This document shows positions 1 through 64,000 of a stretch of 64,000 nt of DNA, piece after piece. The stretch is from contig JAATGQ010000125.1 of NCBI GenBank assembly GCA_015654595.1, positions 1,209 to 65,208 on the forward strand, in the 5' to 3' direction. The notes beneath the pieces were generated by a model, which was not told the origin of the DNA, did no database searches, and worked only from the letters and a program-made list of their open reading frames with translations. How positions within the stretch are numbered: position 1 is the stretch's first letter; each line of letters opens with the position of its first letter. A program made the position numbers and the translations under genes. The stretch is from Chitinophagales bacterium (GTDB lineage Bacteria; Bacteroidota; Bacteroidia; Chitinophagales; Chitinophagaceae).

Positions 1-1003
1 ACTCGCCAAGGAATTGGCTGGTCAACTGGAATCGGGCCGCACCGATCACCTTTCGGATGCCGACCTCTTTTGCTCTTTCCGTCGACCTGGCCGTGGTAAG
101 ATTGACGAAGTTGATACAGGCGATAAGCAGGATAAAGAGTCCTATGATGGAGAAGATGAATACATTGCTTTTGCTGCCGGACTCGGCGGCGCCTCTCGGG
201 GACCAATACACGTCCTTCAACGGCTCCAAAAAGAGTACATAGTTCTGCTGCGATTCCCGCAGATATTTCCCGATATGATTTTCTATAAATGGCTTCAGCT
301 TGGCCTGAAGCGCATCGCGGCTGGCGCTTGGTTTGAGAAGGATATAGGATACAAGGTTGTAGTTACCCCAGCGGTAGTCGATGGAATCGTTACAGATACG
401 CCTGGTAGAGAACGATACAAACATATCCGCCTTTAAAGAAGAATTATCGGGGATATCCTTCATGATCCCGGTAACTTTAATCGGTACAGAATCGGCCAGT
501 GTCAGCGACTGCCCGATCGGATCGGTGTTACCAAAGTATTTTTTTGCAGTAGTTTGCGACAATACAATGCTGCGCGGCGCCTTGAGCGCGGTATTAGGAT
601 CGCCAGCCACAAGCGGAAAGTCAAGGAGGGAAAAGGCAGTGGAATCGGCAAAGGCAAGACGATCGTTTTGAAATACAGTATTGCCTTTTCTGACAGGCAT
701 GTTGTTATCGTTGATGCGAACAACGGATTCGATCTCGGGATAGTCCGCCTTGAGATTGATCGCGATAGGAGGAGACGTCGATGCCCAGTGAAGCGTCCCC
801 GTCGACGATACGAGGTCGGTTACAACACGATAGACACGATCTCCGTGTTTATTGAAGTTATCGTAGCTCGTCTCAAAACGAACGTACTGAACGATCAGGA
901 AAAAGGCGGCCATACCAACGGCAAGACCGGTAATATTAAGGAAGGAGTAGCCCTTGTGGCGAAATAGGCTGCGGAAGGCTACAATGAAGTAGTTTTTGAG
1001 CAT
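1..1003 (-). CDS. ABC transporter permease (MacB/FtsX-like, Bacteroidota type), 3' end outside window
   Basis: Manual translation from ATG at 1003: MLKNYFIVAFRSLFRHKGYSFLNITGLAVGMAAFFLIVQYVRFETSYDNF..., the same family N-terminus as 31122..33554. Not in the ORF track because it runs off the edge. Confidence 0.9.
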   Translation of the reverse strand, partial: MLKNYFIVAFRSLFRHKGYSFLNITGLAVGMAAFFLIVQYVRFETSYDNFNKHGDRVYRVVTDLVSSTGTLHWASTSPPIAINLKADYPEIESVVRINDNNMPVRKGNTVFQNDRLAFADSTAFSLLDFPLVAGDPNTALKAPRSIVLSQTTAKKYFGNTDPIGQSLTLADSVPIKVTGIMKDIPDNSSLKADMFVSFSTRRICNDSIDYRWGNYNLVSYILLKPSASRDALQAKLKPFIENHIGKYLRESQQNYVLFLEPLKDVYWSPRGAAESGSKSNVFIFSIIGLFILLIACINFVNLTTARSTERAKEVGIRKVIGAARFQLTSQFLGE

Positions 1004-1028
1004 GGTTTTGGATGTTAGAACTCCTAAT

Positions 1029-1044
1029 GCATTAGGAATGCCAA
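1029..1044 (-). promoter_or_regulatory. sigma-54-type -24/-12 promoter for the ABC permease
   Basis: Minus strand reads TTGGCATTCCTAATGC, i.e. GG-N10-GC, ending 26 bp upstream of the ATG. Confidence 0.6.
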
Positions 1045-1096
1045 TTTTGTAAGCAGCTGGCTGAGAGTATATTGCGTTATAGCTGGCGGCCTTGAC

Positions 1097-1130
1097 TGTC
1101 CGGTTTTGATACGCCAGTTGTGCGGTTTTG
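1097..1130. promoter_or_regulatory. tandem putative enhancer-binding-protein sites
   Basis: TGTCCGGTTTTG (1097) and TGTGCGGTTTTG (1119), 22 bp apart, upstream of the sigma-54-like promoter. Confidence 0.45.
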
Positions 1131-1296
1131 GCCGGGCGCGGAGGCCGGCACGATGGAATTGCCGGTGGCGGCGCGGCCGGGGACAGAGCGCTGCAGTCAG
1201 GCAGATTGGAGACCGCGAGGCCTTGTCAAAAGGATAGCAATAAGCGGGTTTTCTTGGCCGGTGCGCCGGTCTATTTTTGTGTTGTAAAGCAAAATT

Positions 1297-2151
1297 ATGG
1301 AAACACAACAGGAAATGAATTATCGGCGGATCGCAGACGCGATCGCTTATTATCAGGAAAATTTTAAGGAGCAGCCCAGCCTTGAACAGGTGGCTGAGCA
1401 TATCCATCTTAGCCCGTTCCATTTCCAACGGATGTTCAAGGAGTGGGCGGGGGTGACGCCAAAGCAGTTCCTCCAGTATCAGACACTGGAATATGCCAAA
1501 GGTCTATTGAACGGCAAAAGCGATACTACTCTATCGGATGCTGCTTTTGAATCGGGGCTTTCCGGCACGGGGAGGCTGCATGATCTCTTCATCAAGATAG
1601 AGGGAATGACGCCCGGGGAGTATAAGAACGGGGGAGAGAATCTGGATATCAACTATCATTATGCGGAGAGTCCTTTTGGAGAGTTGCTGGTGGCGTCGAC
1701 GGTGAAGGGGGTATGCTTTATGACGTTTGCGGACGAGGGAGAGGCCGAGGCCCTCGCCGAGCTCCGGGTCCGCTTCCCAAATGCAAGATATCATGTCCGG
1801 AGTGACGAGTGGCAGCGGATGGCGTTGTCGATCTTCACGCGCAACTGGGATGAGCCGGCAGAAGTAAAGCTCCATTTGAAGGGAACGGCTTTTCAGCTCA
1901 AAGTTTGGGAGTTCCTGTTAAAGATCCCGATGGGCGGGCTGACGAGTTACGGGCAAATAGCGGAGCAGATCGAACATCCAAAGGCGATGCGTGCGGTCGG
2001 TACGGCCATAGGCAGCAATCCGGTTGCTTTTTTGATCCCTTGTCACCGGGTGATCAGAAACGACGGCGCGCTTGGCGGATACCATTGGGGAATCACGCGC
2101 AAGAACGCGATTATAGGATGGGAAGCCGCGAAGGCCGCAGACGCGCGGTAG
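1297..2151 (+). CDS. bifunctional AraC-HTH / methylated-DNA--protein-cysteine methyltransferase (Ada/Ogt-like)
   Basis: N-terminal AraC HTH (LSPFHFQRMFKEWAGVTP) and C-terminal PCHRV active site. Confidence 0.92.
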   Translation: METQQEMNYRRIADAIAYYQENFKEQPSLEQVAEHIHLSPFHFQRMFKEWAGVTPKQFLQYQTLEYAKGLLNGKSDTTLSDAAFESGLSGTGRLHDLFIKIEGMTPGEYKNGGENLDINYHYAESPFGELLVASTVKGVCFMTFADEGEAEALAELRVRFPNARYHVRSDEWQRMALSIFTRNWDEPAEVKLHLKGTAFQLKVWEFLLKIPMGGLTSYGQIAEQIEHPKAMRAVGTAIGSNPVAFLIPCHRVIRNDGALGGYHWGITRKNAIIGWEAAKAADAR

Positions 2152-2190
2152 GCTGGCAGCCGGACAATGTCTACTGCCCGGTAGACAGAT

Positions 2191-2236
2191 GCGCGGTGAT
2201 GGATCGGGCACGATGATGGATCGGGCGCGGTGATGA
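2191..2236. repeat. 17-bp tandem repeat (~2.7 copies) between convergent genes
   Basis: gcgcggtgatggatcgg / gcacgatgatggatcgg / gcgcggtgatga. Confidence 0.7.
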
Positions 2237-2238
2237 TA

Positions 2239-3600
2239 TCAATGAGAGACTGGCCCATCGCTCACTTTGACCCCACCCTTCCAAACGGCATAAATGGTCC
2301 TTGTATTACGAATATCCTGCAGCGGATCTTTTTCGAGTATCAGCAGATCCGCCTTTTTACCCGGCTCGAGCGTCCCCTTGTCTTTATCGATATGAAGCAG
2401 GACTGCTCCATTATGTGTTGAGATCTGCAGTACCTGCATGGGCGTAAGTCCAGCCTGGACCATCAGCGCCATTTCCATGTGTTCGGCAAACCCCTGGGCG
2501 CGAATAGGGCTGGCGCCGGCGTCGGTGCCAAGCGCAACAGGGATACCGGCCTGATAGATCTTCAGCAGATTGGCCAGGGCCTTGGGCAGCGCCTCCTTTT
2601 CCTGTGCGGTAACACTGCTCTTGCCGATCTTCTCTTTATAAGAGGCGCTGGTGATCATATCGTATACGCCTGGCTCAAGCGCATTCTGAAAGAAGGGATC
2701 GTTAAGCCAGTCGGGCGTTCCTTCGTAAGCGTATGCGAAATCATCCAGCGAGAGCGTGGGAATATAGGTGATCTTCTTCTTTTTCATCTTAGCAACGAGG
2801 GCATCGTCGATGACGGAATCACGTATGCTGTGCGCGATGATATCGATCCCCGCGTCGATCAAGCGGCGGGCATCGGAAAGATAATAAAGATGCGCGGCAA
2901 CGCGAAGACCATGTTTATGCGCTTCGCGGATGATCGCTGTATAAACGGCAGGCTGCATGACCTGGTCTTTTTTATATTGACCGTAGAAGTCGTCCACCCA
3001 TATTTTGACCACCTGCGGATGATAGCGGGCCAGTTGTTGAACCATACCTGCAGCTTCCTGCGCAGACTGGGGACGATAGACATGTGTCATTCCCATCGAT
3101 TCAGGGGGCATCGCGCCTTTGACCCCAAACCCAAACAACGCGGAGTAAAAGGCGGCGCCAGGTATCTTTCCGGCCAGTGAAGAGTCCCGCAGCGCAACAC
3201 CGATCGATTGTTCGGTCCCCATAGAAAGGATCGCCGAGACCCCATAGTCCTGGAAACGGAGCAATTGATGACGGACGTTTTCGGGCGTATAATTATCGCC
3301 GGTGGTTGTGGTGCCTTTCAGGTTGCCGACATGGCTGTGACAGTCGATAAGAGAAGGAAGGATATATTTTCCGGTCATGTCGATCTGGATGGCGCCCCCG
3401 GGAACTGCGATCTTACCGCGAGTAACACTTACGATCTTATCCCCTTTTATAATGATGGCCGTATTCGGCATTGCCGGCTTACCGGTCCCATCTATCACGG
3501 TAGCATTGGTCAGGATCGTAGTCGTTTGACCGGCGTCGCCCGACTGGGCGGACGCGAAATAGCTTATCGCAACAAGGGCGATCGACAAAATGGATTTCAT
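2239..3600 (-). CDS. secreted amidohydrolase family protein
   Basis: Signal peptide; LIDCHSH metal motif, AAH, IAHS, ALGTD, GTLEPGKKADL. Confidence 0.88.
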   Translation of the reverse strand: MKSILSIALVAISYFASAQSGDAGQTTTILTNATVIDGTGKPAMPNTAIIIKGDKIVSVTRGKIAVPGGAIQIDMTGKYILPSLIDCHSHVGNLKGTTTTGDNYTPENVRHQLLRFQDYGVSAILSMGTEQSIGVALRDSSLAGKIPGAAFYSALFGFGVKGAMPPESMGMTHVYRPQSAQEAAGMVQQLARYHPQVVKIWVDDFYGQYKKDQVMQPAVYTAIIREAHKHGLRVAAHLYYLSDARRLIDAGIDIIAHSIRDSVIDDALVAKMKKKKITYIPTLSLDDFAYAYEGTPDWLNDPFFQNALEPGVYDMITSASYKEKIGKSSVTAQEKEALPKALANLLKIYQAGIPVALGTDAGASPIRAQGFAEHMEMALMVQAGLTPMQVLQISTHNGAVLLHIDKDKGTLEPGKKADLLILEKDPLQDIRNTRTIYAVWKGGVKVSDGPVSH

Positions 3601-3665
3601 CCATTAAAGTTACAGGATAATTTTCAGGCAGAAACCTGCTGCCCTGCTTCTGCCTGATGGAGCGC

Positions 3666-4115
3666 TTATTTGTCCCCGGCGGGGGCAGGGCTCATCGCGG
3701 TTCCGATGCCGATGCGGTTCCAGGCATTGATCTCGATAATCGCCATAAAAACCTGAGCGAGGTATTGTTCGTCGAAGAGCTGGGCAGCTTCCTGGTAGGT
3801 CTTATCGGATACGTGATGCTGGATCAGCGTCACTTCTTCCGTAAGGGCCAGAATGGCGCGTTCTTCAGGGGTAAAGAAAGGCGTTTCACGCCACGCATTG
3901 AGATTATAGATACGTCGTTCTGTCTCGCCGGCTTTCCTGGCATCCAGGCTATGTTTATCGATACAAAAAGCGCAGCCATTGATCTGGGAAGCGCGGATCT
4001 TGATCAGATCCTTATGCGTCTGTGTAAGCCGGGAGGATTCGATGTATTTTGAAAAAGCATACATAGCACGGTAAGCGGCCGGCTCGGCAGCGTTGATCCT
4101 GATTCTTGTGTCCAT
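3666..4115 (-). CDS. carboxymuconolactone decarboxylase / AhpD-like protein
   Basis: RASQINGCAFC and INAWNR motifs; start placed at MDTRIR (4115), downstream of a -7-like box. Confidence 0.88.
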   Translation of the reverse strand: MDTRIRINAAEPAAYRAMYAFSKYIESSRLTQTHKDLIKIRASQINGCAFCIDKHSLDARKAGETERRIYNLNAWRETPFFTPEERAILALTEEVTLIQHHVSDKTYQEAAQLFDEQYLAQVFMAIIEINAWNRIGIGTAMSPAPAGDK

Positions 4116-4167
4116 GATTATTTGTTTTTGATAACACAAAGCTCGGACGATGAGAAAGGCGAAAAAA

Positions 4168-4179
4168 TAATCATGATTA
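4168..4179. promoter_or_regulatory. palindromic putative Crp-family operator for the AhpD-like gene
   Basis: Perfect palindrome TAATCATGATTA, 24 bp from a minus-strand GAGCTTTG -7-like box, immediately downstream of a Crp/Fnr gene. Confidence 0.5.
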
Positions 4180-4240
4180 AGAAAAAGCAGGCCCCCGTCC
4201 GCATCTCCCGAAGCCCCGGGATGAACCGTTCCGGCCAGCC

Positions 4241-4810
4241 TTACCGCCGGGTCTTTATTTTGCTTACAAACTCAGGGGTAAAACCAAGGTAGGAAGCCAC
4301 CATATACTGCGGAACTCGTTGGACAAATCCCGGGAAGGCATCGTTGAAGTGGTGATATCGTTCCTCGCCGGAGAGCGTATAGATAAAGAGCAGGTTTTGC
4401 TGTGACGCCGCAAAAGCCCGTTGGACGATAAGACGGAAGTACCGGTCGAGCATAGGGATACGGTCGAAAAGCGGGCCGGCAATACTGCGGTCCAATATGG
4501 CTATTTCGGAGTCTTCGACGGCCTGGATATAAAAACGGGAAGGCTTTTCCGCCTCCAGGCTTTGGTAGTCGGTTATCCACCAGTTTTCTATCGCAAACTG
4601 AATGATATGTTCGACACCGCTGTCCTGGATAAAAAACATGCGGAAGCAGCCTTTTAGTACAAAATGATTAGCCGTGCAAAGCTGGTCCTCTTTCAGGAGG
4701 AACTCCTTTTTCCTAACCTTTTTGAAACGGACGGCGCTGATCAGCAAGTCGGCATCGGCTTCCGAAAGCGGGACGAATCTTCTGATATGGGCTATTAGCG
4801 GCTCGAACAT
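4241..4810 (-). CDS. Crp/Fnr family transcriptional regulator
   Basis: cNMP-binding fold plus QRVPQYMVASYLGFTPEFVSKI HTH. Confidence 0.9.
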   Translation of the reverse strand: MFEPLIAHIRRFVPLSEADADLLISAVRFKKVRKKEFLLKEDQLCTANHFVLKGCFRMFFIQDSGVEHIIQFAIENWWITDYQSLEAEKPSRFYIQAVEDSEIAILDRSIAGPLFDRIPMLDRYFRLIVQRAFAASQQNLLFIYTLSGEERYHHFNDAFPGFVQRVPQYMVASYLGFTPEFVSKIKTRR

Positions 4811-4924
4811 ACCCTATAAAGGTAATAAAAGCCGAAAATACTGAAGTTGCTACCATTTTTTCCTAAGGTGTCACCATTTTAGGGAAGCCAAACGGTCGAC
4901 ATTTGCTTTATAAAATCACATCAT

Positions 4925-5689
4925 ATGGCAACAAGAACAAAGATTGCGGTAATAACCGGCGGCAGCCGGGGCCTGGGCAGGAATATGGCGCTTCATCTCG
5001 CCGCTGCGGGGAAAGATATTATCATTACCTATAATAGCAACAAGGAAGAAGCGGAAAAGGTAGTAGCCGAGATCCGGAAATTGGGCCGGCAGGCAGAAGC
5101 GTTTCAGCTCAGCACATCCGATACAAAGGGGATCGATCCCTTTCTGGAACAGGTTACCTCCCATTTAAAACAATATACGGGAAGTCCCAATTTCGATATC
5201 CTGATCAATAATGCGGGCATCGGCGCCAATCATGCGATTGCGGAAACCCCGGATGCAGTGATCGACGAATTGTACAATATCCACGTAAAAGCGGTATTCA
5301 TGCTGACAGAAAAGGCTATCCCTTATTTGAATAGCAATGGCCGGGTAATAAATATTTCGACGGGTCTGACCCGCTTCGTTTACCCCGGATATGCTGCTTA
5401 TGCGACGATGAAGGGCGCTATCGAAGTGTTCACAAAGTATCTGGCAAAAGAATTGGGCGGCCGCGGGATTACGGCCAATGTCATTGCCCCGGGTCTGACG
5501 GAAACGGATTTTACAAAGGGCGGCTTACCCCAGAACGAAGAAGGCAGAAAGCATGTGAATGCGCTCTTCGCCCAGGGCAGGATCGGCCAGCCCGATGATA
5601 TCGGCAATGCGGTCACGCTTATCTGTTCAGACGAAGCGCAGTGGATCACTGCACAGCGGATAGAAGTATCCGGAGGACAACAGCTTTAA
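4925..5689 (+). CDS. SDR family oxidoreductase
   Basis: TGGSRGLG, NNAG and YATMK catalytic motifs. Confidence 0.93.
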   Translation: MATRTKIAVITGGSRGLGRNMALHLAAAGKDIIITYNSNKEEAEKVVAEIRKLGRQAEAFQLSTSDTKGIDPFLEQVTSHLKQYTGSPNFDILINNAGIGANHAIAETPDAVIDELYNIHVKAVFMLTEKAIPYLNSNGRVINISTGLTRFVYPGYAAYATMKGAIEVFTKYLAKELGGRGITANVIAPGLTETDFTKGGLPQNEEGRKHVNALFAQGRIGQPDDIGNAVTLICSDEAQWITAQRIEVSGGQQL

Positions 5690-5715
5690 CCGAAAAAGCT
5701 ACGTAACTTCGTTTC

Positions 5716-6537
5716 ATGAAACAGTTACTTTTTATATCCGCAGGCAAAGCGTTCCCGGAGGGAGCCTTTGCCTTTCTGCATTCGCTGCGGCAGAAGGAAG
5801 CCTTCCATGTAAAGGGATTGTTTTTTAGTCCGCTGGACTATAACGGTATGCTCAGCGCCAGTTATGTTCCGGGTTCAGCCTCTTACGTCCAAACCAAAGA
5901 CAAGGAAAGACAAGCTGTATCGGAAAACAAATCCACTTTCGCACGCAAATGCGGGGAATCCCAGATCAATTTTCAGCTGCACCCAAATGATGAGCCGTGG
6001 GACAAACAGCTTTATATCAAAGAAAGCCGGTTTGCCGATGTCATTATTGTCAGCGGGGAAACGTTTTATTCGGAGATAGATGCCCAGGAGCCAAATCTCT
6101 TCCTGCATGAAGCGCTGCGGGAATCGGAAGCCCCGGTCATCGTCGTCCCCGAAAAGTTTACCGGGTTCGAGCAGGTGTACTTTGCTTATGATGGCAGTAG
6201 GGAAAGTCTGCACGCCCTCAAGCTTTTCACTTATCTGTTCCCCCACCTTACGCGGCTTCCGGCAGAAGTATTGTATGCCAAGGAAGAAGAGTCCGAAGAA
6301 CTGCCCGACCTTGATCTGCTAAAGGACTATGCCGGTTTGCATTATGCCAGTGTCGGATTTTCCAAACTGCACTTCAAAGCTTCTGATTTTTTCCCGTCCT
6401 GGATTGGCGACAAGGAAAATATCTTATTGGTAACGGGCTCTTTCGGTAGAAGCTCGCTTTCCTATCTGGCTAAACGCAGTTTTGCCGAGAAAGTGATCCG
6501 GGATCACAAACACCCCATTTTTATCGCCCACTTATAA
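5716..6537 (+). CDS. universal stress protein-like (tandem USP domains)
   Basis: SRFADVIIV, APVIVVP, FAYDGS, GSFGRS, PIFIAH; paralog of 10055..10876. Confidence 0.8.
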   Translation: MKQLLFISAGKAFPEGAFAFLHSLRQKEAFHVKGLFFSPLDYNGMLSASYVPGSASYVQTKDKERQAVSENKSTFARKCGESQINFQLHPNDEPWDKQLYIKESRFADVIIVSGETFYSEIDAQEPNLFLHEALRESEAPVIVVPEKFTGFEQVYFAYDGSRESLHALKLFTYLFPHLTRLPAEVLYAKEEESEELPDLDLLKDYAGLHYASVGFSKLHFKASDFFPSWIGDKENILLVTGSFGRSSLSYLAKRSFAEKVIRDHKHPIFIAHL

Positions 6538-6564
6538 TCAGGGCTATCGCCCCTAAAGAAGGTC

Positions 6565-6606
6565 GGTCCGCGCGAGGTAAAAGCCTGGCGCGGACCTTTT
6601 TGTTTT
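6565..6606 (+). terminator. rho-independent terminator
   Basis: GGTCCGCGC...GCGCGGACC stem followed by TTTTTGTTTT. Confidence 0.75.
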
Positions 6607-6670
6607 CGGCTGGTGCATCTCGATCGGCATCCTTCCGATAGGGGCCGTCGCAATACGAACCAGCCCTATC

Positions 6671-6779
6671 GGCGCCATGTCAATCCATGGCATGACTTAT
6701 TCTGACATCCGCCCGCACCCAAATCAGCTTTTCTGCTGACGCATGTCAGTTCCCAGGCATCTCCGACGGACTACTTTTA
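6671..6779 (+). promoter_or_regulatory. Fnr/FixK-like box with phased half-sites and -7 promoter element of the YceI operon
   Basis: TGACGCATGTCA at 6737; half-sites in the same 22-bp phase at 6715 (..ATCA), 6693 (TGAC..) and 6671 (..GTCA); TACTTTTA starts 24 bp after the box end. Confidence 0.65.
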
Positions 6780-6821
6780 CTCCGCAATCAAGCAATACTT
6801 AACTAGTAAATAATCACTAAC

Positions 6822-7421
6822 ATGAACGCCAGGTTTTATCTGGCAGCCAGGAAAACAGCGTTTTTCCTGCTGTCCTTTCAATTCTTGTTCTCTTCCGTCA
6901 ACGCCCAAACCCGCTATGCAGGCAGCGCTGCCGATCTCACCGTCAACGGAACGTCGACGCTTCACAACTGGAGCATGAAGTCGGCGAAAGCAGATTGCAC
7001 AGCCCAGTTCGATTTCGCGCCTGGCGGCACCATCGCAGGGCTTCAATCGCTGATCTTTTCTACGCCGGTCAATTTTCTGAAGAGCGAGCATAGCAGTATG
7101 GATAATAATGCCTATAAGGCGCTGAAGACAGATAAGAACCCCACCATCGCTTTTACGATGAGCTCGGTACTGGTAACGCCAGCCGAAGGAGGCGCCAGCA
7201 CGGTTAAGTGCACAGGTAAGTTAACGATTGCCGGCGTTACAAAAGACGTCCAGCTTACTGCCTTGTGTAAACCCAACGCCGATAATACGATCACGGTCAC
7301 CGGATCGCAAACCATCAGTATGTCCGATTTCAAGATCGACCCGCCCACTTTTATGATGGGCACGATCAAGACAGGCAACAACGTAACCCTCGTCTATTCC
7401 ATGATCCTTAAAAAAGCCTGA
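6822..7421 (+). CDS. YceI family protein (periplasmic)
   Basis: Signal peptide; GTSTLHNW, MDNNAYKAL..NPTI, GKLTIAGVTK, MSDFKIDPP. Confidence 0.85.
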   Translation: MNARFYLAARKTAFFLLSFQFLFSSVNAQTRYAGSAADLTVNGTSTLHNWSMKSAKADCTAQFDFAPGGTIAGLQSLIFSTPVNFLKSEHSSMDNNAYKALKTDKNPTIAFTMSSVLVTPAEGGASTVKCTGKLTIAGVTKDVQLTALCKPNADNTITVTGSQTISMSDFKIDPPTFMMGTIKTGNNVTLVYSMILKKA

Positions 7422-7463
7422 CTCATCCAATAACAGAACTTTTACATTTTTCAATTTATTATC

Positions 7464-8798
7464 ATGAAAAAGAGTTTCCAAAACATCGCTTATTTATTGC
7501 TTATTCTTCTATCTGGTCTGGGCCCGGCTGTAGTCCGCGCCCAGGTCTTCCAGGGCAAGATCCCGGGTTTGAGACCTTATGACCAGAGCGGCATCAACTA
7601 CTTCGAAGCCAAAAAAGATACGGCGGCCTATGATGGCTTCAGATTCCGTGTCGGCGCAGGTTTTACGCAGGAATTCCAGAGCCTGAAAGACAAGAACAAC
7701 TTCAGCGAAGTAAGCACGAATCCTTTATATAAGCTGTCGCCGGGCTTTAACCAGGCAGAAGCGAATTTGTATACGGACTTCCTGCTGGCAGACGGTATAC
7801 ATTTGAATGTGACCCTGTATCTGTCGACCCGTCACCACAATGAAACCTGGGTAAAAGGCGGCTACCTGCAATTCGACAAGCTGCCCTTCAAAGGTGAGTT
7901 CTGGGATAATATCATGAAGTACACGACCATCAAGCTGGGACAGTTCGAGATCAACTACGGCGATGCGCACTTCCGCAGAACGGACGGTGGTCATGCACTG
8001 TTCAATCCCTTTATCGAAAACAACATCATAGACGCCTTTGCCACTGAGATCGGCGGTGAAGTCACCGTTCAGAATAAAGGGGTATTCGGGATGGTTGGCT
8101 TAACGAATGGTATGCTGGATGCCAGCATCGACTCGGTAGCGTATACTACGGCCAACGGCGCGATACATAAGAATCCTGCCATCTATTTCAAGGCAGGTGT
8201 GGACAAACAGGTGAACGACCTGGTAAGACTCCGGTTATCGGGATCCTTCTATCACCTCGCCAGCTCATCGAGCAGCGATTTGTACTGGGGTGACCGCGCG
8301 GGTTCCAGTTACTGGATGGTCATGGAAAAGCCCTATACGGTTCCGGCTAGCGGCGAGAGCGCCTATCAAGGCGACGCCTGGTCCGGCAGGGTCAACCCCG
8401 GCTTTACCTATAAAGTGGACGCCGGTATGCTGAATGGTTTTGCAAAAATTGGCGGATTCGAGTTGTTTGGCACGTACGAACACGCAGAAGGCCGCAGCAA
8501 GACAGAAAAAAGCAACCGTCATTTCAACCAGTACTCTGTAGATGGCGTCTATCGCTTCGGACCAAAGGAGAATTTCTTTGTGGGTGCTAAGTATAATTCT
8601 GTGACAGCATTGCTCAACGGGATCAACAACAGTATCACCGTCAATCGTGTGGCTGGCAGCGCAGGCTGGTTCCTTACAAAGAATATCCTGCTGAAAGGCG
8701 AATATGTCACCCAAAAGTATCTCGACTTCCCCACCTCTGATTACAGAAATTCGGGTAAGTTCTATGGTTATGTGATTGCGGCTACGGTTGGCTTCTAA
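7464..8798 (+). CDS. putative outer-membrane beta-barrel protein of unknown function
   Basis: Signal peptide, alternating amphipathic aromatic-rich strands, C-terminal beta-signal YGYVIAATVGF. Confidence 0.72.
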   Translation: MKKSFQNIAYLLLILLSGLGPAVVRAQVFQGKIPGLRPYDQSGINYFEAKKDTAAYDGFRFRVGAGFTQEFQSLKDKNNFSEVSTNPLYKLSPGFNQAEANLYTDFLLADGIHLNVTLYLSTRHHNETWVKGGYLQFDKLPFKGEFWDNIMKYTTIKLGQFEINYGDAHFRRTDGGHALFNPFIENNIIDAFATEIGGEVTVQNKGVFGMVGLTNGMLDASIDSVAYTTANGAIHKNPAIYFKAGVDKQVNDLVRLRLSGSFYHLASSSSSDLYWGDRAGSSYWMVMEKPYTVPASGESAYQGDAWSGRVNPGFTYKVDAGMLNGFAKIGGFELFGTYEHAEGRSKTEKSNRHFNQYSVDGVYRFGPKENFFVGAKYNSVTALLNGINNSITVNRVAGSAGWFLTKNILLKGEYVTQKYLDFPTSDYRNSGKFYGYVIAATVGF

Positions 8799-8841
8799 CC
8801 GGAAGACTTTCACCCGCGTATTCAAATAAAACCGATCCGTT

Positions 8842-9450
8842 ATGATCTCCAATATTTTTCTTCCATCCTTGTTGTGCCTCCTGGCTATCGCTCCAAATGC
8901 GGGAAAGGAAAAAAGCTGCTGGGTCGTAGAAAAGAGCAGCAGTCTTCAGATCGTTGGAAAGACGAATATAAGCAAGTGGTCTTGCGGAGTGGCGGAATAC
9001 GCGGAACCTGATACAATAACATTTTTTGACGAGGGATGCCGCGGACAGGTGCGCGGCATCCCTCTTTGCGGGATCGTGCGGATCAATATCGGAGACTTCG
9101 ACTGCCGCAATTCACTGATGACCGGCGAGTTCAAGAAAACGCTGCAGTATAAACAGTACCCCCAGCTGACGATCTCTTTTTTGAACCTCGACCGGATGCC
9201 CGACGCCGCGGTCAAAGGGGAGACCTTGAGCGGAGAAGTGATGATTGCGCTGGCAGGAGTTGCCAAAAAGGTGGTGATGCGGTATTCTTCTACAAGGGTC
9301 GATGCGACCACCATCGAGCTGACAGGCGAACAATCCTTTTGCTTTGCGGACTTCGGATTAACCCCGCCGCGGAAAATGGGCGGACTGATAAGGGTTTCCG
9401 AAGGGCTGGACGTCCGTTTCCTGCTTTGTTTACACCGAATAAATCATTGA
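8842..9450 (+). CDS. YceI family protein (second, Cys-rich)
   Basis: SSLQIVGKTN, MTGEFKKTL..YPQL, IALAGV, FADFGLTPP; signal peptide. Confidence 0.75.
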   Translation: MISNIFLPSLLCLLAIAPNAGKEKSCWVVEKSSSLQIVGKTNISKWSCGVAEYAEPDTITFFDEGCRGQVRGIPLCGIVRINIGDFDCRNSLMTGEFKKTLQYKQYPQLTISFLNLDRMPDAAVKGETLSGEVMIALAGVAKKVVMRYSSTRVDATTIELTGEQSFCFADFGLTPPRKMGGLIRVSEGLDVRFLLCLHRINH

Positions 9451-9485
9451 ATATCAGAAAAATGAATTCTATTTTAAACAAGACA

Positions 9486-9549
9486 TGATCAAGATCATAC
9501 CAGCGGCTGCTCGGGATCATGCCGATTGCCAGACATATAAATAATTTTG
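9486..9549 (+). promoter_or_regulatory. tandem Fnr/FixK-like boxes plus -7 element
   Basis: TGATCAAGATCA (9486) and TGCTCGGGATCA (9508), 22 bp apart; TAATTTTG at 9542. Confidence 0.7.
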
Positions 9550-9566
9550 TTATGGGAGTGTCTATT

Positions 9567-9935
9567 ATGGAATCAAGTTACGAGGTCAGGAATCACCTTA
9601 TCAGCCAGATACAGGAAGAGTTCAACAAGCTCTATCCCTATCTGAAAGTTGTGTTCCGCCAGCAGGGGAATAGCGCGAATGCCTTGCCTGTTACGGGACT
9701 GCACTCGGAAGAACAGATTCGTGATGGGGTCAGGAGTCTTTTGGAAAAAGACATTCACCTGATGGACGGTATGAAGGTCAGCGAGCTGGAAGATTCACTC
9801 GAACAGTTGTTTGGCCAGCGGGCCCAGGTTTTCCGCCGAAGCGGCAATTTCTGGATGGACACGCAGCTAAGCCGGGGCTGGACGCTCAAGCAGCAGAATG
9901 ATCATGGTCAGGACATTTCCTCGGGCTTTCTTTAG
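9567..9935 (+). CDS. conserved-looking small hypothetical protein
   Basis: ISQIQEEFNKLYPYLKV...VFRRSGNFW...WTLKQQN; start moved to ATG 9567 because the -7 box lies downstream of the track start. Confidence 0.7.
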   Translation: MESSYEVRNHLISQIQEEFNKLYPYLKVVFRQQGNSANALPVTGLHSEEQIRDGVRSLLEKDIHLMDGMKVSELEDSLEQLFGQRAQVFRRSGNFWMDTQLSRGWTLKQQNDHGQDISSGFL

Positions 9936-10054
9936 CCCCTGGGGGCGACTTCACTCTTGGGAAAGATAGTTTAAACATCCTTGTCGCCGGTTCAAATGAG
10001 TCCCCTCCCGATGACCGGAGGGGATTTTATGCGACACTTCTAAATTTTAAAAAC

Positions 10055-10876
10055 ATGAAAAAGATACTCTTTGTCTGTGCGGGCAACCATTTTCCGCAAG
10101 GCGCATTTCATTTTTTGCAAAGCATGCAGGAGCATAGCCCTGTAAGTGCCGATGGTTTGTTTTTTCCTCCTGCCGATCTGAAGGAAATGGCGGCTGTAAG
10201 CCAGGTCCCGGTCCTCGGGCCTTATGACCGGTTGAGGGAAAGGGAAAGAAGGACGGTGGATGAACACAAGGTTCAATTCAAGACGCGCTGCGAACAACAC
10301 GGCATCCGTTATCATATCCATCGCAACGATGAACAGTGGGATAAGGAGCTGTTGATTCGTGAAAGCCGTTTTGCAGACCTGATCCTTGTGAGCGGGGAAC
10401 TCTTTTGCGATGACCTGAGCTCACACCAGCCCAATGCCTTTCTGACCGAGGCCCTTCACTTTGCGGAATGCCCCGTTTTTGTCGTTCCGGAGAATTATGA
10501 ACATTGCCATCACCTGTATATGGCCTATGATGGAAGCAGGGAAAGCGTGTTTGCTATAAAGCAGTTTGCCGTCCTTTTCCCTTATCTGGCGGACTTGCCT
10601 GCGGAAGTCATTTATGTAAAAGACGAATCCTCGGAGTTGATCCCGGATCTGGAAAGACTCCGACATTATACAAAGGGGCATTTCGGCAGCCTGAATTTCA
10701 GCAAGCTGCATTTTAAGGCCGGTTCCAATTTTGCGGACTGGATCGAGGAAAAGCCGTATGCGATGCTGATCAGCGGCTCTTATGGCCGCAGCTCCCTGTC
10801 TTATCTGACAAAACGGAGTTTTGCGGGTGAAGTGATTGCCCGTCACAAGACGCCGGTGTTTGTCGCTCATCTCTAA
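10055..10876 (+). CDS. universal stress protein-like
   Basis: SRFADLILV, CPVFVVP, MAYDGS, GSYGRS, PVFVAH. Confidence 0.8.
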   Translation: MKKILFVCAGNHFPQGAFHFLQSMQEHSPVSADGLFFPPADLKEMAAVSQVPVLGPYDRLRERERRTVDEHKVQFKTRCEQHGIRYHIHRNDEQWDKELLIRESRFADLILVSGELFCDDLSSHQPNAFLTEALHFAECPVFVVPENYEHCHHLYMAYDGSRESVFAIKQFAVLFPYLADLPAEVIYVKDESSELIPDLERLRHYTKGHFGSLNFSKLHFKAGSNFADWIEEKPYAMLISGSYGRSSLSYLTKRSFAGEVIARHKTPVFVAHL

Positions 10877-10894
10877 CCTTATAATTTTTTTGTT

Positions 10895-11719
10895 ATGAAC
10901 CCAATTGTCGTTGCGACCAATTTTACTCCCAATAGCGAGAATGCGGCTTTTTATGCCGCAGACATGGCGTTGGCTGCCGGTATGGACATCCGGCTGGTCA
11001 ATGTGCTGAATATGCCCATTGTAGCGGCTTCAGAAGCCCCCATGCCGCAGATCGTATTTGACGATATGCGGGTAAGCAACCTGGCCTTGCTGGATCAGTT
11101 AGCGGAAAAGATGACGGCCAGGACTTTTGGTAAGGTCAGGATCATCCGGGACCTGGAGGTCGGAGAGACGGGCGCCTCGCTGACAGGCTATTGTAAAATG
11201 TATACGCCGTTCATGGTCGTGTTGGGAACCTCGGGGCATTCGCTGGAAAATCTGTTGTCCGGAAGTACGACAGCAAAAAGTTTGCATCGTCTCCACTGCC
11301 CCATCCTGGTAGTTCCCCCCGATGCGCGGTTCCACACCATCAAAAAGATAGTGGTTGCCGTCGGGAAAGAAGACCTGGGCGCCGGCAGCTTGCCGGAGCT
11401 GCCTCTTCTAAAACGGCTGAGTCAACAGTTTGAATCGGATATAGAAGTCGTGCACGTGATGGCAGACGAGGAAAGCGGCTCCGAAGCCGTGATGGCCTAC
11501 AATGGCTGGAAGGATCGGCTGACCGCTTTGAGTCCCGCCCTTCACCTGATCGAACCCGGGGACGTCCAACAAGGTATCCATCGGTATTTGAACGAGCAGT
11601 TGGCAGACTGGCTGCTTGTACTGCCTAAAAAACATGGCTGGCTGGAGTTTCACAAAAGCCAGGCAAAACAGCTGTTGACGCATTGCCCCATACCGGTTAT
11701 TACTATACATGAGGGATAA
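10895..11719 (+). CDS. universal stress protein
   Basis: IVVATNF, MVVLGT, LLSGSTT, CPILVVP, tandem USP domains. Confidence 0.88.
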   Translation: MNPIVVATNFTPNSENAAFYAADMALAAGMDIRLVNVLNMPIVAASEAPMPQIVFDDMRVSNLALLDQLAEKMTARTFGKVRIIRDLEVGETGASLTGYCKMYTPFMVVLGTSGHSLENLLSGSTTAKSLHRLHCPILVVPPDARFHTIKKIVVAVGKEDLGAGSLPELPLLKRLSQQFESDIEVVHVMADEESGSEAVMAYNGWKDRLTALSPALHLIEPGDVQQGIHRYLNEQLADWLLVLPKKHGWLEFHKSQAKQLLTHCPIPVITIHEG

Positions 11720-11792
11720 GGCTCATTTTTCCCACGGGCGTTAGCAGAATGACCAATAGATTGTAACTTGGACAAAAAAATAGACAGGCGGC

Positions 11793-13355
11793 ATGTTTAA
11801 GGAAAAATCAACCCATGTTCTTTTATTTTGTTCCATCGTTACGATAGCGTCTGCAGTCCTGCAGTACCTGAACCCGTCCATGAGTTTTTTTGACGGTGGG
11901 CTGATAACGGCCATCCTGCTGACCATTTTTTTAAACAAGGACGGATACACGCATCTCTTTGGCGCGATCAGCGCGATCCTGGTTCTGGTCGCCGCGTTTT
12001 ATCCACACGAGGGGATGGACAGACAGCAGGTCATCCTACAGCATTTATTCTCTTTGATCGTTGTCGTAATGGCAACGATCTTTGTATTATATGTAAAGCG
12101 GTTGTACCGCAATATCGAGTCCGATCAGCAGCAGGTAACCGCCCTGTTCGAGCACGCGACGGAAGGCATTATCCTGACCAATGACAAAGGCCAGATCATA
12201 CTTTTGAATCCTGCCGCCTACCGCCTTTTTGAATATGAGCAGAACGAGCTGCCCGGCAAATCTATCGATGTGCTGATCCCCCAACGTTTTCATCATTCTC
12301 ACGTCAGCGACAGGGAAGGTTTTTATAAACACCCCGGCAACCGTACGATGGGGCACGGCCGTGATCTTTTTGCCCGCAAGAAGGACGGCCATGAGTTCCC
12401 GGTCGAGGTCAGCCTCAGCTATTACCGCCAGAAGAATACGCTGTTTGTCATCGCCTTTGTCGTAGATATCACGCAGAGAAAACAGTCGGAAAAGGAGCTG
12501 CTGTCGAGACAGCAACAGCTGGAACGTATCTCCCTCGAGGTTCGGAAGATGAATACTGAACTGGAGACGAAGGTCGAACAGCGTACGCTCATCCTGAGAG
12601 AAGCATTAAAGGAACTGGAAAAGTCGCAGGAGGAATTGAGTGAAGCCCTCAGTAAGGAAAAAGAACTGAACGAGATAAAGTCCAGATTCGTCTCGATGGC
12701 ATCGCATGAGTTTCGCACGCCGCTGAGTACTATTCTTAGCAGCGCTGCCTTACTCGGAAAGTATACGCAGACCGAAGAGCAGGACAAACGCGACAGGCAT
12801 ATCCGACGGATAAAGGACTCGGTAAAACATCTCAACGACTTGCTGGAAGACTTCCTTTCCCTCGGTAGACTGGAAGAAGGCAAGATCATGGCCGATCCCA
12901 CGGTCTTTTCTGTAAAGGATTTTCTCGAAGAAGTGGAGGAAGAGATGCGGACGATCACGAAGCCCGGCCAGGAGATCCGCTGTCATTGCGTTGGAGAAGG
13001 CAGCTTTGTAAGCGACAAACGGCTGTTGAAAAATATCCTGATCAATCTGATCAGCAATGCCTCGAAGTTTTCTCCGGATGGGGCCGAGATCCGGCTGGAT
13101 GCCGATGTGACGGAGGCCGGCACGCTTCGGCTGTCCGTGAAGGACCAGGGGATTGGCATCTCGGAGGAAGATCAGCAGCATTTGTTCAGCAGCTTTTTCC
13201 GCGGCGGTAATGCGCTGAATATCGAAGGGACAGGGCTGGGGTTGCACATCGTCGCCCGTTACGCTCAGCTTCTCGGGGGAAATGTAAAACTGGAAAGCCG
13301 GCTGAATGAAGGGACGACGATTACGGTAGAGGTGCCGGCCGCACCAGGGGTGTGA
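11793..13355 (+). CDS. membrane-bound PAS sensor histidine kinase (FixL-like)
   Basis: N-terminal TMs, PAS (LIPQRFHHSH...MGHGRDLFARKKDG..FPVEVSL), coiled coil, SHEFRTPL H-box, NASKFS / DQGIG / GTGLGL ATPase boxes. Confidence 0.92.
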   Translation: MFKEKSTHVLLFCSIVTIASAVLQYLNPSMSFFDGGLITAILLTIFLNKDGYTHLFGAISAILVLVAAFYPHEGMDRQQVILQHLFSLIVVVMATIFVLYVKRLYRNIESDQQQVTALFEHATEGIILTNDKGQIILLNPAAYRLFEYEQNELPGKSIDVLIPQRFHHSHVSDREGFYKHPGNRTMGHGRDLFARKKDGHEFPVEVSLSYYRQKNTLFVIAFVVDITQRKQSEKELLSRQQQLERISLEVRKMNTELETKVEQRTLILREALKELEKSQEELSEALSKEKELNEIKSRFVSMASHEFRTPLSTILSSAALLGKYTQTEEQDKRDRHIRRIKDSVKHLNDLLEDFLSLGRLEEGKIMADPTVFSVKDFLEEVEEEMRTITKPGQEIRCHCVGEGSFVSDKRLLKNILINLISNASKFSPDGAEIRLDADVTEAGTLRLSVKDQGIGISEEDQQHLFSSFFRGGNALNIEGTGLGLHIVARYAQLLGGNVKLESRLNEGTTITVEVPAAPGV

Positions 13356-14065
13356 CGGCGATGAGAGCCTTCGATCACGGCCGTCCGGTGACAGTCGATC
13401 GCGGCCGAAGGATGATCCGGCAGCACCGGGCTGATGAAGGGAATACCAAGGTTGAGCCCGCGCAAAATAAGCAGCACTCCCATCGTAGCCAGAAAGTAAG
13501 GGATCGCCTTTCGCATTTTCACACGAAGCGATACAGACAGCCGATGACCGTACCAGGTAAGGGCCGCCAGCAGGGGCAGCGTTCCGAGTCCAAAACACAA
13601 CATAAATCCTACCGCGCGACCGGTATCCCCGGTACTCAGCGCTGCTGCCAATGCAAAGTAGACCATGCCGCAGGGCAGCAGTCCGTTAGCCATCCCCATA
13701 AAGAAGAACTTCCCCGGCATTTTTATCGTCCAGAGGCGATAGATAACGCGATTCAGCGGACCGGGCAGTATCAGGATCTTTGTAGAGCGCAGCAGGGTAA
13801 AGATCAATACGAATATCCCGGCAATGATAGACAGCTGCTGCTGCCATCCCGCCAGGTAGAGGCTATGTCCAAGCACCCCAAACAAAAGCCCGAGCAGCAT
13901 ATACGTCGCGAGCCGCGCAGCATGATAAGAAACCTGTGCCAGCACCCGGCCGGAGGACGACAGGTGTTGAACGGGCAGGGCCATCAGCAACGGCCCGCAC
14001 ATCCCCGCGCAGTGAAAGCTGCTCAGCAAACCAAGGGACAACGCCGACAGAAGAAGCGGAAACAT
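13265..14065 (-). CDS. sulfite exporter TauE/SafE / DsbD_2 family membrane protein (cbb3 assembly associated)
   Basis: SFHCAGMCGP and NGLLPCGMVY motifs; last gene of the cco run. Confidence 0.85.
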   Translation of the reverse strand: MFPLLLSALSLGLLSSFHCAGMCGPLLMALPVQHLSSSGRVLAQVSYHAARLATYMLLGLLFGVLGHSLYLAGWQQQLSIIAGIFVLIFTLLRSTKILILPGPLNRVIYRLWTIKMPGKFFFMGMANGLLPCGMVYFALAAALSTGDTGRAVGFMLCFGLGTLPLLAALTWYGHRLSVSLRVKMRKAIPYFLATMGVLLILRGLNLGIPFISPVLPDHPSAAIDCHRTAVIEGSHRRHTPGAAGTSTVIVVPSFSRLSSFTFPPRS

Positions 14066-14502
14066 TATCGCAGGTCAAAGCTTTGTTCGTTAAAATAATT
14101 TTTCCCTTCCGCCGTCCAGCTGATCTTTACGGTGTAATGACCGGGGGCCAGCAGGTTGGACGCAATGGTTTGTGCGCCGTCGGCGCCCAGGGTCAGCGGC
14201 ACTTGTCTGTCTTTGGCCTGGTTGGAAGCGCAGTAAAAGAAAACGGTCCCCGTCGTCGACTGCCGCTGCATCTCTGCGGGCAGGCGTAGGGTGATCGCGC
14301 CGTTTTCTTCACGCAGGGTGGCGGCACTGGAAAGGTTGTTGGCATTACGGGTGGCATCGATGACCTGCTGATAAGCCAGCTCCTGTTTGTAGTAGTCGCT
14401 GGCCACGAGGTCTACCGGGGTGTTGACGCAACGATAAACAAGATAGGAGATGCCCGAGGCAAAGACGATAAAGACGATAGTGAGTTTATATCCCCAGTTC
14501 AT
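14065..14502 (-). CDS. ccoH: FixH/CcoH family protein
   Basis: MNWG..TM..DLVASDYYKQELAYQ motif, after ccoG. Confidence 0.85.
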   Translation of the reverse strand: MNWGYKLTIVFIVFASGISYLVYRCVNTPVDLVASDYYKQELAYQQVIDATRNANNLSSAATLREENGAITLRLPAEMQRQSTTGTVFFYCASNQAKDRQVPLTLGADGAQTIASNLLAPGHYTVKISWTAEGKNYFNEQSFDLR

Positions 14503-14513
14503 GATAGTATGTT

Positions 14514-15956
14514 TTAGTTGTTATCGGCTATAGGACCCAAGAAGTTGGTACGGATATCATCTATCTTTTTACCATTTTCATAGAGCCCGATATGTAATAG
14601 GGTTTTACGCTGCCGGATGTTTTGTTTTGGAAGGATGATAAAGAAATTGCCGGCGCCTTCTTCTTCCTTTTTGACGATCACCGATGAGCCGCCGATGACC
14701 TGGACGGTACCGTTGTTGTCTTCCAGCCGGAGCTGCAGCGGAATATCACGGATCGTTTTGTTGGCTATTTTGACGGTATAAAGGTTGGAGACGCTGTCCT
14801 GTCCCCTTTCCTGGTAAAGCATTCCGGGTGTACGCATCACCGTAGTGTCGACGTCTTTGCGGCTTAGCAGCAGCGCCGCCAGCAGGATAAGCAGTATAGA
14901 AAGCAGACCGGTATAGAGTTTCATCCGCAGTGTGTAGCGCAAGGGTTCGGCGGTAGAAATGCCATTTTCGGAGGCGTAACGGATAAGCCCTGTGGGCCGT
15001 CCCGTCTTTTCCATCATATGGTTACAGGCGTCGATACAGGCCGTACAACCAACGCATTCCATCTGAACGCCATTCCGGATGTCGATCCCGGTCGGGCATA
15101 CTTTGACGCACTGAAAACAGTCGATACAGTCTCCTAGTTCGGCGGATTTTGTCTTACTGAATTTGCCCCTTGGTTCGCCGCGTTTGTAGTCGTAGGCGAC
15201 GATCATCGAGTTCCGGTCAAGCAATACGCTTTGAAGACGACCGTAAGGACATATGGCGGTACAGACCTGCTCGCGAAAGAAGGCGTATACGCCGTAGAAG
15301 ACACCGGAAAAGACGAGCATGGAAAGAAGTCCTCCGATATGTTCACTGACACGGCCGGTAATGATCCCACCCAGCTGTTTTACACCGATGATATAGGCCA
15401 GAAAGGTGTTGGCGATAATAAAGGATAAAAGATAGAAAGCAACGTGCTTGGTAGATTTGATCAGGATCTTTTTTGTGGTCCAGGGTGCGGCTTTGAGTTG
15501 TCTTTGCCGGGGAGCATCGCCTTCGATCAGGTATTCGACCTTGCGGAACAGCATCTCCATAAAGACGGTCTGCGGACAGACCCATCCACAGAAAAGACGG
15601 CCGAAGGCGGCGGTGAAGAGGATCACGAAGATGATAAACGTGACCATCGTCAGACCGAAGATAAAGAAGTCCTGAGGCCAGAAGATCTTCCCAAAGACAA
15701 TAAAATGGGCCGACGAGATATTAAACAGGAATAACGGCTGCCCATGAATATAGATAAAGGGCAGTGCAAAGAACAGAAGAAAGAATCCTCCGCTGATCCA
15801 GCTGCGCATGTTATACCACTTGCCGTCGGGCTTCTGTGCAAAGACCCATTTGCGACGACCGCTGTTGTCGAGGGTGGCCAGGTGATCGCGAAAGGACTGG
15901 CCGGCAGCGGCGCTGCTGCCGAGGCTGCTGTTTTGAGCGGAAGATTCTTCTTTCAT
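14514..15956 (-). CDS. ccoG: cytochrome c oxidase accessory protein CcoG (4Fe-4S)
   Basis: GRLFCGWVCPQT, CPYGRLQ, CIDCFQCVKVCPTGIDIR, CVGCTACIDAC. Confidence 0.95.
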   Translation of the reverse strand: MKEESSAQNSSLGSSAAAGQSFRDHLATLDNSGRRKWVFAQKPDGKWYNMRSWISGGFFLLFFALPFIYIHGQPLFLFNISSAHFIVFGKIFWPQDFFIFGLTMVTFIIFVILFTAAFGRLFCGWVCPQTVFMEMLFRKVEYLIEGDAPRQRQLKAAPWTTKKILIKSTKHVAFYLLSFIIANTFLAYIIGVKQLGGIITGRVSEHIGGLLSMLVFSGVFYGVYAFFREQVCTAICPYGRLQSVLLDRNSMIVAYDYKRGEPRGKFSKTKSAELGDCIDCFQCVKVCPTGIDIRNGVQMECVGCTACIDACNHMMEKTGRPTGLIRYASENGISTAEPLRYTLRMKLYTGLLSILLILLAALLLSRKDVDTTVMRTPGMLYQERGQDSVSNLYTVKIANKTIRDIPLQLRLEDNNGTVQVIGGSSVIVKKEEEGAGNFFIILPKQNIRQRKTLLHIGLYENGKKIDDIRTNFLGPIADNN

Positions 15957-15960
15957 ATTC

Positions 15961-17133
15961 TTATTTGGATAGCGTCCCCTGAGGCGCTTTTGCGTTATCA
16001 GGATTGGTACCGTGCAGGGATTTCACATAACTGGCGATCTGTTGTATCTGGGATGGCGAAAAATCGTCTTTCCAGCTTTTCATGCCTTTGTCGGGCCAGC
16101 CATATTTTATCGTTTTAAAAACGTCCTGTATACTTCCGCCATGGAGCCAGTAGTCGTCGGTGAGGTTGGGACCTACCCCGCCCTCTCCGTGTTTGCCATG
16201 ACAGGCAAAGCAGATGCTTTCGAAGACGGTTTTTCCGGCGGCAAGACTTGCGGGATCGGTCAACAGTTTGACGGTAGTTTCGTCGACATTGTTGGCGGCT
16301 TTCTTGAGGTAGTCGGCCTTTGCCTGCTGGGCTTTCTGTACGGAGATCGCGTATTCTTCTGCACTAAGCGGCGCGGTGTGCCCGATATGATAGCGATAAA
16401 GATATATACAGGCAAAGATGATGGTGCAGTAGAAGCCATAGATCCACCATGGGGGCAGACGGTTGTCGAGCTCCCGGATGCCGTCATAGTCGTGGCCGAG
16501 GAGGATGTCTTTCTCTTGTTCGATGGGCTTGAAGCTGTTCACCTTATCCCAAAGGGTAACGGTTGGTTTTGCAGCAACAAGGGCAGCAGCGGCGGTCTTC
16601 TTTTTCTTTGCGATGAGTTTGCGCAGGTTGTAGAGCAGCCCCAGCACGATCAGAACTTCGAGGAAGATCACGCCGGTGATCACATAGAAAGCGGTGTCGG
16701 AGAGGCCATTGACGTTGGAGGTCACGACGCCGGCGGTCACGGTCGATGCGTCCGATCCGGCTGAAGCGTGGCCTGCATCTGTTGACTGGGCAGCAACTGG
16801 GCTGCTGATCAGCATCGTAGCAGCGATGATGATCCCGGCGATCAGCGTGGCGGCGGGCGGAAACCCCGTCGATGGGTTGGATGCGGCGGCAGGACCGCTG
16901 GCTATTAGGCTGCCTGCCCTGGCGGAAGCGTCGGCAGCAGGGCCGTTTTCGCTGGCGCGGCCCGGCTTTTCGGGAGCGCCAGGGCCATCGTCCCCTTCGG
17001 GATTGCCAAGCCTGTATTGGGCCGCGCCAAGAACCACGTTTGCGAGCAGGATAATGGCCAGCGCCAGGATCAGGATGACGACGATCATCATCACGACGAA
17101 TGAATTATCGGTGGAAGAAGGTACTGGTGGCAT
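15961..17133 (-). CDS. ccoP: cbb3-type cytochrome c oxidase subunit III (mono-heme, N-terminally extended)
   Basis: HDYDGIRELDNRLPPWW and a single CFACH heme motif, GPNLTDDYWLHGG. Confidence 0.92.
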   Translation of the reverse strand: MPPVPSSTDNSFVVMMIVVILILALAIILLANVVLGAAQYRLGNPEGDDGPGAPEKPGRASENGPAADASARAGSLIASGPAAASNPSTGFPPAATLIAGIIIAATMLISSPVAAQSTDAGHASAGSDASTVTAGVVTSNVNGLSDTAFYVITGVIFLEVLIVLGLLYNLRKLIAKKKKTAAAALVAAKPTVTLWDKVNSFKPIEQEKDILLGHDYDGIRELDNRLPPWWIYGFYCTIIFACIYLYRYHIGHTAPLSAEEYAISVQKAQQAKADYLKKAANNVDETTVKLLTDPASLAAGKTVFESICFACHGKHGEGGVGPNLTDDYWLHGGSIQDVFKTIKYGWPDKGMKSWKDDFSPSQIQQIASYVKSLHGTNPDNAKAPQGTLSK

Positions 17134-17149
17134 ATTACTATTTTTGGGG

Positions 17150-17320
17150 TTAGGCGTTGTCTTTTGTCAAAGGAATGTTCCGTATCTCTTCGATCATTCC
17201 GCGGTCTGCTTTAATGGTCCAGATAAGCATCACGAGGAAGATAGTGCCGAACAGCAGCAGGGAAGAGAGCCCATAGATACTGACGCCGCTGATCTTTTCG
17301 ATATAGTTGATAAATTTCAT
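17150..17320 (-). CDS. ccoQ: cbb3-type oxidase subunit CcoQ-like small membrane protein (56 aa)
   Basis: Manual translation MKFINYIEKISGVSIYGLSSLLLFGTIFLVMLIWTIKADRGMIEEIRNIPLTKDNA, one TM, between ccoNO and ccoP; below the track cut-off. Confidence 0.82.
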   Translation of the reverse strand: MKFINYIEKISGVSIYGLSSLLLFGTIFLVMLIWTIKADRGMIEEIRNIPLTKDNA

Positions 17321-17333
17321 GTGCGTTGTTTTG

Positions 17334-19490
17334 TTAGTTACCCATTACGGATGTTCCGTCTTTTGCCGCGGTCTGATCTTTTGGCGCCAGCTTTATATCC
17401 TTGCCAAGGCGTTGCAGATAAGCGATCAGCGCTACGATCTCCTTTGTATCGGGAGTACTGATCTTATCGCCCTTCAGGGAAGCCTTTATGCTGTCTGCCT
17501 GTTTGAGCAGGTCGTGGTTGGCTTGCAGCGCATAGTTATCGGGATAAGGCACACCCAGCTTCTGCATCGCATGGATCATAGACTCAGTGCGGTTGGTGTC
17601 GATGTTGTCATCGAACAGCCAGTTGTAAGAAGGCATGATCGAACCGGGTGACATGGAAGGAGGATCAAGCAGGTGGTTGTAGTGCCAGCTGTCGGGATAC
17701 TTCCCGCCTACCCTCGCCAGATCGGGTCCTGTTCTTTTTGATCCCCATTGAAAAGGATGGTCGTAGACAAATTCACCGGCTTTGGAGTACTCGCCATAGC
17801 GGGCTACTTCGTCTCGGAAAGGACGTACCATCTGGGAGTGACAGAGGTAGCAGCCTTCGCGGATGTAGATATCACGACCATGCAATTCCAGTGGGGTGTA
17901 GGGTTTTACGCTACTGATGGTAGGAATATTGGATTTAACGAGGAAGGTTGGTATCATTTCGATCAAACCGCCGATGGCAACCGCAATAAGGCTGAATACA
18001 AGCATTTGCAGCGGACGTCTTTCGATCCAGCGGTGCCAGTAGGTCTTGCCGTGTGTTTCGGTCTCTGCTTCAGCAGCCGGCGCCTGTGCCAGTTCGTTGG
18101 CGGTGAAGTAACCTTGTTTTATCGTCTTGTGAAGGTTATACGCCATTACAAATACACCGGACAGATAGAGTGCGCCGCCGATGCTTCGGGTGACATACAT
18201 CGGGATAATATGTGTCACCGTCTCGAGGAACTGGAACTTCAGCTGTCCTTCTTCGGTAAAGCTCTTCCACATCATGCTTTGAGTGAATCCCGCCCAGTAT
18301 AGCGGTACAGTGTAAAGCACGATACCGATAGTCCCGATCCAGAAGTGAGTAGTGGCGAGCTTTTTCGAGTACAGCGGCGTATTCCACATTTTTGGGATCA
18401 GGTAGTAGAGCACGCTGAAGGTCAGGAAGCCATTCCATCCCAGGGCGCCGACGTGTACGTGTGCGATGGTCCAGTCGGTAAAGTGAGAGATGGTGTTGAC
18501 GCTTTTAAGACTGAGCATGGGTCCTTCAAAAGTGGCCATGCCATAGCAGGTGATCGCGACGACCATAAACTTGAGCACGGGATCTTCTTTTACTTTATCC
18601 CATGCGCCGCGGAGGGTAAAGAGACCGTTTAGCATACCGCCCCAGCTAGGCGCCAGCAGCATGATAGAGAATACGACACCCAGCGACTGCGCCCAGTCGG
18701 GCAATGCGGTGTATAGCAAATGGTGAGGCCCTGCCCATATATAGATAAAGATAAGCGCCCAGAAGTGAATGATGGAAAGCCGATAGGAGTAGATCGGCCG
18801 ATTGGCGGCCTTTGGCAGGAAGTAGTACATCAGACCCAAATAGGGAGTGGTCAGGAAGAACGCAACGGCGTTATGGCCATACCACCATTGCACAAGCGCA
18901 TCCTGAACGCCGGCATACCAGCTATAGCTTTTCCAGAAAGAAACGGGCAATTCGATAGAGTTAACAATATGCAGCATCGCTACGGTGACCCAGGTGGCGA
19001 TATAAAACCAGATGGCGACATAGATATGCTTCTCGCGCCGTTGAAGGATGGTTCCGAACATATTAATGCCAAAGACGACCCATACAAGGGTGATGGCGAT
19101 ATCTAGCGGCCATTCCAGTTCGGCATATTCCTTACCTGTCGTCTTTCCCGCCCAAAGGGTGATGGCGCCAACGATGATGATCAGCTGCCAACCCCAGAAA
19201 TGGATAGCACTCAGGGTATTGCTGAACATCCTGGTCTTACAGAGTCTTTGCAGGGAATAGTAGACGCCCATAAAGATACCGTTACCCACAAAGGCAAAGA
19301 TCACGGCGTTGGTATGAACGGGGCGCATCCGGCCAAAGGTGGTGGCGGGGATACCCAGGTTCATAGACGGATAGTAGAGAGCAACGGCCGCCCACAGACC
19401 GGCGAGCATGCCGATGATGCCCCAGAAGACAACGGCGTAGGCAAATCGTTTAACCGTTTTGTTGTCGTAATAAAATTGTTCGAGTTGCAT
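17334..19490 (-). CDS. ccoN: cbb3-type cytochrome c oxidase subunit I/II fusion (CcoNO)
   Basis: QWWYGHNAVAFFLT, WAGPHH, HVHVGALGW, then EGCYLCHSQMVRP and WGSKRTGPDL; start at MQLEQ. Confidence 0.97.
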   Translation of the reverse strand: MQLEQFYYDNKTVKRFAYAVVFWGIIGMLAGLWAAVALYYPSMNLGIPATTFGRMRPVHTNAVIFAFVGNGIFMGVYYSLQRLCKTRMFSNTLSAIHFWGWQLIIIVGAITLWAGKTTGKEYAELEWPLDIAITLVWVVFGINMFGTILQRREKHIYVAIWFYIATWVTVAMLHIVNSIELPVSFWKSYSWYAGVQDALVQWWYGHNAVAFFLTTPYLGLMYYFLPKAANRPIYSYRLSIIHFWALIFIYIWAGPHHLLYTALPDWAQSLGVVFSIMLLAPSWGGMLNGLFTLRGAWDKVKEDPVLKFMVVAITCYGMATFEGPMLSLKSVNTISHFTDWTIAHVHVGALGWNGFLTFSVLYYLIPKMWNTPLYSKKLATTHFWIGTIGIVLYTVPLYWAGFTQSMMWKSFTEEGQLKFQFLETVTHIIPMYVTRSIGGALYLSGVFVMAYNLHKTIKQGYFTANELAQAPAAEAETETHGKTYWHRWIERRPLQMLVFSLIAVAIGGLIEMIPTFLVKSNIPTISSVKPYTPLELHGRDIYIREGCYLCHSQMVRPFRDEVARYGEYSKAGEFVYDHPFQWGSKRTGPDLARVGGKYPDSWHYNHLLDPPSMSPGSIMPSYNWLFDDNIDTNRTESMIHAMQKLGVPYPDNYALQANHDLLKQADSIKASLKGDKISTPDTKEIVALIAYLQRLGKDIKLAPKDQTAAKDGTSVMGN

Positions 19491-19501
19491 ATTGGGGTAT
19501 T

Positions 19502-19678
19502 TCAATTTTTATGAAGGTGTTCCGGATCTGTGATGAGTGGAGGGTCGTCGAATAAGATCCGTTGGGGTGGCGAAAAGCCGTCGTCATATTGTCTGTTCCT
19601 GACATTCCAGATAAATAACCCGAGGAAGACAAGGGCTACGGAGAGACTGGCTATCAGCAGGATGATGAGGACACTCAT
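19502..19678 (-). CDS. ccoS: cbb3-type oxidase assembly protein CcoS (58 aa)
   Basis: Manual translation MSVLIILLIASLSVALVFLGLFIWNVRNRQYDDGFSPPQRILFDD...; QYDD and RILFDD motifs. Confidence 0.9.
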   Translation of the reverse strand: MSVLIILLIASLSVALVFLGLFIWNVRNRQYDDGFSPPQRILFDDPPLITDPEHLHKN

Positions 19679-19706
19679 AAGTAAATGCGCTTAAAGAATA
19701 ATAGTG

Positions 19707-19771
19707 CAAAAGTATCGGGCGGCGGCGGAGCGCTGGATGACAGGGATCAAGGGAAAAACTGATTTTTCTCA
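19707..19771 (-). promoter_or_regulatory. tandem Fnr/FixK-like boxes plus -7 element of ccoS-ccoNO
   Basis: TGACAGGGATCA (19738) and TGATTTTTCTCA (19760), 22 bp apart; minus-strand TACTTTTG begins at 19714, 24 bp from the proximal box. Confidence 0.75.
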
Positions 19772-22339
19772 TTTTTGGGCTGTCGCGCTTGATCTGAGGC
19801 GCTTGCCGGATACATCAGGCGTGGCTGGTTTCGCCGATTTCCGCAGCAGCAGGCGTCCGGCCAATCCTGAACAGCTATAGGTAAGCAGCAATATGCTCAA
19901 TGAGCTTGCGGGCATCAGTATAGCGGCGACCAGCGGCGAAAGCTCGCCTCTGACGGCAAATGAAAGCCCCACGATATTGTATAGTATCGACACGATAAAG
20001 CTGGCCAGGATAATACGGTGTCCGGACCGGCAGAGCCGGATAAAAGCCGGCAGCTGCCATAGCTGACGCTCATTGAGGATGACGTCACTGGCAGGTGTGA
20101 AAGTGTTGTTGTCGGAAGAAAGCGCTATACCGACATTGCTCTGTCGCAGCGCACCGGCGTCGTTGAGGCCATCGCCTATAAACAGCACTTGTTTACCCGC
20201 GGCCTGCAGCTGGCTGATGTACCTCTCCTTGTCTGCGGGGGATTGATGAAAGAGGAGTTCAGCGTCGGGTCCGAATATTTCCTTCAGCCGCTGCTTTTCC
20301 CGGTCGGTATCTCCCGACAAAACGGAACAAGGCATGGGGAGTCGGCAGACTAGTTCGCCAATCCCCTCCCGGTAGTGGTTAGCGTAACGGAAGACGCCTT
20401 TATACTTCCCATCGATGGCGATGTGAACCGCCTGCCGGGAGTCGGGGTTGCCGGTGATAAAGGCTGAAGACCCGAGCCGGATATGATGGCCGGAGAAATA
20501 TCCCTCCAGACCTTTGCCGGGGATCTCCAGAAAATGGCTGACCGGGCCTTCGGGCTTTCCAGTAAAGAAAGCCGCCAACGCCTTACTATGCGGGTGAAGG
20601 GATTGGGATGCGATCGCAGCGATCGCATTTTTATCTTCGGGCGAAAGCGGCTTTCCTTCGAAGAAGATATCGGCCTTGGCGGAATCGGTAAGGGTTCCGG
20701 TTTTGTCAAAGACGATATGCGTCGTGGCAGCAATGCGCTCGATCGTCGGCGCGTTGCGCAGATAACATTGGTTCCTGGAAAGGATACGCAGCAGATTGCC
20801 ATTTGTAAAGGTTGTCGACAACAGCAGCGCACAGGGGCAGGCCACGATCAGCACGGCAGTGACGGCCGAGGCGATACGGGCAGGGTCATGAAAAGCCCAG
20901 AAGACGGCAGTCAGCGCGGCTATCGTAAAAAGTACATACGTAAAGTAGCGGCTCAGAATGTCAGAGGACGTGAGTGCAAAAGGCGAGCGCGCCGGCGCGG
21001 ACGCTCGCAGCCTGGTAGTTTGCGTGCTGGCGCTGGATGCTGTCTCTGATAGGGATGGCCGCAACGGCGCGGCTGGTGCGGGCTTCTCCTGCCGGTCCCA
21101 CAGCTGCGTCAGATAACTCTGCACCACTTCTTTGACGACAAGCACCTCTATCGACGAACCGGTCTGCCGGCCGCCGGCATACACCAGCTCGCCTATCTCC
21201 CGGGCAACAGGCGCCGATTCCCCGGTCACAAAACTATAGTCGATCAACGCCTTTCCGCGGGTAAGGATGCCATCGGCCGGGATCAGCTCGCCGTTATGGA
21301 TAAGGAGCGTGTCGCCTGACCGGATATCGGGGAGCGCCTTTACGGTTGGACCGGGCACGCCAACGCGCGATGAATCAGCGGCTGGCGCGACAATACTCAC
21401 AGCCATCGGAAAATAGGCCGTATAATCCCGCTCGAAAGAAAGCTGTCGGTAAGTCTTATCCTGCAACACACGACCGGCCAGCATAAAGAATACGATCCCG
21501 CTCATCGAGTCGAAATAACCCGACCCTGTTCCGGACAGCACCTCCCAGACGCTGCGGGAAAAAGTGACCCAGATGGCCAGCACGATGGGCGCATCGATAT
21601 TCAACAGCCCGCGGCGAAGACTGCCCCAGGCCGAACGATAAAATGGTATCGAGCTATAAAATAAAATGGGCAATGCCAGCACAAAACTGATATACCGAAA
21701 AGCCGTCTGCAGCGCCTTATCGGAAGCATCGGAACTGACCTTAAGTCCCAGGTATTCGGGAAAACACAGCAGCATGATATTGCCAAAACAGAATCCGGCT
21801 ACACCCAGCTGATAGACCATGGACCTGGACAGGCCGGGACGGCTTTGCCCCAGATCATGAAGACTGATATAAGGTTCATAGCCCAGACTGGCAAGGAGCT
21901 CTACGACCTGCCTCAGACTTATCTGCTGCTGGCGGAAGACAACAGATATTTTTTTGGCGGTAAAATCGATACGTGACGCTATCACGCCAGGCTCCAGCCG
22001 ATGAAGGTTTTCCAGCAGATAAAGACAGGAGCTGCAATGGATCTGTGGGAGGTAAAGCGTTGTATGGGTCTCTGTCTCATTTTTAAAGGACACCAGCGCC
22101 GTATTCATTTTTTCCTCGTCGAGAAACGCAAATTTATCCTTGCGGACCGAAAGACGGAGATTGATACCGGGATGATCATTCAGCTGGTAGTATTGGCATA
22201 GACCTCTTTCATCCAGCAGCTGATAAACCATCCGGCATCCCTGACAGCAAAACGATTTGTCGTCTAGCCAAATATCGTCTGTCGGGCAGGGTTCTCCGCA
22301 ATGCGTACAAAGGAGCGCTGATTCGGTAAGAGTTTCCAT
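19769..22339 (-). CDS. ccoI: heavy-metal (Cu) P1B-type ATPase CcoI/FixI
   Basis: CxHCG..CCxGC N-terminal domain, HCSSC HMA domain, TGES, CPC, DKTGT, GDGLND. Confidence 0.93.
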   Translation of the reverse strand: METLTESALLCTHCGEPCPTDDIWLDDKSFCCQGCRMVYQLLDERGLCQYYQLNDHPGINLRLSVRKDKFAFLDEEKMNTALVSFKNETETHTTLYLPQIHCSSCLYLLENLHRLEPGVIASRIDFTAKKISVVFRQQQISLRQVVELLASLGYEPYISLHDLGQSRPGLSRSMVYQLGVAGFCFGNIMLLCFPEYLGLKVSSDASDKALQTAFRYISFVLALPILFYSSIPFYRSAWGSLRRGLLNIDAPIVLAIWVTFSRSVWEVLSGTGSGYFDSMSGIVFFMLAGRVLQDKTYRQLSFERDYTAYFPMAVSIVAPAADSSRVGVPGPTVKALPDIRSGDTLLIHNGELIPADGILTRGKALIDYSFVTGESAPVAREIGELVYAGGRQTGSSIEVLVVKEVVQSYLTQLWDRQEKPAPAAPLRPSLSETASSASTQTTRLRASAPARSPFALTSSDILSRYFTYVLFTIAALTAVFWAFHDPARIASAVTAVLIVACPCALLLSTTFTNGNLLRILSRNQCYLRNAPTIERIAATTHIVFDKTGTLTDSAKADIFFEGKPLSPEDKNAIAAIASQSLHPHSKALAAFFTGKPEGPVSHFLEIPGKGLEGYFSGHHIRLGSSAFITGNPDSRQAVHIAIDGKYKGVFRYANHYREGIGELVCRLPMPCSVLSGDTDREKQRLKEIFGPDAELLFHQSPADKERYISQLQAAGKQVLFIGDGLNDAGALRQSNVGIALSSDNNTFTPASDVILNERQLWQLPAFIRLCRSGHRIILASFIVSILYNIVGLSFAVRGELSPLVAAILMPASSLSILLLTYSCSGLAGRLLLRKSAKPATPDVSGKRLRSSATAQK

Positions 22340-22356
22340 GTGCGTCGAATAATGCG

Positions 22357-22421
22357 GCAAAGTAGCCCGTGTGGTTAATACGGGGCCTGACCGTTATCAG
22401 GGAAATTTATGATCCTGGTCA
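22357..22421 (-). promoter_or_regulatory. tandem Fnr/FixK-like boxes plus -7-like element of ccoI (divergent from the regulator)
   Basis: TGACCGTTATCA (22388) and TGATCCTGGTCA (22410), 22 bp apart; minus-strand TACTTTGC begins at 22364, 24 bp away. Confidence 0.75.
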
Positions 22422-22490
22422 ACCTGTAGGGTGAATTATATTGTTTACAATTGCGGATCAATTACCTTTGATTACTTAAACAGTTATTCC

Positions 22491-23531
22491 ATGCGCAAGC
22501 TGCTGGTCATTGACGATCATGATGATATCCGGGAAAATATCGCTGAGATCCTGGGCCTCGCCGGTTACGAAGTTATCACCGCAGAAAACGGGAAAAGGGG
22601 AGTCGAAAAAGCCTTGAAAGAACATCCGGAACTGGTTATCTGCGATATCATGATGCCGGAGCTGGATGGTTATGGCGTGCTGCATCTGTTGCGCAAGAAT
22701 GCGGCAACGGAGAATGTACCTTTTATTTTCCTGACGGCCAGGACGGAGCGGCAGGATTTCCGTAAGGGTATGGAAATGGGCGCGGATGATTATATCACAA
22801 AACCTTTTGATGATATCGAACTGCTGAATGCGATCGAGATCCGGCTAAAAAAGTACGATATCTTACAGGGCAAATATGCAGATGACGAGAAAGGCGTAAG
22901 CGGTCTGATCACCGACCTGAATGCGTCCGGGATGTTAAAGCTCGATCCGAACAACTATGAAGAAGAAGAGTTGGGTAAGAAGCTCACGGTCTACCTGGAA
23001 GGACGACGGCCAAAATATCTTTATTTTCTCAGGAAGGGCAAGGTAAAAGCCTATCGGGTGCATGAAGACGGGAAGGAGTATATCACCAATCTATACACGG
23101 AAGGTGATTATATTGGTTATCTGCCGATCCTGGAGAATAAGGTGTATGAAGATTCGGCCGTGGTGCTGGAAGATGCGGTCCTGGCAAGAATCCCGCGGGA
23201 CGAGTTCATGGACCTGTTGTTTAAAGATATCCATATCGCTACGAAGTTTATCCGGCTGATCGCGCAAAATGTCCAGGAAAAGGAGGAAAGATTGCTCAGC
23301 CTGGCTTATGGATCGCTGCGGAAACGGGTGGCGAAGGCGCTGCTGGATATTCATGCCAAGTTTGGCGTAGTCCTTGATATTTCGCGGGAAGATATTGCCC
23401 AGTATGTTGGGACGGCGACGGAGTCGTTGATCCGAACGCTGAGTGATTTTAAATCGGAGAAGCTGATCGATATAAAAGAAGGGAAGATACGAATATCGGA
23501 CATCCAGAAACTCCAAAACATGTTATACTAA
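22491..23531 (+). CDS. response regulator with receiver + cNMP-binding + Crp/Fnr HTH domains
   Basis: LLVIDD..CDIMMP..KPF receiver; SREDIAQYVGTATESLIRTLS Crp HTH; start at MRKLL after TACCTTTG (22463). Confidence 0.92.
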   Translation: MRKLLVIDDHDDIRENIAEILGLAGYEVITAENGKRGVEKALKEHPELVICDIMMPELDGYGVLHLLRKNAATENVPFIFLTARTERQDFRKGMEMGADDYITKPFDDIELLNAIEIRLKKYDILQGKYADDEKGVSGLITDLNASGMLKLDPNNYEEEELGKKLTVYLEGRRPKYLYFLRKGKVKAYRVHEDGKEYITNLYTEGDYIGYLPILENKVYEDSAVVLEDAVLARIPRDEFMDLLFKDIHIATKFIRLIAQNVQEKEERLLSLAYGSLRKRVAKALLDIHAKFGVVLDISREDIAQYVGTATESLIRTLSDFKSEKLIDIKEGKIRISDIQKLQNMLY

Positions 23532-23561
23532 AAATGGCCCGGAGTATTCCGGGCCATTTTT
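23531..23561. terminator. bidirectional rho-independent terminator
   Basis: AAAATGGCCCGGA-GTAT-TCCGGGCCATTTTT between convergent genes. Confidence 0.85.
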
Positions 23562-23571
23562 CACCGGCCCC

Positions 23572-24876
23572 TCACACTACAGAGGCCGTATTAATTGGCC
23601 GGAGGAATCGCATGTAAAATGATTTGTCCAGCTCTTCCCGGTGGTCGGGGTGAGCGATACTGATCAGCGCCTGGGCCCGCTGCTTCATATTCTTTCCATA
23701 AAGATTTACTTTTCCAAATTCTGTTACGACCCAGTGCACATGGCCGCGGGTAGTGACCACGCCTGCGCCTTCTTTCAGAAACGGCACAATACGGGAGATG
23801 CCTTTGGAAGTCGTAGAAGGCATCGCGATGATAGGCAGTCCGTTTTCGGAAAGGGAAGCGCCGCGGATAAAGTCCGCCTGACCACCGATACCCGAATACT
23901 GGTAAGTCCCCATCGAGTCCGCGCAGACCTGGCCGGTGAGGTCGATCTCTACGGCGCTGTTGATAGCGGTGACTTTGGGATTCTGACGGATGATGCTGGT
24001 GTCGTTGACATAGGCAATATCCATCACCCGGATCTCGGGATTGTCGTCTACGAAATCAAAGAGACGTCGGGTTCCATTCATAAACGAGGTGACAGAGCGG
24101 CCAGGGTTTAGCTTTTTCCGGCGATTGTTTATGACGCCGCTTTCGATCAACGGGATAACCCCATCCGAAAGCATTTCGGTATGCAGCCCCAGGTCTTTGT
24201 GCCCGGTCAGGTTTTTCAACACCTGATCCGGGATATTCCCAATTCCCATCTGCAGGGTGGCGCCGTCTTCGATCAGCGAGGCTACGTGCTCGCCGATCTT
24301 TTCCACCGTAAAATTGGAGGAACCGGCATAATTCAACTCCGGCAGTTCAGCAGGCTGCCATACCAATGAATCGATGTCCCGGATGTGGATGAATCCGTCT
24401 CCATGTGTTCGGGGCATACGGGGGTTGACCTGTGCGATAATATGTCTTGCCGTGTCGACGGCAGCACGGGCGATATCGACCGAAGTACCAAGGGTGCAGT
24501 AACCGTGTTTATCGGGCGTAGAGACCTGGATCAATGCTACGTCGATCGGAAGAATGTTCTTCTTGAAGAGTCTGGGTATCTCGCTCAGAAAGATGGGTAC
24601 ATAATCCCCGTCGAGGGTATTACAGACGGAACGTGTAGCAGCGGATACAAACAGGGAGTTCACAAAAAAACTTTCCCGCCACAGGGGGTTGTCGAAGTCC
24701 AGCTCGCCCATCGTGGTAATACTGACGAGTTCGACATGATGAAGTTCATTATGACGGGCCTGCAGCGCTTTTACCAGATGGACAGGGGTTGCGGCACTGC
24801 CGTGTATAAAGACCCGATCGCCGCTGTTTACGGCCTGAAGCGCTTTTTCTGCAGAGACGTATTGTATGAGTGACAT
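23572..24876 (-). CDS. acetyl-CoA hydrolase/transferase family protein (4-hydroxybutyrate CoA-transferase-like)
   Basis: LQMGIGNIP, HTEM, SGIGGQADF, VVTEFG, IAHPDHRE. Confidence 0.92.
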   Translation of the reverse strand: MSLIQYVSAEKALQAVNSGDRVFIHGSAATPVHLVKALQARHNELHHVELVSITTMGELDFDNPLWRESFFVNSLFVSAATRSVCNTLDGDYVPIFLSEIPRLFKKNILPIDVALIQVSTPDKHGYCTLGTSVDIARAAVDTARHIIAQVNPRMPRTHGDGFIHIRDIDSLVWQPAELPELNYAGSSNFTVEKIGEHVASLIEDGATLQMGIGNIPDQVLKNLTGHKDLGLHTEMLSDGVIPLIESGVINNRRKKLNPGRSVTSFMNGTRRLFDFVDDNPEIRVMDIAYVNDTSIIRQNPKVTAINSAVEIDLTGQVCADSMGTYQYSGIGGQADFIRGASLSENGLPIIAMPSTTSKGISRIVPFLKEGAGVVTTRGHVHWVVTEFGKVNLYGKNMKQRAQALISIAHPDHREELDKSFYMRFLRPINTASVV

Positions 24877-24915
24877 AAGAATATTTTTATGATGAGATAT
24901 TTTTATTTATAAGGA

Positions 24916-26331
24916 TCAGATCGCGTTGCTAAAAAGGGGCTTGCTGATTCCCGTAAGGGTTGCTTTTCCGCAAAGCGTTGGGTTTTCTGTACGGGCTTCT
25001 TCATCGCGAAGCAGGCGCAGATCAAAGGCTTTGCAGCAGTGACGCAGAAAGGGGCGGCCTGCTTCCGTCAGCGAAACGCCGTTGTTGTCGAGATGGACCA
25101 GCCCATCTTTTTCCAGATCACGAAGACGAGGCAGCGTATAGCGCTGGAGCACACCGGACCAGCGTTCGTCAAACCGGGTATATCCTTTACAGGCGATGTC
25201 GAGAATATGCTGGCGGAAGACAAGGTCTTCCTGTGACAGGAAATAATTCTTTGCTATAGCTAAATGTCCTTCGTTGACCGAGCGATAATAGCCGGTAATG
25301 CTCTTGTCGTTCTGCGCAAAGGCTGAGCCGATATCACTGATCGCGGATACGCCAAGGCCGATCAGCAGACCGCTGTTCTGTGTCGTATAACCCATAAAGT
25401 TCCGATGGAGGCGGCCGGTTCCCGCGGCCTTGAACAACTCGTCACCCGGCAGCGCAAAGTGATCCATGCCGATGTTGGCATAGCCGTTACTGGTAAAGAG
25501 TTCTTTTCCCAGCAGGTAAAGATCCAGCTTCCCGGAAGCGGTTGGCAGCTGCGACTCATCGATGAGACGCTGCGAGCAGTTGATCCAGGGGGTGTGGGCA
25601 TAGCTGTAAAAGGCGATGCGGTCGGGGCGAAGGCTGAGGATCTGGGTGATGGTGTGGAGAAGTCTGGCAGCTGTCTGGGCTGGCAGACCATAAACAATAT
25701 CAAAATTGACTGCCGTAAAGCCGGCCCTTCTTGCGGCGTCGGTTGCGCGCCGCAGGTCTTCAAAGGACTGTATACGGTGGATAGCCTGCTGAACTTCCGG
25801 GTTCAGATCCTGGACGCCATAGCTGATCCGGCGAAATCCCAGGCGGTACAGGGTTTCGAGGTGTGCGGGACTTGTATTGGAAGGATGACCTTCGATGCTG
25901 AAAGAATGATCAGGATGAACGATCGCATCTTTCAGGATGGAAGACAACATCCTCTCCAGGTTTGCAGGGCTAAAGAAGGTCGGAGTACCACCCCCCAGAT
26001 GTATCTCGCGGATAACCGGGGGTTGGGACTCCATCATTTCTGTGTACATACTCCATTCCTTCTGAATGGCGCGAACGTATTCTTCTTCGACTTTATGGTT
26101 GGCAGTGATCTTTTTGTTGCAGCCGCAATAGATGCAAAGCGATTCGCAAAAGGGCAGGTGGATATAAAGGCTGATGCCTTCTGTTTCGTTTTTTATCCGA
26201 AACATATCGCTAAAATTCTTCTTCCAACGGCCCGGGTTGGGTTGGTCGTTCCAAAACGGAACGGTCGGATAGCTGGTGTAGCGTGGAACCGGCTGGTTGT
26301 ATTTGAGCAGAAGGCTGTCTGTGTTGATCAC
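24916..26331 (-). CDS. hemN: oxygen-independent coproporphyrinogen III oxidase
   Basis: PRYTSYPT, CESLCIYCGC radical-SAM motif, GGGTPT, RNFMGY; GTG start chosen downstream of the -7 box. Confidence 0.93.
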   Translation of the reverse strand: MINTDSLLLKYNQPVPRYTSYPTVPFWNDQPNPGRWKKNFSDMFRIKNETEGISLYIHLPFCESLCIYCGCNKKITANHKVEEEYVRAIQKEWSMYTEMMESQPPVIREIHLGGGTPTFFSPANLERMLSSILKDAIVHPDHSFSIEGHPSNTSPAHLETLYRLGFRRISYGVQDLNPEVQQAIHRIQSFEDLRRATDAARRAGFTAVNFDIVYGLPAQTAARLLHTITQILSLRPDRIAFYSYAHTPWINCSQRLIDESQLPTASGKLDLYLLGKELFTSNGYANIGMDHFALPGDELFKAAGTGRLHRNFMGYTTQNSGLLIGLGVSAISDIGSAFAQNDKSITGYYRSVNEGHLAIAKNYFLSQEDLVFRQHILDIACKGYTRFDERWSGVLQRYTLPRLRDLEKDGLVHLDNNGVSLTEAGRPFLRHCCKAFDLRLLRDEEARTENPTLCGKATLTGISKPLFSNAI

Positions 26332-26346
26332 TGGAAAAAAATTTCT

Positions 26347-26411
26347 CAAAAGTAACTTCCATGACAGGCGTGGGAAATGATGCACATCACCCCTAAAAAT
26401 GATTTCGATCA
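26347..26411 (-). promoter_or_regulatory. tandem Fnr/FixK-like boxes plus -7 element of hemN
   Basis: TGATGCACATCA (26378) and TGATTTCGATCA (26400), 22 bp apart; minus-strand TACTTTTG begins at 26354, 24 bp away. Confidence 0.78.
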
Positions 26412-26443
26412 TTTTGGGACAAAAATGCCAGTTAATACACCAA

Positions 26444-27787
26444 TTACAAAGTCTGATGAATGGTCGGATTGCGCCACCGCACAAACCGCCAGGCAACGGC
26501 TGCGGAAAAGAGCATCCCCAGGGCCAGGGTAATAGGCAGCAGCATTTTGTCCGAAGCCAGCAAAGCCCCTGTCAGCGCCGCGGTATAGATGATCACGGGG
26601 AGTAGATAAAGCAAGGAGAGGCCCTTTGTACCAAGCGGGATCCGGAACGGCCGGTGCGCGTCGGGCTCTTTTTTCCGCAGGATCAGTAGGGCCAGGAATT
26701 CCAGCGAAAGCCCAGCGCCATAAAGGATGATATCCATTACCACCAGGTCACCGAAGGTAAAAAGCACCAGGATGCTGACGACAACCGAAGAGATGATGAT
26801 CGAGACATATGGGGTCTTGAATCTTGGATGAAGGGAATACAGTAAAGGCGGCAGCAGTCTGTCGTCCGCCATCACCTTAGGGATACGGGATACAGAAAGC
26901 AGCACAGCGGAATAAAGGCCGAGCGCGCTGGCCATTCCGCCGGCAGCGACGACGATCCCCAGCCATCGCCCGCCGACCAGGACACCCAATACGGGAAAAC
27001 CGCCGTGATCGATGTCGATGGCATCTGCGGATATACCGCTGCGGGTGACGGCCAGCGCAGCCAGTACATAGAGTCCTATAGTAACGACGAAAGCAATACA
27101 GACGGAGATAAAGTAGGACCTCACGGGCCTGTTGACCTCTTCGGCGTAAGTTGTGGCGTTATCCCAGCCTATAAAATTCCACATGACGGTGTAAAGCCCC
27201 ATCCCAAGAGTTGGGAAGTCCTGCCCTTTGATCGAGGGGAGAGGTATAGACGCGCCGTGATGCGCAAAAGCCATTCCGAAAAGAATACCGAACGGCGTTA
27301 GAATGAGGATGCTTAATACGGTCGATACCCTCCCCACCGGCAGGATGCCGATAATATTCAATAAAGCCGAAGACCAGATGATAGCCAGGCAAACGGGCAC
27401 TTTCCAGTGCAGGATCTCCGGAAAAAAGAAAGACGCGTACGTCACAAAGATCACCGGGTAGATGGCAAGGTCGCAAAAGGTATAAAGCCAGGTCCACCAT
27501 CCTTCGAAGAAGGCCCAGCGTATGCCGAGAGCTCTTCGGACCCATTGATAGTAGCCGCCGGTGATGGGCATGAGGCTGTTGAGCTCCAGCACGGTGAGGA
27601 TGGTTGGCACATCCCATAGTATCGGCGTGATGAGCAGCAGCAACAGCGCCCCCTGGTTACCGACATAGCCGAAGAGGGATTCAAGGCCATAGGGGCCTCC
27701 GCTAACAGTTAGAAATATCACTGCGGCCAGATGGGCCACCTTCAGTTTACCGCCCTGAACCGGGCGGCGTCTCTGGTCATTGGTCAT
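26444..27787 (-). CDS. APC family permease (amino acid/polyamine)
   Basis: About 12 TMs; VSGGPYGLE, GGYYQWV, WNFIGWDN..YAEEV, RPFRIP. Confidence 0.9.
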   Translation of the reverse strand: MTNDQRRRPVQGGKLKVAHLAAVIFLTVSGGPYGLESLFGYVGNQGALLLLLITPILWDVPTILTVLELNSLMPITGGYYQWVRRALGIRWAFFEGWWTWLYTFCDLAIYPVIFVTYASFFFPEILHWKVPVCLAIIWSSALLNIIGILPVGRVSTVLSILILTPFGILFGMAFAHHGASIPLPSIKGQDFPTLGMGLYTVMWNFIGWDNATTYAEEVNRPVRSYFISVCIAFVVTIGLYVLAALAVTRSGISADAIDIDHGGFPVLGVLVGGRWLGIVVAAGGMASALGLYSAVLLSVSRIPKVMADDRLLPPLLYSLHPRFKTPYVSIIISSVVVSILVLFTFGDLVVMDIILYGAGLSLEFLALLILRKKEPDAHRPFRIPLGTKGLSLLYLLPVIIYTAALTGALLASDKMLLPITLALGMLFSAAVAWRFVRWRNPTIHQTL

Positions 27788-27917
27788 CGCCTAAAAATAG
27801 GGATTTTTCCAAAGGGACAGGCTGAGGAATTTGCGCCTCATTTTTTTACCGGCAGGGTTCGCCCCCGCGCTGTGACGGGGCTTTTAAAATCCGGCACGTC
27901 GTAGGCTGATAGAAGAT

Positions 27918-29021
27918 ATGACCATTTTGAAAAAATACCCCTTTTATCTTCGGGCGACGGTTATCCTGTTTGGCCTTATCCTGTGCTCCTATGCGCTGGC
28001 CAATCTCCGGGATATCCTGGTGCCTTTTTCCTTTGCGCTGTTGATGGCGATCCTTTTGAACCCGTTGGTGGGGAGACTAGAAAGCTGGAAGCTGCCAAAG
28101 GTGCCGGCGATAGTAGTGGCTTTGCTGGTGGCAGCGGTGATCATTTCAGCCGTGTGGTACTTCCTTGCTACCCAAATGATGCATTTTACCTCGCAGTTGC
28201 CAATGCTGGAAAAGAAGGCGACGGACCTGGTTTTCCGGCTGCAGCAGGATCTGTCCCGAAAGATACCGCTGGACAAGCAGAATCAATATCTCGCCGAGGC
28301 AAAGGCCGCGATCAACCCGCTAATCGCCCGGACGCTGGGTACTGTGCTGGGGACGATGACAACGGTTTTTCTGCTGCCGGTTTATGCTTTCCTGCTCCTG
28401 TATTACAAAACGCTGATCCTGAATTTCCTCTACGAGATCTTTGCGGAAGAGAACGAGGCCGAGGTCCGGTCGGTATTGATGCAGGTCCGCGGCGCGATCC
28501 AAAGCTATATGTATGGGCTTTTGATCGAAGGGCTGATCGTGGCGGCCCTCAACGCGATAGCGTTATTTATCCTGGGAGTGCCTTATGCGATCCTGCTTGG
28601 GATCCTCGGGGCGATACTGAATGTGCTGCCTTTCTTTGGAGGGATACTGGCGGCTTTGCTGCCGATCATGGTGGCGACTATCACAAAGGATGGGCTGCAT
28701 ACGCAGATCGAGATCGCGGTCGCCTATATGGTGATACAGTTTATCGACAACCATTTCCTGATACCTTATATCGTGAGTGCGAAGGTGAAGATCAATGCGC
28801 TGATCTCTATCATCGCGGTGCTGCTTGGCGGGGCGGTTTGGGGCCTGTCGGGGATGTTCCTGTCGATACCGTTCATCGGGATACTAAAGATCGTTTTTGA
28901 CCGGATACCGGAATTGCAGCCCTGGGGTAGACTCCTGGGGGACCGGTCTGCGGATGAGCCCAAATGGAAACGCGCCCGGCGGATGCCGCGGAGAAAGGCC
29001 GCGGCGCGGCAGGGACGCTGA
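27918..29021 (+). CDS. AI-2E family transporter
   Basis: LLNPLV, LNVLPFFG, QFIDNH, GMFLSIP pattern. Confidence 0.9.
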   Translation: MTILKKYPFYLRATVILFGLILCSYALANLRDILVPFSFALLMAILLNPLVGRLESWKLPKVPAIVVALLVAAVIISAVWYFLATQMMHFTSQLPMLEKKATDLVFRLQQDLSRKIPLDKQNQYLAEAKAAINPLIARTLGTVLGTMTTVFLLPVYAFLLLYYKTLILNFLYEIFAEENEAEVRSVLMQVRGAIQSYMYGLLIEGLIVAALNAIALFILGVPYAILLGILGAILNVLPFFGGILAALLPIMVATITKDGLHTQIEIAVAYMVIQFIDNHFLIPYIVSAKVKINALISIIAVLLGGAVWGLSGMFLSIPFIGILKIVFDRIPELQPWGRLLGDRSADEPKWKRARRMPRRKAAARQGR

Positions 29022-29104
29022 ACGCGCACCAGCGGCTGGTTTTGCATCCGCCGCCAGGCCGGGATGCCCCGCCGCTTTGCACGGAAAGAAGATGCCAGCC
29101 CTGC

Positions 29105-30235
29105 CTAACCGATGTAATGAGGGACGAACCGGCTTAAGTTGTTAGTCACGAGAGTCGAGCTCTCCCGTATACCCATGCCCGCCGGCTGCTGGCCGATGAT
29201 CCAGCTTCCAAGAACGGGATAGTTGCCATTGAAGTCGGGGAGCGTAAAGAGCTGCTGATAGATATAGCCCTCCGCGCCATACTCGCCTTCGGTCGACTCA
29301 ATGACAGACTTGTTGCGCACCAATTCGATATTGGCGCCTTCGCGGGACAGGATGGGCTTTTTTACATACTCGGAAAGATGGCCGCTTTCGAAATAGGCAG
29401 GCAGTAAATAAGGACAGTCGGGATAAAGTTCCCAAAGGATCGGCAGTATAGCCTTGTTAGAAAGCAGCATCTTCCAGGAAGGCTCAATCCAATAGGCCTT
29501 GTTCTTATCGACAAGGATGTTCTCGCCAAATTCTTCTTTTGTCATCCATTCCCAGGGATAGAGTTTGAAGATATTGACGATGGGGCCGTCCTCTCCATCT
29601 ACAAATTGCTGGCTGGATCGATCCCATCCGATATCGTCGATAAAGACCAGCTGCGTGTCCAGTCCGCCCTGGATCGCACAGTCCCGCATGTATTCGGTAT
29701 TGGTAAGATCCTCCAGCGAATTTTTGACACAGGTAAAGTGCAATTTTCCGGGATGCAGATAGGCTTTCAGGTATTTCCAATAGCCGATGAGCTTTTCATG
29801 TATGCTGTTGAACTGGTCTTTTGTCTTGTCCCGATCCTGCAGCCAGAACCACTGTACGATGCCCGCCTCGTAAAGACTGGTAGGGGTATCGGCGTTGAAT
29901 TCAAGGAGTTTCAACTCTCCGTTCTTAAAACAGAGGTCGAATCGGCCGTAGATGGCTGGATGATCTTCCATCCAGGTCTTTTCGATATACGGGATATAGG
30001 CTTCAGGAATAGCAAATTTGTGATAGAGTCTATTGTCCATCACGTGCTGTACAGCGCCAAGACAAAGATCCCACAGTTCGGCGGATGCCTTCTCGATAAA
30101 AAGGATCTCGTCGAGCGTAAATTCATAACAGGCGCTTTCGTCCCAGTAAGGTACGTCGGTGGAATGAAAGCCAAAGCCCAGCTGTTCGACAGCGGCCTGC
30201 CAGTTGTTACGGGGAGATATGGTATGACGTTGCAT
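29105..30235 (-). CDS. glutathionylspermidine synthase family protein (YgiC/YjfC-like ATP-grasp ligase)
   Basis: YWDE, YGRFD, LEFNADTPTSLYE, FKLYPWEW, SNKAIL, KPILSREG, GIRE; no amidase (CHAP) domain. Confidence 0.93.
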   Translation of the reverse strand: MQRHTISPRNNWQAAVEQLGFGFHSTDVPYWDESACYEFTLDEILFIEKASAELWDLCLGAVQHVMDNRLYHKFAIPEAYIPYIEKTWMEDHPAIYGRFDLCFKNGELKLLEFNADTPTSLYEAGIVQWFWLQDRDKTKDQFNSIHEKLIGYWKYLKAYLHPGKLHFTCVKNSLEDLTNTEYMRDCAIQGGLDTQLVFIDDIGWDRSSQQFVDGEDGPIVNIFKLYPWEWMTKEEFGENILVDKNKAYWIEPSWKMLLSNKAILPILWELYPDCPYLLPAYFESGHLSEYVKKPILSREGANIELVRNKSVIESTEGEYGAEGYIYQQLFTLPDFNGNYPVLGSWIIGQQPAGMGIRESSTLVTNNLSRFVPHYIG

Positions 30236-30282
30236 TTGTTTTTGTTTTATTTCGTGGCCAATGGACCGGGGCCGGCCTTGGA

Positions 30283-30621
30283 TTATGACGATACGGACCA
30301 GCCGCCGCCTTCGGAGCTGCCGCCAAAACCGCCGCGAACGATGCAGCTTTTGACGGAATTGGTCCCGATATTACTGCTTTCGCCGATCGCATCGGAATAA
30401 TAACCCGCGCGGCGATACGTACCATAGACAAAGTTTCCGTAAGGACGGAAGGCATAGAACCAGTGACCCGGTGTCGTCGTATGGTAGACCCTGGTATAGG
30501 GCGCGGTAGTGTCACTGCGGACATAGACGCCGGAGTGTTCATCCCATTGACTACCCGGTCGATGACAGGAGGCCAGTGCAGCAGTGATGAGAACAAGGCT
30601 GATTTGTTTACTTTTCTTCAA
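30283..30621 (-). CDS. small lipoprotein with C-terminal RGGFG motif (YgiB/DUF1190-like)
   Basis: Lipobox LASC; C-terminal VRGGFGGS; directly upstream of the Gsp-like ligase. Confidence 0.72.
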   Translation of the reverse strand: MKKSKQISLVLITAALASCHRPGSQWDEHSGVYVRSDTTAPYTRVYHTTTPGHWFYAFRPYGNFVYGTYRRAGYYSDAIGESSNIGTNSVKSCIVRGGFGGSSEGGGWSVSS

Positions 30622-30627
30622 GGCAGT

Positions 30628-30996
30628 CTATTTCACGGTGATGAATATCTGATAGTCTTTTTTTATGTTCACCAGTCTGGTGTCGCCGTTGTCATTTCCT
30701 GCCTCTTCCAGCGAGGAATCCAGGGCGGGAATGGTGTCCGTATGGATGACGGTGCGGTATTCGTTTCCTTTCACCCATATCTTATGCGAAGTCAGGATGA
30801 CGTCGTGCGTGCTGTCGGCATGCTGTACGGAAACGGAACTTTCTATCGAACCGTTGGTATCGACGGACTGTGTCAGGTCTTCCTTTGGGGTGGAATGAGT
30901 CAATCCCAATACGATCAGAATGACAACGCCCAGTATGAACAGGACCAGGGCGATACGTCCGCTGCGGAACTTCTTGGTATGTTGGTTTGTTTGCAC
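30628..30996 (-). CDS. single-TM hypothetical protein
   Basis: Basic N-terminus plus TM, then beta-rich domain ending DYQIFITVK; 6 bp from the next gene; GTG start chosen. Confidence 0.65.
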   Translation of the reverse strand: MQTNQHTKKFRSGRIALVLFILGVVILIVLGLTHSTPKEDLTQSVDTNGSIESSVSVQHADSTHDVILTSHKIWVKGNEYRTVIHTDTIPALDSSLEEAGNDNGDTRLVNIKKDYQIFITVK

Positions 30997-31121
30997 GGCA
31001 TAAAGATAGTCAGCAGCCGCAGATATCAAAAAGAGATTCGTGAATACCGGCTGTCCATCCGGGGGAATGGAAAAGTATGTGTGATAAGTGGTAGTACGAC
31101 GGTTTTTGGGTAATTTCAGGC

Positions 31122-33554
31122 ATGATAAAAACCTATTTCCTTGTCGCTCTGCGCTTTCTGAAGCGCAATAAGGCATTTTCCCTGCTCAATATTTTTGGGC
31201 TATCCATCGGCGTTGCCGCCAGTATCTTAATTTTCCTGGTTATACGATGGGAGAACAGCTACGACGCTTATCATCAAAATAAAGACCGGGTCTACCGGGT
31301 AGTTACCACCGTTGTCAACAAGAGCAACGGCGAGGTTTCCGACCAGCATGCTTATGCGCCTGTTACGCTTGCGGACGCGATCCGGAGCGAAGTGACGGGT
31401 GTCGAAAAGACGGCCGCTATTTTGAAGATGCCGGCCTTACAGGTACGTACTGCTCCAAAAGGCACACCGGATGAGAAGATCTTTTTGCAGCAGGAGATAT
31501 GTTCTGCAGATCCTGAACTGTTCAATATGCTGGATGTGGAGTGGCTGGATGGCAACGCGGCGGGTCTGAAAGATCCTTATACCACCGTGGTTGCGGCAAG
31601 TCTTGCCGATCGGTGGTTTGGCAGCTGGCATTTTGCCATAGGCAAGACCATCGAGATGGGATCGGCTCGTATGCCACTAAAAATAGTAGGGGTGTTTAAA
31701 GATCGGGGCGACAATACGGATATTCCGCTTGAACAGGTGGAATCTTATGCCACCCTCCATGCTACCGCCCAGGATTTTTTCACCTATCACGAAAGCTGGC
31801 ACTATCCGGCCCGTCATTCGGAATTGTTCCTGATGCTCGCCCCCGGCTCAAACCGGTCTCAAGTGGAAGCCCAGCTGAAGGGGATCGTCAGCAGACATTA
31901 CGGCGAAGACAAGTCTTCCTATACTACTTATAGCAAGCTGGGCTTGCAGCCATTGACCGACATGCATCTGAATCCCAGCTTTGAAACGCTGAAGGGAGAT
32001 GCGTTGTCCGTCAAGGTGCTTTGGTCGCTGGCCACGATCGGCATATTGCTGTTGGTAGTCGCCAGTATCAATTTTATCAACCTGTCGACCGCACAGTCGG
32101 TCCGAAGAAGTAAGGAGGTGGGCGTGCGAAAGGTATTGGGCAGCAACCGTTGGCAGCTGGTGCGGCAATTTATGCTGGAGACGGCCGTCATCACGACCAT
32201 TGCGCTGCTGTTGGGCTGCCTGTTGGCACAACTGGCCTTACCCTGGCTGCAGTCGGTCATGCACAAGCCCGTAACAGCAAACTGGTTCCTCTCCCCCAGC
32301 CTGCTGCTCTTTCTGCTGTCGCTGGGCTGCCTGCTGAGCTTGTTTGCGGGTTTCTATCCTGCGGTGGTGTTATCCGGGTTTGACGTGATCGAAGCGATTA
32401 AAAATAAAATTACCACCCGGACCATCGGCGGGCTTTCCCTTCGCCGCAGCCTTGTGTTCGTTCAGTTTGTGGTTGCGCAGCTGCTGATCATCGGCACGAT
32501 CGTCGTCGTCCGGCAGATGGCTTTTTTCCATAATAGGCCACTGGGTTTTGAAAAGGATGCCATCGCCATGATCGAGCTGCCCAGCAATGAGAAGTATGTG
32601 CCATTGCAACCCTATCTAAAAGAAAAACTGAGTCAGGTGCCAGGGGTGGAAGCGGCAGGTTTTTCCAATATGCCCGTTGCGGATGGCAGCTATCCGAGGG
32701 AGAGGCACGTCTATTTTGATGGGATACGGCAGGACTGGCTGGCCGACCTGCAGATAGCCGAACCTGATTTTGTGTCGACAATGCGTATTCCTGTCCTCGC
32801 CGGTACGCTGCCGGATACTAATCACAATGAGGTATTGGTTAATGAAACGCTGGTCAAAAGACTGGGACTGCACTCTCCAAGAGAGGTGATCGGTAAACGT
32901 ATAGCCGTAGAATCCGATTCCAATCTATTTTATATCTCGGGAGTCGTGCGGGACTATCACAACCAGTCTTTGCGGGAGGCGCTCGAACCAGTGGTCATAG
33001 AGCCCCAGAGCGAAGGCTATGATTATCTGAACCTGCGTATTCATCCAGGAGATTTAAAAGCCACGACAGCAAAGATCCAGAAGGCTTTTGCAGAAGTATA
33101 TCCTGACTATCTCTTCGACTGCTCCTGGGTGGACGAGCGGGTTGCGCATTTTTATGTAGCAGAAGAGACGACGTCACAGCTGGTCAGGGCTTTTGCAGGC
33201 CTCGCGTTGGTCATTTCAGGCATTGGTCTTTACGGACTCGTAGCCTTTATGGCAGTTCAGCGAATGAAGGACATCGGGATAAGAAAGGTATTGGGTGCGT
33301 CTGTAATGAGCATCGTCAGCAGCTTCGGGAAAGAGTTTGGATTGTTGACGGGTCTCGCCTTCCTGGTCTCGGCGCCCATAGGCTATCTCGTGATGCACCG
33401 ATGGCTGGAGGGTTTTTATTATCATGTCAGCCTGGGATGGGAAACCTTTATCGTAACATTAGTATTGTCCCTGCTCATATCCTGGCTGACGGTTGGGTTT
33501 AAAGCCTGGCAGGCAGCGAGCACCAATCCCATAAAAAGCCTTAAGACAGAATAA
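31122..33554 (+). CDS. ABC transporter permease (MacB/FtsX-like)
   Basis: MIKTYFLVALR, INFINLSTA..RSKEVGVRKVLGS, second KDIGIRKVLGAS, NPIKSLKTE. Confidence 0.93.
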   Translation: MIKTYFLVALRFLKRNKAFSLLNIFGLSIGVAASILIFLVIRWENSYDAYHQNKDRVYRVVTTVVNKSNGEVSDQHAYAPVTLADAIRSEVTGVEKTAAILKMPALQVRTAPKGTPDEKIFLQQEICSADPELFNMLDVEWLDGNAAGLKDPYTTVVAASLADRWFGSWHFAIGKTIEMGSARMPLKIVGVFKDRGDNTDIPLEQVESYATLHATAQDFFTYHESWHYPARHSELFLMLAPGSNRSQVEAQLKGIVSRHYGEDKSSYTTYSKLGLQPLTDMHLNPSFETLKGDALSVKVLWSLATIGILLLVVASINFINLSTAQSVRRSKEVGVRKVLGSNRWQLVRQFMLETAVITTIALLLGCLLAQLALPWLQSVMHKPVTANWFLSPSLLLFLLSLGCLLSLFAGFYPAVVLSGFDVIEAIKNKITTRTIGGLSLRRSLVFVQFVVAQLLIIGTIVVVRQMAFFHNRPLGFEKDAIAMIELPSNEKYVPLQPYLKEKLSQVPGVEAAGFSNMPVADGSYPRERHVYFDGIRQDWLADLQIAEPDFVSTMRIPVLAGTLPDTNHNEVLVNETLVKRLGLHSPREVIGKRIAVESDSNLFYISGVVRDYHNQSLREALEPVVIEPQSEGYDYLNLRIHPGDLKATTAKIQKAFAEVYPDYLFDCSWVDERVAHFYVAEETTSQLVRAFAGLALVISGIGLYGLVAFMAVQRMKDIGIRKVLGASVMSIVSSFGKEFGLLTGLAFLVSAPIGYLVMHRWLEGFYYHVSLGWETFIVTLVLSLLISWLTVGFKAWQAASTNPIKSLKTE

Positions 33555-33582
33555 ATCCCCTTGCTTGCGCAAGGGGATTTAT
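33551..33582. terminator. bidirectional hairpin terminator
   Basis: ATAAATCCCCTTGC-TTGC-GCAAGGGGATTTAT between convergent genes. Confidence 0.8.
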
Positions 33583-33590
33583 CCCGCCCT

Positions 33591-35177
33591 TTACCAGCCG
33601 GGAGTCTGCTTATATACGTTGTTGCTGCTCGTGATGACATCGGTAGCGATCGGCCAGGCCATGTGTTTGGCGGGGTCGAACTTACGTGCCGGCCAGACCT
33701 GTGCTTCTGTATAGCCTGAAGTGGGGTCGGTTTTTACCGTATGAATGCGGCCATGCAAGGGTGCGTTGATCGTTGCATAGTCGCCCCAGCGCTTGAGGTC
33801 CTGGAATCGGTCTGTCCACTCGCAGGCCAGCTCGCAGCGGCGTTCGTGTTTCAGATCGGCCATCGTCGGGGAAGCTATCGGCGCCAGACCAACGCGTGCA
33901 CGAACCTCGTTCAAAGGCGCTGCTGCATCGGCATTCTTACCCTGCTGGATCAGCGCTTCTGCTTTGAAAAGCAATATCTCAGCATAGCGCATCAGCGGCA
34001 GGTTCAGGGAGGTGGTTGGATAGTCTCCGTTCTGATTGATCATCCCATCGGTTCCGGAATTTCCGTTAGTGCCATAGGAATAGGGCTCCATGTATTTATT
34101 GATCTGAAAACCAGAAAGGCTGTTGGTGGAATAATATTGACGGGTCTGACCAAAGTAGGTGAACTGGTCGCCATAGTTCAGGATCGTTGCTTCGCGACGC
34201 GGATCACCGGACTCGTACTCGTCATAAAGTTCTTCCGTCGGTTGGAAATAGCCCCAGCCATTGTAAAGTCCCCAGCCGGTATTCTCCAGGACTACACCGG
34301 GAAATTCTGATCCGCCCAGCGTACCTGAGTTGACCGACCAGATATATTCGGAGCTCCAGTTATTGGCGATCTTGAATACAGCTTTGTAGTTATCGGCGGG
34401 GGTTGCCTGGTTGGTGATCAGTGCATTTCCGCATTCGTTCTTGATCCTGTCACAGATATCGGGTATCAGCGCCCACTTGCTGGGATCGTATTGCGCCCAG
34501 TAGGCATAGGTCTTTACCAGGTAACCGAGTGCGGCAGCTTTGTGTGCACGCCCCTGGTCTGCGGCAGTATACGTACTAAAGACAGGCAACAGATCGGCAG
34601 CCTTTTGCAGGTCGGCGGCGATGATCGCATAGTTGTCAGTGACGGAAGCCAGCTGCGGGGGGATGCGTTTTCCATATTCAGCATTTTCGACACCGTCATA
34701 GGGCACACCCTGATCCTTATGGCCCCACATATACGCGATCCAGAAGTGGATCCAGCCACGCATAAAGTAAGCTTCACCCAGGGAGCGATTCTTTATGTCG
34801 TCGGAGATATTGGTGGCATGCGGTATTCCCCCGATAGCCTCATTGGCTTTTGTAAGCGTGGAATACAGATCGCTCCATCCGGAAGCCAGATACCCTTCAT
34901 TCCCTGTACAAACAAAATTCTTGATATTTTCTACATCGGCTTTTGAGCGGCCTACGATCAGGTCATCGCTGGCATTCTGTACCCAGAAGAGATCGCGGCC
35001 CCAGGTCGCCTCATCTTTCATAGAGGTATAAAGTCCTGCGACGCCTTTCAAGATATTGGTCTCGTTGTCCCAAAGGTTGGCCGTAGAAGGTGTGCCATTT
35101 GGCTTTGTATCGACCCAGCTCTTTGAGCAGGAGCTCGCCAGAAGCGCTATTAAAACTATAGAATAGATCCTTTTCAT
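33591..35177 (-). CDS. RagB/SusD family nutrient uptake lipoprotein
   Basis: Lipobox ASSC, GEAYFMRG, LMRYAEILL, ERRCELACE..RFQDLKRW, QTPGW end. Confidence 0.93.
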   Translation of the reverse strand: MKRIYSIVLIALLASSCSKSWVDTKPNGTPSTANLWDNETNILKGVAGLYTSMKDEATWGRDLFWVQNASDDLIVGRSKADVENIKNFVCTGNEGYLASGWSDLYSTLTKANEAIGGIPHATNISDDIKNRSLGEAYFMRGWIHFWIAYMWGHKDQGVPYDGVENAEYGKRIPPQLASVTDNYAIIAADLQKAADLLPVFSTYTAADQGRAHKAAALGYLVKTYAYWAQYDPSKWALIPDICDRIKNECGNALITNQATPADNYKAVFKIANNWSSEYIWSVNSGTLGGSEFPGVVLENTGWGLYNGWGYFQPTEELYDEYESGDPRREATILNYGDQFTYFGQTRQYYSTNSLSGFQINKYMEPYSYGTNGNSGTDGMINQNGDYPTTSLNLPLMRYAEILLFKAEALIQQGKNADAAAPLNEVRARVGLAPIASPTMADLKHERRCELACEWTDRFQDLKRWGDYATINAPLHGRIHTVKTDPTSGYTEAQVWPARKFDPAKHMAWPIATDVITSSNNVYKQTPGW

Positions 35178-35190
35178 AAGTTTAATTTTT

Positions 35191-38100
35191 TTAGAGAGTA
35201 AGTTTTACGCCGGTAGCATAAATACGAGATACGGGGAACTGGCCGCCATCGAGTCCATGTCCGCCCACTTCAGGGTCCATGCCGCTATATTTCGTAAAGG
35301 TCAGCAGGTTGTCGCCGCTGATATATACGCGTAAGCTGCTCTTCTTTATAAATTTGGGGAAGGTATACCCGATGATCAGACTCTTTACCCGCAGGTAGCT
35401 GCCATTCTCCAGGTACCAATCGGATACGGTCTGGAAGTTGTTGTTTGGATCATTGGCAGAGATGATGGGAATGTTGGACTTCGTGTTGGTAGGAGACCAT
35501 GCGTTCAGGATCTTATCCCAGCGGTTGTATCCTTGTTCGGAGCCGTTGAGCGTAGATTCCTTAAAGGCATGGAACAGCTTAACGCCGCTGACGCCCTGCA
35601 TGAACAGGCTGATATCAAATCCATGATATCTCACATTTGCGGTAAAGCCATAAGTAAACTTTGGCGCTGCGCTGCCCATATACATTCTATCCTTATCGGT
35701 GATCTTGCCGTCGCCGTCCTTGTCTACGAATTTCAGGTCACCGGGACGAGCATTGGGCTGGATCTTTGTTCCATCTTTGCCGACATAGTTGTCAACTTCC
35801 TGCTGGTTTTGAAAGATACCGGCTGTTTTGATAAGCCAATAGGAATAGAACGGCTGGCCGACTGTACTTTGGAAGGGCTCCATAGTTCCTCTCCAGTTGT
35901 CCGTGTGTGCCCATATCGAATGGGGGTTGCCATCGATATATTCCACTCTGTTCTTCAGCGTAGCGATGTTGCCGTTGATATCATAAGAAACGCGGCCGAT
36001 GTTGCCTTTCCAGGTTGCCGAAACTTCCAGACCCTTGTTCCGGATACTTCCCTGGTTGACCAAAGGTCTTCCCAGACCAAGTGTATTGGGCCAGTTATTG
36101 GCCTGAGGCTGGATCAGGTCAAACGTCTTCTTGTCAAAATAGTCGACGGTCAGGTCCAGTCTGTTGTCCAGCAGGCTGACATCGAGACCAAGGTCTTTTT
36201 GTTCTGAGGTCTCCCAGGACAGGTTTGGCGTAAACCCATTAGCCTGGTAAAGAACCGGTGTATAAGGAGCGCCGTTGCCGATCTGGTAGGTGTTATCCGA
36301 AGTCAGCGAAGGATAGCCGTAGTAATACCCTATCGATCCCAGGTTTCCGATGCGGCCCCAGCTGGCGCGGACCTTCAGGAGGTTGACGGCCGAAACATGA
36401 AAAAAGGGTTCTGAACTGATCTTCCAGGCTGCGGTGACACCGGGCAGGCCCTTGCCACGATAACCTGCAGCCAGGCGGCCTGCGATATCATACCGGTAGC
36501 TGCCCGTTACGAAGTAGCGATCGGCATAGCTATAAGCCAGGCGGCCAACATAGGATTCGTTACGATCCTTGTTCTCATAGTCGGTGGGGTTCATCCCTTC
36601 AAAGCTGGCGGCGTTCACAAAGAACTGGGCCCAGGTAGCCTCGTTGTCAAAAGTCTTGCCCGATGCGCTAAAGCCCATCGTCAGGTCTTCCTGTGAGGTG
36701 GTAGACGCCATCAGGCTCAGGTTATGCCTTCCGAAGCGACGGTCGTAGTTTGCGGTATTTTCCCAGATCCAGTAACGCTCTCTGGATGTGCTATAGGTCA
36801 GGGTATTCTGATTGTTTGGCTTTCCCGGCTCGGGACGTTTGGGTTCGAAGTCCTTATATAGCCAGTTGGTGGACCGATAAGAGAATCGTGTCAGGAAAGA
36901 AAGTCCGGGGACGATATTGGATATCTTCAGTTCTGATATCGACTGCATGTCTATCGTCTTGTTATAGGCCGTGTTACGGAGCAATGTTGCCACCGGGTTG
37001 ATCGCGTCGCCGTGGATACCATTGTATTGCGAGCCGATCGGGCCTGTGCCTCCAAAGCTGCCGTCGTCATAACGGACAACAGCAGATCTGGGCATATAGA
37101 TAGCAGAAAGGATGACCCCGCTATAACCGGAAGAAGTTTCTGCATCCCGGTTATCGTTGCTGTTGACAAATACGTCCTGTTTGAACTTGATATGGGGGTT
37201 GAACGTATAGTTGGCATTCATACGCCCGGAGATATTCTTATTATAGGTGTTCAGCAAGGTCCCTTCATTTTCCTCATACCGGCCTTCAAACAAGGTAGAG
37301 AATTTGTCGGTTCCGGCATTGACGGCGATGTTATGACGATGAACCAGCCCGGTCCGGAAAATAGAATGCATCCAGTCGGTACGGGTGACCTGGTCATAAG
37401 GGTTCTTGGCGGCATCCCATCCATCGAGCGGTGTCTGGCCGGCATTCTTCGAAGCCAGGTTGGCTACTTCCGCTGTTTTGGCTGCTGTCAGCGACTGGGG
37501 CAGGCGCCATGCCGTCTTAGCGCCGGCAAAAGCGGTATAATCAATAGAAGGGCCGCCTTTACCAGCCTGGCGGGTCGTGATCATAATGACTCCAGCCGAT
37601 CCGGAAAAGGCCCCATAAATGGCTGCCGATGCGGCGTCTTTCAAGATGGTGATCGACACGACGTCGGCGGGATTGTAAGGCGCATTGGGAACCCCATCCA
37701 CTACATATAACACGTTCTCCGTTCCTGTCGACCCGACACCACGAATCACTACGCTGGGTACCTGGTCGGGGTGACCGCCGTTGGCCACTACCGTAACGCC
37801 GGGCACCTGTCCCTGTATCATATTCGGAACATCGACGACGGGCCGTTCTTTGATCTCATCCATATTGGATACATCCGATACGGCGGCAGAAAGATCCTTC
37901 TTCCGAACGGAACCGTATCCGATCACGACTACTTTGTCCAGGTCAGAATTGTGGTTTTTCAAAGTAACGCTGAGGGATATACGGCCATTGGCTTTCATCT
38001 CGTACCCTGTCAACGTGTCGCTGACATAGCCGATATGGGTGATGATGAATTGATAACCTCCGCCGGGAGGAACCGAAGAAATGCTGAAAATGCCTTTCTC

Positions 38101-38277
38101 ATTGGTGTTGGCGGTCTGGTGAAATCCGAGCGACTCGTTCTCGAGTCTGACGACGGCGCCATGCAGCACCTCGCCATCGGCATTGCGAACGATACCAGTC
38201 GCGGTATTGCCGTTCGTTTGAGCCCATCCCTGAAAGGATAAGACAAGTAAAAATAGTCCAGTTAGGAGTTTGTTCAT
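35191..38277 (-). CDS. SusC/RagA family TonB-dependent outer membrane receptor
   Basis: VVVIGYG, LKDAASAAIYG, LSWETSEQ, PGDLKFVDKDGDGKI, YSGMDPE. Confidence 0.95.
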   Translation of the reverse strand: MNKLLTGLFLLVLSFQGWAQTNGNTATGIVRNADGEVLHGAVVRLENESLGFHQTANTNEKGIFSISSVPPGGGYQFIITHIGYVSDTLTGYEMKANGRISLSVTLKNHNSDLDKVVVIGYGSVRKKDLSAAVSDVSNMDEIKERPVVDVPNMIQGQVPGVTVVANGGHPDQVPSVVIRGVGSTGTENVLYVVDGVPNAPYNPADVVSITILKDAASAAIYGAFSGSAGVIMITTRQAGKGGPSIDYTAFAGAKTAWRLPQSLTAAKTAEVANLASKNAGQTPLDGWDAAKNPYDQVTRTDWMHSIFRTGLVHRHNIAVNAGTDKFSTLFEGRYEENEGTLLNTYNKNISGRMNANYTFNPHIKFKQDVFVNSNDNRDAETSSGYSGVILSAIYMPRSAVVRYDDGSFGGTGPIGSQYNGIHGDAINPVATLLRNTAYNKTIDMQSISELKISNIVPGLSFLTRFSYRSTNWLYKDFEPKRPEPGKPNNQNTLTYSTSRERYWIWENTANYDRRFGRHNLSLMASTTSQEDLTMGFSASGKTFDNEATWAQFFVNAASFEGMNPTDYENKDRNESYVGRLAYSYADRYFVTGSYRYDIAGRLAAGYRGKGLPGVTAAWKISSEPFFHVSAVNLLKVRASWGRIGNLGSIGYYYGYPSLTSDNTYQIGNGAPYTPVLYQANGFTPNLSWETSEQKDLGLDVSLLDNRLDLTVDYFDKKTFDLIQPQANNWPNTLGLGRPLVNQGSIRNKGLEVSATWKGNIGRVSYDINGNIATLKNRVEYIDGNPHSIWAHTDNWRGTMEPFQSTVGQPFYSYWLIKTAGIFQNQQEVDNYVGKDGTKIQPNARPGDLKFVDKDGDGKITDKDRMYMGSAAPKFTYGFTANVRYHGFDISLFMQGVSGVKLFHAFKESTLNGSEQGYNRWDKILNAWSPTNTKSNIPIISANDPNNNFQTVSDWYLENGSYLRVKSLIIGYTFPKFIKKSSLRVYISGDNLLTFTKYSGMDPEVGGHGLDGGQFPVSRIYATGVKLTL

Positions 38278-38370
38278 AAGACTTGATTTGACATTTCGAG
38301 TTTTAAGTTTGGACAATAAGGTAGCCTTCGGCTTTGTGGCCGCCGTTTGCTGTTTACTATTTAAGCGTGA

Positions 38371-39401
38371 TTAATTCGTCTGTATCGTATATCCTTTGGC
38401 CTGGTTCCCGACAAGCTTCAGACCATTAAGGTCACACAGGGTCGTCAGGAAGGATTCGAGGCTTTCTTTGCTACTATCAAAAACGCCCGTAAAGTCTGCG
38501 TTTTGAAGGTTCGCATTCTCATCCGAGATCGATATCCCGTATTGTTGTCGTAGTTGGTTGAATATTTCCGTCAGCGGTTTCTTTACAAAGTTTAAAACAA
38601 CTGGCTGGGGTTTTACAACCGCAGGGTCTATCGTTTTCAGCTCCTCCTTTCTGACCTCCACGGCAAGACTGTTGTTGTTCAGCCTGAGCTCTTGTCCGGG
38701 TTGAAGAAAGACATTGGAAAATGACTTCCCGGCTACGACCACCCGGCCGCTGATTAATCTGACGGATGTTATCGCCTCATTCTTATTGTTCACGCGGAAA
38801 ACGGTTCCCAGTGCTGTCGTGACAAGGCTCCCCGAGTGTACGGCAAAAGGCCGGGCCTTATCGGGCGCTACGGTGAACGTTCCTTCGCCTTCCAGGTAGA
38901 TATCTCTCCGGTTATCGATATAGGGAGAAGCAAGACGGATACGGCTGTTAGCCGCAAGCTTAACCTTACTTCCATCTGGCAAAGCGTATACTTGTGGATT
39001 CAGAGAAGCATTGGCGATCGTCTTCCACCCGGGTTTTTGGGGTTCGGATGAGAAACCATAATTTCCTGCGGCTTATCGGTTGTCTTTTTGTTTTTAAAAA
39101 GAAGCAACAAGGGCGCTGCGAGCAACACGACCGCAGCAGCAGCGATCCACATCGCTCTGTTTCTTTTCGGCTTGAGGCTCCTTACCGGCGCCTCTCCCAT
39201 CCCTTCTTCGATCGACGCGATCATTTTTTCTTTTGGCGCATCCCAGCTAAGATCCGGTTTGAATTCATCCCAGCTTTTCTCGGTCATGTATTGCGCAAGC
39301 TCGTCTGGGTTTTCCCGGAAGAAATTGGCTGCCAGCCTTTTCTCATCCTCAGTACCGCCGCCGGAAAGAACCAAATCAATGACCCGTTTGGAAATGCGCA
39401 T
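38371..39401 (-). pseudogene. FecR family anti-sigma factor, frameshifted near 39025-39045
   Basis: The 5' part (MRISKRV...TM) and 3' part (WKTIANASLNPQVYALPDGSKV..LEGEGTF..ALGTVF) are in different frames; one base is missing around CCCAAAAACCCGGG. Confidence 0.8.
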
Positions 39402-39485
39402 ATCTATTATTCGTTTGAAAAGGGATTCCCCCTTAGTCCACACAGAAAAAAATTTCAACAAAATGGAAGCTAAAAAATGGGCCTG

Positions 39486-40007
39486 CTAAAACAGCATGGT
39501 AATACTCTTTCTAAGATATTTCAGCGCTTTTGTAATGTGCGTCTCTATCGTTTTGGGAGAAATGGATAGCTGCTCGCTGATCTCGCTGTGTGAAAGTTGA
39601 TTGAATCTGCTGAGCCTGAAGACTTGCTGGCACTGGGCAGGAAGCTCTTCGATAGCGGCGAAGACATTTCCCAGCTCTTCTTTCTGTATATATTGCTCCT
39701 CCTGTAAAGGGTTGGAAACGAAGACATCCGACAGTTCCTGAGTGCTTCTGACCTTGTCTTTCCGAAGGAGATCGATGTGTATGCTTCTGGCGATCCGGAA
39801 GAGCTGTGTGGAGATGGAATATTGATCGGACAGGCCTTCTCTTTTTTCCCAAAGCCTTATAAAGGCGAGCTGGACCGTCTCTTCTGCATAATAAGCAGAC
39901 CCGGTATATTTATATATATACTGATAAAGCTTTAAATGATATTCTTCGAAAACTTTATTGAATGCGGCCTTGTCGCCTTCTTTTATGTGTTTTGGTTGTA
40001 TGATCAC
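39486..40007 (-). CDS. ECF RNA polymerase sigma-70 factor
   Basis: GDKAAF, AEETVQLAFIRLW, LPAQCQQVFRLSR..SHSEIS..ISPKTIETHITKAL; start uncertain. Confidence 0.9.
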   Translation of the reverse strand: MIIQPKHIKEGDKAAFNKVFEEYHLKLYQYIYKYTGSAYYAEETVQLAFIRLWEKREGLSDQYSISTQLFRIARSIHIDLLRKDKVRSTQELSDVFVSNPLQEEQYIQKEELGNVFAAIEELPAQCQQVFRLSRFNQLSHSEISEQLSISPKTIETHITKALKYLRKSITMLF

Positions 40008-40141
40008 AGGTTGCCTTATGGGCCCAAAGGTCCGGGCAAATTTTGAATGGAAGGAGCAACCCAAGTTATCTTAGTATTAATAGTCGTATTCCCCCCAGCC
40101 GCTTCGCAGCCGGGGGGATATATCAGGCCAGAACCTGTTCG

Positions 40142-41545
40142 TCAGGCCAGCCCCTGTTCGTGATGAAGTTCGGGGATCTCAATATCGGTAAAGCCTTTGC
40201 GAAGCAACCGTTCGCGGAAGGCTTGTTGAACGTCGTATTCGCCATGGACCAGGAAGAGCGTCTTTACTTTTTTAGGGTCCTGGCAGGCGAGGAACTGGCT
40301 GAGGTCTTCGTAGTCGCCGTGCGCGCTCATGCTGCGGATACTGCCGATCTCGGCATGGACCTCATGTAATACGCCGAAGATATGCACCTCTTTTGCGCCC
40401 GCCATCAGCCGTCCGCCAAGCGAATGCGGCTCGCAGTAACCGACCAGCAGGATCGTGTTACGGCTGTTCTCTATCCCATTACTGATATGATGTTTTACGC
40501 GTCCTGCGTCTGCCATACCGCTTGCAGAGATGATCACGCAAGGCTCATCCTTGTAGTTGAGCAGCTTCGATTCTTCAACGGTCTTGATGTATTTGAGTCC
40601 CTGGAACGCGAATGGATCGTTGTCTGTCTCGAGGATCTTCTGGATCGTCCTATTAAAGTATTGGGGATAGTGTTTTACGATCTCCGTAGCCGATACGCTA
40701 AGCGGACTATCCACGTAGTAGTCCAGAGGCGGCAGACGTCTTTCCTCTTCGAGCTGGTTGAGCGCAAAGAGTATCTCCTGTGTACGGCCTACGCTAAAGG
40801 CGGGGATGATCAGCCGGCCCTTTTTCTTCAGACAGGTCTTTACGATCCAGTCGAGCAGCATATCCGGCGTGGTAGCAACGGGATCATGAAGGCTGTTGCC
40901 GTAAGTGGATTCGAGCAGGATATAGTCGGCCTGCGGAAAGACTGCGGGACTTCTTAATATAACGTCTTTATAGCGGCCAACGTCACCGCTAAAAGTAAGA
41001 TGCGTCTCTTTTCCGTCTTCTTTGATCCGGAGGCTGACAGCAGCGCTGCCAATGATATGCCCCGCATCGGTATACAGTACCTGGACATTCTCGTCGATGG
41101 TATGCCATGTATCATATTCTACGGCAACAAAATGGTCTGTGGTTTTTTTGGCGTCCTCTTCTGTATACAATGGCTGAAGATAGGGCTGTCCTTCGGCCTT
41201 ACGTTTTTTGTTGGCGAATTTCACCTCATCTTCCTGGATACCGGCGGAGTCTTCGAGCAATACCGCGGCCAGTTCCTTTGTCGCAGGCGTGCAATAGATA
41301 CGGCCATTGAACCCGTCTTTTACCAGCTTTGGGATAAGACCGCTGTGATCGATATGTGCATGGGACAGGATCAACGCTGTGACGTCGGCTGGCGTGAATC
41401 CCCAGTCACGATTGAGTACATCGGTTTGATTACCCATACCCTGGAACATGCCGCAGTCCAGCAGATATTTTTTACCGTTGTCGAGCGTGATGAGGTGCTT
41501 GGAGCCTGTTACGACGCGCGCTGCGCCATGGAATGAGATTTTCAT
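40142..41545 (-). CDS. MBL-fold beta-CASP ribonuclease family protein
   Basis: VTGSKH, SHAHIDHSG, AGHIIGSA, ESTYG, SGMADAGR, SAHGD, LVHGE. Confidence 0.92.
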   Translation of the reverse strand: MKISFHGAARVVTGSKHLITLDNGKKYLLDCGMFQGMGNQTDVLNRDWGFTPADVTALILSHAHIDHSGLIPKLVKDGFNGRIYCTPATKELAAVLLEDSAGIQEDEVKFANKKRKAEGQPYLQPLYTEEDAKKTTDHFVAVEYDTWHTIDENVQVLYTDAGHIIGSAAVSLRIKEDGKETHLTFSGDVGRYKDVILRSPAVFPQADYILLESTYGNSLHDPVATTPDMLLDWIVKTCLKKKGRLIIPAFSVGRTQEILFALNQLEEERRLPPLDYYVDSPLSVSATEIVKHYPQYFNRTIQKILETDNDPFAFQGLKYIKTVEESKLLNYKDEPCVIISASGMADAGRVKHHISNGIENSRNTILLVGYCEPHSLGGRLMAGAKEVHIFGVLHEVHAEIGSIRSMSAHGDYEDLSQFLACQDPKKVKTLFLVHGEYDVQQAFRERLLRKGFTDIEIPELHHEQGLA

Positions 41546-41571
41546 AGCATTGGTGCCGGCTTCCCGGCGGT

Positions 41572-42171
41572 TTAGTTCTTCTTTTTAAAAGACCAAGTTA
41601 TCAAAAATTCTGCGATATTCTCCCCCGCTTCGTTGGCTCAGACAGCATGGGCCGTGATCACCTGAGGTTCTCCGGATATCACGGCGTTATCGATTGTATT
41701 TTTTATCGATTGTCCATCGCTGCAGGTGAAGACGACCTTGCCGGTTGCTTTCTTTATAAACCGGGCTTCGAGACCTGTGACGAGCATGGATACCTTCTGT
41801 TGTTTATAGATAAATCCCATGGCGAGGATGCCGGTACTCATCTCCGCAGCCATGGCAAGACAGGCAAAGTATATGGAGCGGAAAGGATTTTTTGTAAATC
41901 GTTTGAAAGGGATCGAGATGGCGGCCCTTTCTGCGTCGATGCTCTCTATATCCAGGCCGGACCGGAAGGCGCTGGGGATGTTCATGAACAGATAAGCCCG
42001 GAAGCGCCATCGACTATGGATAAGTTTTTGAAATTCGGGGTGGAAGGGAGCGTCGGGCTGTCGGGCTGCCTGCGTATCCGCATACGCGCCCGCCCGCTGG
42101 TTTGGCTGTGTATCACCATACATACCCGCCCGCCGATTTGGCTGCGGGGTTGGTTGATGTTCGTCGGTCAT
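41572..42171 (-). CDS. DUF4442-like hotdog-fold/thioesterase protein with an in-frame TGA at 41638-41640
   Basis: KNPFRSIYFACLAMAAE motif; frame continues past TGA as ANEAGENIAEFLITWSFKKKN to TAA at 41572. Confidence 0.72.
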
Positions 42172-42181
42172 AGTTAAGGTT

Positions 42182-43822
42182 TTAATTTTTGCTGATCTCT
42201 ACGATTGTAGCGACGACGGTATTCTGTTCGCCTGACTTTACGGTAAATTGCATATTGCCTTTTGCCGAGCTGTTGAACTTCTGGTTTTGCACGAGCTTCC
42301 CGGCTAACGCAGCGTTCAGCCTTGCACCATAGTCTTTGCCCGGCCCCTGGCTAATGGTATTGTTCAGCCCGTACCAGTCCAGCGGATTCTTGCTGATGAC
42401 AACGGCCATCACGTCTCTCGTTCCAATGGAATCCGGCATCATGCTCTTGTCCTTTGGAAACAGCCGGTAGCCGGTGATCCCGCAGAACGGCGAATATTTT
42501 GTTTTTTCGGGATAGTCGGTACGCGGATAAGGAAAAAGGGTATAGCTGGAACCGTCCGTTTCCTTACCAAAGACATAGACATAGCATTCGGTCGTATTGC
42601 GTACTTCCATTTTGAAGCGGGTTCCTTTTTTAACCGGGCTGATGGTTTCGAAGACGTTTGCATCTTTTACCTGTAAGGGGATATATCCATCGGTGACGGT
42701 CTTCTTTCCTTCATAGTGTACCTGGACCAGGCCTATCTCGCAGGACAGCGGTTCTGCTGCAGCTGCACCGGTCTTCTCCATGGGTTCGAGTCCATAGGCT
42801 TCCCGGACAAAGTAGCGGAAGTCGGGGTAGCGTACCCAGGCAAAGCCATTGTTTCCCCATTGCGGTCCCCAGCTGTTCATGATCAGGAAGGCGCCTCCAT
42901 ATTTGCGGTCGTCGTACCCTACGACGCATTGGGCGTGACCGCCAAAGCCCAGCATGCTGCGATCTTCGGAGGTCGGTTCCCACAGGTCTTTTCCCATCAT
43001 CGACTGCATATAGCTTCCGCCAACCTGCATCCCGATCACCACCGGTGCGCCCTGCGCGAGGTTTTCTTTTATCGCCCTCAGATCGATGGCGTTGGTCTGG
43101 TCGCCTGGCGTGAGCCGGTTAAAGCCGCGCATTTTGTGCTGGCGCGCTTCTTCGAGCTGCTGCTGGTCGGGTTGTCTGGAGCAGTCTTTATCGTCGTAAG
43201 GAAATTCGCGGTAAGGGATCGAGCCGCTCTTGGTCATGAACTCCATCGCCCGCTGGATATACGATCCGTCGCAGTTGTCGAGGCCGATCTGGTTGTAGAG
43301 GAAGGAGGGGCTGAATCGTAGATTGGCGGGGTCTTCGCCCGTCCTCGCCGCTTCTGCAATCGTTCTGGCGCCGTAGGCGCTGCTCCAGGCGACGCAGCTG
43401 CCCTGGTGTCCCTGATCGCCGACGGGCGGCGCAAATTTTTGAAGGTTGACGGCCTCGGGGATGGGGTTCTTGGTCGTGTCGTCGGAAAGCGACTCGTATA
43501 TATTGGCCTTTGCAAATTGTCTGGGGTCGAGATAGCCGCCGGTGGCAAGTCCGCCTTGATTCTGATTCTGGTCTTGATGAAACAGTCCGGCGCCGCCGCA
43601 GCCTTTCAGGAAGAAGTAGCCGCCGACAACGATTACGAGCAGGAAGATCAGCCCGCGGCCCCGGAAGAGACCCAGCAGCAGGAGCAGGATGCCGAACAGA
43701 CCGCCGTCCCCGTTGTCGCGGGGATCGAAGCCTCCGGGCCCCAAGCCCCCTCCCCCGCCGCGATCATCGCCACTATTGTCCTGAGGGTCTTGCGGATCGT
43801 CAACCATGCGAATGGGAGGCAT
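42182..43822 (-). CDS. membrane-anchored C1 (papain-like) cysteine peptidase with C-terminal DUF4384-like domain
   Basis: QGHQGSCVAW, GGHA and NSWG catalytic motifs; Gly-rich N-terminus plus TM. Confidence 0.87.
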   Translation of the reverse strand: MPPIRMVDDPQDPQDNSGDDRGGGGGLGPGGFDPRDNGDGGLFGILLLLLGLFRGRGLIFLLVIVVGGYFFLKGCGGAGLFHQDQNQNQGGLATGGYLDPRQFAKANIYESLSDDTTKNPIPEAVNLQKFAPPVGDQGHQGSCVAWSSAYGARTIAEAARTGEDPANLRFSPSFLYNQIGLDNCDGSYIQRAMEFMTKSGSIPYREFPYDDKDCSRQPDQQQLEEARQHKMRGFNRLTPGDQTNAIDLRAIKENLAQGAPVVIGMQVGGSYMQSMMGKDLWEPTSEDRSMLGFGGHAQCVVGYDDRKYGGAFLIMNSWGPQWGNNGFAWVRYPDFRYFVREAYGLEPMEKTGAAAAEPLSCEIGLVQVHYEGKKTVTDGYIPLQVKDANVFETISPVKKGTRFKMEVRNTTECYVYVFGKETDGSSYTLFPYPRTDYPEKTKYSPFCGITGYRLFPKDKSMMPDSIGTRDVMAVVISKNPLDWYGLNNTISQGPGKDYGARLNAALAGKLVQNQKFNSSAKGNMQFTVKSGEQNTVVATIVEISKN

Positions 43823-43881
43823 AGGCTATCAATTTTTCCCTAAAATAGGAAAAATTGTGCCATGGGGTGCGCGGGGCGCGA

Positions 43882-45093
43882 TTACAGCTCGACCTGGTTG
43901 CGCAGCAGGTCTTCAAAGACGTCGCGGCGGCGGATCAGGTGCGCCTGTCCATCCTTTATGAGAACTTCGGCGGGTTTGTATCGGGAGTTGAAGTTGGAAG
44001 ACATTTCAAATCCATAAGCCCCGGCATTGTAGAAAACGAGATAATCGCCTTCCCGGACTTCGTTGATCGTGCGGTCCCAGGCAAAAGTGTCGGTCTCGCA
44101 GATATTGCCCACGACGGAGTAACGCCTGGGCGCGCCATTGGGGTTGCTGATGTTTTCGATGCGGTGATAGGCGTCGTAGAACATCGGCCGGATCAGATGA
44201 TTGAAACCGCTGTCGACGCTGGCAAAAGTCGCCGCATCGGTCTCTTTCAGGACATTGACCTTTGTGATAAAATATCCGCATTCGCTGACCAGGAATTTAC
44301 CGGGCTCAAACCACACCTGCAGCGGCCGGCCTCCGGGGTTAGGATGGTTGGCAAAGGCGGCATTGACCTTATCGGCCAGCAGCTGTATATCGGTCTGGGC
44401 GTCGCCATCCTTGTAAGGAACTTTAAACCCACCGCCCAGGTCGATAAACCGCAGGGATCTGAATTGGGGGATCAACTCGAAAAGGATCTCGATGCCTTTT
44501 ACAAAAACGTCTACGTCTTTTATTTCACTGCCGGTATGGATATGAAGGTCGGCGATATCGAGGTTGTAGCTGTCGACGAGAGCGAGTATTTTTTCGACCT
44601 GGTCGACGGGAATACCAAACTTGCTTTTATCGTGCCCGGTGGAGATCTTCAGGTTTCCTCCAGCCATAATGTTAGGACGAAGCCTAACGCCTACAGGATA
44701 AGTCCCGCCGTATTTCTGTCCGAACTTTTCGAGATTGGACAGGCTGTCGATATTGATGATCACGCCCAGCGAAACGGCTTCAGCTATCTCATCAAAGCCA
44801 ATACCATTGGAGGTATAGAGCACGCGTTCTTTCGGGAAACCGGCATACAGAGCCAGCTTTACTTCGTTGATGCTGCTGCAATCGACATTGGCGCCGAGGC
44901 TGCAGACATATTTGAGCACGTTGACATTGGTTAGCGCCTTACAGGCGTAGAAGAATACGGTATTGCTATTCCGGAAAGCTGTAGTGAGCTTTTCGTATTG
45001 TTCTTTTATTTTCTCTGCATGATAGACATACAGCGGTGTTCCGAATTGTTGGCCGAGCGATGTAAGGTATTCGGGTGATAGCGATTGAGACAT
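43882..45093 (-). CDS. lysA: diaminopimelate decarboxylase
   Basis: YACKA PLP lysine, SKFG, HIHTGS, DLGGG, EPGK, ICETD, GAYG..MSSNFN. Confidence 0.95.
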   Translation of the reverse strand: MSQSLSPEYLTSLGQQFGTPLYVYHAEKIKEQYEKLTTAFRNSNTVFFYACKALTNVNVLKYVCSLGANVDCSSINEVKLALYAGFPKERVLYTSNGIGFDEIAEAVSLGVIINIDSLSNLEKFGQKYGGTYPVGVRLRPNIMAGGNLKISTGHDKSKFGIPVDQVEKILALVDSYNLDIADLHIHTGSEIKDVDVFVKGIEILFELIPQFRSLRFIDLGGGFKVPYKDGDAQTDIQLLADKVNAAFANHPNPGGRPLQVWFEPGKFLVSECGYFITKVNVLKETDAATFASVDSGFNHLIRPMFYDAYHRIENISNPNGAPRRYSVVGNICETDTFAWDRTINEVREGDYLVFYNAGAYGFEMSSNFNSRYKPAEVLIKDGQAHLIRRRDVFEDLLRNQVEL

Positions 45094-45117
45094 GTGTTCT
45101 TTGAGAGTTTTGAAACG

Positions 45118-46122
45118 TCAGTGTTGGGGATGGTCGGGGTCCTCGTCGGACTCGTCCTCGGCCGGGTCATGGTGTTGGTCGTCTTCGCCGGCTTCCGGTT
45201 CGTCTTCGTCAGACTCATCTTCAGCGGCGTCATGTTCTTCTTCTTCGAGGTCGTCGTCATCTCCTTCGGACTGCTCATCGGATCCTTCGCTTGTCGCATC
45301 TTCTCCTTCGGACTGCTCATCGGATCCTTCGCTTGTCGCGTCTTCTCCTTCTAAGGGTCCGGCAGATCCTTCGACTTGCGTTTCCCCATGAAGCGCATCA
45401 GCGACATCACCCTCGTCAGCAAAGCTGCCTTCTGCTGCGCCGGTTTCTGTGTCGTGTTCTATCAGCTCCCCTTGTTCGGAAACGATGAGTGGTTTGCCGT
45501 CGGCGCCTTCACCCACTTCTTCGGAAATGGTTTCGCCGGGGCTATGTTTGATGATAGTAGGTTCGACGAGTTGTTCGTTGAAGATTTCCTTCAGCTTGGG
45601 CAGGTCGGCGGCAGAATTGATCCCGAAGTAGTCCATGAAGCTTTTGGAAGTAATATAGACCAGGGGTTTACCAGGCATGTCCTCATTACGCCCGGATATG
45701 ACGATGAGTTCTTTTTCGAGCAGCTTCTGAATAGAGTAGTCGCTGCTGACGCCGCGGATAGCCTCGATCTCCCCTTTGGTGATGGGTTGCTTGTATGCGA
45801 TGATGGCGAGCGTTTCCATGGCCGCACTGGACAGCCTTTTCAGGAATTTTTCGCCGTTTAGCTGCGCTACTGTCTTGTGAAAGTCGCGTTTGGTCAGGAA
45901 TTGCCAGCCGCCTCCGCTTTCTCTGACTTCGAAGGGATAGAATTCGGACGCATATTTTTCCCGGATGCCGTCGATGGAGGTCTGGATCTGCTCGAGCGTC
46001 AGCTTTTCTTCCATAAAGCCAAAGGCATTGTTGATCAGCTCCGTGATCTCCATAGAAGTCAGAGGCTTATCACTGGCGAAGATCAGCGCTTCGATGTGCG
46101 GGATGATGTTTCCGATTTCCAT
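45118..46122 (-). CDS. scpB: SMC-Scp complex subunit ScpB with long acidic tail
   Basis: IEALIFAS, LSSAAMETLAIIAYKQPITKGEIEAIRGV, PGKP, FMDYFG. Confidence 0.93.
   Translation of the reverse strand: MEIGNIIPHIEALIFASDKPLTSMEITELINNAFGFMEEKLTLEQIQTSIDGIREKYASEFYPFEVRESGGGWQFLTKRDFHKTVAQLNGEKFLKRLSSAAMETLAIIAYKQPITKGEIEAIRGVSSDYSIQKLLEKELIVISGRNEDMPGKPLVYITSKSFMDYFGINSAADLPKLKEIFNEQLVEPTIIKHSPGETISEEVGEGADGKPLIVSEQGELIEHDTETGAAEGSFADEGDVADALHGETQVEGSAGPLEGEDATSEGSDEQSEGEDATSEGSDEQSEGDDDDLEEEEHDAAEDESDEDEPEAGEDDQHHDPAEDESDEDPDHPQH
45261..45351. repeat. 42-bp tandem repeat (2 copies plus partial) in the scpB tail
   Basis: ctccttcggactgctcatcggatccttcgcttgtcgc(a/g)tctt twice; encodes EDATSEGSDEQSEG twice. 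Confidence 0.85.
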
Positions 46123-46170
46123 ATGCTAAAGTTTGACCGGCGGTCCTGCTCAGGTCGCCGCCGCAGAAGA

Positions 46171-47052
46171 TTAACCCTGCAGGGCTGCTGCACCACTCAC
46201 GATTTCGGTCAGTTCGGTCGTAATAGCCGCCTGACGAGCACGGTTGTAAGAGAGACGCAGCGCTTTGATCAGCTCGTTGGCGTTGTCGCTGGCCTTATCC
46301 ATAGCCGTCATACGGGCACCATGCTCGGAAGCGTTGGCGTCGAGGACAGCCTTGAACAGCTGGGTGTTCAGGATCTTTGGCATCAGCTCGGCAACGAGTT
46401 CTTCTTTACTGGGTTCGAAGATAAAGTCGGTATTGGCAGCGCCTGGTTTCTTTTCCACCTTGGGGATAGGAAGCATCTTTTCTACAACAAAAGCCTGCAT
46501 GGCTGCGTTCTTAAATTGGCTGTAGACGATTTCCACCGCGTCGAATTCCTTGTTTTCGAAAGCCTTCACAGCGGCCTGAGCTGCGGCCTGGACATTTTCG
46601 AAAGTCAGGTTGAGGAAAATATCCTTATAGGTATCGGTAACCTTGAAGTTGTTCTTTTGGAAGTGTTCATACCCTTTCTTACCAATGGACCAGATGGTGA
46701 CATTGCCTTTGGCTTGTTGATCGGCATATTTTTCGCGGATCGTAGCCTTTGCAAGTTTGATCAGATTGGCGTTATAGGCGCCTGCCAGACCACGGTCGCT
46801 GGTGATGACGATCAGCAGCACTTTTTCAACGGGGCGTTCGACGGCGAGCTGCATGCCCAGATCACCTTCGGAATTGCTGACGATATTGCTAAGCAATTCC
46901 TGGAGCTTTTGAGCATAAGGGCGCATCTGGATAATAGCATCCTGGGCGCGGCGAAGTTTGGCTGCGCTGACCATTTTCATGGCCTTTGTGATCTGCTGTG
47001 AGTTCTGGATGGATTTGATCCGGTTGCGTACCTCTTTAAGTTGTCCTGCCAT
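46171..47052 (-). CDS. atpG: ATP synthase F1 subunit gamma
   Basis: ITKAMKMVSAAKL, SDRGLAG, SEHGARMTAM, RQAAITTELTEI; true start MAGQLKEV. Confidence 0.97.
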   Translation of the reverse strand: MAGQLKEVRNRIKSIQNSQQITKAMKMVSAAKLRRAQDAIIQMRPYAQKLQELLSNIVSNSEGDLGMQLAVERPVEKVLLIVITSDRGLAGAYNANLIKLAKATIREKYADQQAKGNVTIWSIGKKGYEHFQKNNFKVTDTYKDIFLNLTFENVQAAAQAAVKAFENKEFDAVEIVYSQFKNAAMQAFVVEKMLPIPKVEKKPGAANTDFIFEPSKEELVAELMPKILNTQLFKAVLDANASEHGARMTAMDKASDNANELIKALRLSYNRARQAAITTELTEIVSGAAALQG

Positions 47053-47345
47053 AGAACGAAACGTGTTTAAAATGGCTGCAAAAATAGAGTAAATGGGGGA
47101 GAATTCCGCGTGTGAGGGGAAAACCGGTGGAAAATTATGGCTTAGGCCGTTTGGGGGCGTGCGCGGGGACCTTAGCGGCAGCAGCGCCCCTTCCCCGGAA
47201 ATGGCTGATGCGCTGAAAATGTACAAGAGTGCGACGCAACGGCTGTCGGCTGTGGGGACAATGCCGGCTCCCCCACTCCACATAATTGATTGACTTTGCT
47301 GTCGTAATGTCGGAAATAAATTAGATTTTTGTATATAACAATACT

Positions 47346-48446
47346 ATGGAAAAGAAACTTAATCATCCTGACCGCAAGGCGGGACGTTCCAAGGGGGCGG
47401 TTAAAAAGAAAGCGATTGCTGCGCCAAAGCCTGGCAAAACAGGCGCAACGGGAATTTTAAAAAAGACAGATACTGCCGCGAGATCGGTTCGAACGGGCAA
47501 AACGGGTCCCACCGGGATCATCCGCGAGACGGGAAAGAACGGCATGGAAGACAATAGTGGATTCGACATTGACGTAAAACCGGCGGCCAACGGCCTCAAC
47601 GGCAAATCGGCCAAGGCCCCGGCCGGAAAGACGGTGGCGGCAAAAGGACGCGCCGGCAAAGCCAAAAAGGCCGGCGCCAAACAGCCTTTGATCCTCATCA
47701 CCAACGACGACGGCATCAGCGCGCCTGGTATCCGTAACCTGGTAGAGGCGGTTCGTGGTCTCGGAAAGATCGTGGTAGTAGCCCCCGACAAGCCCCAATC
47801 GGGTATGGGACATGCCATCACCATCGGGAATCCGCTGCGGCTTCAGCCCATGCACCATATGTTCGAAGGGATCGAAGCTTTTTCCTGCTCGGGAACACCC
47901 GTGGATTGCGTAAAGCTCGCCGTCGACAAAGTGCTCCGCCGCAAACCGGATCTTTGTCTGAGCGGTATCAACCACGGCGCGAACCACTCTATCAACGTGA
48001 TCTATTCCGGGACTATGTCGGCGGCGGTAGAGGCGGCCATCGAAAGTATCCCCTCGATCGGATTCAGCCTTTTGGATTATAGCGTGGAGGCTGATTTTGG
48101 TCCGGCACGCAAATATGTGCGGATCATCGTCCAGGAAGTGCTGTCTCGCTCTGCAGATAAGCACCTGATTCTCAATGTGAATTTTCCCGCCGTACCCGAA
48201 AACCTGCTAAAGGGTATCCGGGTTTGCCGGCAGGCTTATGCGAAGTACGAGGAAGACTTTATCGAACGGAACGACCCGAATCAGAAGAAATATTACTGGT
48301 TGACGGGAAAATTCGTGAATTTCGATCGTGGCAGGGATACGGATGTGTGGGCGTTGGAGCACAATTATGTGAGTGTGGTGCCCGTACAATTTGACATGAC
48401 GAATTACGTTCTTAAAAGCAAACTCGAAAAAACGTGGAAATCGTGA
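47346..48446 (+). CDS. surE: 5'/3'-nucleotidase SurE with Lys/Ala/Gly-rich N-terminal extension
   Basis: ILITNDDG, QSGMGH, GTPVDCV, SGINHGAN, YSGT. Confidence 0.93.
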   Translation: MEKKLNHPDRKAGRSKGAVKKKAIAAPKPGKTGATGILKKTDTAARSVRTGKTGPTGIIRETGKNGMEDNSGFDIDVKPAANGLNGKSAKAPAGKTVAAKGRAGKAKKAGAKQPLILITNDDGISAPGIRNLVEAVRGLGKIVVVAPDKPQSGMGHAITIGNPLRLQPMHHMFEGIEAFSCSGTPVDCVKLAVDKVLRRKPDLCLSGINHGANHSINVIYSGTMSAAVEAAIESIPSIGFSLLDYSVEADFGPARKYVRIIVQEVLSRSADKHLILNVNFPAVPENLLKGIRVCRQAYAKYEEDFIERNDPNQKKYYWLTGKFVNFDRGRDTDVWALEHNYVSVVPVQFDMTNYVLKSKLEKTWKS

Positions 48447-48739
48447 TATTCAAAAAAGACAATCTCAAACTTGGGCTGGTGCTTGGGCTGGTTGCGCCGA
48501 TCTTAAGTCTGCTGATCTATTATATGTGGAAGTTTTATCCAACGTTTTCGTTGGGAGAATTCTTCCACTATCTGCTGACAAACAAGCCGCAGATCACGGC
48601 GGTGAGTGTGCCTTGTCTGGTCTTGAATATAGCTCTTTTCACCGTTTATATAAACTCGCATAGAGATTCTACCGCGAAGGGAATTTTTGTGGCGACCTTG
48701 CTTTATGCGATCGTCGCGTTGCTGTTCAAATTTATTTAA
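48434..48739 (+). CDS. small three-TM membrane protein
   Basis: Overlaps the surE stop; three hydrophobic segments. Confidence 0.7.
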   Translation: MEIVIFKKDNLKLGLVLGLVAPILSLLIYYMWKFYPTFSLGEFFHYLLTNKPQITAVSVPCLVLNIALFTVYINSHRDSTAKGIFVATLLYAIVALLFKFI

Positions 48740-49143
48740 ACGCCGCATCCAGGCGCCGCCCGCGTCTAGGCGCTAAGCGCCGAAACCAAACGCTGCGCCT
48801 GATAAAGCCCGCGTACAGATGCCCTATCAAAGGCTGCGACCAGATATTGCGCACCTGCCGAGGCCAGGATCTTCCAAAGCGCTGCACCGAATCGAAGCAC
48901 TGCCCCGCACCCAAGGGCGGCACATAGACGCCGAACCAACCGCTGCCCTAAGGTCCGCGTAAAAATGCCGCATGCATGCGCCGCGCCCGATAAGTCCCGC
49001 GCATGCATTATACCATAAGTGTACGATTGCTTGCTATTTATACACTGTTTTAAAAATCTTTATCAAAAGCTGGAACTTTGTTCCAGATTCTTTTGGAACA
49101 TTTTAGAACACCCCTTATTTTTGCACTCCTTTTTAAGGACGAT

Positions 49144-49214
49144 TGCCCGATAGTATAATGGTAGTACGACAGATTTTGGTTCTGTTTGTCTTGGTTCGAA
49201 TCCAGGTCGGGCAA
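49144..49214 (+). tRNA. tRNA-Gln (TTG)
   Basis: Acceptor TGCCCGA/TCGGGCA, D-arm TAGTATAATGGTAGTAC, anticodon arm ACAGA-TTTTGGT-TCTGT, T-loop GGTTCGAATCC. Confidence 0.96.
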
Positions 49215-49259
49215 CGAAAGGAGGATTTTCGCGATTCTCAAAAGCACTCAAAGAACGGC

Positions 49260-49296
49260 TAAACCCGCTACAGTCCTGCATTGTAGCGGGTTTTTT
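49260..49296 (+). terminator. hairpin/terminator just inside the islet left end
   Basis: AAACCCGCTACA...TGTAGCGGGTTTTTT. Confidence 0.7.
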
Positions 49297-49415
49297 CATT
49301 TTTAACCCCTCCCTCATTTTCCGCTGAAATCCGCCCATTTTCGCCAACTTTTTTACGGTTTTCCAGCCTATCCGTATTGAGACAGTAATAACGAAATATT
49401 ATCCTTCAAGAATTA

Positions 49416-51200
49416 CTAATTCACTTCACTATTAACCGTACTGTTTGAGATCGCATAATCTCTTCTTTCTCCAATTTGTTGTCGCCACATTGCATAATAT
49501 AGTCCTTTCATATCAAGCAGTTCTTCGTGAGACCCGGTTTCTGAAATTCGCCCTTTTTCCAGTACGTAAATTTTATTTGCATGCATGATTGTAGAAAGCC
49601 GATGCGCTATGAGTATGGTTATTTGTTCTTCCTCTGCAGATATTTTCCTGATGGTTTTAGTAATGTCTTCCTCCGTAAGGGAATCCAACGCGGAAGTAGC
49701 CTCATCAAAGATCAACAATCGCGGCTTTCGTAATAAAGCACGCGCAATAGACAAGCGTTGTTTTTCTCCGCCGGATAGTTTCATTCCGTTTTCGCCAAGG
49801 AGCGTATCAATACCGTGGGAAGCTTTGGCGATCAGGGGACTAGCCGCAGCTCTGTTTAATGCGTCGATAATTTCCTCATCTGTGGCTGAAGGTTGTACAA
49901 AAAGCATGTTGTCCCTGATAGTTCCGGCGTAAAGCTGGGTATCCTGGCTTACGAAACCAATCTGCCTTCTTAAGGGATTGTAAGCGATTGCCGTAGCTGA
50001 TGTATCGTTAAAAGAAACGTTACCGCTTACGGGGGTGTACAGGCCTACCAGCAGCTTCACCAAAGTAGATTTCCCTGCCCCTGAGGGCCCTACGAATGCA
50101 ATGGTTTCTCCGGTATTAACCATAAAGCTTATACCATCCACCGCATTGTAACCAGATGTTTTATGTCGGAATGTTACGTTTTCAAACCTCAGACTACTTA
50201 GTGGACCAACTTCAACTGCATTTTCTGGCCGCCGTTCTACCGGCTTGTTCATCAGCAGATCAAAGGTTGTTAAGGACTCCGCCACTTCGCGATATAAAAG
50301 AATCATGTTGCCCAAATCAGTAAGCGGACCAAATATGGCTGTAGATATGAATTGCATCGCGATAAGTTCACCGGTACTAAGCACATTCCTAAAAATCAGC
50401 CAAAGCAAAATGAAAAGAATGGATTGCTTCAGCAAATTCAGCATATTGCCCTGCAGGAAAGTAAGCCAGCTCACTTTACGTGCTTTATACATTTCCAACT
50501 TGAATATGCTACCGGTTTGAGCATTGAGCCTTCGGACCTCGGCAAAGGTCAAACCGAGGCTCTTGACGAGTTCTATGTTGCGTAAGCTTTCTGTTATCAC
50601 GCCCGCCTGGGCACCGGTTTGCCGGTTGATTGAACGCTGAATTGACTTGATTTTTTGAGACAACAGCCCGGTCAATGAACCTAGCACCACGATGCCGACG
50701 AAAAAAACGGGTATCAACAAGCCATTTTTACTGATGCTGTACCACAGCAGGAAACTCACTCCTACAAGTGAAGAAAACGCGACATTGATAAAAGACGCGA
50801 TAAACTTTTCTGAATCTGACTTCAATCGTTGCAGAATGGATAATGTGGTGCCGCTCCGGCTTTCTTCAAACTCCTGAAAGGATAAGTGTAGCGTCTGTTT
50901 TATACCGTCATTAAATATTTGCATACCGAACCGGGCTACCATATTACGGGTGAGGTAGTCCTGAGCAGCCTTAAATGATTTAGCAAGTAAAGCGACAGCT
51001 ATTGCCAGTCCCAGCAATTTCAACACGCCTTTGAGTTGCTGATCCGTGCTCAGATGATATTTATTACTTGCATAATGATCGATGATCTTACCAAAGATAA
51101 TGGGGTCGACCAACCCAAGTAACGTCGCTGCACCGGCCAGCAAGAGGGTCCAGGTAATTATCAGCCGGTGAGGCTTTAGGTATTTCCACAGTAGTTTCAT
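49416..51200 (-). CDS. ABC transporter ATP-binding/permease (exporter type)
   Basis: TM domain plus GPSGAGKST, LSGGEKQR, LLIFDEATSALD, IAHRLST. Confidence 0.94.
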   Translation of the reverse strand: MKLLWKYLKPHRLIITWTLLLAGAATLLGLVDPIIFGKIIDHYASNKYHLSTDQQLKGVLKLLGLAIAVALLAKSFKAAQDYLTRNMVARFGMQIFNDGIKQTLHLSFQEFEESRSGTTLSILQRLKSDSEKFIASFINVAFSSLVGVSFLLWYSISKNGLLIPVFFVGIVVLGSLTGLLSQKIKSIQRSINRQTGAQAGVITESLRNIELVKSLGLTFAEVRRLNAQTGSIFKLEMYKARKVSWLTFLQGNMLNLLKQSILFILLWLIFRNVLSTGELIAMQFISTAIFGPLTDLGNMILLYREVAESLTTFDLLMNKPVERRPENAVEVGPLSSLRFENVTFRHKTSGYNAVDGISFMVNTGETIAFVGPSGAGKSTLVKLLVGLYTPVSGNVSFNDTSATAIAYNPLRRQIGFVSQDTQLYAGTIRDNMLFVQPSATDEEIIDALNRAAASPLIAKASHGIDTLLGENGMKLSGGEKQRLSIARALLRKPRLLIFDEATSALDSLTEEDITKTIRKISAEEEQITILIAHRLSTIMHANKIYVLEKGRISETGSHEELLDMKGLYYAMWRQQIGERRDYAISNSTVNSEVN

Positions 51201-51748
51201 ATGATTTTAGTCCATTCTTCTATTGCTAAAACAGTTGCCTGGCGCGGGAAGACTTTATTAATCAGGATATTGTGGACTTCGGCATCGCTATTAGCGCAGC
51301 AATCGGCCAATACTGTTAACCTATAATCTTTATCAGCGGCTTCACGTACAGTTGATAATACCACACCACTGGTCGCATAACCACTCAATATCAAATGAGT
51401 TATACCCTGCGATCTTATAATAATTTCCAGATCGCTGCCAGTGAACGCGCTCATTCGTTTTTTGATCACGGTAATATCTTTTTCAACAGGTGCCACTGCA
51501 GGATGGATCTTTATAAAGTCTTCTGACAATTCCGCGGTCCATTTATCCCTGTCTGCTGGTTTCTTCCGCTCGGGCGCACCCGGCCTGAATCCAATGACCA
51601 CGTAAATAATGAGTATTCCTTTTTTCCGCGCATGGGTGATGGCTTTAGCCACATTTGCAGTAAAATCATCAACGTTTGAAAGCTTTTTAATCATTGTTGT
51701 CTGCATGTCCATTACCAGTAATGCCATTTGACTATAATTTCCCCCCAT
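51197..51748 (-). CDS. isochorismatase family cysteine hydrolase
   Basis: ALLVMDMQ, KKRMSAF, GYATSGVVLSTVREAADKDY. Confidence 0.88.
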   Translation of the reverse strand: MGGNYSQMALLVMDMQTTMIKKLSNVDDFTANVAKAITHARKKGILIIYVVIGFRPGAPERKKPADRDKWTAELSEDFIKIHPAVAPVEKDITVIKKRMSAFTGSDLEIIIRSQGITHLILSGYATSGVVLSTVREAADKDYRLTVLADCCANSDAEVHNILINKVFPRQATVLAIEEWTKII

Positions 51749-51774
51749 ATTTATATTGAATTAGTGTTTAAACA

Positions 51775-51800
51775 TTCGACAAATTCCTAAATTTGTCGAA
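51775..51800. promoter_or_regulatory. TetR-type operator 1
   Basis: Perfect inverted repeat TTCGACAAATT-CCTA-AATTTGTCGAA. Confidence 0.75.
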
Positions 51801-51817
51801 ACGCTTTTAAATTTTTT

Positions 51818-52435
51818 TTATCTCTTTATTCCTCTCATTAATGCTTTTATCAAAGCATTAACTGTGTGTTCTATCTGGGAATAGTTCCCATCAATAATCA
51901 TTTCCCGTTTTAAGCCGTGCAAATTGCTTAGCAGGACATAGATCAGTGAGTTCTGTTCTTCTGCGGACATATCAACCAATTCTCCGCCTTCAATACCACT
52001 GGCCAGCACTTTGCGCAATAATTCGCCTTCCTGTTTGAATATACGCTTATGTATAATGCGTTTTACCTTGGTATAACGCGACAATTCATCTGCATCCATG
52101 CCCGAATCTACCGCATTGTAAAGCTCTTTTCTTTTTTTCGCGAGATTAAGCCTGGTTGTATAAAACGCGTGGAGTTTTTTTTCTGCGGTTGGCGCAGACT
52201 CAACCGCCTTACTGACATCTGTAATGATTTTCCTGATCGCAATATCCATCACATCAATAAATATGTCTTCTTTATTTTTGTAATAATAATAAAGCGAACT
52301 GCGGCCCTTACCTACGGCTTTTGCAACGTCGTCCATATTGACCTTGTTAAATCCATGCACCTTAAATAGATTTTCGGCAGCTTTGATGATTTGCTGTTGA
52401 ATTAACTCGTTTTTTAGTTGTTCTGTCTCAGCCAT
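51818..52435 (-). CDS. TetR/AcrR family transcriptional regulator
   Basis: IIKAAENLF..GFNKVNMDDVAKAVGKGRSSLYYYYKNKEDI HTH. Confidence 0.93.
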   Translation of the reverse strand: MAETEQLKNELIQQQIIKAAENLFKVHGFNKVNMDDVAKAVGKGRSSLYYYYKNKEDIFIDVMDIAIRKIITDVSKAVESAPTAEKKLHAFYTTRLNLAKKRKELYNAVDSGMDADELSRYTKVKRIIHKRIFKQEGELLRKVLASGIEGGELVDMSAEEQNSLIYVLLSNLHGLKREMIIDGNYSQIEHTVNALIKALMRGIKR

Positions 52436-52468
52436 GATTTATTTATAATAAACAAAGGTAGGGTAAAA

Positions 52469-52494
52469 TTAGACATAAAACAAAATATGTCGAG
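52469..52494. promoter_or_regulatory. TetR-type operator 2 (autoregulatory)
   Basis: TTAGACA-N12-TGTCGAG, the same GACA-N12-TGTC geometry as operator 1. Confidence 0.65.
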
Positions 52495-52714
52495 TGTCCA
52501 ATGATGGGGAGTAAGATCTATTTGAATGTAGCATTTGATCTGGAGCATCTTTAACAGCCAGAGAACGGCGTTACCTTTGCCTCAGATAGTAAGAAGAAAG
52601 AGAGAAGTGCCGTTTTAAAGATGCAGCGTTTCATAAATATCTCCGGTTTTAAAACCGGAAGTGCCAAGTACGTCTGCTTGCTCCTTGGTTAGCTGGCCTG
52701 TGATGCCAGGTTTG

Positions 52715-53074
52715 CTACCATCCTGCCGAACGTTCTTTTGGAGGCTTGCTAAAGAGATTGGCTTGTAATAAAAGGGTTTCTTCATCAGAGAGCTTCAGGT
52801 TGATAGTAGACGACCCATACTGCAAATAACTTTCCGTCCCTGGGATGAAATTGAGGGTAAGGACGTGATTACGAACAACGTTTACAAGAAATAGATCTTC
52901 CCTGGCAATGCAAATTGGTCGATTTGTGTCAAAATGCCGTTCGGCACGTCGGTCACGATGTAAATACAAGGGTAGGGCTTCCTTGTAGGCCTTAGACTTT
53001 TTGATACCCGTATCAGCCATGGTGGCAGGAGAATAATGCATCGTATAATGACTGTGGCGGCCAAAGATGTCCAA
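52715..53074 (-). CDS. hypothetical protein or gene remnant inside the islet
   Basis: 119-aa ORF with no recognisable motif. Confidence 0.3.
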   Translation of the reverse strand: MDIFGRHSHYTMHYSPATMADTGIKKSKAYKEALPLYLHRDRRAERHFDTNRPICIAREDLFLVNVVRNHVLTLNFIPGTESYLQYGSSTINLKLSDEETLLLQANLFSKPPKERSAGW

Positions 53075-53309
53075 GGGTAACCCTCCCGTTGCTCACTGAC
53101 TAAGATGGGGAAATACTAAAAATTGATATATTTGAGCAGACAAGTCGAACTTGGTCAAGGGGCATTGGGCGGGTTCCTGCACCCTATGGTAGGTTGAATT
53201 TCAACGGCTGGTGTAAATATTTTACTGATAAAACGGCGTTTTGCGGTTTTTTACGCTTTTCAATTAATCAATTGATTATCAAATTAGTATTTTTCCCAGG
53301 TCGGGCAAC

Positions 53310-53339
53310 AAAAAAACCTCGCAAAGCGAGGTTTTTTTT
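53310..53339. terminator. bidirectional terminator after the right direct repeat (probably the original tRNA terminator)
   Basis: AAAAAAACCTCGC-AAA-GCGAGGTTTTTTTT. Confidence 0.85.
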
Positions 53340-53354
53340 ATTTGTTCATTACTA

Positions 53355-55862
53355 TTACGCCATCCCACCCAACAACGGGTCGCTGATCCCCTCTCTTCCC
53401 GTCTCCACTCTTCCCGCAAACCGCTCTTCAAACTCTTTATTCCCCTGCACCGTCACCGCAAAGTCGTACCAACTATGGCTGTCCGACAGGTTCAGTACTA
53501 TTTCCTTTTTGCTGCCTGCCGGCAATAGTACCTTCCGTTCTCCTTTTCCGTATGACCTATCCACGATCATTACCTTCTTCTCGGACCTTCCCATGTTCTG
53601 CAACGTTACCACCACATTTCCGGTCAGCCGCGATTCTCCCGCGCGTTCATAGGACGCCTGTATGGATACGCCCGAACCCTCGGCATTTCCTTGGAACTCC
53701 CGGAAGAACCCATTCGGTCCATAAGCCCGCAGGTGGTAACGCCCTCCATCAAATGCTGCGAGCGACCATTCGTCCGTCAGTGCATCCCCTGCCGAAACAC
53801 CATAGTTACGCCAGTGTAAACTTTCCGACCGGTAAGGGGTCATCGCATATACATAAAACGGTGCACCTGCCGACCGCCGCCCAAACATCGTATTCCCTGC
53901 TTTAAATGTCACTGAATAAATACCCCTCGATGAGTCCAGCCTACCATCCAGATACAACTCGTAGGGCAACGCACAGGCTAGCCGCGTCCCTTTCTCCTGC
54001 GCCGGCAAAATAGCCAAGGGCAATTGGCCCTTCTTAGCCTGCGCAATCTCATCGTCAGTGAACTTATGAAACCCACTCGGCAACGCCTTATATTGTGCCT
54101 CATTCACCTGCTCGATAAAGGCCGTCCTATTGATAAAGGCAGGCTGCTCGATAGGCTCTCCATTGTAAGGCCTGAACGCCGATGTCAGATCGCCGCTGAT
54201 CGTCCGCCTCCATGTTGAAATATTGGGTTCTTTTATCTCCTTCCCCGTCTTATGCGCCAGCCACTTTTCGAGAAACTGCAACGATGACGTGTGGTCGAAC
54301 ACCTCCGAACACACATACCCGCCCCGCGTCCATGGGCTCGCGATAACCATCGGTACCCGGTAGCCCAGACCAATCGGCCCTTCACGCAGTAGTGCCGCGG
54401 ATTTTGATGGGTTTACCTGCTCGTCGTTCAGCACATACTCTGGTTTAAGATCTATACCTGTCGATACCTTCCCTGTCTCCGCCTTCGTTGGGTGCGGCGA
54501 CACAAACGGTACCATATGGTCAAAAAAGCCGTCATTTTCGTCATACGTCAGCACCACCACCGTTTTCTTCCACACTTCCGGGTTCTTCAGCAATATGTCC
54601 ATCACCTCGCTGACGTACCACGGCCCGAACCAGGGCTCAGCCGGGTGATCCGAAAAATTACCCGGCGCACTGAGCCAGGACACAGCCGGCAACTTTCCAT
54701 TCTCCACGTCCTGCCGGAACTGGTGAAGCACATCTCCTTTCGGAATATTGATCGAGCGACGATCTGCCCCTTCGCCATATTCCAGTGATGTCACCGAATG
54801 GTAATCCGGATCACCTGTATTCAACGTAAATGCCCGGTCCATCAGAGCCTTTTGTTCCGGAGATAAAGCATTGTACTTGTCCATAGTATATAACGCCTGG
54901 TCGGCCTCGATATTCGCCAGCAGCTTCTTAGCCGCCGCCAGTTTTGTCGTAACCGACTCATCAGGGGATGGCGCCTCCTGTAAGCTCTCGATCAGTTTGA
55001 CCACCTGCTGGCGTTTCACTTCCAGATTGGCAATCCGCCCGGGCTGCAACCGTACATTATACTGCCCGAAGAACTCCAGCATATTCGTTCCGAAATTGCC
55101 AAGCCATTCCCCGTTCTCGATACCGAATCCCATGGAGAGTTCGTTTTGGTAAATCTTCCACGGTACTCCGGCTTCCTGCAAACGCTCCGGGTAGGTCTTC
55201 CAACCCAACTCCGGTTTACGCGTATCGGTTATGTTCCAGACGTGCGCCTTGCTCGTCCCATCTGCCGGATTGTCCCGCAGCGCCCCTGAAATCCAGTGAT
55301 ACCGGTTGGAATGGGTACCCGTCAGGGAAGAACAAAAGTGCTGATCACAAACCGTAAAGGCATCTGCCAGCGAATAATAAAAAGGGAAATCATTCCTGTC
55401 TCCGAATCCCATCGTCAGCGGCATCTGCGCGTAATCCTTTTTCCGGGCGGCTTTCACCTCCAGCCACCGGTCATACTTGCCGCCGTTCAACGCGTCATGC
55501 TGATCGCTCCATCCGTGCGGCAAAGATCCCATCCAGGCAATCTTGGAATCATGGGTATTCAATCGGAACGGAGCATACGTCCCGCCCGCCGGATTTGTCT
55601 GCATCCATACCGGCAGACCATTTACCAGGCTCACCGCCCGTGGGTCATTGTACCCGCGGACACCCCGTAAACTTCCGAAAATATGATCAAAGGACCGGTT
55701 CTCCTGCATCAGGAAAACGATATGCTCCGCATCATAAAATGTGCTTCCCGGTGCTGGGTCAATGGCCAGCGCCTTTTGTATGACAGGCGGCAGCAGTTGG
55801 AATAGTGTCGCCCCACCCGATAACAGAGCTGCTTTCTTCAAAAATTCCCGACGTGAATCCAT
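53355..55862 (-). CDS. phosphocholine-specific phospholipase C (Tat-exported, DUF756 C-terminal domains)
   Basis: SRREFLK Tat signal; MQENRSFDH, AFTVCD, TYDENDGFFDH, GLGYRVP, FDHTS. Confidence 0.93.
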   Translation of the reverse strand: MDSRREFLKKAALLSGGATLFQLLPPVIQKALAIDPAPGSTFYDAEHIVFLMQENRSFDHIFGSLRGVRGYNDPRAVSLVNGLPVWMQTNPAGGTYAPFRLNTHDSKIAWMGSLPHGWSDQHDALNGGKYDRWLEVKAARKKDYAQMPLTMGFGDRNDFPFYYSLADAFTVCDQHFCSSLTGTHSNRYHWISGALRDNPADGTSKAHVWNITDTRKPELGWKTYPERLQEAGVPWKIYQNELSMGFGIENGEWLGNFGTNMLEFFGQYNVRLQPGRIANLEVKRQQVVKLIESLQEAPSPDESVTTKLAAAKKLLANIEADQALYTMDKYNALSPEQKALMDRAFTLNTGDPDYHSVTSLEYGEGADRRSINIPKGDVLHQFRQDVENGKLPAVSWLSAPGNFSDHPAEPWFGPWYVSEVMDILLKNPEVWKKTVVVLTYDENDGFFDHMVPFVSPHPTKAETGKVSTGIDLKPEYVLNDEQVNPSKSAALLREGPIGLGYRVPMVIASPWTRGGYVCSEVFDHTSSLQFLEKWLAHKTGKEIKEPNISTWRRTISGDLTSAFRPYNGEPIEQPAFINRTAFIEQVNEAQYKALPSGFHKFTDDEIAQAKKGQLPLAILPAQEKGTRLACALPYELYLDGRLDSSRGIYSVTFKAGNTMFGRRSAGAPFYVYAMTPYRSESLHWRNYGVSAGDALTDEWSLAAFDGGRYHLRAYGPNGFFREFQGNAEGSGVSIQASYERAGESRLTGNVVVTLQNMGRSEKKVMIVDRSYGKGERKVLLPAGSKKEIVLNLSDSHSWYDFAVTVQGNKEFEERFAGRVETGREGISDPLLGGMA

Positions 55863-56031
55863 TTATTTTGCTTTTACGGCAATAATAAGTGCCTGCCGTG
55901 GAAACATTCACCCGTTCATCCAATGTCACAAAGAATTCAAACGACGCCAGCCGCAGCAGCGCTATTCCCGATTCTATGCGACGTTTTTGGATACAGCCTC
56001 TTTATTCTTATGCGAGTAACCTAATGCCCCT

Positions 56032-57975
56032 TTATTCAACACTCGTCCTCGCCTCAATCTCCTCCTTCAAATCGGCTACTATTTCTTCAATCGATTTTGT
56101 ACCGATATCCCCCTTGCCCTGGCGGCGCACCGCAGCCTTGCCTTCAGCCTCTTCCTTTTCGCCAATCACCAGCATATAGGGTACTTTGGCCAGCTCGGTA
56201 TCCCGTATCTTCTTGCCTATTTTCTCGTTACGGTCGTCAATCTCTGCCCGTATGTCGGCCTTTTTCAATTGCTTCAATACGCTTTCGGCATAAGGCAAAA
56301 ATTTATCGCTGATGGGCAGCAATTTAACCTGCGTAGGCGTAAGCCAAAGCGGGAATTTGCCGGCGCAATGCTCGGTCAATACGGCGATAAACCGCTCCAT
56401 GCTACCAAACGGCGCACGATGTATCATAACAGGACGATGCTTGGCATTGTCTTCGCCAATATAGGTAAGATCAAAGCGCTCCGGCAGATTGTAATCCACC
56501 TGGATGGTACCCAGCTGCCACTTGCGGCCGATGGCATCTTTTACCATAAAATCAAGCTTGGGACCATAAAATGCAGCCTCGCCATATTCGGTTACCGTGG
56601 TCAATCCTTTTTCAGCAGCGGCTTCTATGATAGCCTGTTCTGCCTTTTCCCAGTTCTCGTCGCTGCCTATATATTTAGTCCGGTCATCCTTATCCCGCAA
56701 CGAAATTTGTGCTGTATAATCGGTAAAACCCAAAGATTTAAATACATACAAAACCAGGTCGATCACGGTCTTAAATTCTTCTTTTACCTGGCTGGGCATG
56801 CAAAATAAATGCGCATCATCCTGGGTAAAGCCACGCACACGGGTAAGCCCATGTAGTTCCCCATGCTGCTCGTAGCGGTACACGGTACCAAACTCAGCCA
56901 GGCGCAATGGCAGGTCCTTATAGCTTCTTGGTGATGTTTTATAGATTTCGCAATGATGCGGGCAGTTCATCGGTTTCAGCAAAAACTCCTCGCCTTCCTG
57001 CGGCGTTTTTATCGGCTGAAAGCTATCTTTCCCGTATTTTTCGTAGTGGCCGGATGTTACATACAAATTCTTGTGCCCGATATGCGGGGTAATGACAGGC
57101 AGATAGCCTGTATCCATTTGCGCTTTTTGCAAAAACTGTTGGAGCCGTTCGCGTAGCATAGCGCCTTTGGGCAGCCACAACGGCAGGCCCATGCCCACTC
57201 TTTCGGAGAAAGCAAACAGCTCCAGCTCTTTTCCCAACTTGCGGTGGTCGCGCTTCTTCGCCTCTTCCAGCATTACCAGGTATTCGTCCAGCTCTTTCTG
57301 GTTGGGGAAAGTGACGCCGTAAATGCGGGTTAGCTGCTTATTCTTTTCATCGCCTTTCCAATAGGCGCCGGCAATATTGGTTAGTTTAACCGCCTTAATA
57401 AAACCAGTGTGGGGAATGTGCGGGCCACGGCACAGGTCGGTAAAGTCGCCCTGAGTGTAGAAGGTAATGGTACCATCCTGCAGGTTTTGCAATAGGTCAA
57501 GCTTGTATTCATCGCCTTTTTCTGCAAAATAAGCGATGGCTTCCGCCTTGGGCATGGCTTTACGAACAAAAACCTCGTTCTTTTTAGCCAGCTCGCTCAT
57601 TTTTTTCTCCAGCTTCGCCAGGTCTTCTTCCGTCAGCTTGTTATCGCCCAGGTCGATATCGTAGTAAAAACCTTTTTCCAAGGCAGGACCTACCCAGAAT
57701 TTCACCCCGGGAAACAACGATTCGACTGCTTCGGCCATCAGATGAGCACTGCTATGCCAGAAAGTGTTTTTACCTTCTGCATCGTCCCATTTCAGGAAAT
57801 TAATGGTAGCATCTTCCGTTATCGTAGCCGACAGGTCTTTTACAATGCCATTTACTTTTGCTGCCAGCACATTGCGGGCCAGGCCTTCCGATATCGACTT
57901 GGCGACTTCAAGACCAGTTACGCTAGCTTCGTACTGGCGCACATTGCCATCGGGGAATGTAATGTTTATGCTCAT
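56032..57975 (-). CDS. thrS: threonine--tRNA ligase
   Basis: TGS domain, [44 protein letters not shown]. Confidence 0.98.
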
Positions 57976-58240
57976 TTTGTAATATTTGCGTCAGGCATTT
58001 CCGGTATATTGTTTCGATTATTCCGTAGTGTCCACCTCTCAGGCATTTGAAAGTGTCGCAAAATTAACAAACATTGCCCTCATTTATGGGGCTTATCAAA
58101 TTCAGCAAGAAAATCGAAGACCCGGCAGCTTGTAAAAACGGCGATGCCCCGGTAAGATGAATTGCTTCCGGACGGGGACAGCAGGCACGCCGCATCCGGG
58201 CGACGGCTCTCATATCCTTTGATTTGTTTACTTTTGTTTC

Positions 58241-59113
58241 GTGGGAACAAACTCAACAGATGAAGTCATCCGGAAACTTCAGGAAACCGCAAACCCGGAC
58301 CAAAGCGTAAGGGTGCATAAGATCGATGCGTCGACATCCGGTCATCTGCCTTTTAGCAGACGCGACTATTATAAGGTATGGATGACCACCGGCAAAGGCT
58401 TTATCCACTACGCAAGCCGTTCGATCGCCATTACGGGGTCCACCCTCATCTTCTCGAATCCGCTGGTCCCCTATTCCCTCGAACTGGAACGGCAAGGCCC
58501 TACCTATACCTGTATGTTTAAGGAAGAATTTCTAAAGACACAGGGACGTAACGAGCCCATACAGGACTCCTCCCTATTCAAGATCGGCAGCGATCCCGTC
58601 TTCCCTCTCAACGCCGCTCAAGCCGGGAATATTCGCGGCCTATATGAAAAAATGCTGGCTGAAATGGAATCCGCCTACACCTTTCGGTTCGACATCATCC
58701 GAAACTATCTCAACCTGCTGATCTATGAGGGGCTCAAAATGAAACCCTCCGTAAGCGCGATAAAATATAACAGCGCAGCCGAAAGGATTGCCACTCTTTT
58801 CCTGGAGCTGCTTGACCGGCAATTTCCCATCGACTCGCTCCAGCGCACGCTTTCCCTGAAGAAACCAAGCGACTATGCCGTCAACCTTTCCGTCCACGTC
58901 AACCACCTTAACCACGCGGTACGGGAGACCACCGGCAAGTCTACCACCCAGCATATAAATGACCGCGTTATCAACGAGGCAAAAGCCCTGCTCGTCCACT
59001 CGGACTGGAGTATATCGGAGATCGCCTATAGCCTCGGCTTCGAATATCCCAACTACTTCAGCAACTTTTTCAGAAAAAACACCGGCGTCACCCCCTTGTC
59101 GTTAAGAAAGTAA
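58241..59113 (+). CDS. AraC family transcriptional regulator
   Basis: RRDYYK N-terminus; HVNHLN..TGKS, ISEIAYSLGFEYPNYFSNFFRK. Confidence 0.92.
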   Translation: MGTNSTDEVIRKLQETANPDQSVRVHKIDASTSGHLPFSRRDYYKVWMTTGKGFIHYASRSIAITGSTLIFSNPLVPYSLELERQGPTYTCMFKEEFLKTQGRNEPIQDSSLFKIGSDPVFPLNAAQAGNIRGLYEKMLAEMESAYTFRFDIIRNYLNLLIYEGLKMKPSVSAIKYNSAAERIATLFLELLDRQFPIDSLQRTLSLKKPSDYAVNLSVHVNHLNHAVRETTGKSTTQHINDRVINEAKALLVHSDWSISEIAYSLGFEYPNYFSNFFRKNTGVTPLSLRK

Positions 59114-59115
59114 TT

Positions 59116-59180
59116 CTTTGAATTTTATACTCTTTACTTTGATTCTATTATAAATAGCTTCCAACCCGCTTCTAATTTTG
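59116..59180 (+). promoter_or_regulatory. tandem AraC-type sites plus -7 box for the aldo/keto reductase
   Basis: CTTTGA at 59116 and 59137 (21 bp apart); TAATTTTG at 59173. Confidence 0.5.
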
Positions 59181-59205
59181 CTATACGTAAAATAAAATAG
59201 CAATC

Positions 59206-60225
59206 ATGAAGTACAATCTATTAGGGAATACCGGACTGAAAGTATCCGAGCTTTGTCTGGGGACCATGACATTCGGGGGAAAAGGATTTTTCAAGGTAAT
59301 TGGCAGCCTGGGCCAGGCGACAGCCGACGAATTGGTAAAAAAGGCCGTTGACGCGGGCATCAATTTTATAGATACCGCCAACGTCTATTCAGAGGGGATG
59401 TCCGAAGAGATCACGGGCCAGTCTATTCGTAACCTGGGTCTCGACAGACATGAACTGGTCCTGGCTACAAAAGTTGCCGGTAAGATGGGGCCCGGTCCCA
59501 ACGACGTAGGTCTTACCAGAAAACACATCATCCAGCAGGCGGATGAAAGCCTTAGACGTTTAAAGACCGACTATATCGACCTTTACCAGATACACGGCTA
59601 CGATCCGATCACCCCGCTGGAAGAAACTATCCGCGCGCTCGACGACCTGGTCCGCAGCGGCAAGGTCCGCTATATCGGAGCCAGCAATATAGCCGCCTGG
59701 CACCTGATGAAGGCCCTTGCCTACTCGACCTGGAATCAAAAAGAAAGGTTTGTCTCCTTACAAGCTCATTATACCATTGCCACCCGCGATATGGAACGCG
59801 AGCTTATCCCGCTGCTGAAAGACCAGCAGGTCGGTCTGATGGTGTGGAGTCCACTGGCCGGGGGATTCCTGAGCGGCAAATACCAACGGAACGCCACCGG
59901 CGAACAGGGAAGAAGAAACGAGAATTGGGACTTCCCTCCTCTGAATAAAAGCAAGGCCTTCGACATTATCGAAGCCCTCGAACCCATGGCCAAGGCAAAG
60001 AACTCAACCGTTGCTCAACTCGCATTGGCCTGGCTGCTGCACCAGTCTGTCGTCACCAGCGTGATCATCGGCGCCAACAAAACCGAACAGCTCGACGACA
60101 ACCTAAAAGCCATCGAAGTCAGGTTTACTCCAGAGGAACTGGCAGCATTGGATAAAATAAGCCAGTTACCAGGAGAATATCCTGCCTGGATGATACAGAG
60201 ACAATCGGTCGGAAGGATCAGCTAA
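59206..60225 (+). CDS. aldo/keto reductase
   Basis: LGTMTFG, DTANVY, DYIDLYQIH, GKVRYIGASN, WSPLAGG. Confidence 0.94.
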   Translation: MKYNLLGNTGLKVSELCLGTMTFGGKGFFKVIGSLGQATADELVKKAVDAGINFIDTANVYSEGMSEEITGQSIRNLGLDRHELVLATKVAGKMGPGPNDVGLTRKHIIQQADESLRRLKTDYIDLYQIHGYDPITPLEETIRALDDLVRSGKVRYIGASNIAAWHLMKALAYSTWNQKERFVSLQAHYTIATRDMERELIPLLKDQQVGLMVWSPLAGGFLSGKYQRNATGEQGRRNENWDFPPLNKSKAFDIIEALEPMAKAKNSTVAQLALAWLLHQSVVTSVIIGANKTEQLDDNLKAIEVRFTPEELAALDKISQLPGEYPAWMIQRQSVGRIS

Positions 60226-60376
60226 AAAACCGGCCGAAACGCCGGCCGTTCCAGGGCAGATCTTCAATAAAATCGGCGATGGCTGGTCAGACCGCCGTCT
60301 GTCGCAGGGCAGGCCTCGATAAAAACCGCGCCGGCCGAAACAGCGTCTGCTGCAAGGCAGGCCCCCCAATAAAAAC
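60226..60376. repeat. degenerate ~50-bp tandem repeat in a convergent intergenic region
   Basis: CAGGGCAGATCTTCAATAAAATC (60252), CAGGGCAGGCCTCGATAAAAACC (60305), CAAGGCAGGCCCCCCAATAAAAAC (60353). Confidence 0.55.
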
Positions 60377-60463
60377 AGCCTGTGAACGGCAGCCCCGCCG
60401 CCACAGGCTGTAAGTTTTTCAGGATAATGGCCCCTTTCTATAGGTCTGGAGTAAACAAGAAAA

Positions 60464-61444
60464 CTAATAGTATAAGAGCATCCGCCACTCTTCCATCTGG
60501 AATTTGGCTCCGCCGCCATTATTCTGGGCAACCAGCAGACGGTAGATCTTATGAGAGGTGTTATCCGGCTGATTGAGCTCGAATTTCACGGTCTGATAAC
60601 GGGCTGAGAATAAATAACTGCTGCGGCTATCCAGTGTTATCCAGGTTTGCCCATCATCTGATCCCTGTAATTGCCAGGTATAAGGATCTCTTTCCGGAGA
60701 GTCATTCCCAGAAGTAAGCGTATAAGCACTAAGCGCCTGTGGAGCAGGAAAGGCCAGCTGCATCCAGAAGCTGGTCGTGTTAAAGCCCGCGGTATAGAAT
60801 TTCGTTGTGTAGTCGTTATCCACCAGGTGCGAGGAGCCTTCTGTCGACGTTGAGCCGGCAGCATTTTCATTACTCACGGTCAGGGTGGCCTGGGCGGTGA
60901 CATCCCGCGACCGGATCAACAGGGAATCTATTTTGAAATAGGCGATATCCAATGTTGTGTCCAGTCTGCCGCTGGAAACGCTGGCAATGCGTATAGGCAG
61001 TAAATACCCTTTGCTGGATTGGAGCTTGGAAGGATCAATGGAAAGCGTCAGCGGCGCGGATACTGATTCTCCTTTATGGATGGTCGTGGACAACGCGGAA
61101 ATGGTATAGGATCCTTCGGGCAATGCGGCAAAGTTATAATTCCGGTAAGCATTGTCAGCATTATACTGCTGAATAAGGGACGTGTCCGTAACAAAGGTGA
61201 CAGTCAGGTCTTTGGACGCGCCATGAAAACCTCCTACTGCAGCGCCGAAGGTAGCGCTCTGTATGGAGTCTACTTTGTAAACGGTCAGCACCGACCTGTC
61301 CGCGTAGGCAGAAGGCATATATACCGATCCCTCATCATTGGAATATAGAGTGCTGGATTTGACACAACCAAATGTCATCAGCGCCAGCGCTGCGGCTATG
61401 ATATAGCGGAATGCAGAGAAAGCTGCGAAGCTTATATTTTTCAT
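60464..61444 (-). CDS. DUF1735 plus discoidin/F5-8-like lipoprotein (PUL surface glycan-binding type)
   Basis: Lipobox TFGC, YLLPIRI DUF1735 motif, YTLTSGND..RDPYTWQLQGSDDG..W. Confidence 0.82.
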   Translation of the reverse strand: MKNISFAAFSAFRYIIAAALALMTFGCVKSSTLYSNDEGSVYMPSAYADRSVLTVYKVDSIQSATFGAAVGGFHGASKDLTVTFVTDTSLIQQYNADNAYRNYNFAALPEGSYTISALSTTIHKGESVSAPLTLSIDPSKLQSSKGYLLPIRIASVSSGRLDTTLDIAYFKIDSLLIRSRDVTAQATLTVSNENAAGSTSTEGSSHLVDNDYTTKFYTAGFNTTSFWMQLAFPAPQALSAYTLTSGNDSPERDPYTWQLQGSDDGQTWITLDSRSSYLFSARYQTVKFELNQPDNTSHKIYRLLVAQNNGGGAKFQMEEWRMLLYY

Positions 61445-61475
61445 TCTATTGTTTTTTGAGTATTAGGGACTATCG

Positions 61476-63329
61476 TTACCATCCGGGATTTTGTACCAGC
61501 TTCGAGTCCTTTCTTACTTCGGAGCTTGGGATGGGCCATAGATAATCCCGATCCTGAAAGCGAATGTTCTGTACCAGGGTCTTCTGATAGAAAGCATTTC
61601 CATTGCCATAGGCATTCATACCGTATACAGGCTGATTCAGATAAGTACCAGCCAGTTTCCATCTCCGGAGATCGAAGTAACGCACTTCTTCAAAGGCCAG
61701 CTCGACCTGTCTCTCGTGGCGGATCATTTCCCTTGTGCCATCCTGGGTTGCAGGCGCTGCTATCTGGTCGCTTCCCGCGCCATAGCCTGGCACACCGGCT
61801 CTTGCGCGGACCAGGTTGACGTATTTCAGGATATCGGGGTTGCCCGGATCGTATTCATTCAGCGCTTCGGCATAATCGAGGTAGATCTGCGCCAGCCGCA
61901 GATAGCACCAGCCTCTGTTACTCCGGGATTGCGTAATATTCTTCCGCACCAGGTATCCCGTAGCCTAGAAGTCGGTGCTGCTCTGTATCCTACCCGACGA
62001 ACCGCTGTAGGTAAAATCGGAGACCACTTCTGTAGCGCTGCTCCCCTGATCAAGCCACAGGGAATTGTTGTAGGTGACTCCTACATAAAAACGGGGTTCT
62101 CAGTTTACCCATTGATTGAAGGTGCTCCGCGCCTTTACATCATAGGGGTTTTTAAAGGTAGTAAAGCCCGATTGCTGGTATCCGGAAGCGGGATCCGTAA
62201 TGGGCAGACCGTTATTCATAAAGTAGGCGTCGACCATGGACTGGTTAACGGAATAGAACCCCAGCCCAACGGTGACGTTGACATATCCGACAAGCTTTGG
62301 AGATGCCTGGTTGACATAAGAGCCTACGGTGCTGCAATAGGATTTACCAAAGATCCATTCGGAATTCCAGTCTGTCGTCACCACGTCGCGACAGGCCTTG
62401 TATGCGGCATTAAAGGCGTTGGTATCCGCAACGGTATAAAGGTTATAGGTGGTGGGAACAAATTCATCAATGAAGGCCTTGGCGGCATCCGCGGCCGTCT
62501 TCCACTTCTGCTGGTCGTATGTCTGGTTGGCAAGCGGTGTTCCGTCGGTATTCTTCAGGGAGGTCAGCGAAGGATTGCCGTTGAATAAAGGGCTTGCTGC
62601 CAGCATCAATACTTGTTCTTTATAGGCCTTGCATATCCCGGTGGTGACCCGGCCATATTCCAGGTTTAATGGCTGGCTCGGGAGCTGTGTTGACGTTCCG
62701 CTGGCATTGATCTCATCATAGGCGGAGTCCAGCTGGTGTGAGATATAGTTTACACAACTGTCAAAAGGCGCTCTTTGCTGAAACAGCTGCTCATCGGAGG
62801 CATCAACCGGCAAAATATTGGGCAGGATCACGACCGGTCCGTACAACCGCAACATCCAGAAGTAGAAGATCGCACGCATGGCTCTTGCTTCTCCTTTGTA
62901 ATGGAGTTTCAGGTAGTCACTGACCTGGGCCGGGTTTGCGCCGTCTATTTTGTTGATAAAGTCAGTAGCGGTCCGTACCGGCTTGTAAAATTCGGGCCAT
63001 AGGTACTCAAACGTCGTAAAGGAAGGCGACAGCGTGTTGAACATAAAGTTCGTCGACGTAAATTCTGGATGGGAAAAGTAATTCGCATCATCGCAGATAT
63101 AGTTGTAGTAACCGTCGTGTCCGCCATTGCCGGTTCTGTTATTGGTATAAGGATCCGGGATGTTTGCATAGACTTGTGCCAGGTACTCTTTGACGTTGGT
63201 GAGATTGGAAAAGATAGAATCTGCCGGTAAAGAGTCGTTTGGAATATCGTTCAGATATTTTTTACAGGAGCCGAAAGCCGACAAAAGCAGCAGGCCTGCG
63301 AAAGCTGAAAGAAGATGTTTTATGTTCAT
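61476..63329 (-). pseudogene. RagB/SusD lipoprotein interrupted by two in-frame stops
   Basis: One continuous frame; TGA at 62100-62102 (WVN*EPRFY) and TAG at 61965-61967 (TDF*ATGYLVRK); ends QNPGW. Confidence 0.85.
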
Positions 63330-63339
63330 GATGCTTTTT

Positions 63340-64000
63340 TTAGAAATGAGTCTGGAAGCCGATCGAAAAATTTCTGGTGTTGGGATAGGAGTTGCCGTCG
63401 CCGGTATTCAGCTCGGGATCCCAGAGCTTGAAGGGGCTCCAGTAGAACAGGTTGATCGCGGTAACATAAAAACGGGCATCCTGAACGCCTGTCTTTTTAA
63501 ATAGCTTGTTCTGAGGAATATTGTAGCCCATGTCCAAGGTTTTGAAGCGGACAAAGGAAATATCCTTTACCCACCAGGTGCTGGCCACATTGTTATTGGC
63601 ATTGGCAGAAGAGCCATACCCCAGTCTGGGATAGAAAGGATGTGTCGCGTGATTTTCTTCTGTCCATCTGTCCTCCGCGTTGGCAAAAAGGTTGTTGTCC
63701 GCTCCGCCAGCGAAGGGCGAACGGGCGATGTCGGACATCATGCGCTGCGCTCCTTCGATAGCCTGGAAGAAGGCGCTCAGATAGAAATTGGAGTAGTTAA
63801 CATTGAACCCAGCGCCAAAGGTCCACCTGGGAACGTCACCTGTAGAGATAGTCGTCTGGTCGTAGGCGTTGACTACGCCATCGCCGTTGAGGTCCTTGTA
63901 TTTGAGGTCTCCCACCCTTGGCTTTCCACCGATACCGGATTGATCGGCATGGTTATCGATCTGTGCCTGAGATTGAAAAATACCTTCTGCAATATAGCCC
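63340..64000 (-). CDS. SusC/RagA TonB-dependent receptor, C-terminal part
   Basis: GDLKYKDLNGDGVV, SFVRFK, WDPE, YPNTRNFSIGFQTHF; 5' end outside window. Confidence 0.93.
   Translation of the reverse strand, partial: GYIAEGIFQSQAQIDNHADQSGIGGKPRVGDLKYKDLNGDGVVNAYDQTTISTGDVPRWTFGAGFNVNYSNFYLSAFFQAIEGAQRMMSDIARSPFAGGADNNLFANAEDRWTEENHATHPFYPRLGYGSSANANNNVASTWWVKDISFVRFKTLDMGYNIPQNKLFKKTGVQDARFYVTAINLFYWSPFKLWDPELNTGDGNSYPNTRNFSIGFQTHF

Follow-up and report, generated by a model that had tools for sequence, protein, structure and literature searches.

Paired boxes with a fixed spacing

Several genes in the 64,000-nt stretch of DNA analyzed here (the window) are preceded by pairs of TGAY-N4-RTCA boxes (Table 1). 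These pairs raise the question of whether they mark a regulon and, if so, what binds them and why there are two boxes.

We found that the paired boxes are real and occur far above chance. An earlier note on this DNA had listed four pairs with a spacing of 22 bp, and all four were there: those at 22388/22410 and 26378/26400 are exact, and at 9486/9508 and 19738/19760 one of the two boxes has a single mismatch. By chance, ~0.05 exact-plus-one-mismatch pairs are expected per spacing in the window. At the five promoters described in the note, the -7 element follows the proximal box after 23 nt, except for 22 nt after the box at 9508, in agreement with the 23-24 bp that the note had counted from end to start. 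The five promoters became six with the addition of the regulator's own, which uses the ccoI pair. This shared pair has a -7-like box to either side in the window and in six relatives (11 were examined). A weight matrix trained on 80 loci other than the window had 12 matches of >20 bits in the source genome and none in the reversed genome, and the window holds 6 of the genome's top 9 matches.

The same spacing dominated in relatives, placing the two sites two helical turns apart. In 80 Chitinophagaceae loci chosen by protein, there were 39 exact pairs at 22 bp and no more than 2 at any other spacing from 12 to 70. With one mismatch allowed, there were 115 pairs at 22 bp, compared to no more than 6 at other spacings, and 107 of the 115 were intergenic. 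The double box is conserved upstream of orthologs. Across 41 whole genomes, we found 105 exact pairs at 22 bp compared to 73 summed over the 20 spacings from 23 to 42. The reversed-sequence control had none at 22 bp, so the pattern is not at background frequency. Of 251 genomes, 2 had exact triples (G046 and G258). The note had also described, upstream of yceI, a full box with three half-sites in the same phase. A four-box array there was not supported: the boxes at 6737 and 6715 have zero and two mismatches, and those at 6693 and 6671 have four and three. A phased array or filament was rejected, as there were 2 pairs with a spacing of 44 and 1 with a spacing of 33, compared to the 115 at 22.

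The distance to the promoter is also rigid. The 115 sites, read both ways, had a TAnnTTT 23 nt away 81 times, 22 nt away 4 times and 24 nt away once. There were 65 promoters in which the proximal box is exact and the -7 element is at 23; a distal box (two or fewer mismatches) was found at 22 in 55 of these, and at 21, 23, 33 and 44 in 1, 1, 0 and 0, respectively. In Flavobacterium psychrophilum, TAnnTTTG covers -12 to -5 (PMC9723704). With this offset, taken from another species, the 23-nt gap would center the two boxes on about -41.5 and -63.5, and the proximal box would map to the standard class II activator position of -41.5 (PMC5957442). The note had the activator overlapping the -33 region; the fixed distance to the -7 box stood, but a proximal box at about -41.5 does not itself cover -33.

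Table 1. Boxes, -7 elements and genes in the window
Feature	Position (strand)	Description	Score or basis
yceI promoter	6715..6779 (+)	distal box 6715-6726 (2 mismatches), proximal 6737-6748 (exact)	26.2 bits (weight matrix)
yceI -7 element	6772-6779 (+)	TACTTTTA	
Promoter upstream of 122-aa gene and Usp-like genes	9486..9549 (+)	distal 9486-9497 (exact), proximal 9508-9519 (1 mismatch)	31.7 bits
-7 element of 9486..9549 promoter	9542-9549 (+)	TAATTTTG	
ccoS/NO promoter	19707..19771 (-)	distal 19760-19771 (1 mismatch), proximal 19738-19749 (exact)	43.5 bits
ccoS/NO -7 element	19714-19707 (-)	TACTTTTG	
ccoI/receiver-Crp divergent promoters	22357..22453	single exact pair 22388-22399, 22410-22421, common to both	33.9 and 23.7 bits
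ccoI -7 element	22364-22357	TACTTTGC, 23 nt from pair	
receiver-Crp -7 variant	22446-22453	TACAATTG, 24 nt from pair	
hemN promoter	26347..26411 (-)	exact pair: distal 26400-26411, proximal 26378-26389	37.5 bits
hemN -7 element	26354-26347 (-)	TACTTTTG	
yceI	6822-7421 (+)		Pfam
Putative porin	7464-8798 (+)		protein-atlas match, a lead
Candidate second YceI-like gene	8842-9450 (+)		no Pfam match
Conserved 122-aa hypothetical gene	9567-9935 (+)	homologs beside a pair in 8 loci	atlas names no family
Universal stress protein-like gene	10055-10876 (+)		likeness to Usp-like neighbors
Universal stress protein-like gene	10895-11719 (+)		Pfam Usp
PAS-HisKA-HATPase sensor kinase	11793..13355 (+)	predicted haem-binding, FixL/DosP-like PAS, H170, R184	
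cbb3 oxidase operon	13265..19678 (-)	ccoS, ccoNO, ccoP, ccoG, ccoH, membrane protein	Pfam
Membrane protein	13265-14065 (-)	in cbb3 operon	
Fused ccoNO	17334-19490 (-)		Pfam
ccoS	19502-19678 (-)		ORF read
ccoI, P-type metal ATPase	19769..22339 (-)		domain match; start read from sequence
Receiver-cNMP-HTH Crp/Fnr regulator	22491..23531 (+)	346 aa, D52 phospho-site, helix GTATESLIR, one Cys	
hemN, oxygen-independent coproporphyrinogen III oxidase	24916..26331 (-)		TIGR00538 above cut-off; start read from sequence

Predicted targets

The predicted targets are ccoI, ccoSNO (we took the first ORF to be ccoS from gene order), hemN and Usp, and in relatives also clade II nosZ, an Rrf2-family regulator and the RIC/YtfE di-iron protein. 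The trio of yceI, putative porin and candidate YceI-like genes recurs beside receiver-Crp in another locus (L155). In the source genome, there was no match to nosZ (the assembly is 87% complete). Among the first locus sets, which were mostly from Chitinophagaceae, the motif marked 14 of 19 cytochrome c/nosZ loci. Class-wide, it marked 13 of 30 nosZ loci, 9 with pairs and 4 with single or partial boxes. The other 17 of the 30 had no box within about 1.4 kb, which we counted against our best explanation. It is likely that the low-oxygen regulon of relatives includes the N2O-removing enzyme. How denitrification is controlled is poorly known outside the Proteobacteria (PMC6264515). The motif provides a rule by which the low-oxygen regulon of Bacteroidota in soil and water can be read from sequence alone, and its presence at nosZ loci makes control of a greenhouse-gas sink directly testable. 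A hydrogenase gene was present in 2 of 61 genomes.

A possible mechanism of activation

We favor, at roughly two chances in three, a model in which two receiver-Crp dimers bind the paired site of the six promoters cooperatively and activate when oxygen falls. The haem-PAS kinase would sense O2 and phosphorylate receiver-Crp on D52. The proximal dimer, at about -41.5, would touch RNA polymerase as a class II activator, and the abutting dimer, at about -63.5, would stabilize it through a dimer-dimer contact. We propose that, with this stabilization, the 34-bp palindrome functions as a unit able to serve two divergent promoters. One shared pair would thereby drive ccoI and the regulator's own gene, creating a positive loop.

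The boxes themselves are consistent with cooperative binding. Mismatches (proximal/distal) were 0/1 in 22 cases, 1/0 in 33, 0/2 in 7 and 2/0 in 17; that is, they occurred in either box, and more often in the proximal one. This spread favors binding by a dimer of dimers. It is rather unlikely that the boxes are filled independently by two dimers of one regulator, each touching RNA polymerase with class III-like synergy, such that polymerase geometry sets the 22 bp and there is no dimer-dimer contact. Tandem class III activation is known (PMC5957442), both box-to-(-7) distances are rigid, and the pair tracks host lineage more than regulator type. However, abutting dimers are said to leave the alpha-CTD no room between them (PMC2844151), and by this argument sites with centers 22 bp apart and a 10-bp spacer are not an E. 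coli-type class III arrangement. In addition, a weak proximal box was tolerated if the distal box was exact, and at 15 of the 115 sites one pair had -7 boxes on both sides. The alpha subunit was rejected as the cause of the pair: its linker length was equal, and no column separated 8 genomes with pairs from 6 with single boxes.

Pairs and single boxes across lineages

The paired box is a lineage trait. In the Flavobacteriaceae, 113 of 121 genomes had one box at the same position and 7 had exact pairs. Exact pairs occurred in 25 of 61 genomes with this type of Crp compared to 5 of 189 without it, kin among these not being independent. The earlier note had named the receiver-Crp at 22491 as the likely binder. 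This still seems likely, but the pair is not tied to the receiver fusion as such. Pairs were present in four genomes (G027, G078, G121 and G173) in which the only Crp match lacks a receiver, and Flavobacteriaceae that bear receiver-Crp had mostly single boxes; we counted both against our best explanation. Pairs also adjoin receiver-less, Cys-bearing Crp proteins. The receiver is thus neither necessary nor sufficient, and receiver-receiver contacts were rejected as the general cause of the pair.

None of the protein features tested (Crp residues, alpha subunit) accounted for the pair. K184/D193 of Crp, as a candidate dimer-dimer contact, had the top scores (0.86/0.83, compared to 0.56 for a crossed control) and did not hold up out of sample. 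Two genomes with pairs, G507 and G527, have E184 in receiver-Crp and K184/N193 in their Cys-type Crp; single-box G576 has K184, and G513 and G560 have D193. The single flavobacterial boxes had tighter flanks, with T at +1 in 94% of 35 compared to 53% of 112, which we counted in favor of cooperative binding at pairs, with the caveat that AT content is higher there.

In two Flavobacterium genomes (G090 and G061), receiver-Crp groups with that of family f20 and pairs are nearby, while the cco cluster has single boxes. This may be a relic of the donor, so we did not count it as evidence that the geometry travels with the regulator, an idea that we rejected. The trees were quick ones (one quick IQ-TREE and one FastTree with a midpoint root, the latter leaving out 19 locus ids, with redundant or long rows, and four outgroup rows), and we therefore claim no tested order of events. 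The split between pair and single box inside one family is a natural experiment on the gain or loss of cooperativity.

The likely binder

Receiver-Crp belongs to the Crp/Fnr superfamily (Pfam PF00027 and PF13545, with model matches to CRP, GlxR and FNR), and its receiver has D8, D9, D52, T82 and K104. It is not a FixK, that is, a stand-alone, Cys-less Crp under a separate response regulator, since the receiver is fused at its N-terminus. Nor is it an FNR-type Fe-S sensor. In FNR, a [4Fe-4S] cluster is carried by four conserved Cys (PMC2908626), and the sole Cys here, C51, is inside the receiver.

The site, called Fnr/FixK-type in the note, fits a Crp/Fnr-type regulon with the core TGAY-N4-RTCA, but without the outer T/A of TTGAT-N4-ATCAA that FixK/FnrL and FNR sites have: the outer T at -1 was present in 34% of 112 sites. 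In an alignment, the recognition helix (ESLIR) keeps the E and R of FNR's ETISR, but not the S. The S of this helix in FNR reads the outer T of the site.

It is improbable that a different or second protein (another Crp or a heteromeric partner) occupies one or both boxes, with receiver-Crp as only one input. The source genome does encode four other Crp proteins, one with an FNR-like ETLSR helix, which we counted against our best explanation; many genomes that have this box encode both Cys-type and receiver-type Crp proteins, and no feature was found that accounts for the switch between pair and single box. But the logos of the proximal and distal boxes are the same, the shared pair immediately precedes the receiver-Crp gene in 7 of 11 close loci, and cco clusters in families without this type of Crp have no promoter-placed pair (e.g., 8 of 8 f40 loci).

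The kinase and the signal

Receiver-Crp is likely fed by the FixL-like haem-PAS kinase at 11793. The best PAS matches include FixL and DosP, and a His kinase follows. H170, present in 73 of 76 rows (the other three are gaps), aligns with the haem His of FixL and DosP, and R184, in 67 of 76 rows, aligns with the FixL distal Arg. We take H170 to be the haem ligand and R184 to have the role of the FixL-type distal Arg. The NCBIfam FixL equivalog was absent among the 25 matches listed for the kinase, which points to a FixL-like protein and not a FixL ortholog. The kinase adjoins receiver-Crp in 69 of 106 loci. The set of targets speaks for an O2 signal, as does the rise of cbb3 and haem genes under O2 limitation in F. 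psychrophilum (PMC9723704). Counted against our best explanation, it is 9 kb from the regulator in the window, and the source genome has two more haem-PAS kinases.

There is a slim chance that, with the same parts, the signal read by the kinase is NO, CO or redox state instead of O2. Haem-PAS domains can bind several gases, and the regulon of relatives includes the Rrf2-family regulator, RIC/YtfE and NosZ. However, the source genome, which has no nosZ match at 87% completeness, has the cbb3 oxidase and hemN as core targets, and the Arg aligned with that of FixL is mostly kept.

Comparison to known systems

As judged from sequence, the system is a variant of a FixK/Fnr-type, probably class II, regulon, and one that is not described in the literature we searched. 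It shares a FixL-type haem-PAS kinase, a Crp/Fnr output and the TGAY-N4-RTCA core with FixL-FixJ-FixK and FnrL/FixK of the alpha-proteobacteria, and the FnrL targets ccoNOQP, hemN and usp (PMC2908626) match those here. Unlike FixL-FixJ-FixK, receiver and Crp are one polypeptide, the sites form a rigid pair, and the promoter has a Bacteroidota -7 box. A proximal site centered at about -41.5, as predicted here, is a feature of E. coli Crp/FNR class II/III promoters, but E. coli motif peaks are at -41.5, -61.5 and -93.5 (PMC5957442), whereas the second site here would be at about -63.5, directly abutting.

The Cys-bearing Crp/Fnr proteins beside ccoI (Flavobacteriaceae, some Chitinophagales/Cytophagales) have a near-identical helix (GTATES/T.IR), the same box and the same 23 nt, but an N-terminal CxxC in place of the receiver and, in most Flavobacteriaceae, a single box. 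Our literature search found no experimental paper on these proteins, no oxygen regulator of aerobic Bacteroidota, no regulon-wide abutting Crp/FNR pair, and no description of receiver-Crp or of the motif pair. HcpR of Porphyromonas gingivalis is reportedly a tetramer; the search gave no confirmation.

A broader notion, which we hold tentatively and at somewhat less than even odds, is that an obligate dimer-of-dimers Crp/Fnr activator, controlled through phosphorylation by a haem kinase (or through an Fe-S cluster in sister proteins), binds a 34-bp bipartite palindrome, and that one complex can fire two divergent promoters. In Chitinophagales and allied Bacteroidota, this activator would be the low-oxygen master regulator that has been missing, and its reach would extend to many clade II N2O reductase operons; most Flavobacteriaceae would have reduced it to a single-dimer site.

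CRP of Mycobacterium tuberculosis (Rv3676) at whiB1 also has two Crp-family sites on one helix face, and filling one helps the other (PMC2844151). There the sites are 21 bp apart, at -58.5 and -37.5, at a single promoter, and the second site represses; here they are 22 bp apart at most promoters of a regulon. The abutting dimers at whiB1 inhibit and do not activate (PMC2844151), which we counted against our best explanation; a rigid abutting pair at -41.5/-63.5, if true, is an activation geometry that this precedent predicts to be inhibitory. An arrangement in which one box activates and occupancy of the other dampens transcription, with a peak at intermediate signal, as the opposite effects of the tandem whiB1 sites would suggest (PMC2844151), is hardly credible here: the predicted location of the proximal box is the activating class II one, lineages with a single box have kept this box, and the distal box matches it in strength.

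The 22-bp spacing of box pairs is conserved and rigid

The 22-bp phasing (start to start) that the earlier note claimed for pairs of TGAY-N4-RTCA boxes was borne out at four promoters in the window (Table), which contains 13 exact boxes. At the YceI promoter, where a longer series in the same phase had been proposed, the box and its nearest partner stood, but the two more distant half-sites, 6693 and 6671, did not (four and three mismatches). Downstream of the proximal box, a TAnnTTTG-like element follows after 23 nt at four window promoters and 22 nt at one. By chance, ~0.05 such pairs per spacing would be expected in the window. The whole genome of this bacterium (G000) has five exact pairs at spacings of 12-60, three of them at 22.

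Table. Paired boxes and associated features in the window and in G000
Feature	Position	Detail
Pair	9486/9508	one mismatch
Pair	19738/19760	one mismatch
Pair, ccoI/receiver-Crp	22388/22410	exact
Pair	26378/26400	exact
YceI promoter	6737, partner 6715	partner with two mismatches
Single box	9899-9910	exact
122-aa protein gene	9567-9935	no known family
PAS-histidine kinase	11793..13355 (+)	
Receiver-cNMP-HTH Crp protein (receiver-Crp)	22491..23531 (+)	
Second haem-PAS kinase	G000:C17:1613-2629	then pair at C17:2700
Third haem-PAS kinase	G000:C60:22587-25784	
Pair near NiFe hydrogenase (L231)	G000:C242:20886-20919	one mismatch

We compared spacings from 12 to 70 in 80 loci (1.23 Mb) chosen by the regulator protein. 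There were 39 exact pairs at 22 and two or fewer at every other spacing. With one mismatch allowed, there were 115 pairs at 22 (107 of them intergenic) versus six or fewer elsewhere. Only two of the one-mismatch pairs were at 44, indicating that the unit is a pair rather than a phased array. The pattern also stood above background in the genome and its relatives, as the earlier note had proposed to check: 41 whole genomes contained 105 exact pairs at 22, spread over 26 genomes, versus none in the reversed control (spacings 23-42 gave 73, summed across all 20). Reading the 115 sites in both directions gave 81 instances of TAnnTTT at a distance of 23 nt. Of the 65 promoters whose proximal box (the one nearer the -7 element) is exact, 55 had a distal box at 22; the numbers at 21, 23, 33 and 44 were 1, 1, 0 and 0. 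A matrix trained on the 80 loci found 12 sites above 20 bits in G000 and none in the reversed genome. The double-box geometry is real and strongly conserved.

The single box at 9899-9910 is within the 3' end of the 122-aa gene; scans found no partner and no -7 element at 23 nt, and it is probably there by chance. The 122-aa gene adjoins the regulator in many Chitinophagaceae, mostly beside a pair. In one genome (G103), a short tandem repeat gives rise to four exact pairs, a class of false positives for motif scans. In five genomes (G004, G008, G010, G011 and G019) an element recurs (49-bp matches) whose two boxes are 37 bp apart, with CAC...GTG flanks on the inside. It resembles the E. coli CRP site more closely and may be where a different Crp paralog binds.

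Predicted promoter position and likely cooperativity

In Flavobacterium psychrophilum, TAnnTTTG lies at -12 to -5, and cbb3 and haem genes are strongly induced when oxygen is limiting (PMC9723704). If the same offset applies here, the boxes would be centred at -41.5 (proximal; -47 to -36) and -63.5 (distal; -69 to -58). Class II Crp sites are centred at -41.5 (PMC5957442).

The pair between the divergent ccoI and receiver-Crp genes is flanked by two -7 boxes, TACTTTGC 23 nt away towards ccoI and TACAATTG 24 nt away towards receiver-Crp. Such two-sided boxes were present in seven of the 11 loci examined (the window and six relatives); the other four had no clean pair between ccoI and the regulator. 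Strict -7 boxes flanked 15 of the 115 pair sites on both sides. The arrangement marks this pair as a predicted sixth promoter, the regulator's own, and we infer positive autoregulation of receiver-Crp.

Three features of the sites favour cooperative filling of the two boxes. Mismatches are traded between boxes, the proximal being more often imperfect (one mismatch, 33 proximal versus 22 distal; two, 17 versus 7). The spacing allows zero bases of slip. Flanks are tighter at single boxes than at pairs, with AT content (75% versus 58%) a confounder.

Genes downstream of pairs

By Pfam and NCBIfam, the window encodes a cbb3 oxidase operon, ccoI, hemN, Usp and YceI besides the two regulatory genes; among named relatives, Puia spp. 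(Chitinophagaceae) are the closest. Pairs precede ccoS/NO in 16 loci, and also ccoI, hemN, Usp, YceI, Hsp20, RIC/YtfE, an Rrf2-family regulator and a cytochrome c lipoprotein. The last is the first gene of clade II nosZ operons. A pair (at most one mismatch) was upstream in 14 of the 19 cytochrome c or nosZ loci listed, with nosZ in view at 12 of the 14. A class-wide draw gave 70 nosZ matches; of the 30 that scored best, nine had a pair, four a single or partial site and 17 none (reversed control, 1/60). G000 itself gave no nosZ match. Further G000 sites precede what we take, from translations, to be an aldehyde dehydrogenase-like gene and a NiFe hydrogenase cluster. The pair at the latter (L231) is between the hydrogenase operon and hyp-like genes, and this hydrogenase is present in 2 of 61 genomes searched.

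The candidate binder and its probable kinase

The phospho-site of receiver-Crp is complete, and the protein contains a single Cys. Its helix, GTATESLIR, shares the E and R of FNR's ETISR but departs from it at the S. That S reads the outer T of the site, and here the outer T is unconstrained (34% of 112). In a phylum-wide draw, exact pairs were found in 25 of 61 genomes with the receiver-Crp type versus 5 of 189 without, kin not being independent; two of the five look like repeats. The kinase PAS domain aligns with FixL and DosP (H170 in 73 and R184 in 67 of 76 rows), and kinase and regulator are neighbours in 69 of 106 loci. Against receiver-Crp as the binder stands the presence in G000 of another four Crp proteins and another two haem-PAS kinases. 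The second kinase (C17) closely resembles that in the window; the third (C60) has two other Crp genes as neighbours, along with a receiver-like ORF. The cbb3 clusters of families f40, f41, f45 and f50 (L110-L117, L118-L127) have neither a promoter-placed pair nor the receiver-Crp type at E 1e-21, and may be under different or constitutive control.

Comparison with known systems

The paired-box system is made of known parts in an unusual, rigid geometry. It probably works like the FixL-FixJ-FixK and FnrL regulons (PMC2908626). It differs from FNR in that receiver-Crp lacks FNR's Cys, and from FixK in that the receiver is fused to Crp and the outer T is not conserved. The closest geometry in the literature searched is that of M. 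tuberculosis CRP at whiB1, where, according to PMC2844151, sites 21 bp apart (22 here) aid each other's binding and the second inhibits. PMC8510549 regards the Crp homologs of Bacteroidota as MalR-like sensors of carbon; its accessible sections show no double-box motif. Rrf2 and Crp/Fnr genes lie beside nosZ on metagenomic scaffolds in PMC6264515, whose accessible sections give no binding site for them; those of PMC9239204 have no bearing on this system. The literature searched, which covered few subscription papers, held no description of the motif pair or of receiver-Crp, and the geometry is apparently unpublished.

Pair versus single box

In Flavobacteriaceae (121 genomes, by family label), a box is 23 nt before TAnnTTTG in 113 genomes and receiver-Crp is encoded in 63, but only seven have an exact pair. 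None of 13 promoters at the cco loci of receiver-Crp encoders in this family has a distal box. Conversely, four genomes (G027, G078, G121 and G173) have pairs, yet their only matches are receiver-less Crp proteins. The receiver is thus neither necessary nor sufficient for the pair. Two other candidate causes were rejected: a K184/D193 signature did not hold up in genomes outside the original sample, and the RNA polymerase alpha subunit showed no difference across 14 genomes that could account for the switch.

Two sister Flavobacteriaceae, G507 (21 exact pairs; C1) and G527 (two), keep pairs amid this single-box family; the other five genomes have one each. The sisters are good material for telling host from regulator as the cause of the geometry. 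In two Flavobacterium genomes, G090 (L211) and G061 (L212), receiver-Crp and kinase group with family f20 and pairs are nearby, a probable case of the regulator being transferred together with its promoters.

Follow-up and report, generated by a model that had tools for sequence, protein, structure and literature searches.

What passes through an outer-membrane barrel whose gene lies between two YceI genes, behind a promoter of low-oxygen type? The question is raised by three ORFs of 199, 444 and 202 aa on the same (+) strand, separated by gaps of 42 and 43 nt, in the window, the 64,000-nt stretch of Chitinophagales DNA (contig JAATGQ010000125.1) that was analysed here. All three carry an N-terminal hydrophobic signal-like segment, as judged by eye, and the layout of the ORFs together with the YceI assignments bore out the preliminary description of a tight secreted trio in the order YceI, barrel, YceI. 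The features needed below are as follows.

6693-6726, + strand: a pair of degenerate half-sites, TGAC at 6693 (44 bp upstream of the full box) and ATCA with its end at 6726 (22 bp upstream)
6737-6748, no strand assigned: Crp/Fnr-type palindromic box TGAC-GCAT-GTCA, one full site of the form TGAC-N4-GTCA
6772-6779, + strand: variant TACTTTTA of the Bacteroidota -7 element, 35 bp after the start of the box
6822-7421, + strand: YceI-A, secreted, YceI/lipocalin-fold (PF04264 match)
7464-8798, + strand: predicted outer-membrane porin, 16 strands, no plug (structure model; conserved N-terminal arm and loops L2, L3 and L5)
8842-9450, + strand: YceI-B, divergent paralogue of YceI-A (HHalign, PF04264 matches of relatives, structure model)
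11793-13355, + strand: PAS histidine kinase (context, outside the trio), PAS domain resembling the haem-PAS oxygen sensors FixL/DosP
17334-19505, - strand: ccoNO, cbb3 oxidase (context), promoter box at 19738-19749 with the shared -7 geometry
22431-23531, + strand: receiver-Crp/Fnr fusion regulator (context), candidate reader of the box

Conservation of the YceI-porin-YceI unit

The barrel was found in 113 of 401 Bacteroidota genomes after removal of the entries G000 and G170 (47-residue fragment), and a homologue is recorded in Flavobacterium johnsoniae, a species that is tractable and not a pathogen. Once 18 loci with less than 2 kb of flank had been dropped, both YceIs were present at 121 of the 143 fully flanked Bacteroidota barrel loci and one or both at 138, leaving five barrels without a YceI. 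The regulators beside the unit differ by lineage (PAS kinase with a NarL-type regulator, PAS kinase with an NtrC-type regulator, or Rrf2). The YceIs form a dedicated subfamily and remain beside the barrel even where the regulators differ, which exceeds what co-regulation would lead one to expect. This linkage agrees with the earlier claim of a conserved, uncharacterised unit; no description of the trio was found in the literature searched, including PMC5429918 and PMC9478572. No inner-membrane transporter gene belongs to the conserved unit across the neighbourhoods, and a periplasmic destination of the cargo fits this absence.

Evidence for physical association was sought in several ways. Prediction of a barrel-YceI-B-YceI-A complex gave a score of 0.00 in a run for which controls were not folded, and it is given no weight on binding in either direction. 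Inter-protein mutual information over 115 matched rows reached top z values of 5-7 at variable positions and held no interpretable signal, and a search for longer fusion proteins (869-2480 aa) found none, which is weak evidence. Two apparent fusions were rejected. An 854-aa ORF (L108) owed its length to a false upstream start, and an in-frame YceI-barrel run (L198) probably reflects an error in the record or a broken gene, since it occurs in one of 82 loci, its close relatives keep the two genes apart and a second frame break lies in the gene.

Predicted structures of the barrel and its YceI partners

The barrel model (pLDDT 92) comprises 16 strands and an N-terminal arm of 33 residues, has no plug domain and ends in a C-terminal Phe; the protein contains the motifs STRHHNE and DAHFRR. 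Every feature previously noted for the 444-aa barrel (terminal Phe, His motifs, lack of a TonB plug region) was found in sequence and model, and the predicted plug-less, 16-strand porin fold supports the proposal of a TonB-independent channel. Among 115 homologues H124, H125 and H169 are conserved at 98%, 100% and 97%, respectively; they lie in L2 and L3, loops predicted to be extracellular, and the His pair is retained in a barrel subfamily at 29% identity. Both L3 and L5 are long, conserved loops. The conserved inward residues include 20 basic and 20 acidic side chains, with charges on nearly every strand. Together with the three near-invariant histidines, these charges argue against passage of an intact quinone, isoprenoid or haem, and the modelled pore likely admits small polar cargo, not a whole lipid. 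Haem is near the usual size limit of porins.

The closest fold is that of OprP (Z 25.8, rmsd 3.3, 332 aligned residues, 11% identity), tied with PorB (Z 24.9), so the fold is no indicator of selectivity. Hydrophobic-solute channels such as FadL rank far lower (Z 12.0). The window barrel matches none of the Pfam families searched, PF07396 included, although six of 112 family members match PF07396 at E < 0.01. The preliminary description had allowed for a characterised porin with an unrelated role; the barrel has no characterised porin among its sequence relatives, and no sequence relative in the PDB. OprP/OprO of Pseudomonas aeruginosa (PDB 2o4v, 4rjw; PF07396) share the 16 strands, the N-terminal arm and the absence of a plug, whereas the window barrel differs in its balanced conserved charges, near-invariant histidines, YceI partners and Crp/Fnr-type promoter.

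YceI-A matches PF04264 with an E value of 7.6e-13 (49.5 bits, cut-off 23.7). YceI-B alone has no Pfam match, but 66 of its 115 relatives match PF04264, HHalign supports its paralogy to YceI-A at 99.9%, and its model (pLDDT 92), a lipocalin-like barrel of eight strands, aligns with seven YceI structures at Z 16-18.6 (best: rmsd 2.4, 163 aligned), BcnA being the best PDB and top Foldseek match (E 1.2e-9). By paralogy, YceI-A would form an eight-stranded lipocalin-like barrel. Its conserved features are H48, W50, M93, M178 and a PPxxMxGxIK loop. Met93 (84% conserved) and Met178 (69%) are often Leu or Val, which makes them weak as metal ligands. Unlike in YceI lipocalins, Met93 takes the place of the canonical Arg of the RDxHL motif, so that the canonical N/E-x-R-D-x-H-L is lacking. 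BcnA also lacks this Arg and yet, according to the available part of PMC5350466, was crystallised with octaprenyl pyrophosphate; loss of the Arg in YceI-A is thus compatible with prenyl ligands. Cys48 and Cys88 of YceI-B are strictly coupled, with both present in 102 of 115 sequences, neither in 13 and a single one in none, and this pattern suggests that they likely form a disulfide; BcnA homologues are described as having no cysteines in the available part of PMC9113575. The Burkholderia LcoA-BcnA-BcnB operon (YceJ-YceI in E. coli) likewise holds two YceI paralogues of the same fold, but the partner there is a cytochrome b561 and here an outer-membrane porin, and BcnA responds to antibiotic and superoxide stress, whereas the trio promoter is of low-oxygen type.

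A promoter of low-oxygen type

The -7 element of the trio is a variant of the Bacteroidota consensus TAnnTTTG (PMC9723704, in its available part). Box and -7 element are spaced alike, at 35 bp, in front of the trio, ccoNO, ccoI and hemN in the window, which agrees with the earlier view that the trio promoter goes with the cbb3/HemN genes; the same distance recurs in 22 of 81 box-bearing loci. A box lies upstream of the trio in 74 of 161 loci; by chance, 100 shufflings of the 156 upstream regions longer than 150 nt gave 3.2 on average and never more than 8. The Fnr-like box had been described as phased. One full box is indeed present, and homologous promoters carry full tandem boxes (18 box pairs at 22 bp and seven at 44 bp), but in the window the 22- and 44-bp positions hold only half-sites.

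From its sequence, the PAS kinase at 11793-13355 is likely the sensor of this regulon. The box is kept in 11 of 12 same-class loci from genomes in which the receiver-Crp fusion was not found (five candidates scored per genome), so the fusion is not required for the box. The arrangement resembles FixL-FixJ-FixK/FNR regulons in its haem-PAS-like kinase, its Crp/Fnr activator and a TGA-N6-TCA-type box before ccoNOQP, ccoI, hemN and usp; it differs in the TGAY-N4-RTCA consensus, the 22-bp tandem repeats placed 35 bp before a Bacteroidota -7 element, and an activator candidate that is a receiver-Crp fusion. The ccoNOQP, ccoI, ccoS and hemN genes of Flavobacterium psychrophilum belong to a single cluster that is induced when oxygen is limiting, and no trio-like genes are in this hypoxia cluster as given in supplementary file 4 (PMC9723704, available part).

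Gene neighbourhoods and co-occurrence

The preliminary description had looked to a trio neighbourhood shared with ccoNO across Bacteroidota, an expectation that found no support: a true ccoN lies within about 10 kb of the trio in only two of 80 sampled loci. A ccoNO-like match at L075 was not counted, as it scores 57 bits where the cut-off is 583 and represents a distant subunit of a haem-copper oxidase. At the genome level, cbb3 or nosZ is present in 102 of 111 barrel-positive and 188 of 289 barrel-negative genomes, counts in which kin are not independent and from which seven ccoN matches weaker than E 1e-100 were dropped. The barrel is missing from 166 of 256 cbb3-positive genomes, and nine of the 111 genomes with the barrel lack both cbb3 and nosZ. 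No nosZ was found in the source genome, which is 87% complete.

On plasmid 1 of Gemmatirosa kalamazoonensis the gene order is YceI-barrel-Rrf2-nosZ-nosL-nosD. Copper-protein genes (nosZ, nosD/Y, cupredoxin and multicopper oxidases, NirK-like ones included) occur at 26 of 80 related Gemmatirosa-like metagenome loci, or 20 of 50 loci of at least 4 kb, and these copper-gene-linked loci with the Gemmatirosa locus fall in six of 17 barrel groups at 70% identity. At 13 loci of one group the gene immediately before the barrel encodes a cupredoxin, and no YceI was found there. Within about 9 kb in Bacteroidota, nosZ, nosD, nosY or that cupredoxin was found at none of 160 loci, and a multicopper-oxidase match at only five. 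Recurrent neighbours of the barrel also include Usp, acetyl-CoA transferase, alcohol dehydrogenase and Pta/AckA genes, NirK-like genes occur as well, and an acetyl-CoA hydrolase/transferase lies within 2.5 kb of the barrel at 10 loci. A cytochrome b561 gene adjoins the trio in three of 160 loci, the window trio not among them. There is no conserved quinone-biosynthesis neighbour, UbiD being seen at two related loci only, and 110 scanned neighbours hold no phosphate-uptake gene except one separate Porin_O_P gene.

Candidate cargoes

That the trio encodes a low-oxygen porin with dedicated YceI partners is, on these grounds, quite probable; the identity of the cargo is a more tentative matter. 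NosA/OprC set a precedent as an outer-membrane channel whose gene lies beside nos genes, is under low-oxygen control and is proposed to supply copper; these are TonB-dependent-type barrels with 22 strands and a plug. NosA of Pseudomonas stutzeri is reportedly a nos-linked outer-membrane copper channel. The barrel described here resembles them in its position beside nos genes in relatives and its low-oxygen-type control, with a copper role that is putative, and differs from them in its 16 strands and missing plug. Copper is a possible cargo of the porin. Under low oxygen, a haem-PAS kinase and a Crp/Fnr-family activator would induce the trio, and the porin would let in small polar cargo independently of TonB, for which copper, free or as a small chelate, is the foremost candidate. 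The cargo might be captured by the His124-His125 loop and His169 and handed from the barrel to YceI-A through His48, Met93 and Met178, the YceI pair acting as periplasmic partners that would feed the copper enzymes of low-oxygen respiration, the cbb3 oxidase here and, in relatives, N2O reductase among other copper enzymes. Taken as a whole, a TonB-independent copper import system, with a His-gated 16-strand porin and lipocalin-fold partners supplying cbb3 oxidase and the clade II N2O reductase of Bacteroidota and Gemmatimonadota and forming a functional NosA counterpart in the main soil N2O consumers, is a tentative proposal. The adjacency to copper enzymes may reflect nothing other than a shared low-oxygen island. 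It is not obvious what a lipocalin tunnel would do with a bare ion, yet the YceIs are near-constant partners of the barrel.

A close rival is a quinone-type shuttle, a doubtful but serious reading in which the porin would take small amphiphilic quinones (a naphthoate precursor, humic quinones), the YceIs would be periplasmic prenyl-quinone carriers or redox partners in low-oxygen respiration, and the cupredoxin would replace YceI in some nos operons. In the available parts of the sources, the usual ligand in YceI structures is an octaprenyl compound or ubiquinone-8 (PMC9113575), BcnA, the best PDB match of YceI-B, binds menaquinone tightly (PMC5350466), and a Shewanella YceI-YceJ electron-transfer route is proposed from co-expression data (PMC8981235). 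The near-obligate YceI partnership in Bacteroidota and the three loci with an adjoining cytochrome b561 gene also speak for it, whereas the three near-invariant barrel histidines are left unexplained, quinone-biosynthesis genes are not conserved neighbours, and in the nos-cupredoxin clade, as at five of 143 Bacteroidota loci, the barrel stands without a YceI. The same ligand record, a box common to hemN and cbb3, and histidines that could ligate haem would suit the original proposal that the barrel lets intact menaquinone, polyprenol or haem through the outer membrane, with the YceIs as carriers; this is quite improbable given the inward charges, the long conserved L3 and L5, the low rank of FadL-type channels and the occurrence of the barrel in YceI-less nos-cupredoxin operons of one clade.

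An OprP-like channel for small anions consumed or produced at low oxygen (nitrite/nitrate or fermentation acids) would draw on the closest fold, the 20 conserved basic residues and the acetyl-CoA hydrolase/transferase, Pta/AckA and NirK-like neighbours. Its YceIs would be co-inherited protective lipocalins with no direct hand-over, BcnA-like scavengers of lipid peroxides on re-oxygenation, in line with the protection against lipid peroxidation ascribed to BcnA-LcoA in the available part of PMC9113575. We consider this unlikely, though it too is a close rival, as PorB is tied with OprP, the conserved acids equal the bases in number and the dedicated YceI subfamily stays with the barrel through changes of regulator. 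An ordinary phosphate/pyrophosphate porin of the OprO/P family with incidental YceI neighbours is hardly credible: the fold match, the six PF07396-matching members and the automatic database name "phosphate-selective porin" stand against an identity of 10-11%, a window protein outside PF07396, a Crp/Fnr-type promoter and the near absence of phosphate-uptake neighbours.

Should copper be the cargo, the trio would put a name to a missing metal-acquisition step of clade II N2O reducers and cbb3 users; as metal limits these enzymes, this would bear on soil N2O sinks. Were the quinone shuttle true, YceI would gain a defined transport role. The physiological role of the widespread YceI proteins is unsettled, and little is known of Bacteroidota porins; with a conserved porin-YceI unit whose low-oxygen promoter can be recognised, both questions become experimentally testable.

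A predicted porin flanked by two YceI-fold proteins

The unit comprises three tightly spaced open reading frames on the same strand, located as in the preliminary description and separated by gaps of 42 and 43 nt.

YceI-A: 6822–7421, forward strand, Pfam YceI match
Barrel: 7464–8798, forward strand, predicted 16-stranded porin fold
YceI-B: 8842–9450, forward strand, paralogue of YceI-A with a YceI-fold model

Both flanking proteins group with YceI, as that description held. YceI-A is assigned by Pfam; YceI-B has no Pfam match by itself and is identified by its alignment to YceI-A (HHalign, 99.9%), by the PF04264 matches of 66 of its 115 relatives and by its model (pLDDT 92), which has BcnA as top Foldseek match and can be overlaid on the YceI structure 3q34 with a Z of 18.6 (rmsd 2.4, 163 aligned). 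Over 115 matched loci the barrel is the best conserved of the three, with a mean identity of 51% against 34% for YceI-A and 27% for YceI-B.

The barrel matches no Pfam or NCBIfam family and has no sequence relative in the PDB; PF07396 is touched by only 6 of 112 family members. Its model, based on a 112-sequence alignment (pLDDT 92, pTM 0.90), consists of 16 strands and an N-terminal arm of 33 residues, and the predicted fold bears out the earlier view that there is no plug. The nearest solved fold is the porin OprP (Z 25.8, rmsd 3.3, 332 aligned, 11% identity), with PorB level with it (Z 24.9), while the scores for FadL and for TonB-dependent barrels are near 12. Among the 115 loci, loops L2 (RHHxE), L3 (YGDxHFRRxD...NPF) and parts of L5 (GDRxGS, SGRxNP) are conserved and L1, L4, L6 and L7 are variable. 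Positions conserved at 85% or above include 20 basic and 20 acidic residues, and the histidines His124, His125 and His169 are kept in 98%, 100% and 97%, respectively. With residues placed inside or outside from strand order, the charged lumen and conserved loops of the model read as a solute-specific channel for small polar cargo rather than a greasy tunnel, which argues against the initial suggestion that an intact lipophilic cofactor crosses the barrel. A divergent subfamily (29% identity; locus L110:8861-10234), whose named close relatives are of Rhodothermia type, keeps the His pair and the YceI-A neighbor.

In YceI-A, His48 (97%), Trp50 (98%), Met93 (84%) and Met178 (69%) are conserved, and Met93 aligns with the Arg of the canonical RDxHL motif. 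BcnA likewise lacks this Arg and yet was crystallized with octaprenyl pyrophosphate (PMC5350466), so YceI-A may still accept prenyl ligands. Cys48 and Cys88 of YceI-B occur together in 102 of 115 sequences, are both missing from 13 and are never found singly (0/115), which is most simply read, at the sequence level, as a disulfide. Lipoprotein signatures are uncommon (3 to 5 of 114). The window's genome holds five further YceI matches, all of other types; a separate operon (L195:538-2841, G000:C24) encodes an OB-fold-like anchor, a CXXCH lipoprotein, another YceI type and a barrel-like protein.

Conservation in Bacteroidota

Of 401 Bacteroidota genomes, 113 have the barrel, usually in one copy. 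More than 6000 homologues were scored. A phylum sample comprises 80 barrel places from 77 genomes, taken down the score list, and a second set the best 80 of 583 confirmed GTDB loci. In the 143 loci whose flanks reach 2 kb on either side, window included, two YceIs lie within 2 kb of the barrel in 121, one in 17 and none in 5, and the commonest order is YceI-A, barrel, YceI-B. We found no constant neighbor beyond the YceIs among the Bacteroidota barrel loci; acetyl-CoA hydrolase/transferase, Zn alcohol dehydrogenase, Usp, Pta/AckA and regulators recur. A membrane protein of 136 aa, unmatched in Pfam and NCBIfam, adjoins the trio in 33/160 loci, in either orientation (e.g. L034:7913-8323). RND-type efflux genes adjoin the barrel or trio in separate contexts (L046, L077, L087, L091, L094, L170). 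Two YceI-less barrel copies (L083, L093) have as neighbors a two-component pair of heavy-metal type, a methyltransferase and a match to multicopper oxidases, L083 additionally DUF302 and a Met-rich protein.

Conserved linkage of the trio to ccoNO had been suggested as a check. In the phylum sample, just 2 of the 80 loci have a true ccoN at a distance of up to about 10 kb, so the adjacency seen in the window is not typical. By genome, ccoN (90/111 barrel-positive versus 166/289 barrel-negative) and clade II nosZ (66/111 versus 67/289) show tendencies only, since related genomes are not independent.

A low-oxygen-type promoter

The palindrome TGAY-N4-RTCA precedes the unit in 74 of 161 loci (3.2 in shuffles), commonly in tandem repeats with a 22-bp period. 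Its distance to the TAnnTTT element, in 81 loci with a box, is 35 bp in 22, 57 bp in 18 and 79 bp in 7. The trio promoter of the window carries one full box (6737), half-sites at -22 and -44, and TACTTTTA at +35; the "phased" arrangement first described thus holds for the half-sites, with a single full box. The low-oxygen character assigned to this box is supported by its spacing to the -7 element, which is common to the trio, ccoNO, ccoI and hemN promoters of the window. Also encoded in the window are a kinase whose PAS domain resembles those of FixL/DosP and a receiver-Crp/Fnr fusion regulator. Elsewhere the unit adjoins PAS kinase/NarL-type pairs, PAS kinase/NtrC-type pairs or Rrf2. Together, the shared spacing, the kinase and these regulator contexts make induction of the trio at low oxygen a well-supported inference. 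In the accessible part of a study of F. psychrophilum, ccoNO, ccoI and hemN targets are co-induced on oxygen limitation and trio-like genes are absent from the oxygen-limitation cluster (PMC9723704). The box is class-restricted (28/33 loci of the window's class versus 2/47 others) and is retained in genomes in which no fusion regulator was detected.

Positions 11793–26496 of the window make up a complete low-oxygen island. It holds the FixL-like PAS kinase gene, ccoNO-P-G-H together with a DsbD-like gene, ccoI, the gene for the receiver-Crp/Fnr fusion, an acetyl-CoA hydrolase/transferase gene and hemN; boxes occur in tandem at 19738/19760, 22388/22410 and 26378/26400. An additional box lies at 9486–9497. 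The trio is flanked by an unannotated 138-aa ORF, which also adjoins it in five other loci, and three Usp-like genes (9519–11719 and 5716–6537).

Barrel relatives beside nos and copper-protein genes

In a search of plasmids, the barrel turned up in Gemmatirosa kalamazoonensis, where plasmid 1 has the order kinase, NarL-type regulator, DUF3108, one Cys-type YceI, barrel, Rrf2, nosZ, nosL, nosD, nosF. Scanning metagenomes with the second barrel copy of Gemmatirosa yielded 80 loci, 26 of which contain nosZ, nosD/Y, a plastocyanin-like cupredoxin, or a NirK-like or other multicopper oxidase (20 of the 50 that are at least 4 kb long). With the Gemmatirosa locus, these are spread over 6 of 17 barrel groups defined at 70% identity. 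One group has the order nosD-nosF-nosY-cupredoxin-barrel, with the cupredoxin in 13 loci and no YceI detected. In the 160 Bacteroidota loci, those nos genes or that cupredoxin occur within about 9 kb in none, and a multicopper-oxidase match in 5. Usp genes recur in the Gemmatirosa-like metagenome loci too, so the clustering could result from common low-oxygen control alone. A DUF3108 gene lies 5' of the YceI-barrel pair in 25/82 Gemmatirosa-like loci (L197:3567-4994, L198:4065-4895, L200:2-919), and its product may be an additional part of the unit there.

Proposed function and cargo

We consider it likely that the unit serves low-oxygen respiration as a porin specific for its solute, which works with periplasmic partners of its own and without an inner-membrane transporter. 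As cargo we tentatively propose copper: the barrel would admit it and the YceIs would serve as periplasmic partners. Copper is a need common to cbb3, NosZ, NirK and cupredoxins, suits the invariant histidines and balanced charges of the barrel, and would account for a barrel kept in a nos operon without a YceI; however, the YceI tunnel suits a prenyl chain and the YceI Met residues are not invariant. NosA/OprC is a precedent for an outer-membrane copper channel.

A quinone-type shuttle is a close rival to copper, though doubtful in itself; it would account for the YceIs (PMC9113575, PMC5350466, PMC8981235 and PMC8981238) but leaves the barrel histidines unexplained. The plain alternative is a channel for small anions, inherited together with lipocalins that have a protective role; it is slightly less likely than the shuttle. 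Passage of intact lipid or haem, on which the usual porin size limit bears in the case of haem, is very improbable, as the charged lumen and conserved loops read otherwise; it shares the worst fit with a phosphate porin, which we regard as hardly credible.

The porin and the YceI each belong to known kinds. Our search of full-text literature, which covered papers available without subscription and a minority of supplements, found no description of a porin-YceI unit, and the combination is undescribed in the literature searched. The unit is real, widespread and open to direct testing, with copper as a proposed cargo.

Follow-up and report, generated by a model that had tools for sequence, protein, structure and literature searches.

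The window analyzed here, a stretch of 64,000 nucleotides from a Chitinophagales bacterium, encodes a predicted heme-PAS kinase that probably phosphorylates a receiver–Crp/Fnr fusion (REC-Crp) at low oxygen and thereby directly activates the genes for cbb3 oxidase and hemN along with further low-oxygen genes. Such kinase/REC-Crp pairs are common in Bacteroidia and likely turn on the genes for the high-affinity oxidase and for low-oxygen life in general via paired DNA boxes.

As the preliminary description had noted, the kinase and regulator genes flank the cbb3 cluster, which lies on the opposite strand (Table 1). The cluster was assigned by PRK14485 (1277 bits) and TIGR02745 (above cut-off), while ccoS and the putative ccoQ were named by size and position with no profile scan; hemN lies 1.4 kb beyond the regulator gene. 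We compared 120 loci of regulator homologues. In 89 of them, the kinase gene immediately precedes the regulator gene in the same orientation, and cco genes between the two represent a minority layout (11 loci, namely, the window and 10 others); no kinase was seen in 16 loci, and the flank was too short in 4. Only 45 of the 120 loci had cco genes inside the fetched flank. Quick trees of the kinase core and the regulator (29 rows) had their main groups in common. From such comparisons, kinase and regulator are likely a cognate two-component system.

Table 1. Positions in the window of the genes, predicted heme pocket, and promoter elements.
Feature	Position	Strand	Basis or details
Genes likely in the regulon: YceI protein, a 444 aa porin-like protein, a 202 aa protein, a 138 aa hypothetical protein, two Usp-like proteins	6822..11719	+	
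Sensor histidine kinase, 520 aa	11793..13355	+	Pfam, hydropathy, conserved residues
Predicted heme pocket: His170 (proximal), Arg184, Met186, Arg190	12300..12362	+	Conservation; alignment to FG214 His156/Met172 and FixL His/Arg
cbb3 oxidase cluster: ccoI, ccoS, ccoNO fusion, ccoQ, ccoP, ccoG, fixH, dsbD2	13265..22339	-	
Response regulator REC-Crp/Fnr, 346 aa	22491..23531	+	Pfam, conserved residues; true start ATG at 22491, stop ends at 23531
hemN	24916..26331	-	TIGR00538, 410 bits; likely true start GTG at 26331
yceI-porin operon promoter	6715..6779	+	Half box 6715-6726, full box 6737-6748; 23 nt; -7 element 6772-6779; 23.5 bits
Additional likely site upstream of the hypothetical 138-codon gene	9486..9549	+	Boxes 9486-9497, 9508-9519
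ccoS-ccoNOQP promoter	19707..19771	-	Boxes 19760-19771, 19738-19749; 23 nt; -7 element 19707-19714
ccoI promoter	22357..22421	-	Boxes 22410-22421, 22388-22399; 23 nt; TACTTTGC at 22357-22364; 25.5 bits
hemN promoter	26347..26411	-	Boxes 26400-26411, 26378-26389; 23 nt; -7 element 26347-26354; 34.6 bits

The kinase has about three hydrophobic segments at its N terminus, as judged by hydropathy (a transmembrane N terminus is present in 9 of 81 kinase relatives), together with Pfam PAS (residues 115-228), HisKA (296-363), and HATPase_c (408-517) domains; the phospho-histidine of HisKA, His305, is kept in 81 of 84 relatives. Two PAS segments, QRFHHSH (164-170) and MGHGRDL (186-192), had been likened by eye to the heme-histidine and distal-arginine segments of FixL, and HMMER bore this out by pairing His170 with the histidine of YRHEH and Arg190 with the arginine of IIGIDR in Sinorhizobium meliloti FixL (1d06, E 1e-10). 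All 14 matches of the domain to PDB sequences were FG214, FixL, or DosP, Bradyrhizobium japonicum FixL (1dp6, E 3e-9) being among them. In the FixL/DosP cluster, the F-alpha histidine is regarded by Xing et al. (PMC10468136) as the primary determinant of heme. Among the 84 relatives, His170 is conserved in 83, Arg184 in 73, Met186 in 74, and Arg190 in 61; in the remaining 23, Arg190 is replaced, by Met in 14 cases and by Leu in 4. The structural alignment to FixL that the preliminary description had proposed, performed with an AF2 model of the PAS domain (pLDDT 93.6), gave a match (8js5, Z 17.2/1.9/124), but FG214 scored higher (Z 17.8/rmsd 2.1/115); DosP followed (Z 16.6/1.7/110). Because LOV and NifL PAS domains also reach Z 15.8-16.1, the fold alone is no proof of heme.

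FG214 of Fimbriimonas (PDB 10JX) is thus the closest solved PAS in both sequence (E 3e-13, ahead of FixL) and fold, and it is a hexacoordinate redox-switched sensor (bioRxiv 10.64898/2026.03.15.711900). Its reduced crystal is ligated by His156 and Met172, which align with His170 and Met186 here, and the distal loop of our kinase (RTMGHGR), with Met186 at the FixL Ile position, resembles in sequence that of this His/His-His/Met heme sensor. With the wiring and regulon unchanged, the heme might then read redox state, NO/CO, or heme supply by similar ligand switching, a reading with which the wider conservation of Met186 than of Arg190, the presence of Ric, Rrf2, and nosZ among the targets, and the two group III truncated hemoglobins adjoining the pair on a Hymenobacter plasmid are all consistent. 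We nevertheless regard it as rather unlikely, given that the window kinase has the distal Arg of the FixL/DosP type, that the same kinase bears a FixL-type PAS (II-G-x-GR) in 8 of the 84 relatives, and that cbb3 and hemN make up the core targets. DosP, moreover, uses a Met and is still an O2 sensor.

In a tree, the PAS domain of the window and that of S. meliloti FixL fell on opposite sides of a 100/100 branch. The seven FixL-type PAS domains compared were 42-47% identical to the S. meliloti domain and grouped with it (100/100), and the kinase cores bearing them were 42-51% like that of the window. That the genes are true descendants of FixL, FixJ, and FixK, with a FixJ receiver fused to FixK, is very improbable. 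Such descent would agree with the similar box and targets and with the window PAS being the best match to FixL PAS among five in its own genome; however, the kinase core is 25% identical to that of FixL, carries a different H-box (HEFRTP versus HELNQP), and ranks 52nd of 58 own-genome kinase matches to the FixL core, the receiver stands at 28% to FixJ (rank 7 of 34), and a joint clade of REC-Crp and FixK was rejected (p-AU 0.009, with two FixK rows only). Of the preliminary reading as a FixL-FixJ-FixK cascade compressed into two proteins, the functional logic finds support in the comparisons (a cognate pair, a heme His of the FixL class, and an Fnr-type operator at an activator position before cbb3 and hemN genes), while descent from FixL, FixJ, or FixK finds none, given the H-box, the core, the Crp output, and the rejected clade. 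Judged from its sequence, the system is an analogue of FixL/J/K, built from different parts. Two more PAS kinases encoded in the genome, C17 (80% PAS identity) and C60, could provide the real or an additional input to the regulator.

The regulator consists of Response_reg, cNMP_binding, and HTH_Crp_2 domains in this order (Pfam). It had been described as a receiver fused to a Crp/Fnr module with an ESLIR helix and no Fnr Cys cluster, and we could confirm this: ESLIR spans residues 311-315, and the single Cys is located in the receiver. Asp52, Thr82, and Lys104 of the receiver are intact; Asp52, Lys104, Glu311, and Arg315 are invariant in 55 aligned rows, and the recognition-helix Glu and Arg are kept in 120 of 120 homologues. 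Where standalone Fnr-like proteins of Bacteroidia have their four Cys, the aligned regulator shows a gap, Gly, Phe, and Ala, and the Crp half is devoid of Cys in 88 of the 120 homologues. CRP has a G-E...R-[ST] phosphate-binding cassette and an R-E recognition helix; the regulator, with G-Y...Y-E-D-S-A at the cassette site and a T-E-S-L-I-R helix, differs from cAMP-type CRP at both. Among the nine Crp-profile matches in the genome, the E-S-x-I-R helix occurs in REC-Crp alone. The top PDB matches listed included no solved REC-Crp fusion.

The REC-Crp family comprises at least 7,999 proteins. Carriers of the kinase/REC-Crp pair include Chitinophaga rupis DSM 21039, Sediminibacterium magnilacihabitans DSM 22423, and Puia dinghuensis. 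In a sample of 101 genomes of the order, which are related and not independent, 69 had ccoN and 52 had REC-Crp, 15 of the latter without ccoN. Among the ccoN-bearing genomes, a four-Cys Fnr-like protein was present in 8 of 37 with REC-Crp versus 27 of 32 without, again counting non-independent kin; for the strict-helix type of Fnr, the numbers were 3 of 37 versus 13 of 32. The Fnr counts include the GTSTE helix variant and were taken by hand from the hit table; 40 + 4 hits were checked, and those in G331 and G340, which are REC-Crp itself, were left out. Thus, REC-Crp appears to take the place of the four-Cys Fe-S Fnr in many Chitinophagales. In a tree of 79 rows, REC-Crp formed one group (100/99). 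REC-Crp and the four-Cys Fnr-like proteins belong to the same broad Bacteroidota Crp group (91/93); a joint clade of the two was not rejected (p-AU 0.27). The regulator probably has its origin within the radiation of Crp/Fnr proteins in Bacteroidota. This placement, together with the apparent replacement of Fnr, would make the likeness to FixL-FixJ-FixK convergent.

Another Crp/Fnr factor, either a paralogue or a four-Cys Fnr missing from the assembly, might read the boxes, with the pair in charge of only some of these genes or of another function. Standalone Fnr-like proteins with the same box, which have four Cys in 22 of 22 cases, do occur also in REC-Crp genomes, and the lack of a four-Cys Fnr among the nine Crp-profile matches here is no proof of absence, as the genome is 87% complete. 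We still consider this improbable: 29 of the 37 genomes with both ccoN and REC-Crp (completeness 95% or higher, G000 excepted) yielded no four-Cys Fnr match, and the regulator gene is divergent from ccoI, which is the place of the Fnr gene in another family.

We found two TGAY-N4-RTCA boxes 22 bp apart in the promoters of ccoS-ccoNO, ccoI, hemN, and yceI, followed in a conserved layout by 23 nt and the Bacteroidota -7 element. The ccoI promoter shares its intergenic region with the regulator gene, and the likely GTG start of hemN falls downstream of the hemN boxes. In an unbiased palindrome scan, TGA-N6-TCA came out on top, being present in 127 of 188 upstream regions against 15 after shuffling, and the strict box preceded ccoS-ccoNO in 30 of 33 cases (shuffle mean 0.6). 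A second exact box occurred at -22 in 41 of 173 and at +22 in 41 of 177, any other offset giving at most 3; the spacer from box to TAnnTTT was 23 (33 counts) or 45 (46 counts), others reaching at most 5. The Bacteroidota TAnnTTTG is placed at -12 to -5 in PMC9723704, which puts the center of the nearer box at -41.5, a class II activator position; transcription is accordingly predicted to start some 12 nt after the first T of the -7 element. The boxes before cbb3 genes match, in sequence only, the core of the FixK-type anaerobox TTGAT-N4-ATCAA; the outer T is unconserved (A 254, C 211, T 111, and G 54 among 630). Tandem boxes as a signature of REC-Crp were rejected, since they track lineage: they are also found in Chitinophagales genomes with only a four-Cys Fnr, and another family has single boxes. 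Among genomes of the same class, tandem boxes of at least 20 bits preceded ccoNO in 6 of 21 that lack REC-Crp and in 8 of 20 that have it; 8 of these 20 carry a four-Cys Fnr beside ccoI.

A site profile trained without the window (cut-off, 20 bits) detected 12 sites genome-wide and none in either of two shuffles; 4 lie in the window, including the top match of the genome before ccoS-ccoNOQP (43 bits), and another belongs to a hydrogenase. Across loci, there were 251 sites (69 of them training sites) against 0 when shuffled, and at most 15 and at most 33 when either spacing was shifted. Held-out sites precede genes for Hsp20, Ric, Rrf2, cytochromes c, clade II nosZ, CBS, BON, and hemerythrin proteins; nosZ, Hsp20, and Ric were contributed by relatives. 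They also include 2 regulator and 7 kinase-like genes; positive autoregulation through the class II layout was not seen in the upstream regions of regulators (0 of 119) and kinases (4 of 81). The likely site before the 138-codon gene is separated from its -7 element by 22 nt, a base fewer than in the standard layout, and is absent from the profile matches; the strict box was found upstream of homologues of this gene, whose product is annotated only as "hypothetical" (Atlas), in 21 of 37 regions. In a Flavobacterium, cbb3 and heme genes go up under O2 limitation, as reported in PMC9723704.

In the preferred mechanism, His170 would hold heme b, and O2 bound at the distal site would keep the kinase off with the help of Arg190, perhaps in competition with Met186; loss of O2 would turn the kinase on. 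Phosphorylation may favor the active Crp-type dimer, possibly with two dimers on the tandem boxes, of which the nearer, at -41.5, would contact RNA polymerase as a class II activator. More tentatively, and with less than even confidence, the pair could be the hypoxia master switch that aerobic Bacteroidia use, and its regulator the first example of a class of response regulators with a complete Crp/Fnr output. The regulator would have come from an Fe-S Fnr by loss of the Cys and gain of a receiver; a single kinase would accept heme-PAS sensors of the FixL or the His/Met type interchangeably, and the regulator, as a phosphorylation-built dimer of dimers on boxes spaced by 22 bp, would govern cbb3 and hydrogenase as well as clade II N2O reductase.

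Aerobic Bacteroidota are abundant in soil and water, and a kinase, regulator, residues, operator, and regulon can now be named for them. Our literature search, whose coverage left out most subscription journals, found no study of the kinase/REC-Crp pair or of low-oxygen sensing in aerobic Bacteroidota. As clade II nosZ belongs to the regulon of relatives, the system may set the timing of N2O consumption. If true, the proposal would mean control of a Crp/Fnr factor by phosphorylation and a convergent answer to the problem solved by FixL-FixJ-FixK.

Among known systems, FG214 differs in being an HTH-PAS one-component factor with no kinase; its distal His175 is replaced by Gly189 here, and it lacks an Arg at the Arg190 position. 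The proximal His and distal Arg of Escherichia coli DosP align with ours, but its output is a phosphodiesterase, and its distal-loop Met is displaced by two positions toward the C terminus, aligning with His188 of our kinase. FNR/FnrN and the standalone four-Cys Bacteroidia Fnr-like proteins share the E-x-x-x-R helix, the box, and the promoter position before ccoS-ccoNO, whereas our regulator lacks all four Cys and has an added receiver; its input would therefore be phosphorylation, not an Fe-S cluster. FixL-FixJ-FixK of S. meliloti and B. japonicum, compared jointly with hFixL-FxkR-FixK of Rhizobium leguminosarum (PMC7888657), likewise combines a heme-type PAS kinase, a phosphorylated receiver, and a Cys-free Crp/Fnr protein, all predicted here, with a TGA-N6-TCA core box and cbb3 and assembly genes as targets. 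In contrast to these cascades, one regulator would do both steps here with no transcription step between them, its output being cNMP_binding and HTH_Crp_2 domains instead of the LuxR-type HTH of FixJ; the kinase core belongs to another H-box class, the PAS domain is of the RxMG subtype, the boxes are in 22-bp tandem with the outer T/A of TTGAT-N4-ATCAA unconserved, and the regulator forms no clade with FixK.

A FixL-like PAS sensor kinase and a receiver fused to a Crp/Fnr module (REC-Crp), encoded around minus-strand cbb3 genes, had been claimed for this locus, and domain search found both architectures (see table). Around the cbb3 locus lie hemN, a gene for an acetyl-CoA hydrolase, genes for Usp-like proteins, and a YceI-porin group. 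Among named organisms, the nearest relatives belong to Puia (Chitinophagaceae), at 73-81% identity. The phosphorylation residues are intact in both the kinase (His305) and the receiver (Asp52/Thr82/Lys104). We collected 80 loci from a scan and 40 from a phylum sample, and counted linkage over 120 loci with a full-length regulator, including the window and leaving out the frameshifted L058. The kinase lay immediately upstream of the regulator on the same strand in 89 of the 120 and upstream with the cco cluster in between in 11; none was seen in the flank in 16, and the flank was too short in 4. Trees of the kinase core and of the regulator (29 rows) had their main groups in common. The regulator was found in 52/101 genomes of the order and in 41/301 phylum genomes, 40 of the 41 belonging to the window's class. 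It is also present on plasmids of Hymenobacter, Runella, and Spirosoma, and the mobilizable Hymenobacter swuensis plasmid pHsw1 carries the entire module. We conclude that the pair is real and conserved; it is apparently unstudied, as a literature search of titles and abstract openings found no study of it.

All 14 PDB sequence matches of the window PAS were heme-PAS proteins (FG214, FixL, and DosP). Its structure model best matched FG214 (Z 17.8), with FixL and DosP slightly lower and flavin PAS domains not far behind. His170 and Met186 align with His156 and Met172 of FG214, which the FG214 preprint gives as the heme ligands in the reduced crystal. Among 84 relatives, conservation was highest for His170 (83), followed by Met186 (74), Arg184 (73), and Arg190 (61). 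Arg190 aligns with the distal Arg of FixL and DosP. In 8 of the 84, a FixL-type PAS (IIG-x-GR) replaced the window type and clustered with FixL (support 100/100). For seven of these, the PAS was 42-47% identical to that of S. meliloti FixL and 29-37% to the window PAS, while the kinase cores beneath were 42-51% like the window core and 24-29% like the FixL core. The occurrence of two heme-PAS subtypes on one kinase argues that the heme signal would be the relevant input of this family, an argument that does not give the identity of the ligand.

When 188 upstream regions were searched without bias for spaced palindromes, TGA-N6-TCA came out on top (127 versus 15 in shuffled regions). TCA-N10-TGA was second (92 versus 16), which reflects the 22-bp distance between boxes (TGAY-N4-RTCA). 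The distance from box end to TAnnTTT, the Bacteroidota -7 element, was 23 or 45 nt. With this element set at -12 to -5, the span stated in PMC9723704, the box centers fall at -41.5 and -63.5. A tandem-box profile (73 training sites, none from the window; cut-off 20 bits) detected 12 sites of at least 20 bits in the genome versus 0 and 0 in shuffles. Four are in the window (ccoS-ccoNO, hemN, ccoI, and yceI), and eight elsewhere precede an operon for a NiFe hydrogenase, an aldehyde dehydrogenase gene, mlaE next to the paralogous kinase gene, and five ORFs that are small or unknown. Across the collected loci, the profile count of 251 fell to at most 33 once either spacing was shifted. As -41.5 is the class II activator position for FNR and CRP, the factor binding there is predicted to activate. 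Genes behind the 178 held-out sites with a downstream ORF included Hsp20 (17), cytochrome c (16), Ric (13), Rrf2 (11), ccoI (11), hemN (10), pyridoxamine-oxidase-like genes (9), and clade II nosZ (3), plus others. The tandem-box hydrogenase promoter suggests that this Puia-like bacterium uses H2 at low oxygen.

Features of the window, of other contigs of the same genome, and of a related plasmid
Feature	Location	Observation
Kinase, 520 aa	window 11793-13355	PAS, HisKA, HATPase_c
Regulator REC-Crp, 346 aa	window, ATG 22491 to 23531	Response_reg, cNMP_binding, HTH_Crp_2; residues numbered from this ATG
cbb3 cluster, ccoI to dsbD2	between kinase and regulator genes	minus strand
CcoP	window 15961-17133	~90-aa Ala/Pro/Ser-rich low-complexity insert between two hydrophobic segments, ahead of FixP_N
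hemN, longest frame	window 24916-26496	~55 codons too long; boxes and -7 element inside it point to start GTG 26331
Bacteroidota hypothetical, 138 codons	window 9519-9935	no Pfam family; homologues in 29 of first 80 loci, boxes usually upstream
YceI, 444-aa porin-like, and 202-aa proteins	window 6822-9450	putative single box-controlled unit; also near the pair in L043, L088, L102
Two Usp-like paralogues, 273 aa each	window 5716-6537 and 10055-10876	51% identical; unrecognized by Pfam
NiFe hydrogenase operon, divergent hypA/hypB/hypF	C242 (L232:3697-11001)	common tandem-box promoter, 28.4 and 19.0 bits
Second TM-PAS kinase copy	C17 1058-2629 (L236:1058-2626)	PAS identity 80%; no regulator on this 4-kb contig; mlaE ABC operon 3', tandem boxes in promoter (29.6 bits)
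Third PAS kinase	C60 22587-25784 (L237)	His and RPMG kept, Lys at distal Arg position; neighbors: degenerate small receiver-like ORF, two standalone Crp genes, alcohol dehydrogenase fragment; two tandem-box sites
Cys-rich Crp protein	C117 2255-2953	helix GATYETVFR; possible second gas or metal sensor
Module on pHsw1	L191, 5471-18111	kinase, regulator, two group III truncated hemoglobins, cbb3 cluster

In a comparison set of 60 further ccoNO regions, the strict box occurred in 18/20 same-class genomes with REC-Crp, 18/21 without it, and 1/19 genomes of other classes. Being frequent both with and without REC-Crp, the box belongs to both this regulator and the 4-Cys Fnr, a standalone Fe-S-type Fnr-like protein of Bacteroidia. 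Tandem boxes as a REC-Crp signature were ruled out, since their distribution tracks lineage. All 22 full-length standalone Crp proteins near ccoI had four Cys and a GTATE-x-x-IR-type helix, which in the window's genome (87% complete) is found in REC-Crp only. Across the 69 genomes in the order sample that carry ccoN, which include kin and so are not independent, the 4-Cys Fnr-like protein was present in 27/32 without REC-Crp versus 8/37 with it. More subtypes of this protein exist in the order (L192-L217), with helices GTVKETAIR and G-x-x-RETxTR. ccoN was absent from 15/52 REC-Crp genomes, which counts against a cbb3-only role. Ile314 of the regulator stands where the FNR helix ETISR has Ser and, judging from the contacts of FNR, may be the reason for the unconstrained outer box base.

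The Crp halves of REC-Crp formed a single group (support 100/99) in a 79-row tree, nested in a wider group of Bacteroidota Crp proteins (91/93) that also takes in the 4-Cys Fnr and three paralogues. Clade tests on 34 of these rows rejected REC-Crp plus FixK (p-AU 0.009) and did not reject REC-Crp plus the 4-Cys Fnr (p-AU 0.27), which is no proof of that clade. A comparison looking for special closeness of the kinase core to FixL and of the receiver to FixJ found none. The proposed and probable mechanism is heme-PAS two-component oxygen signaling in a new form, with a Crp/Fnr output. The preliminary description saw in it a FixL-FixJ-FixK cascade compressed into two proteins; compared with the FixLJK system, as described in PMC7888657, the pair appears alike in working but, on the FixK test and the core and receiver comparisons, is not a member by descent.
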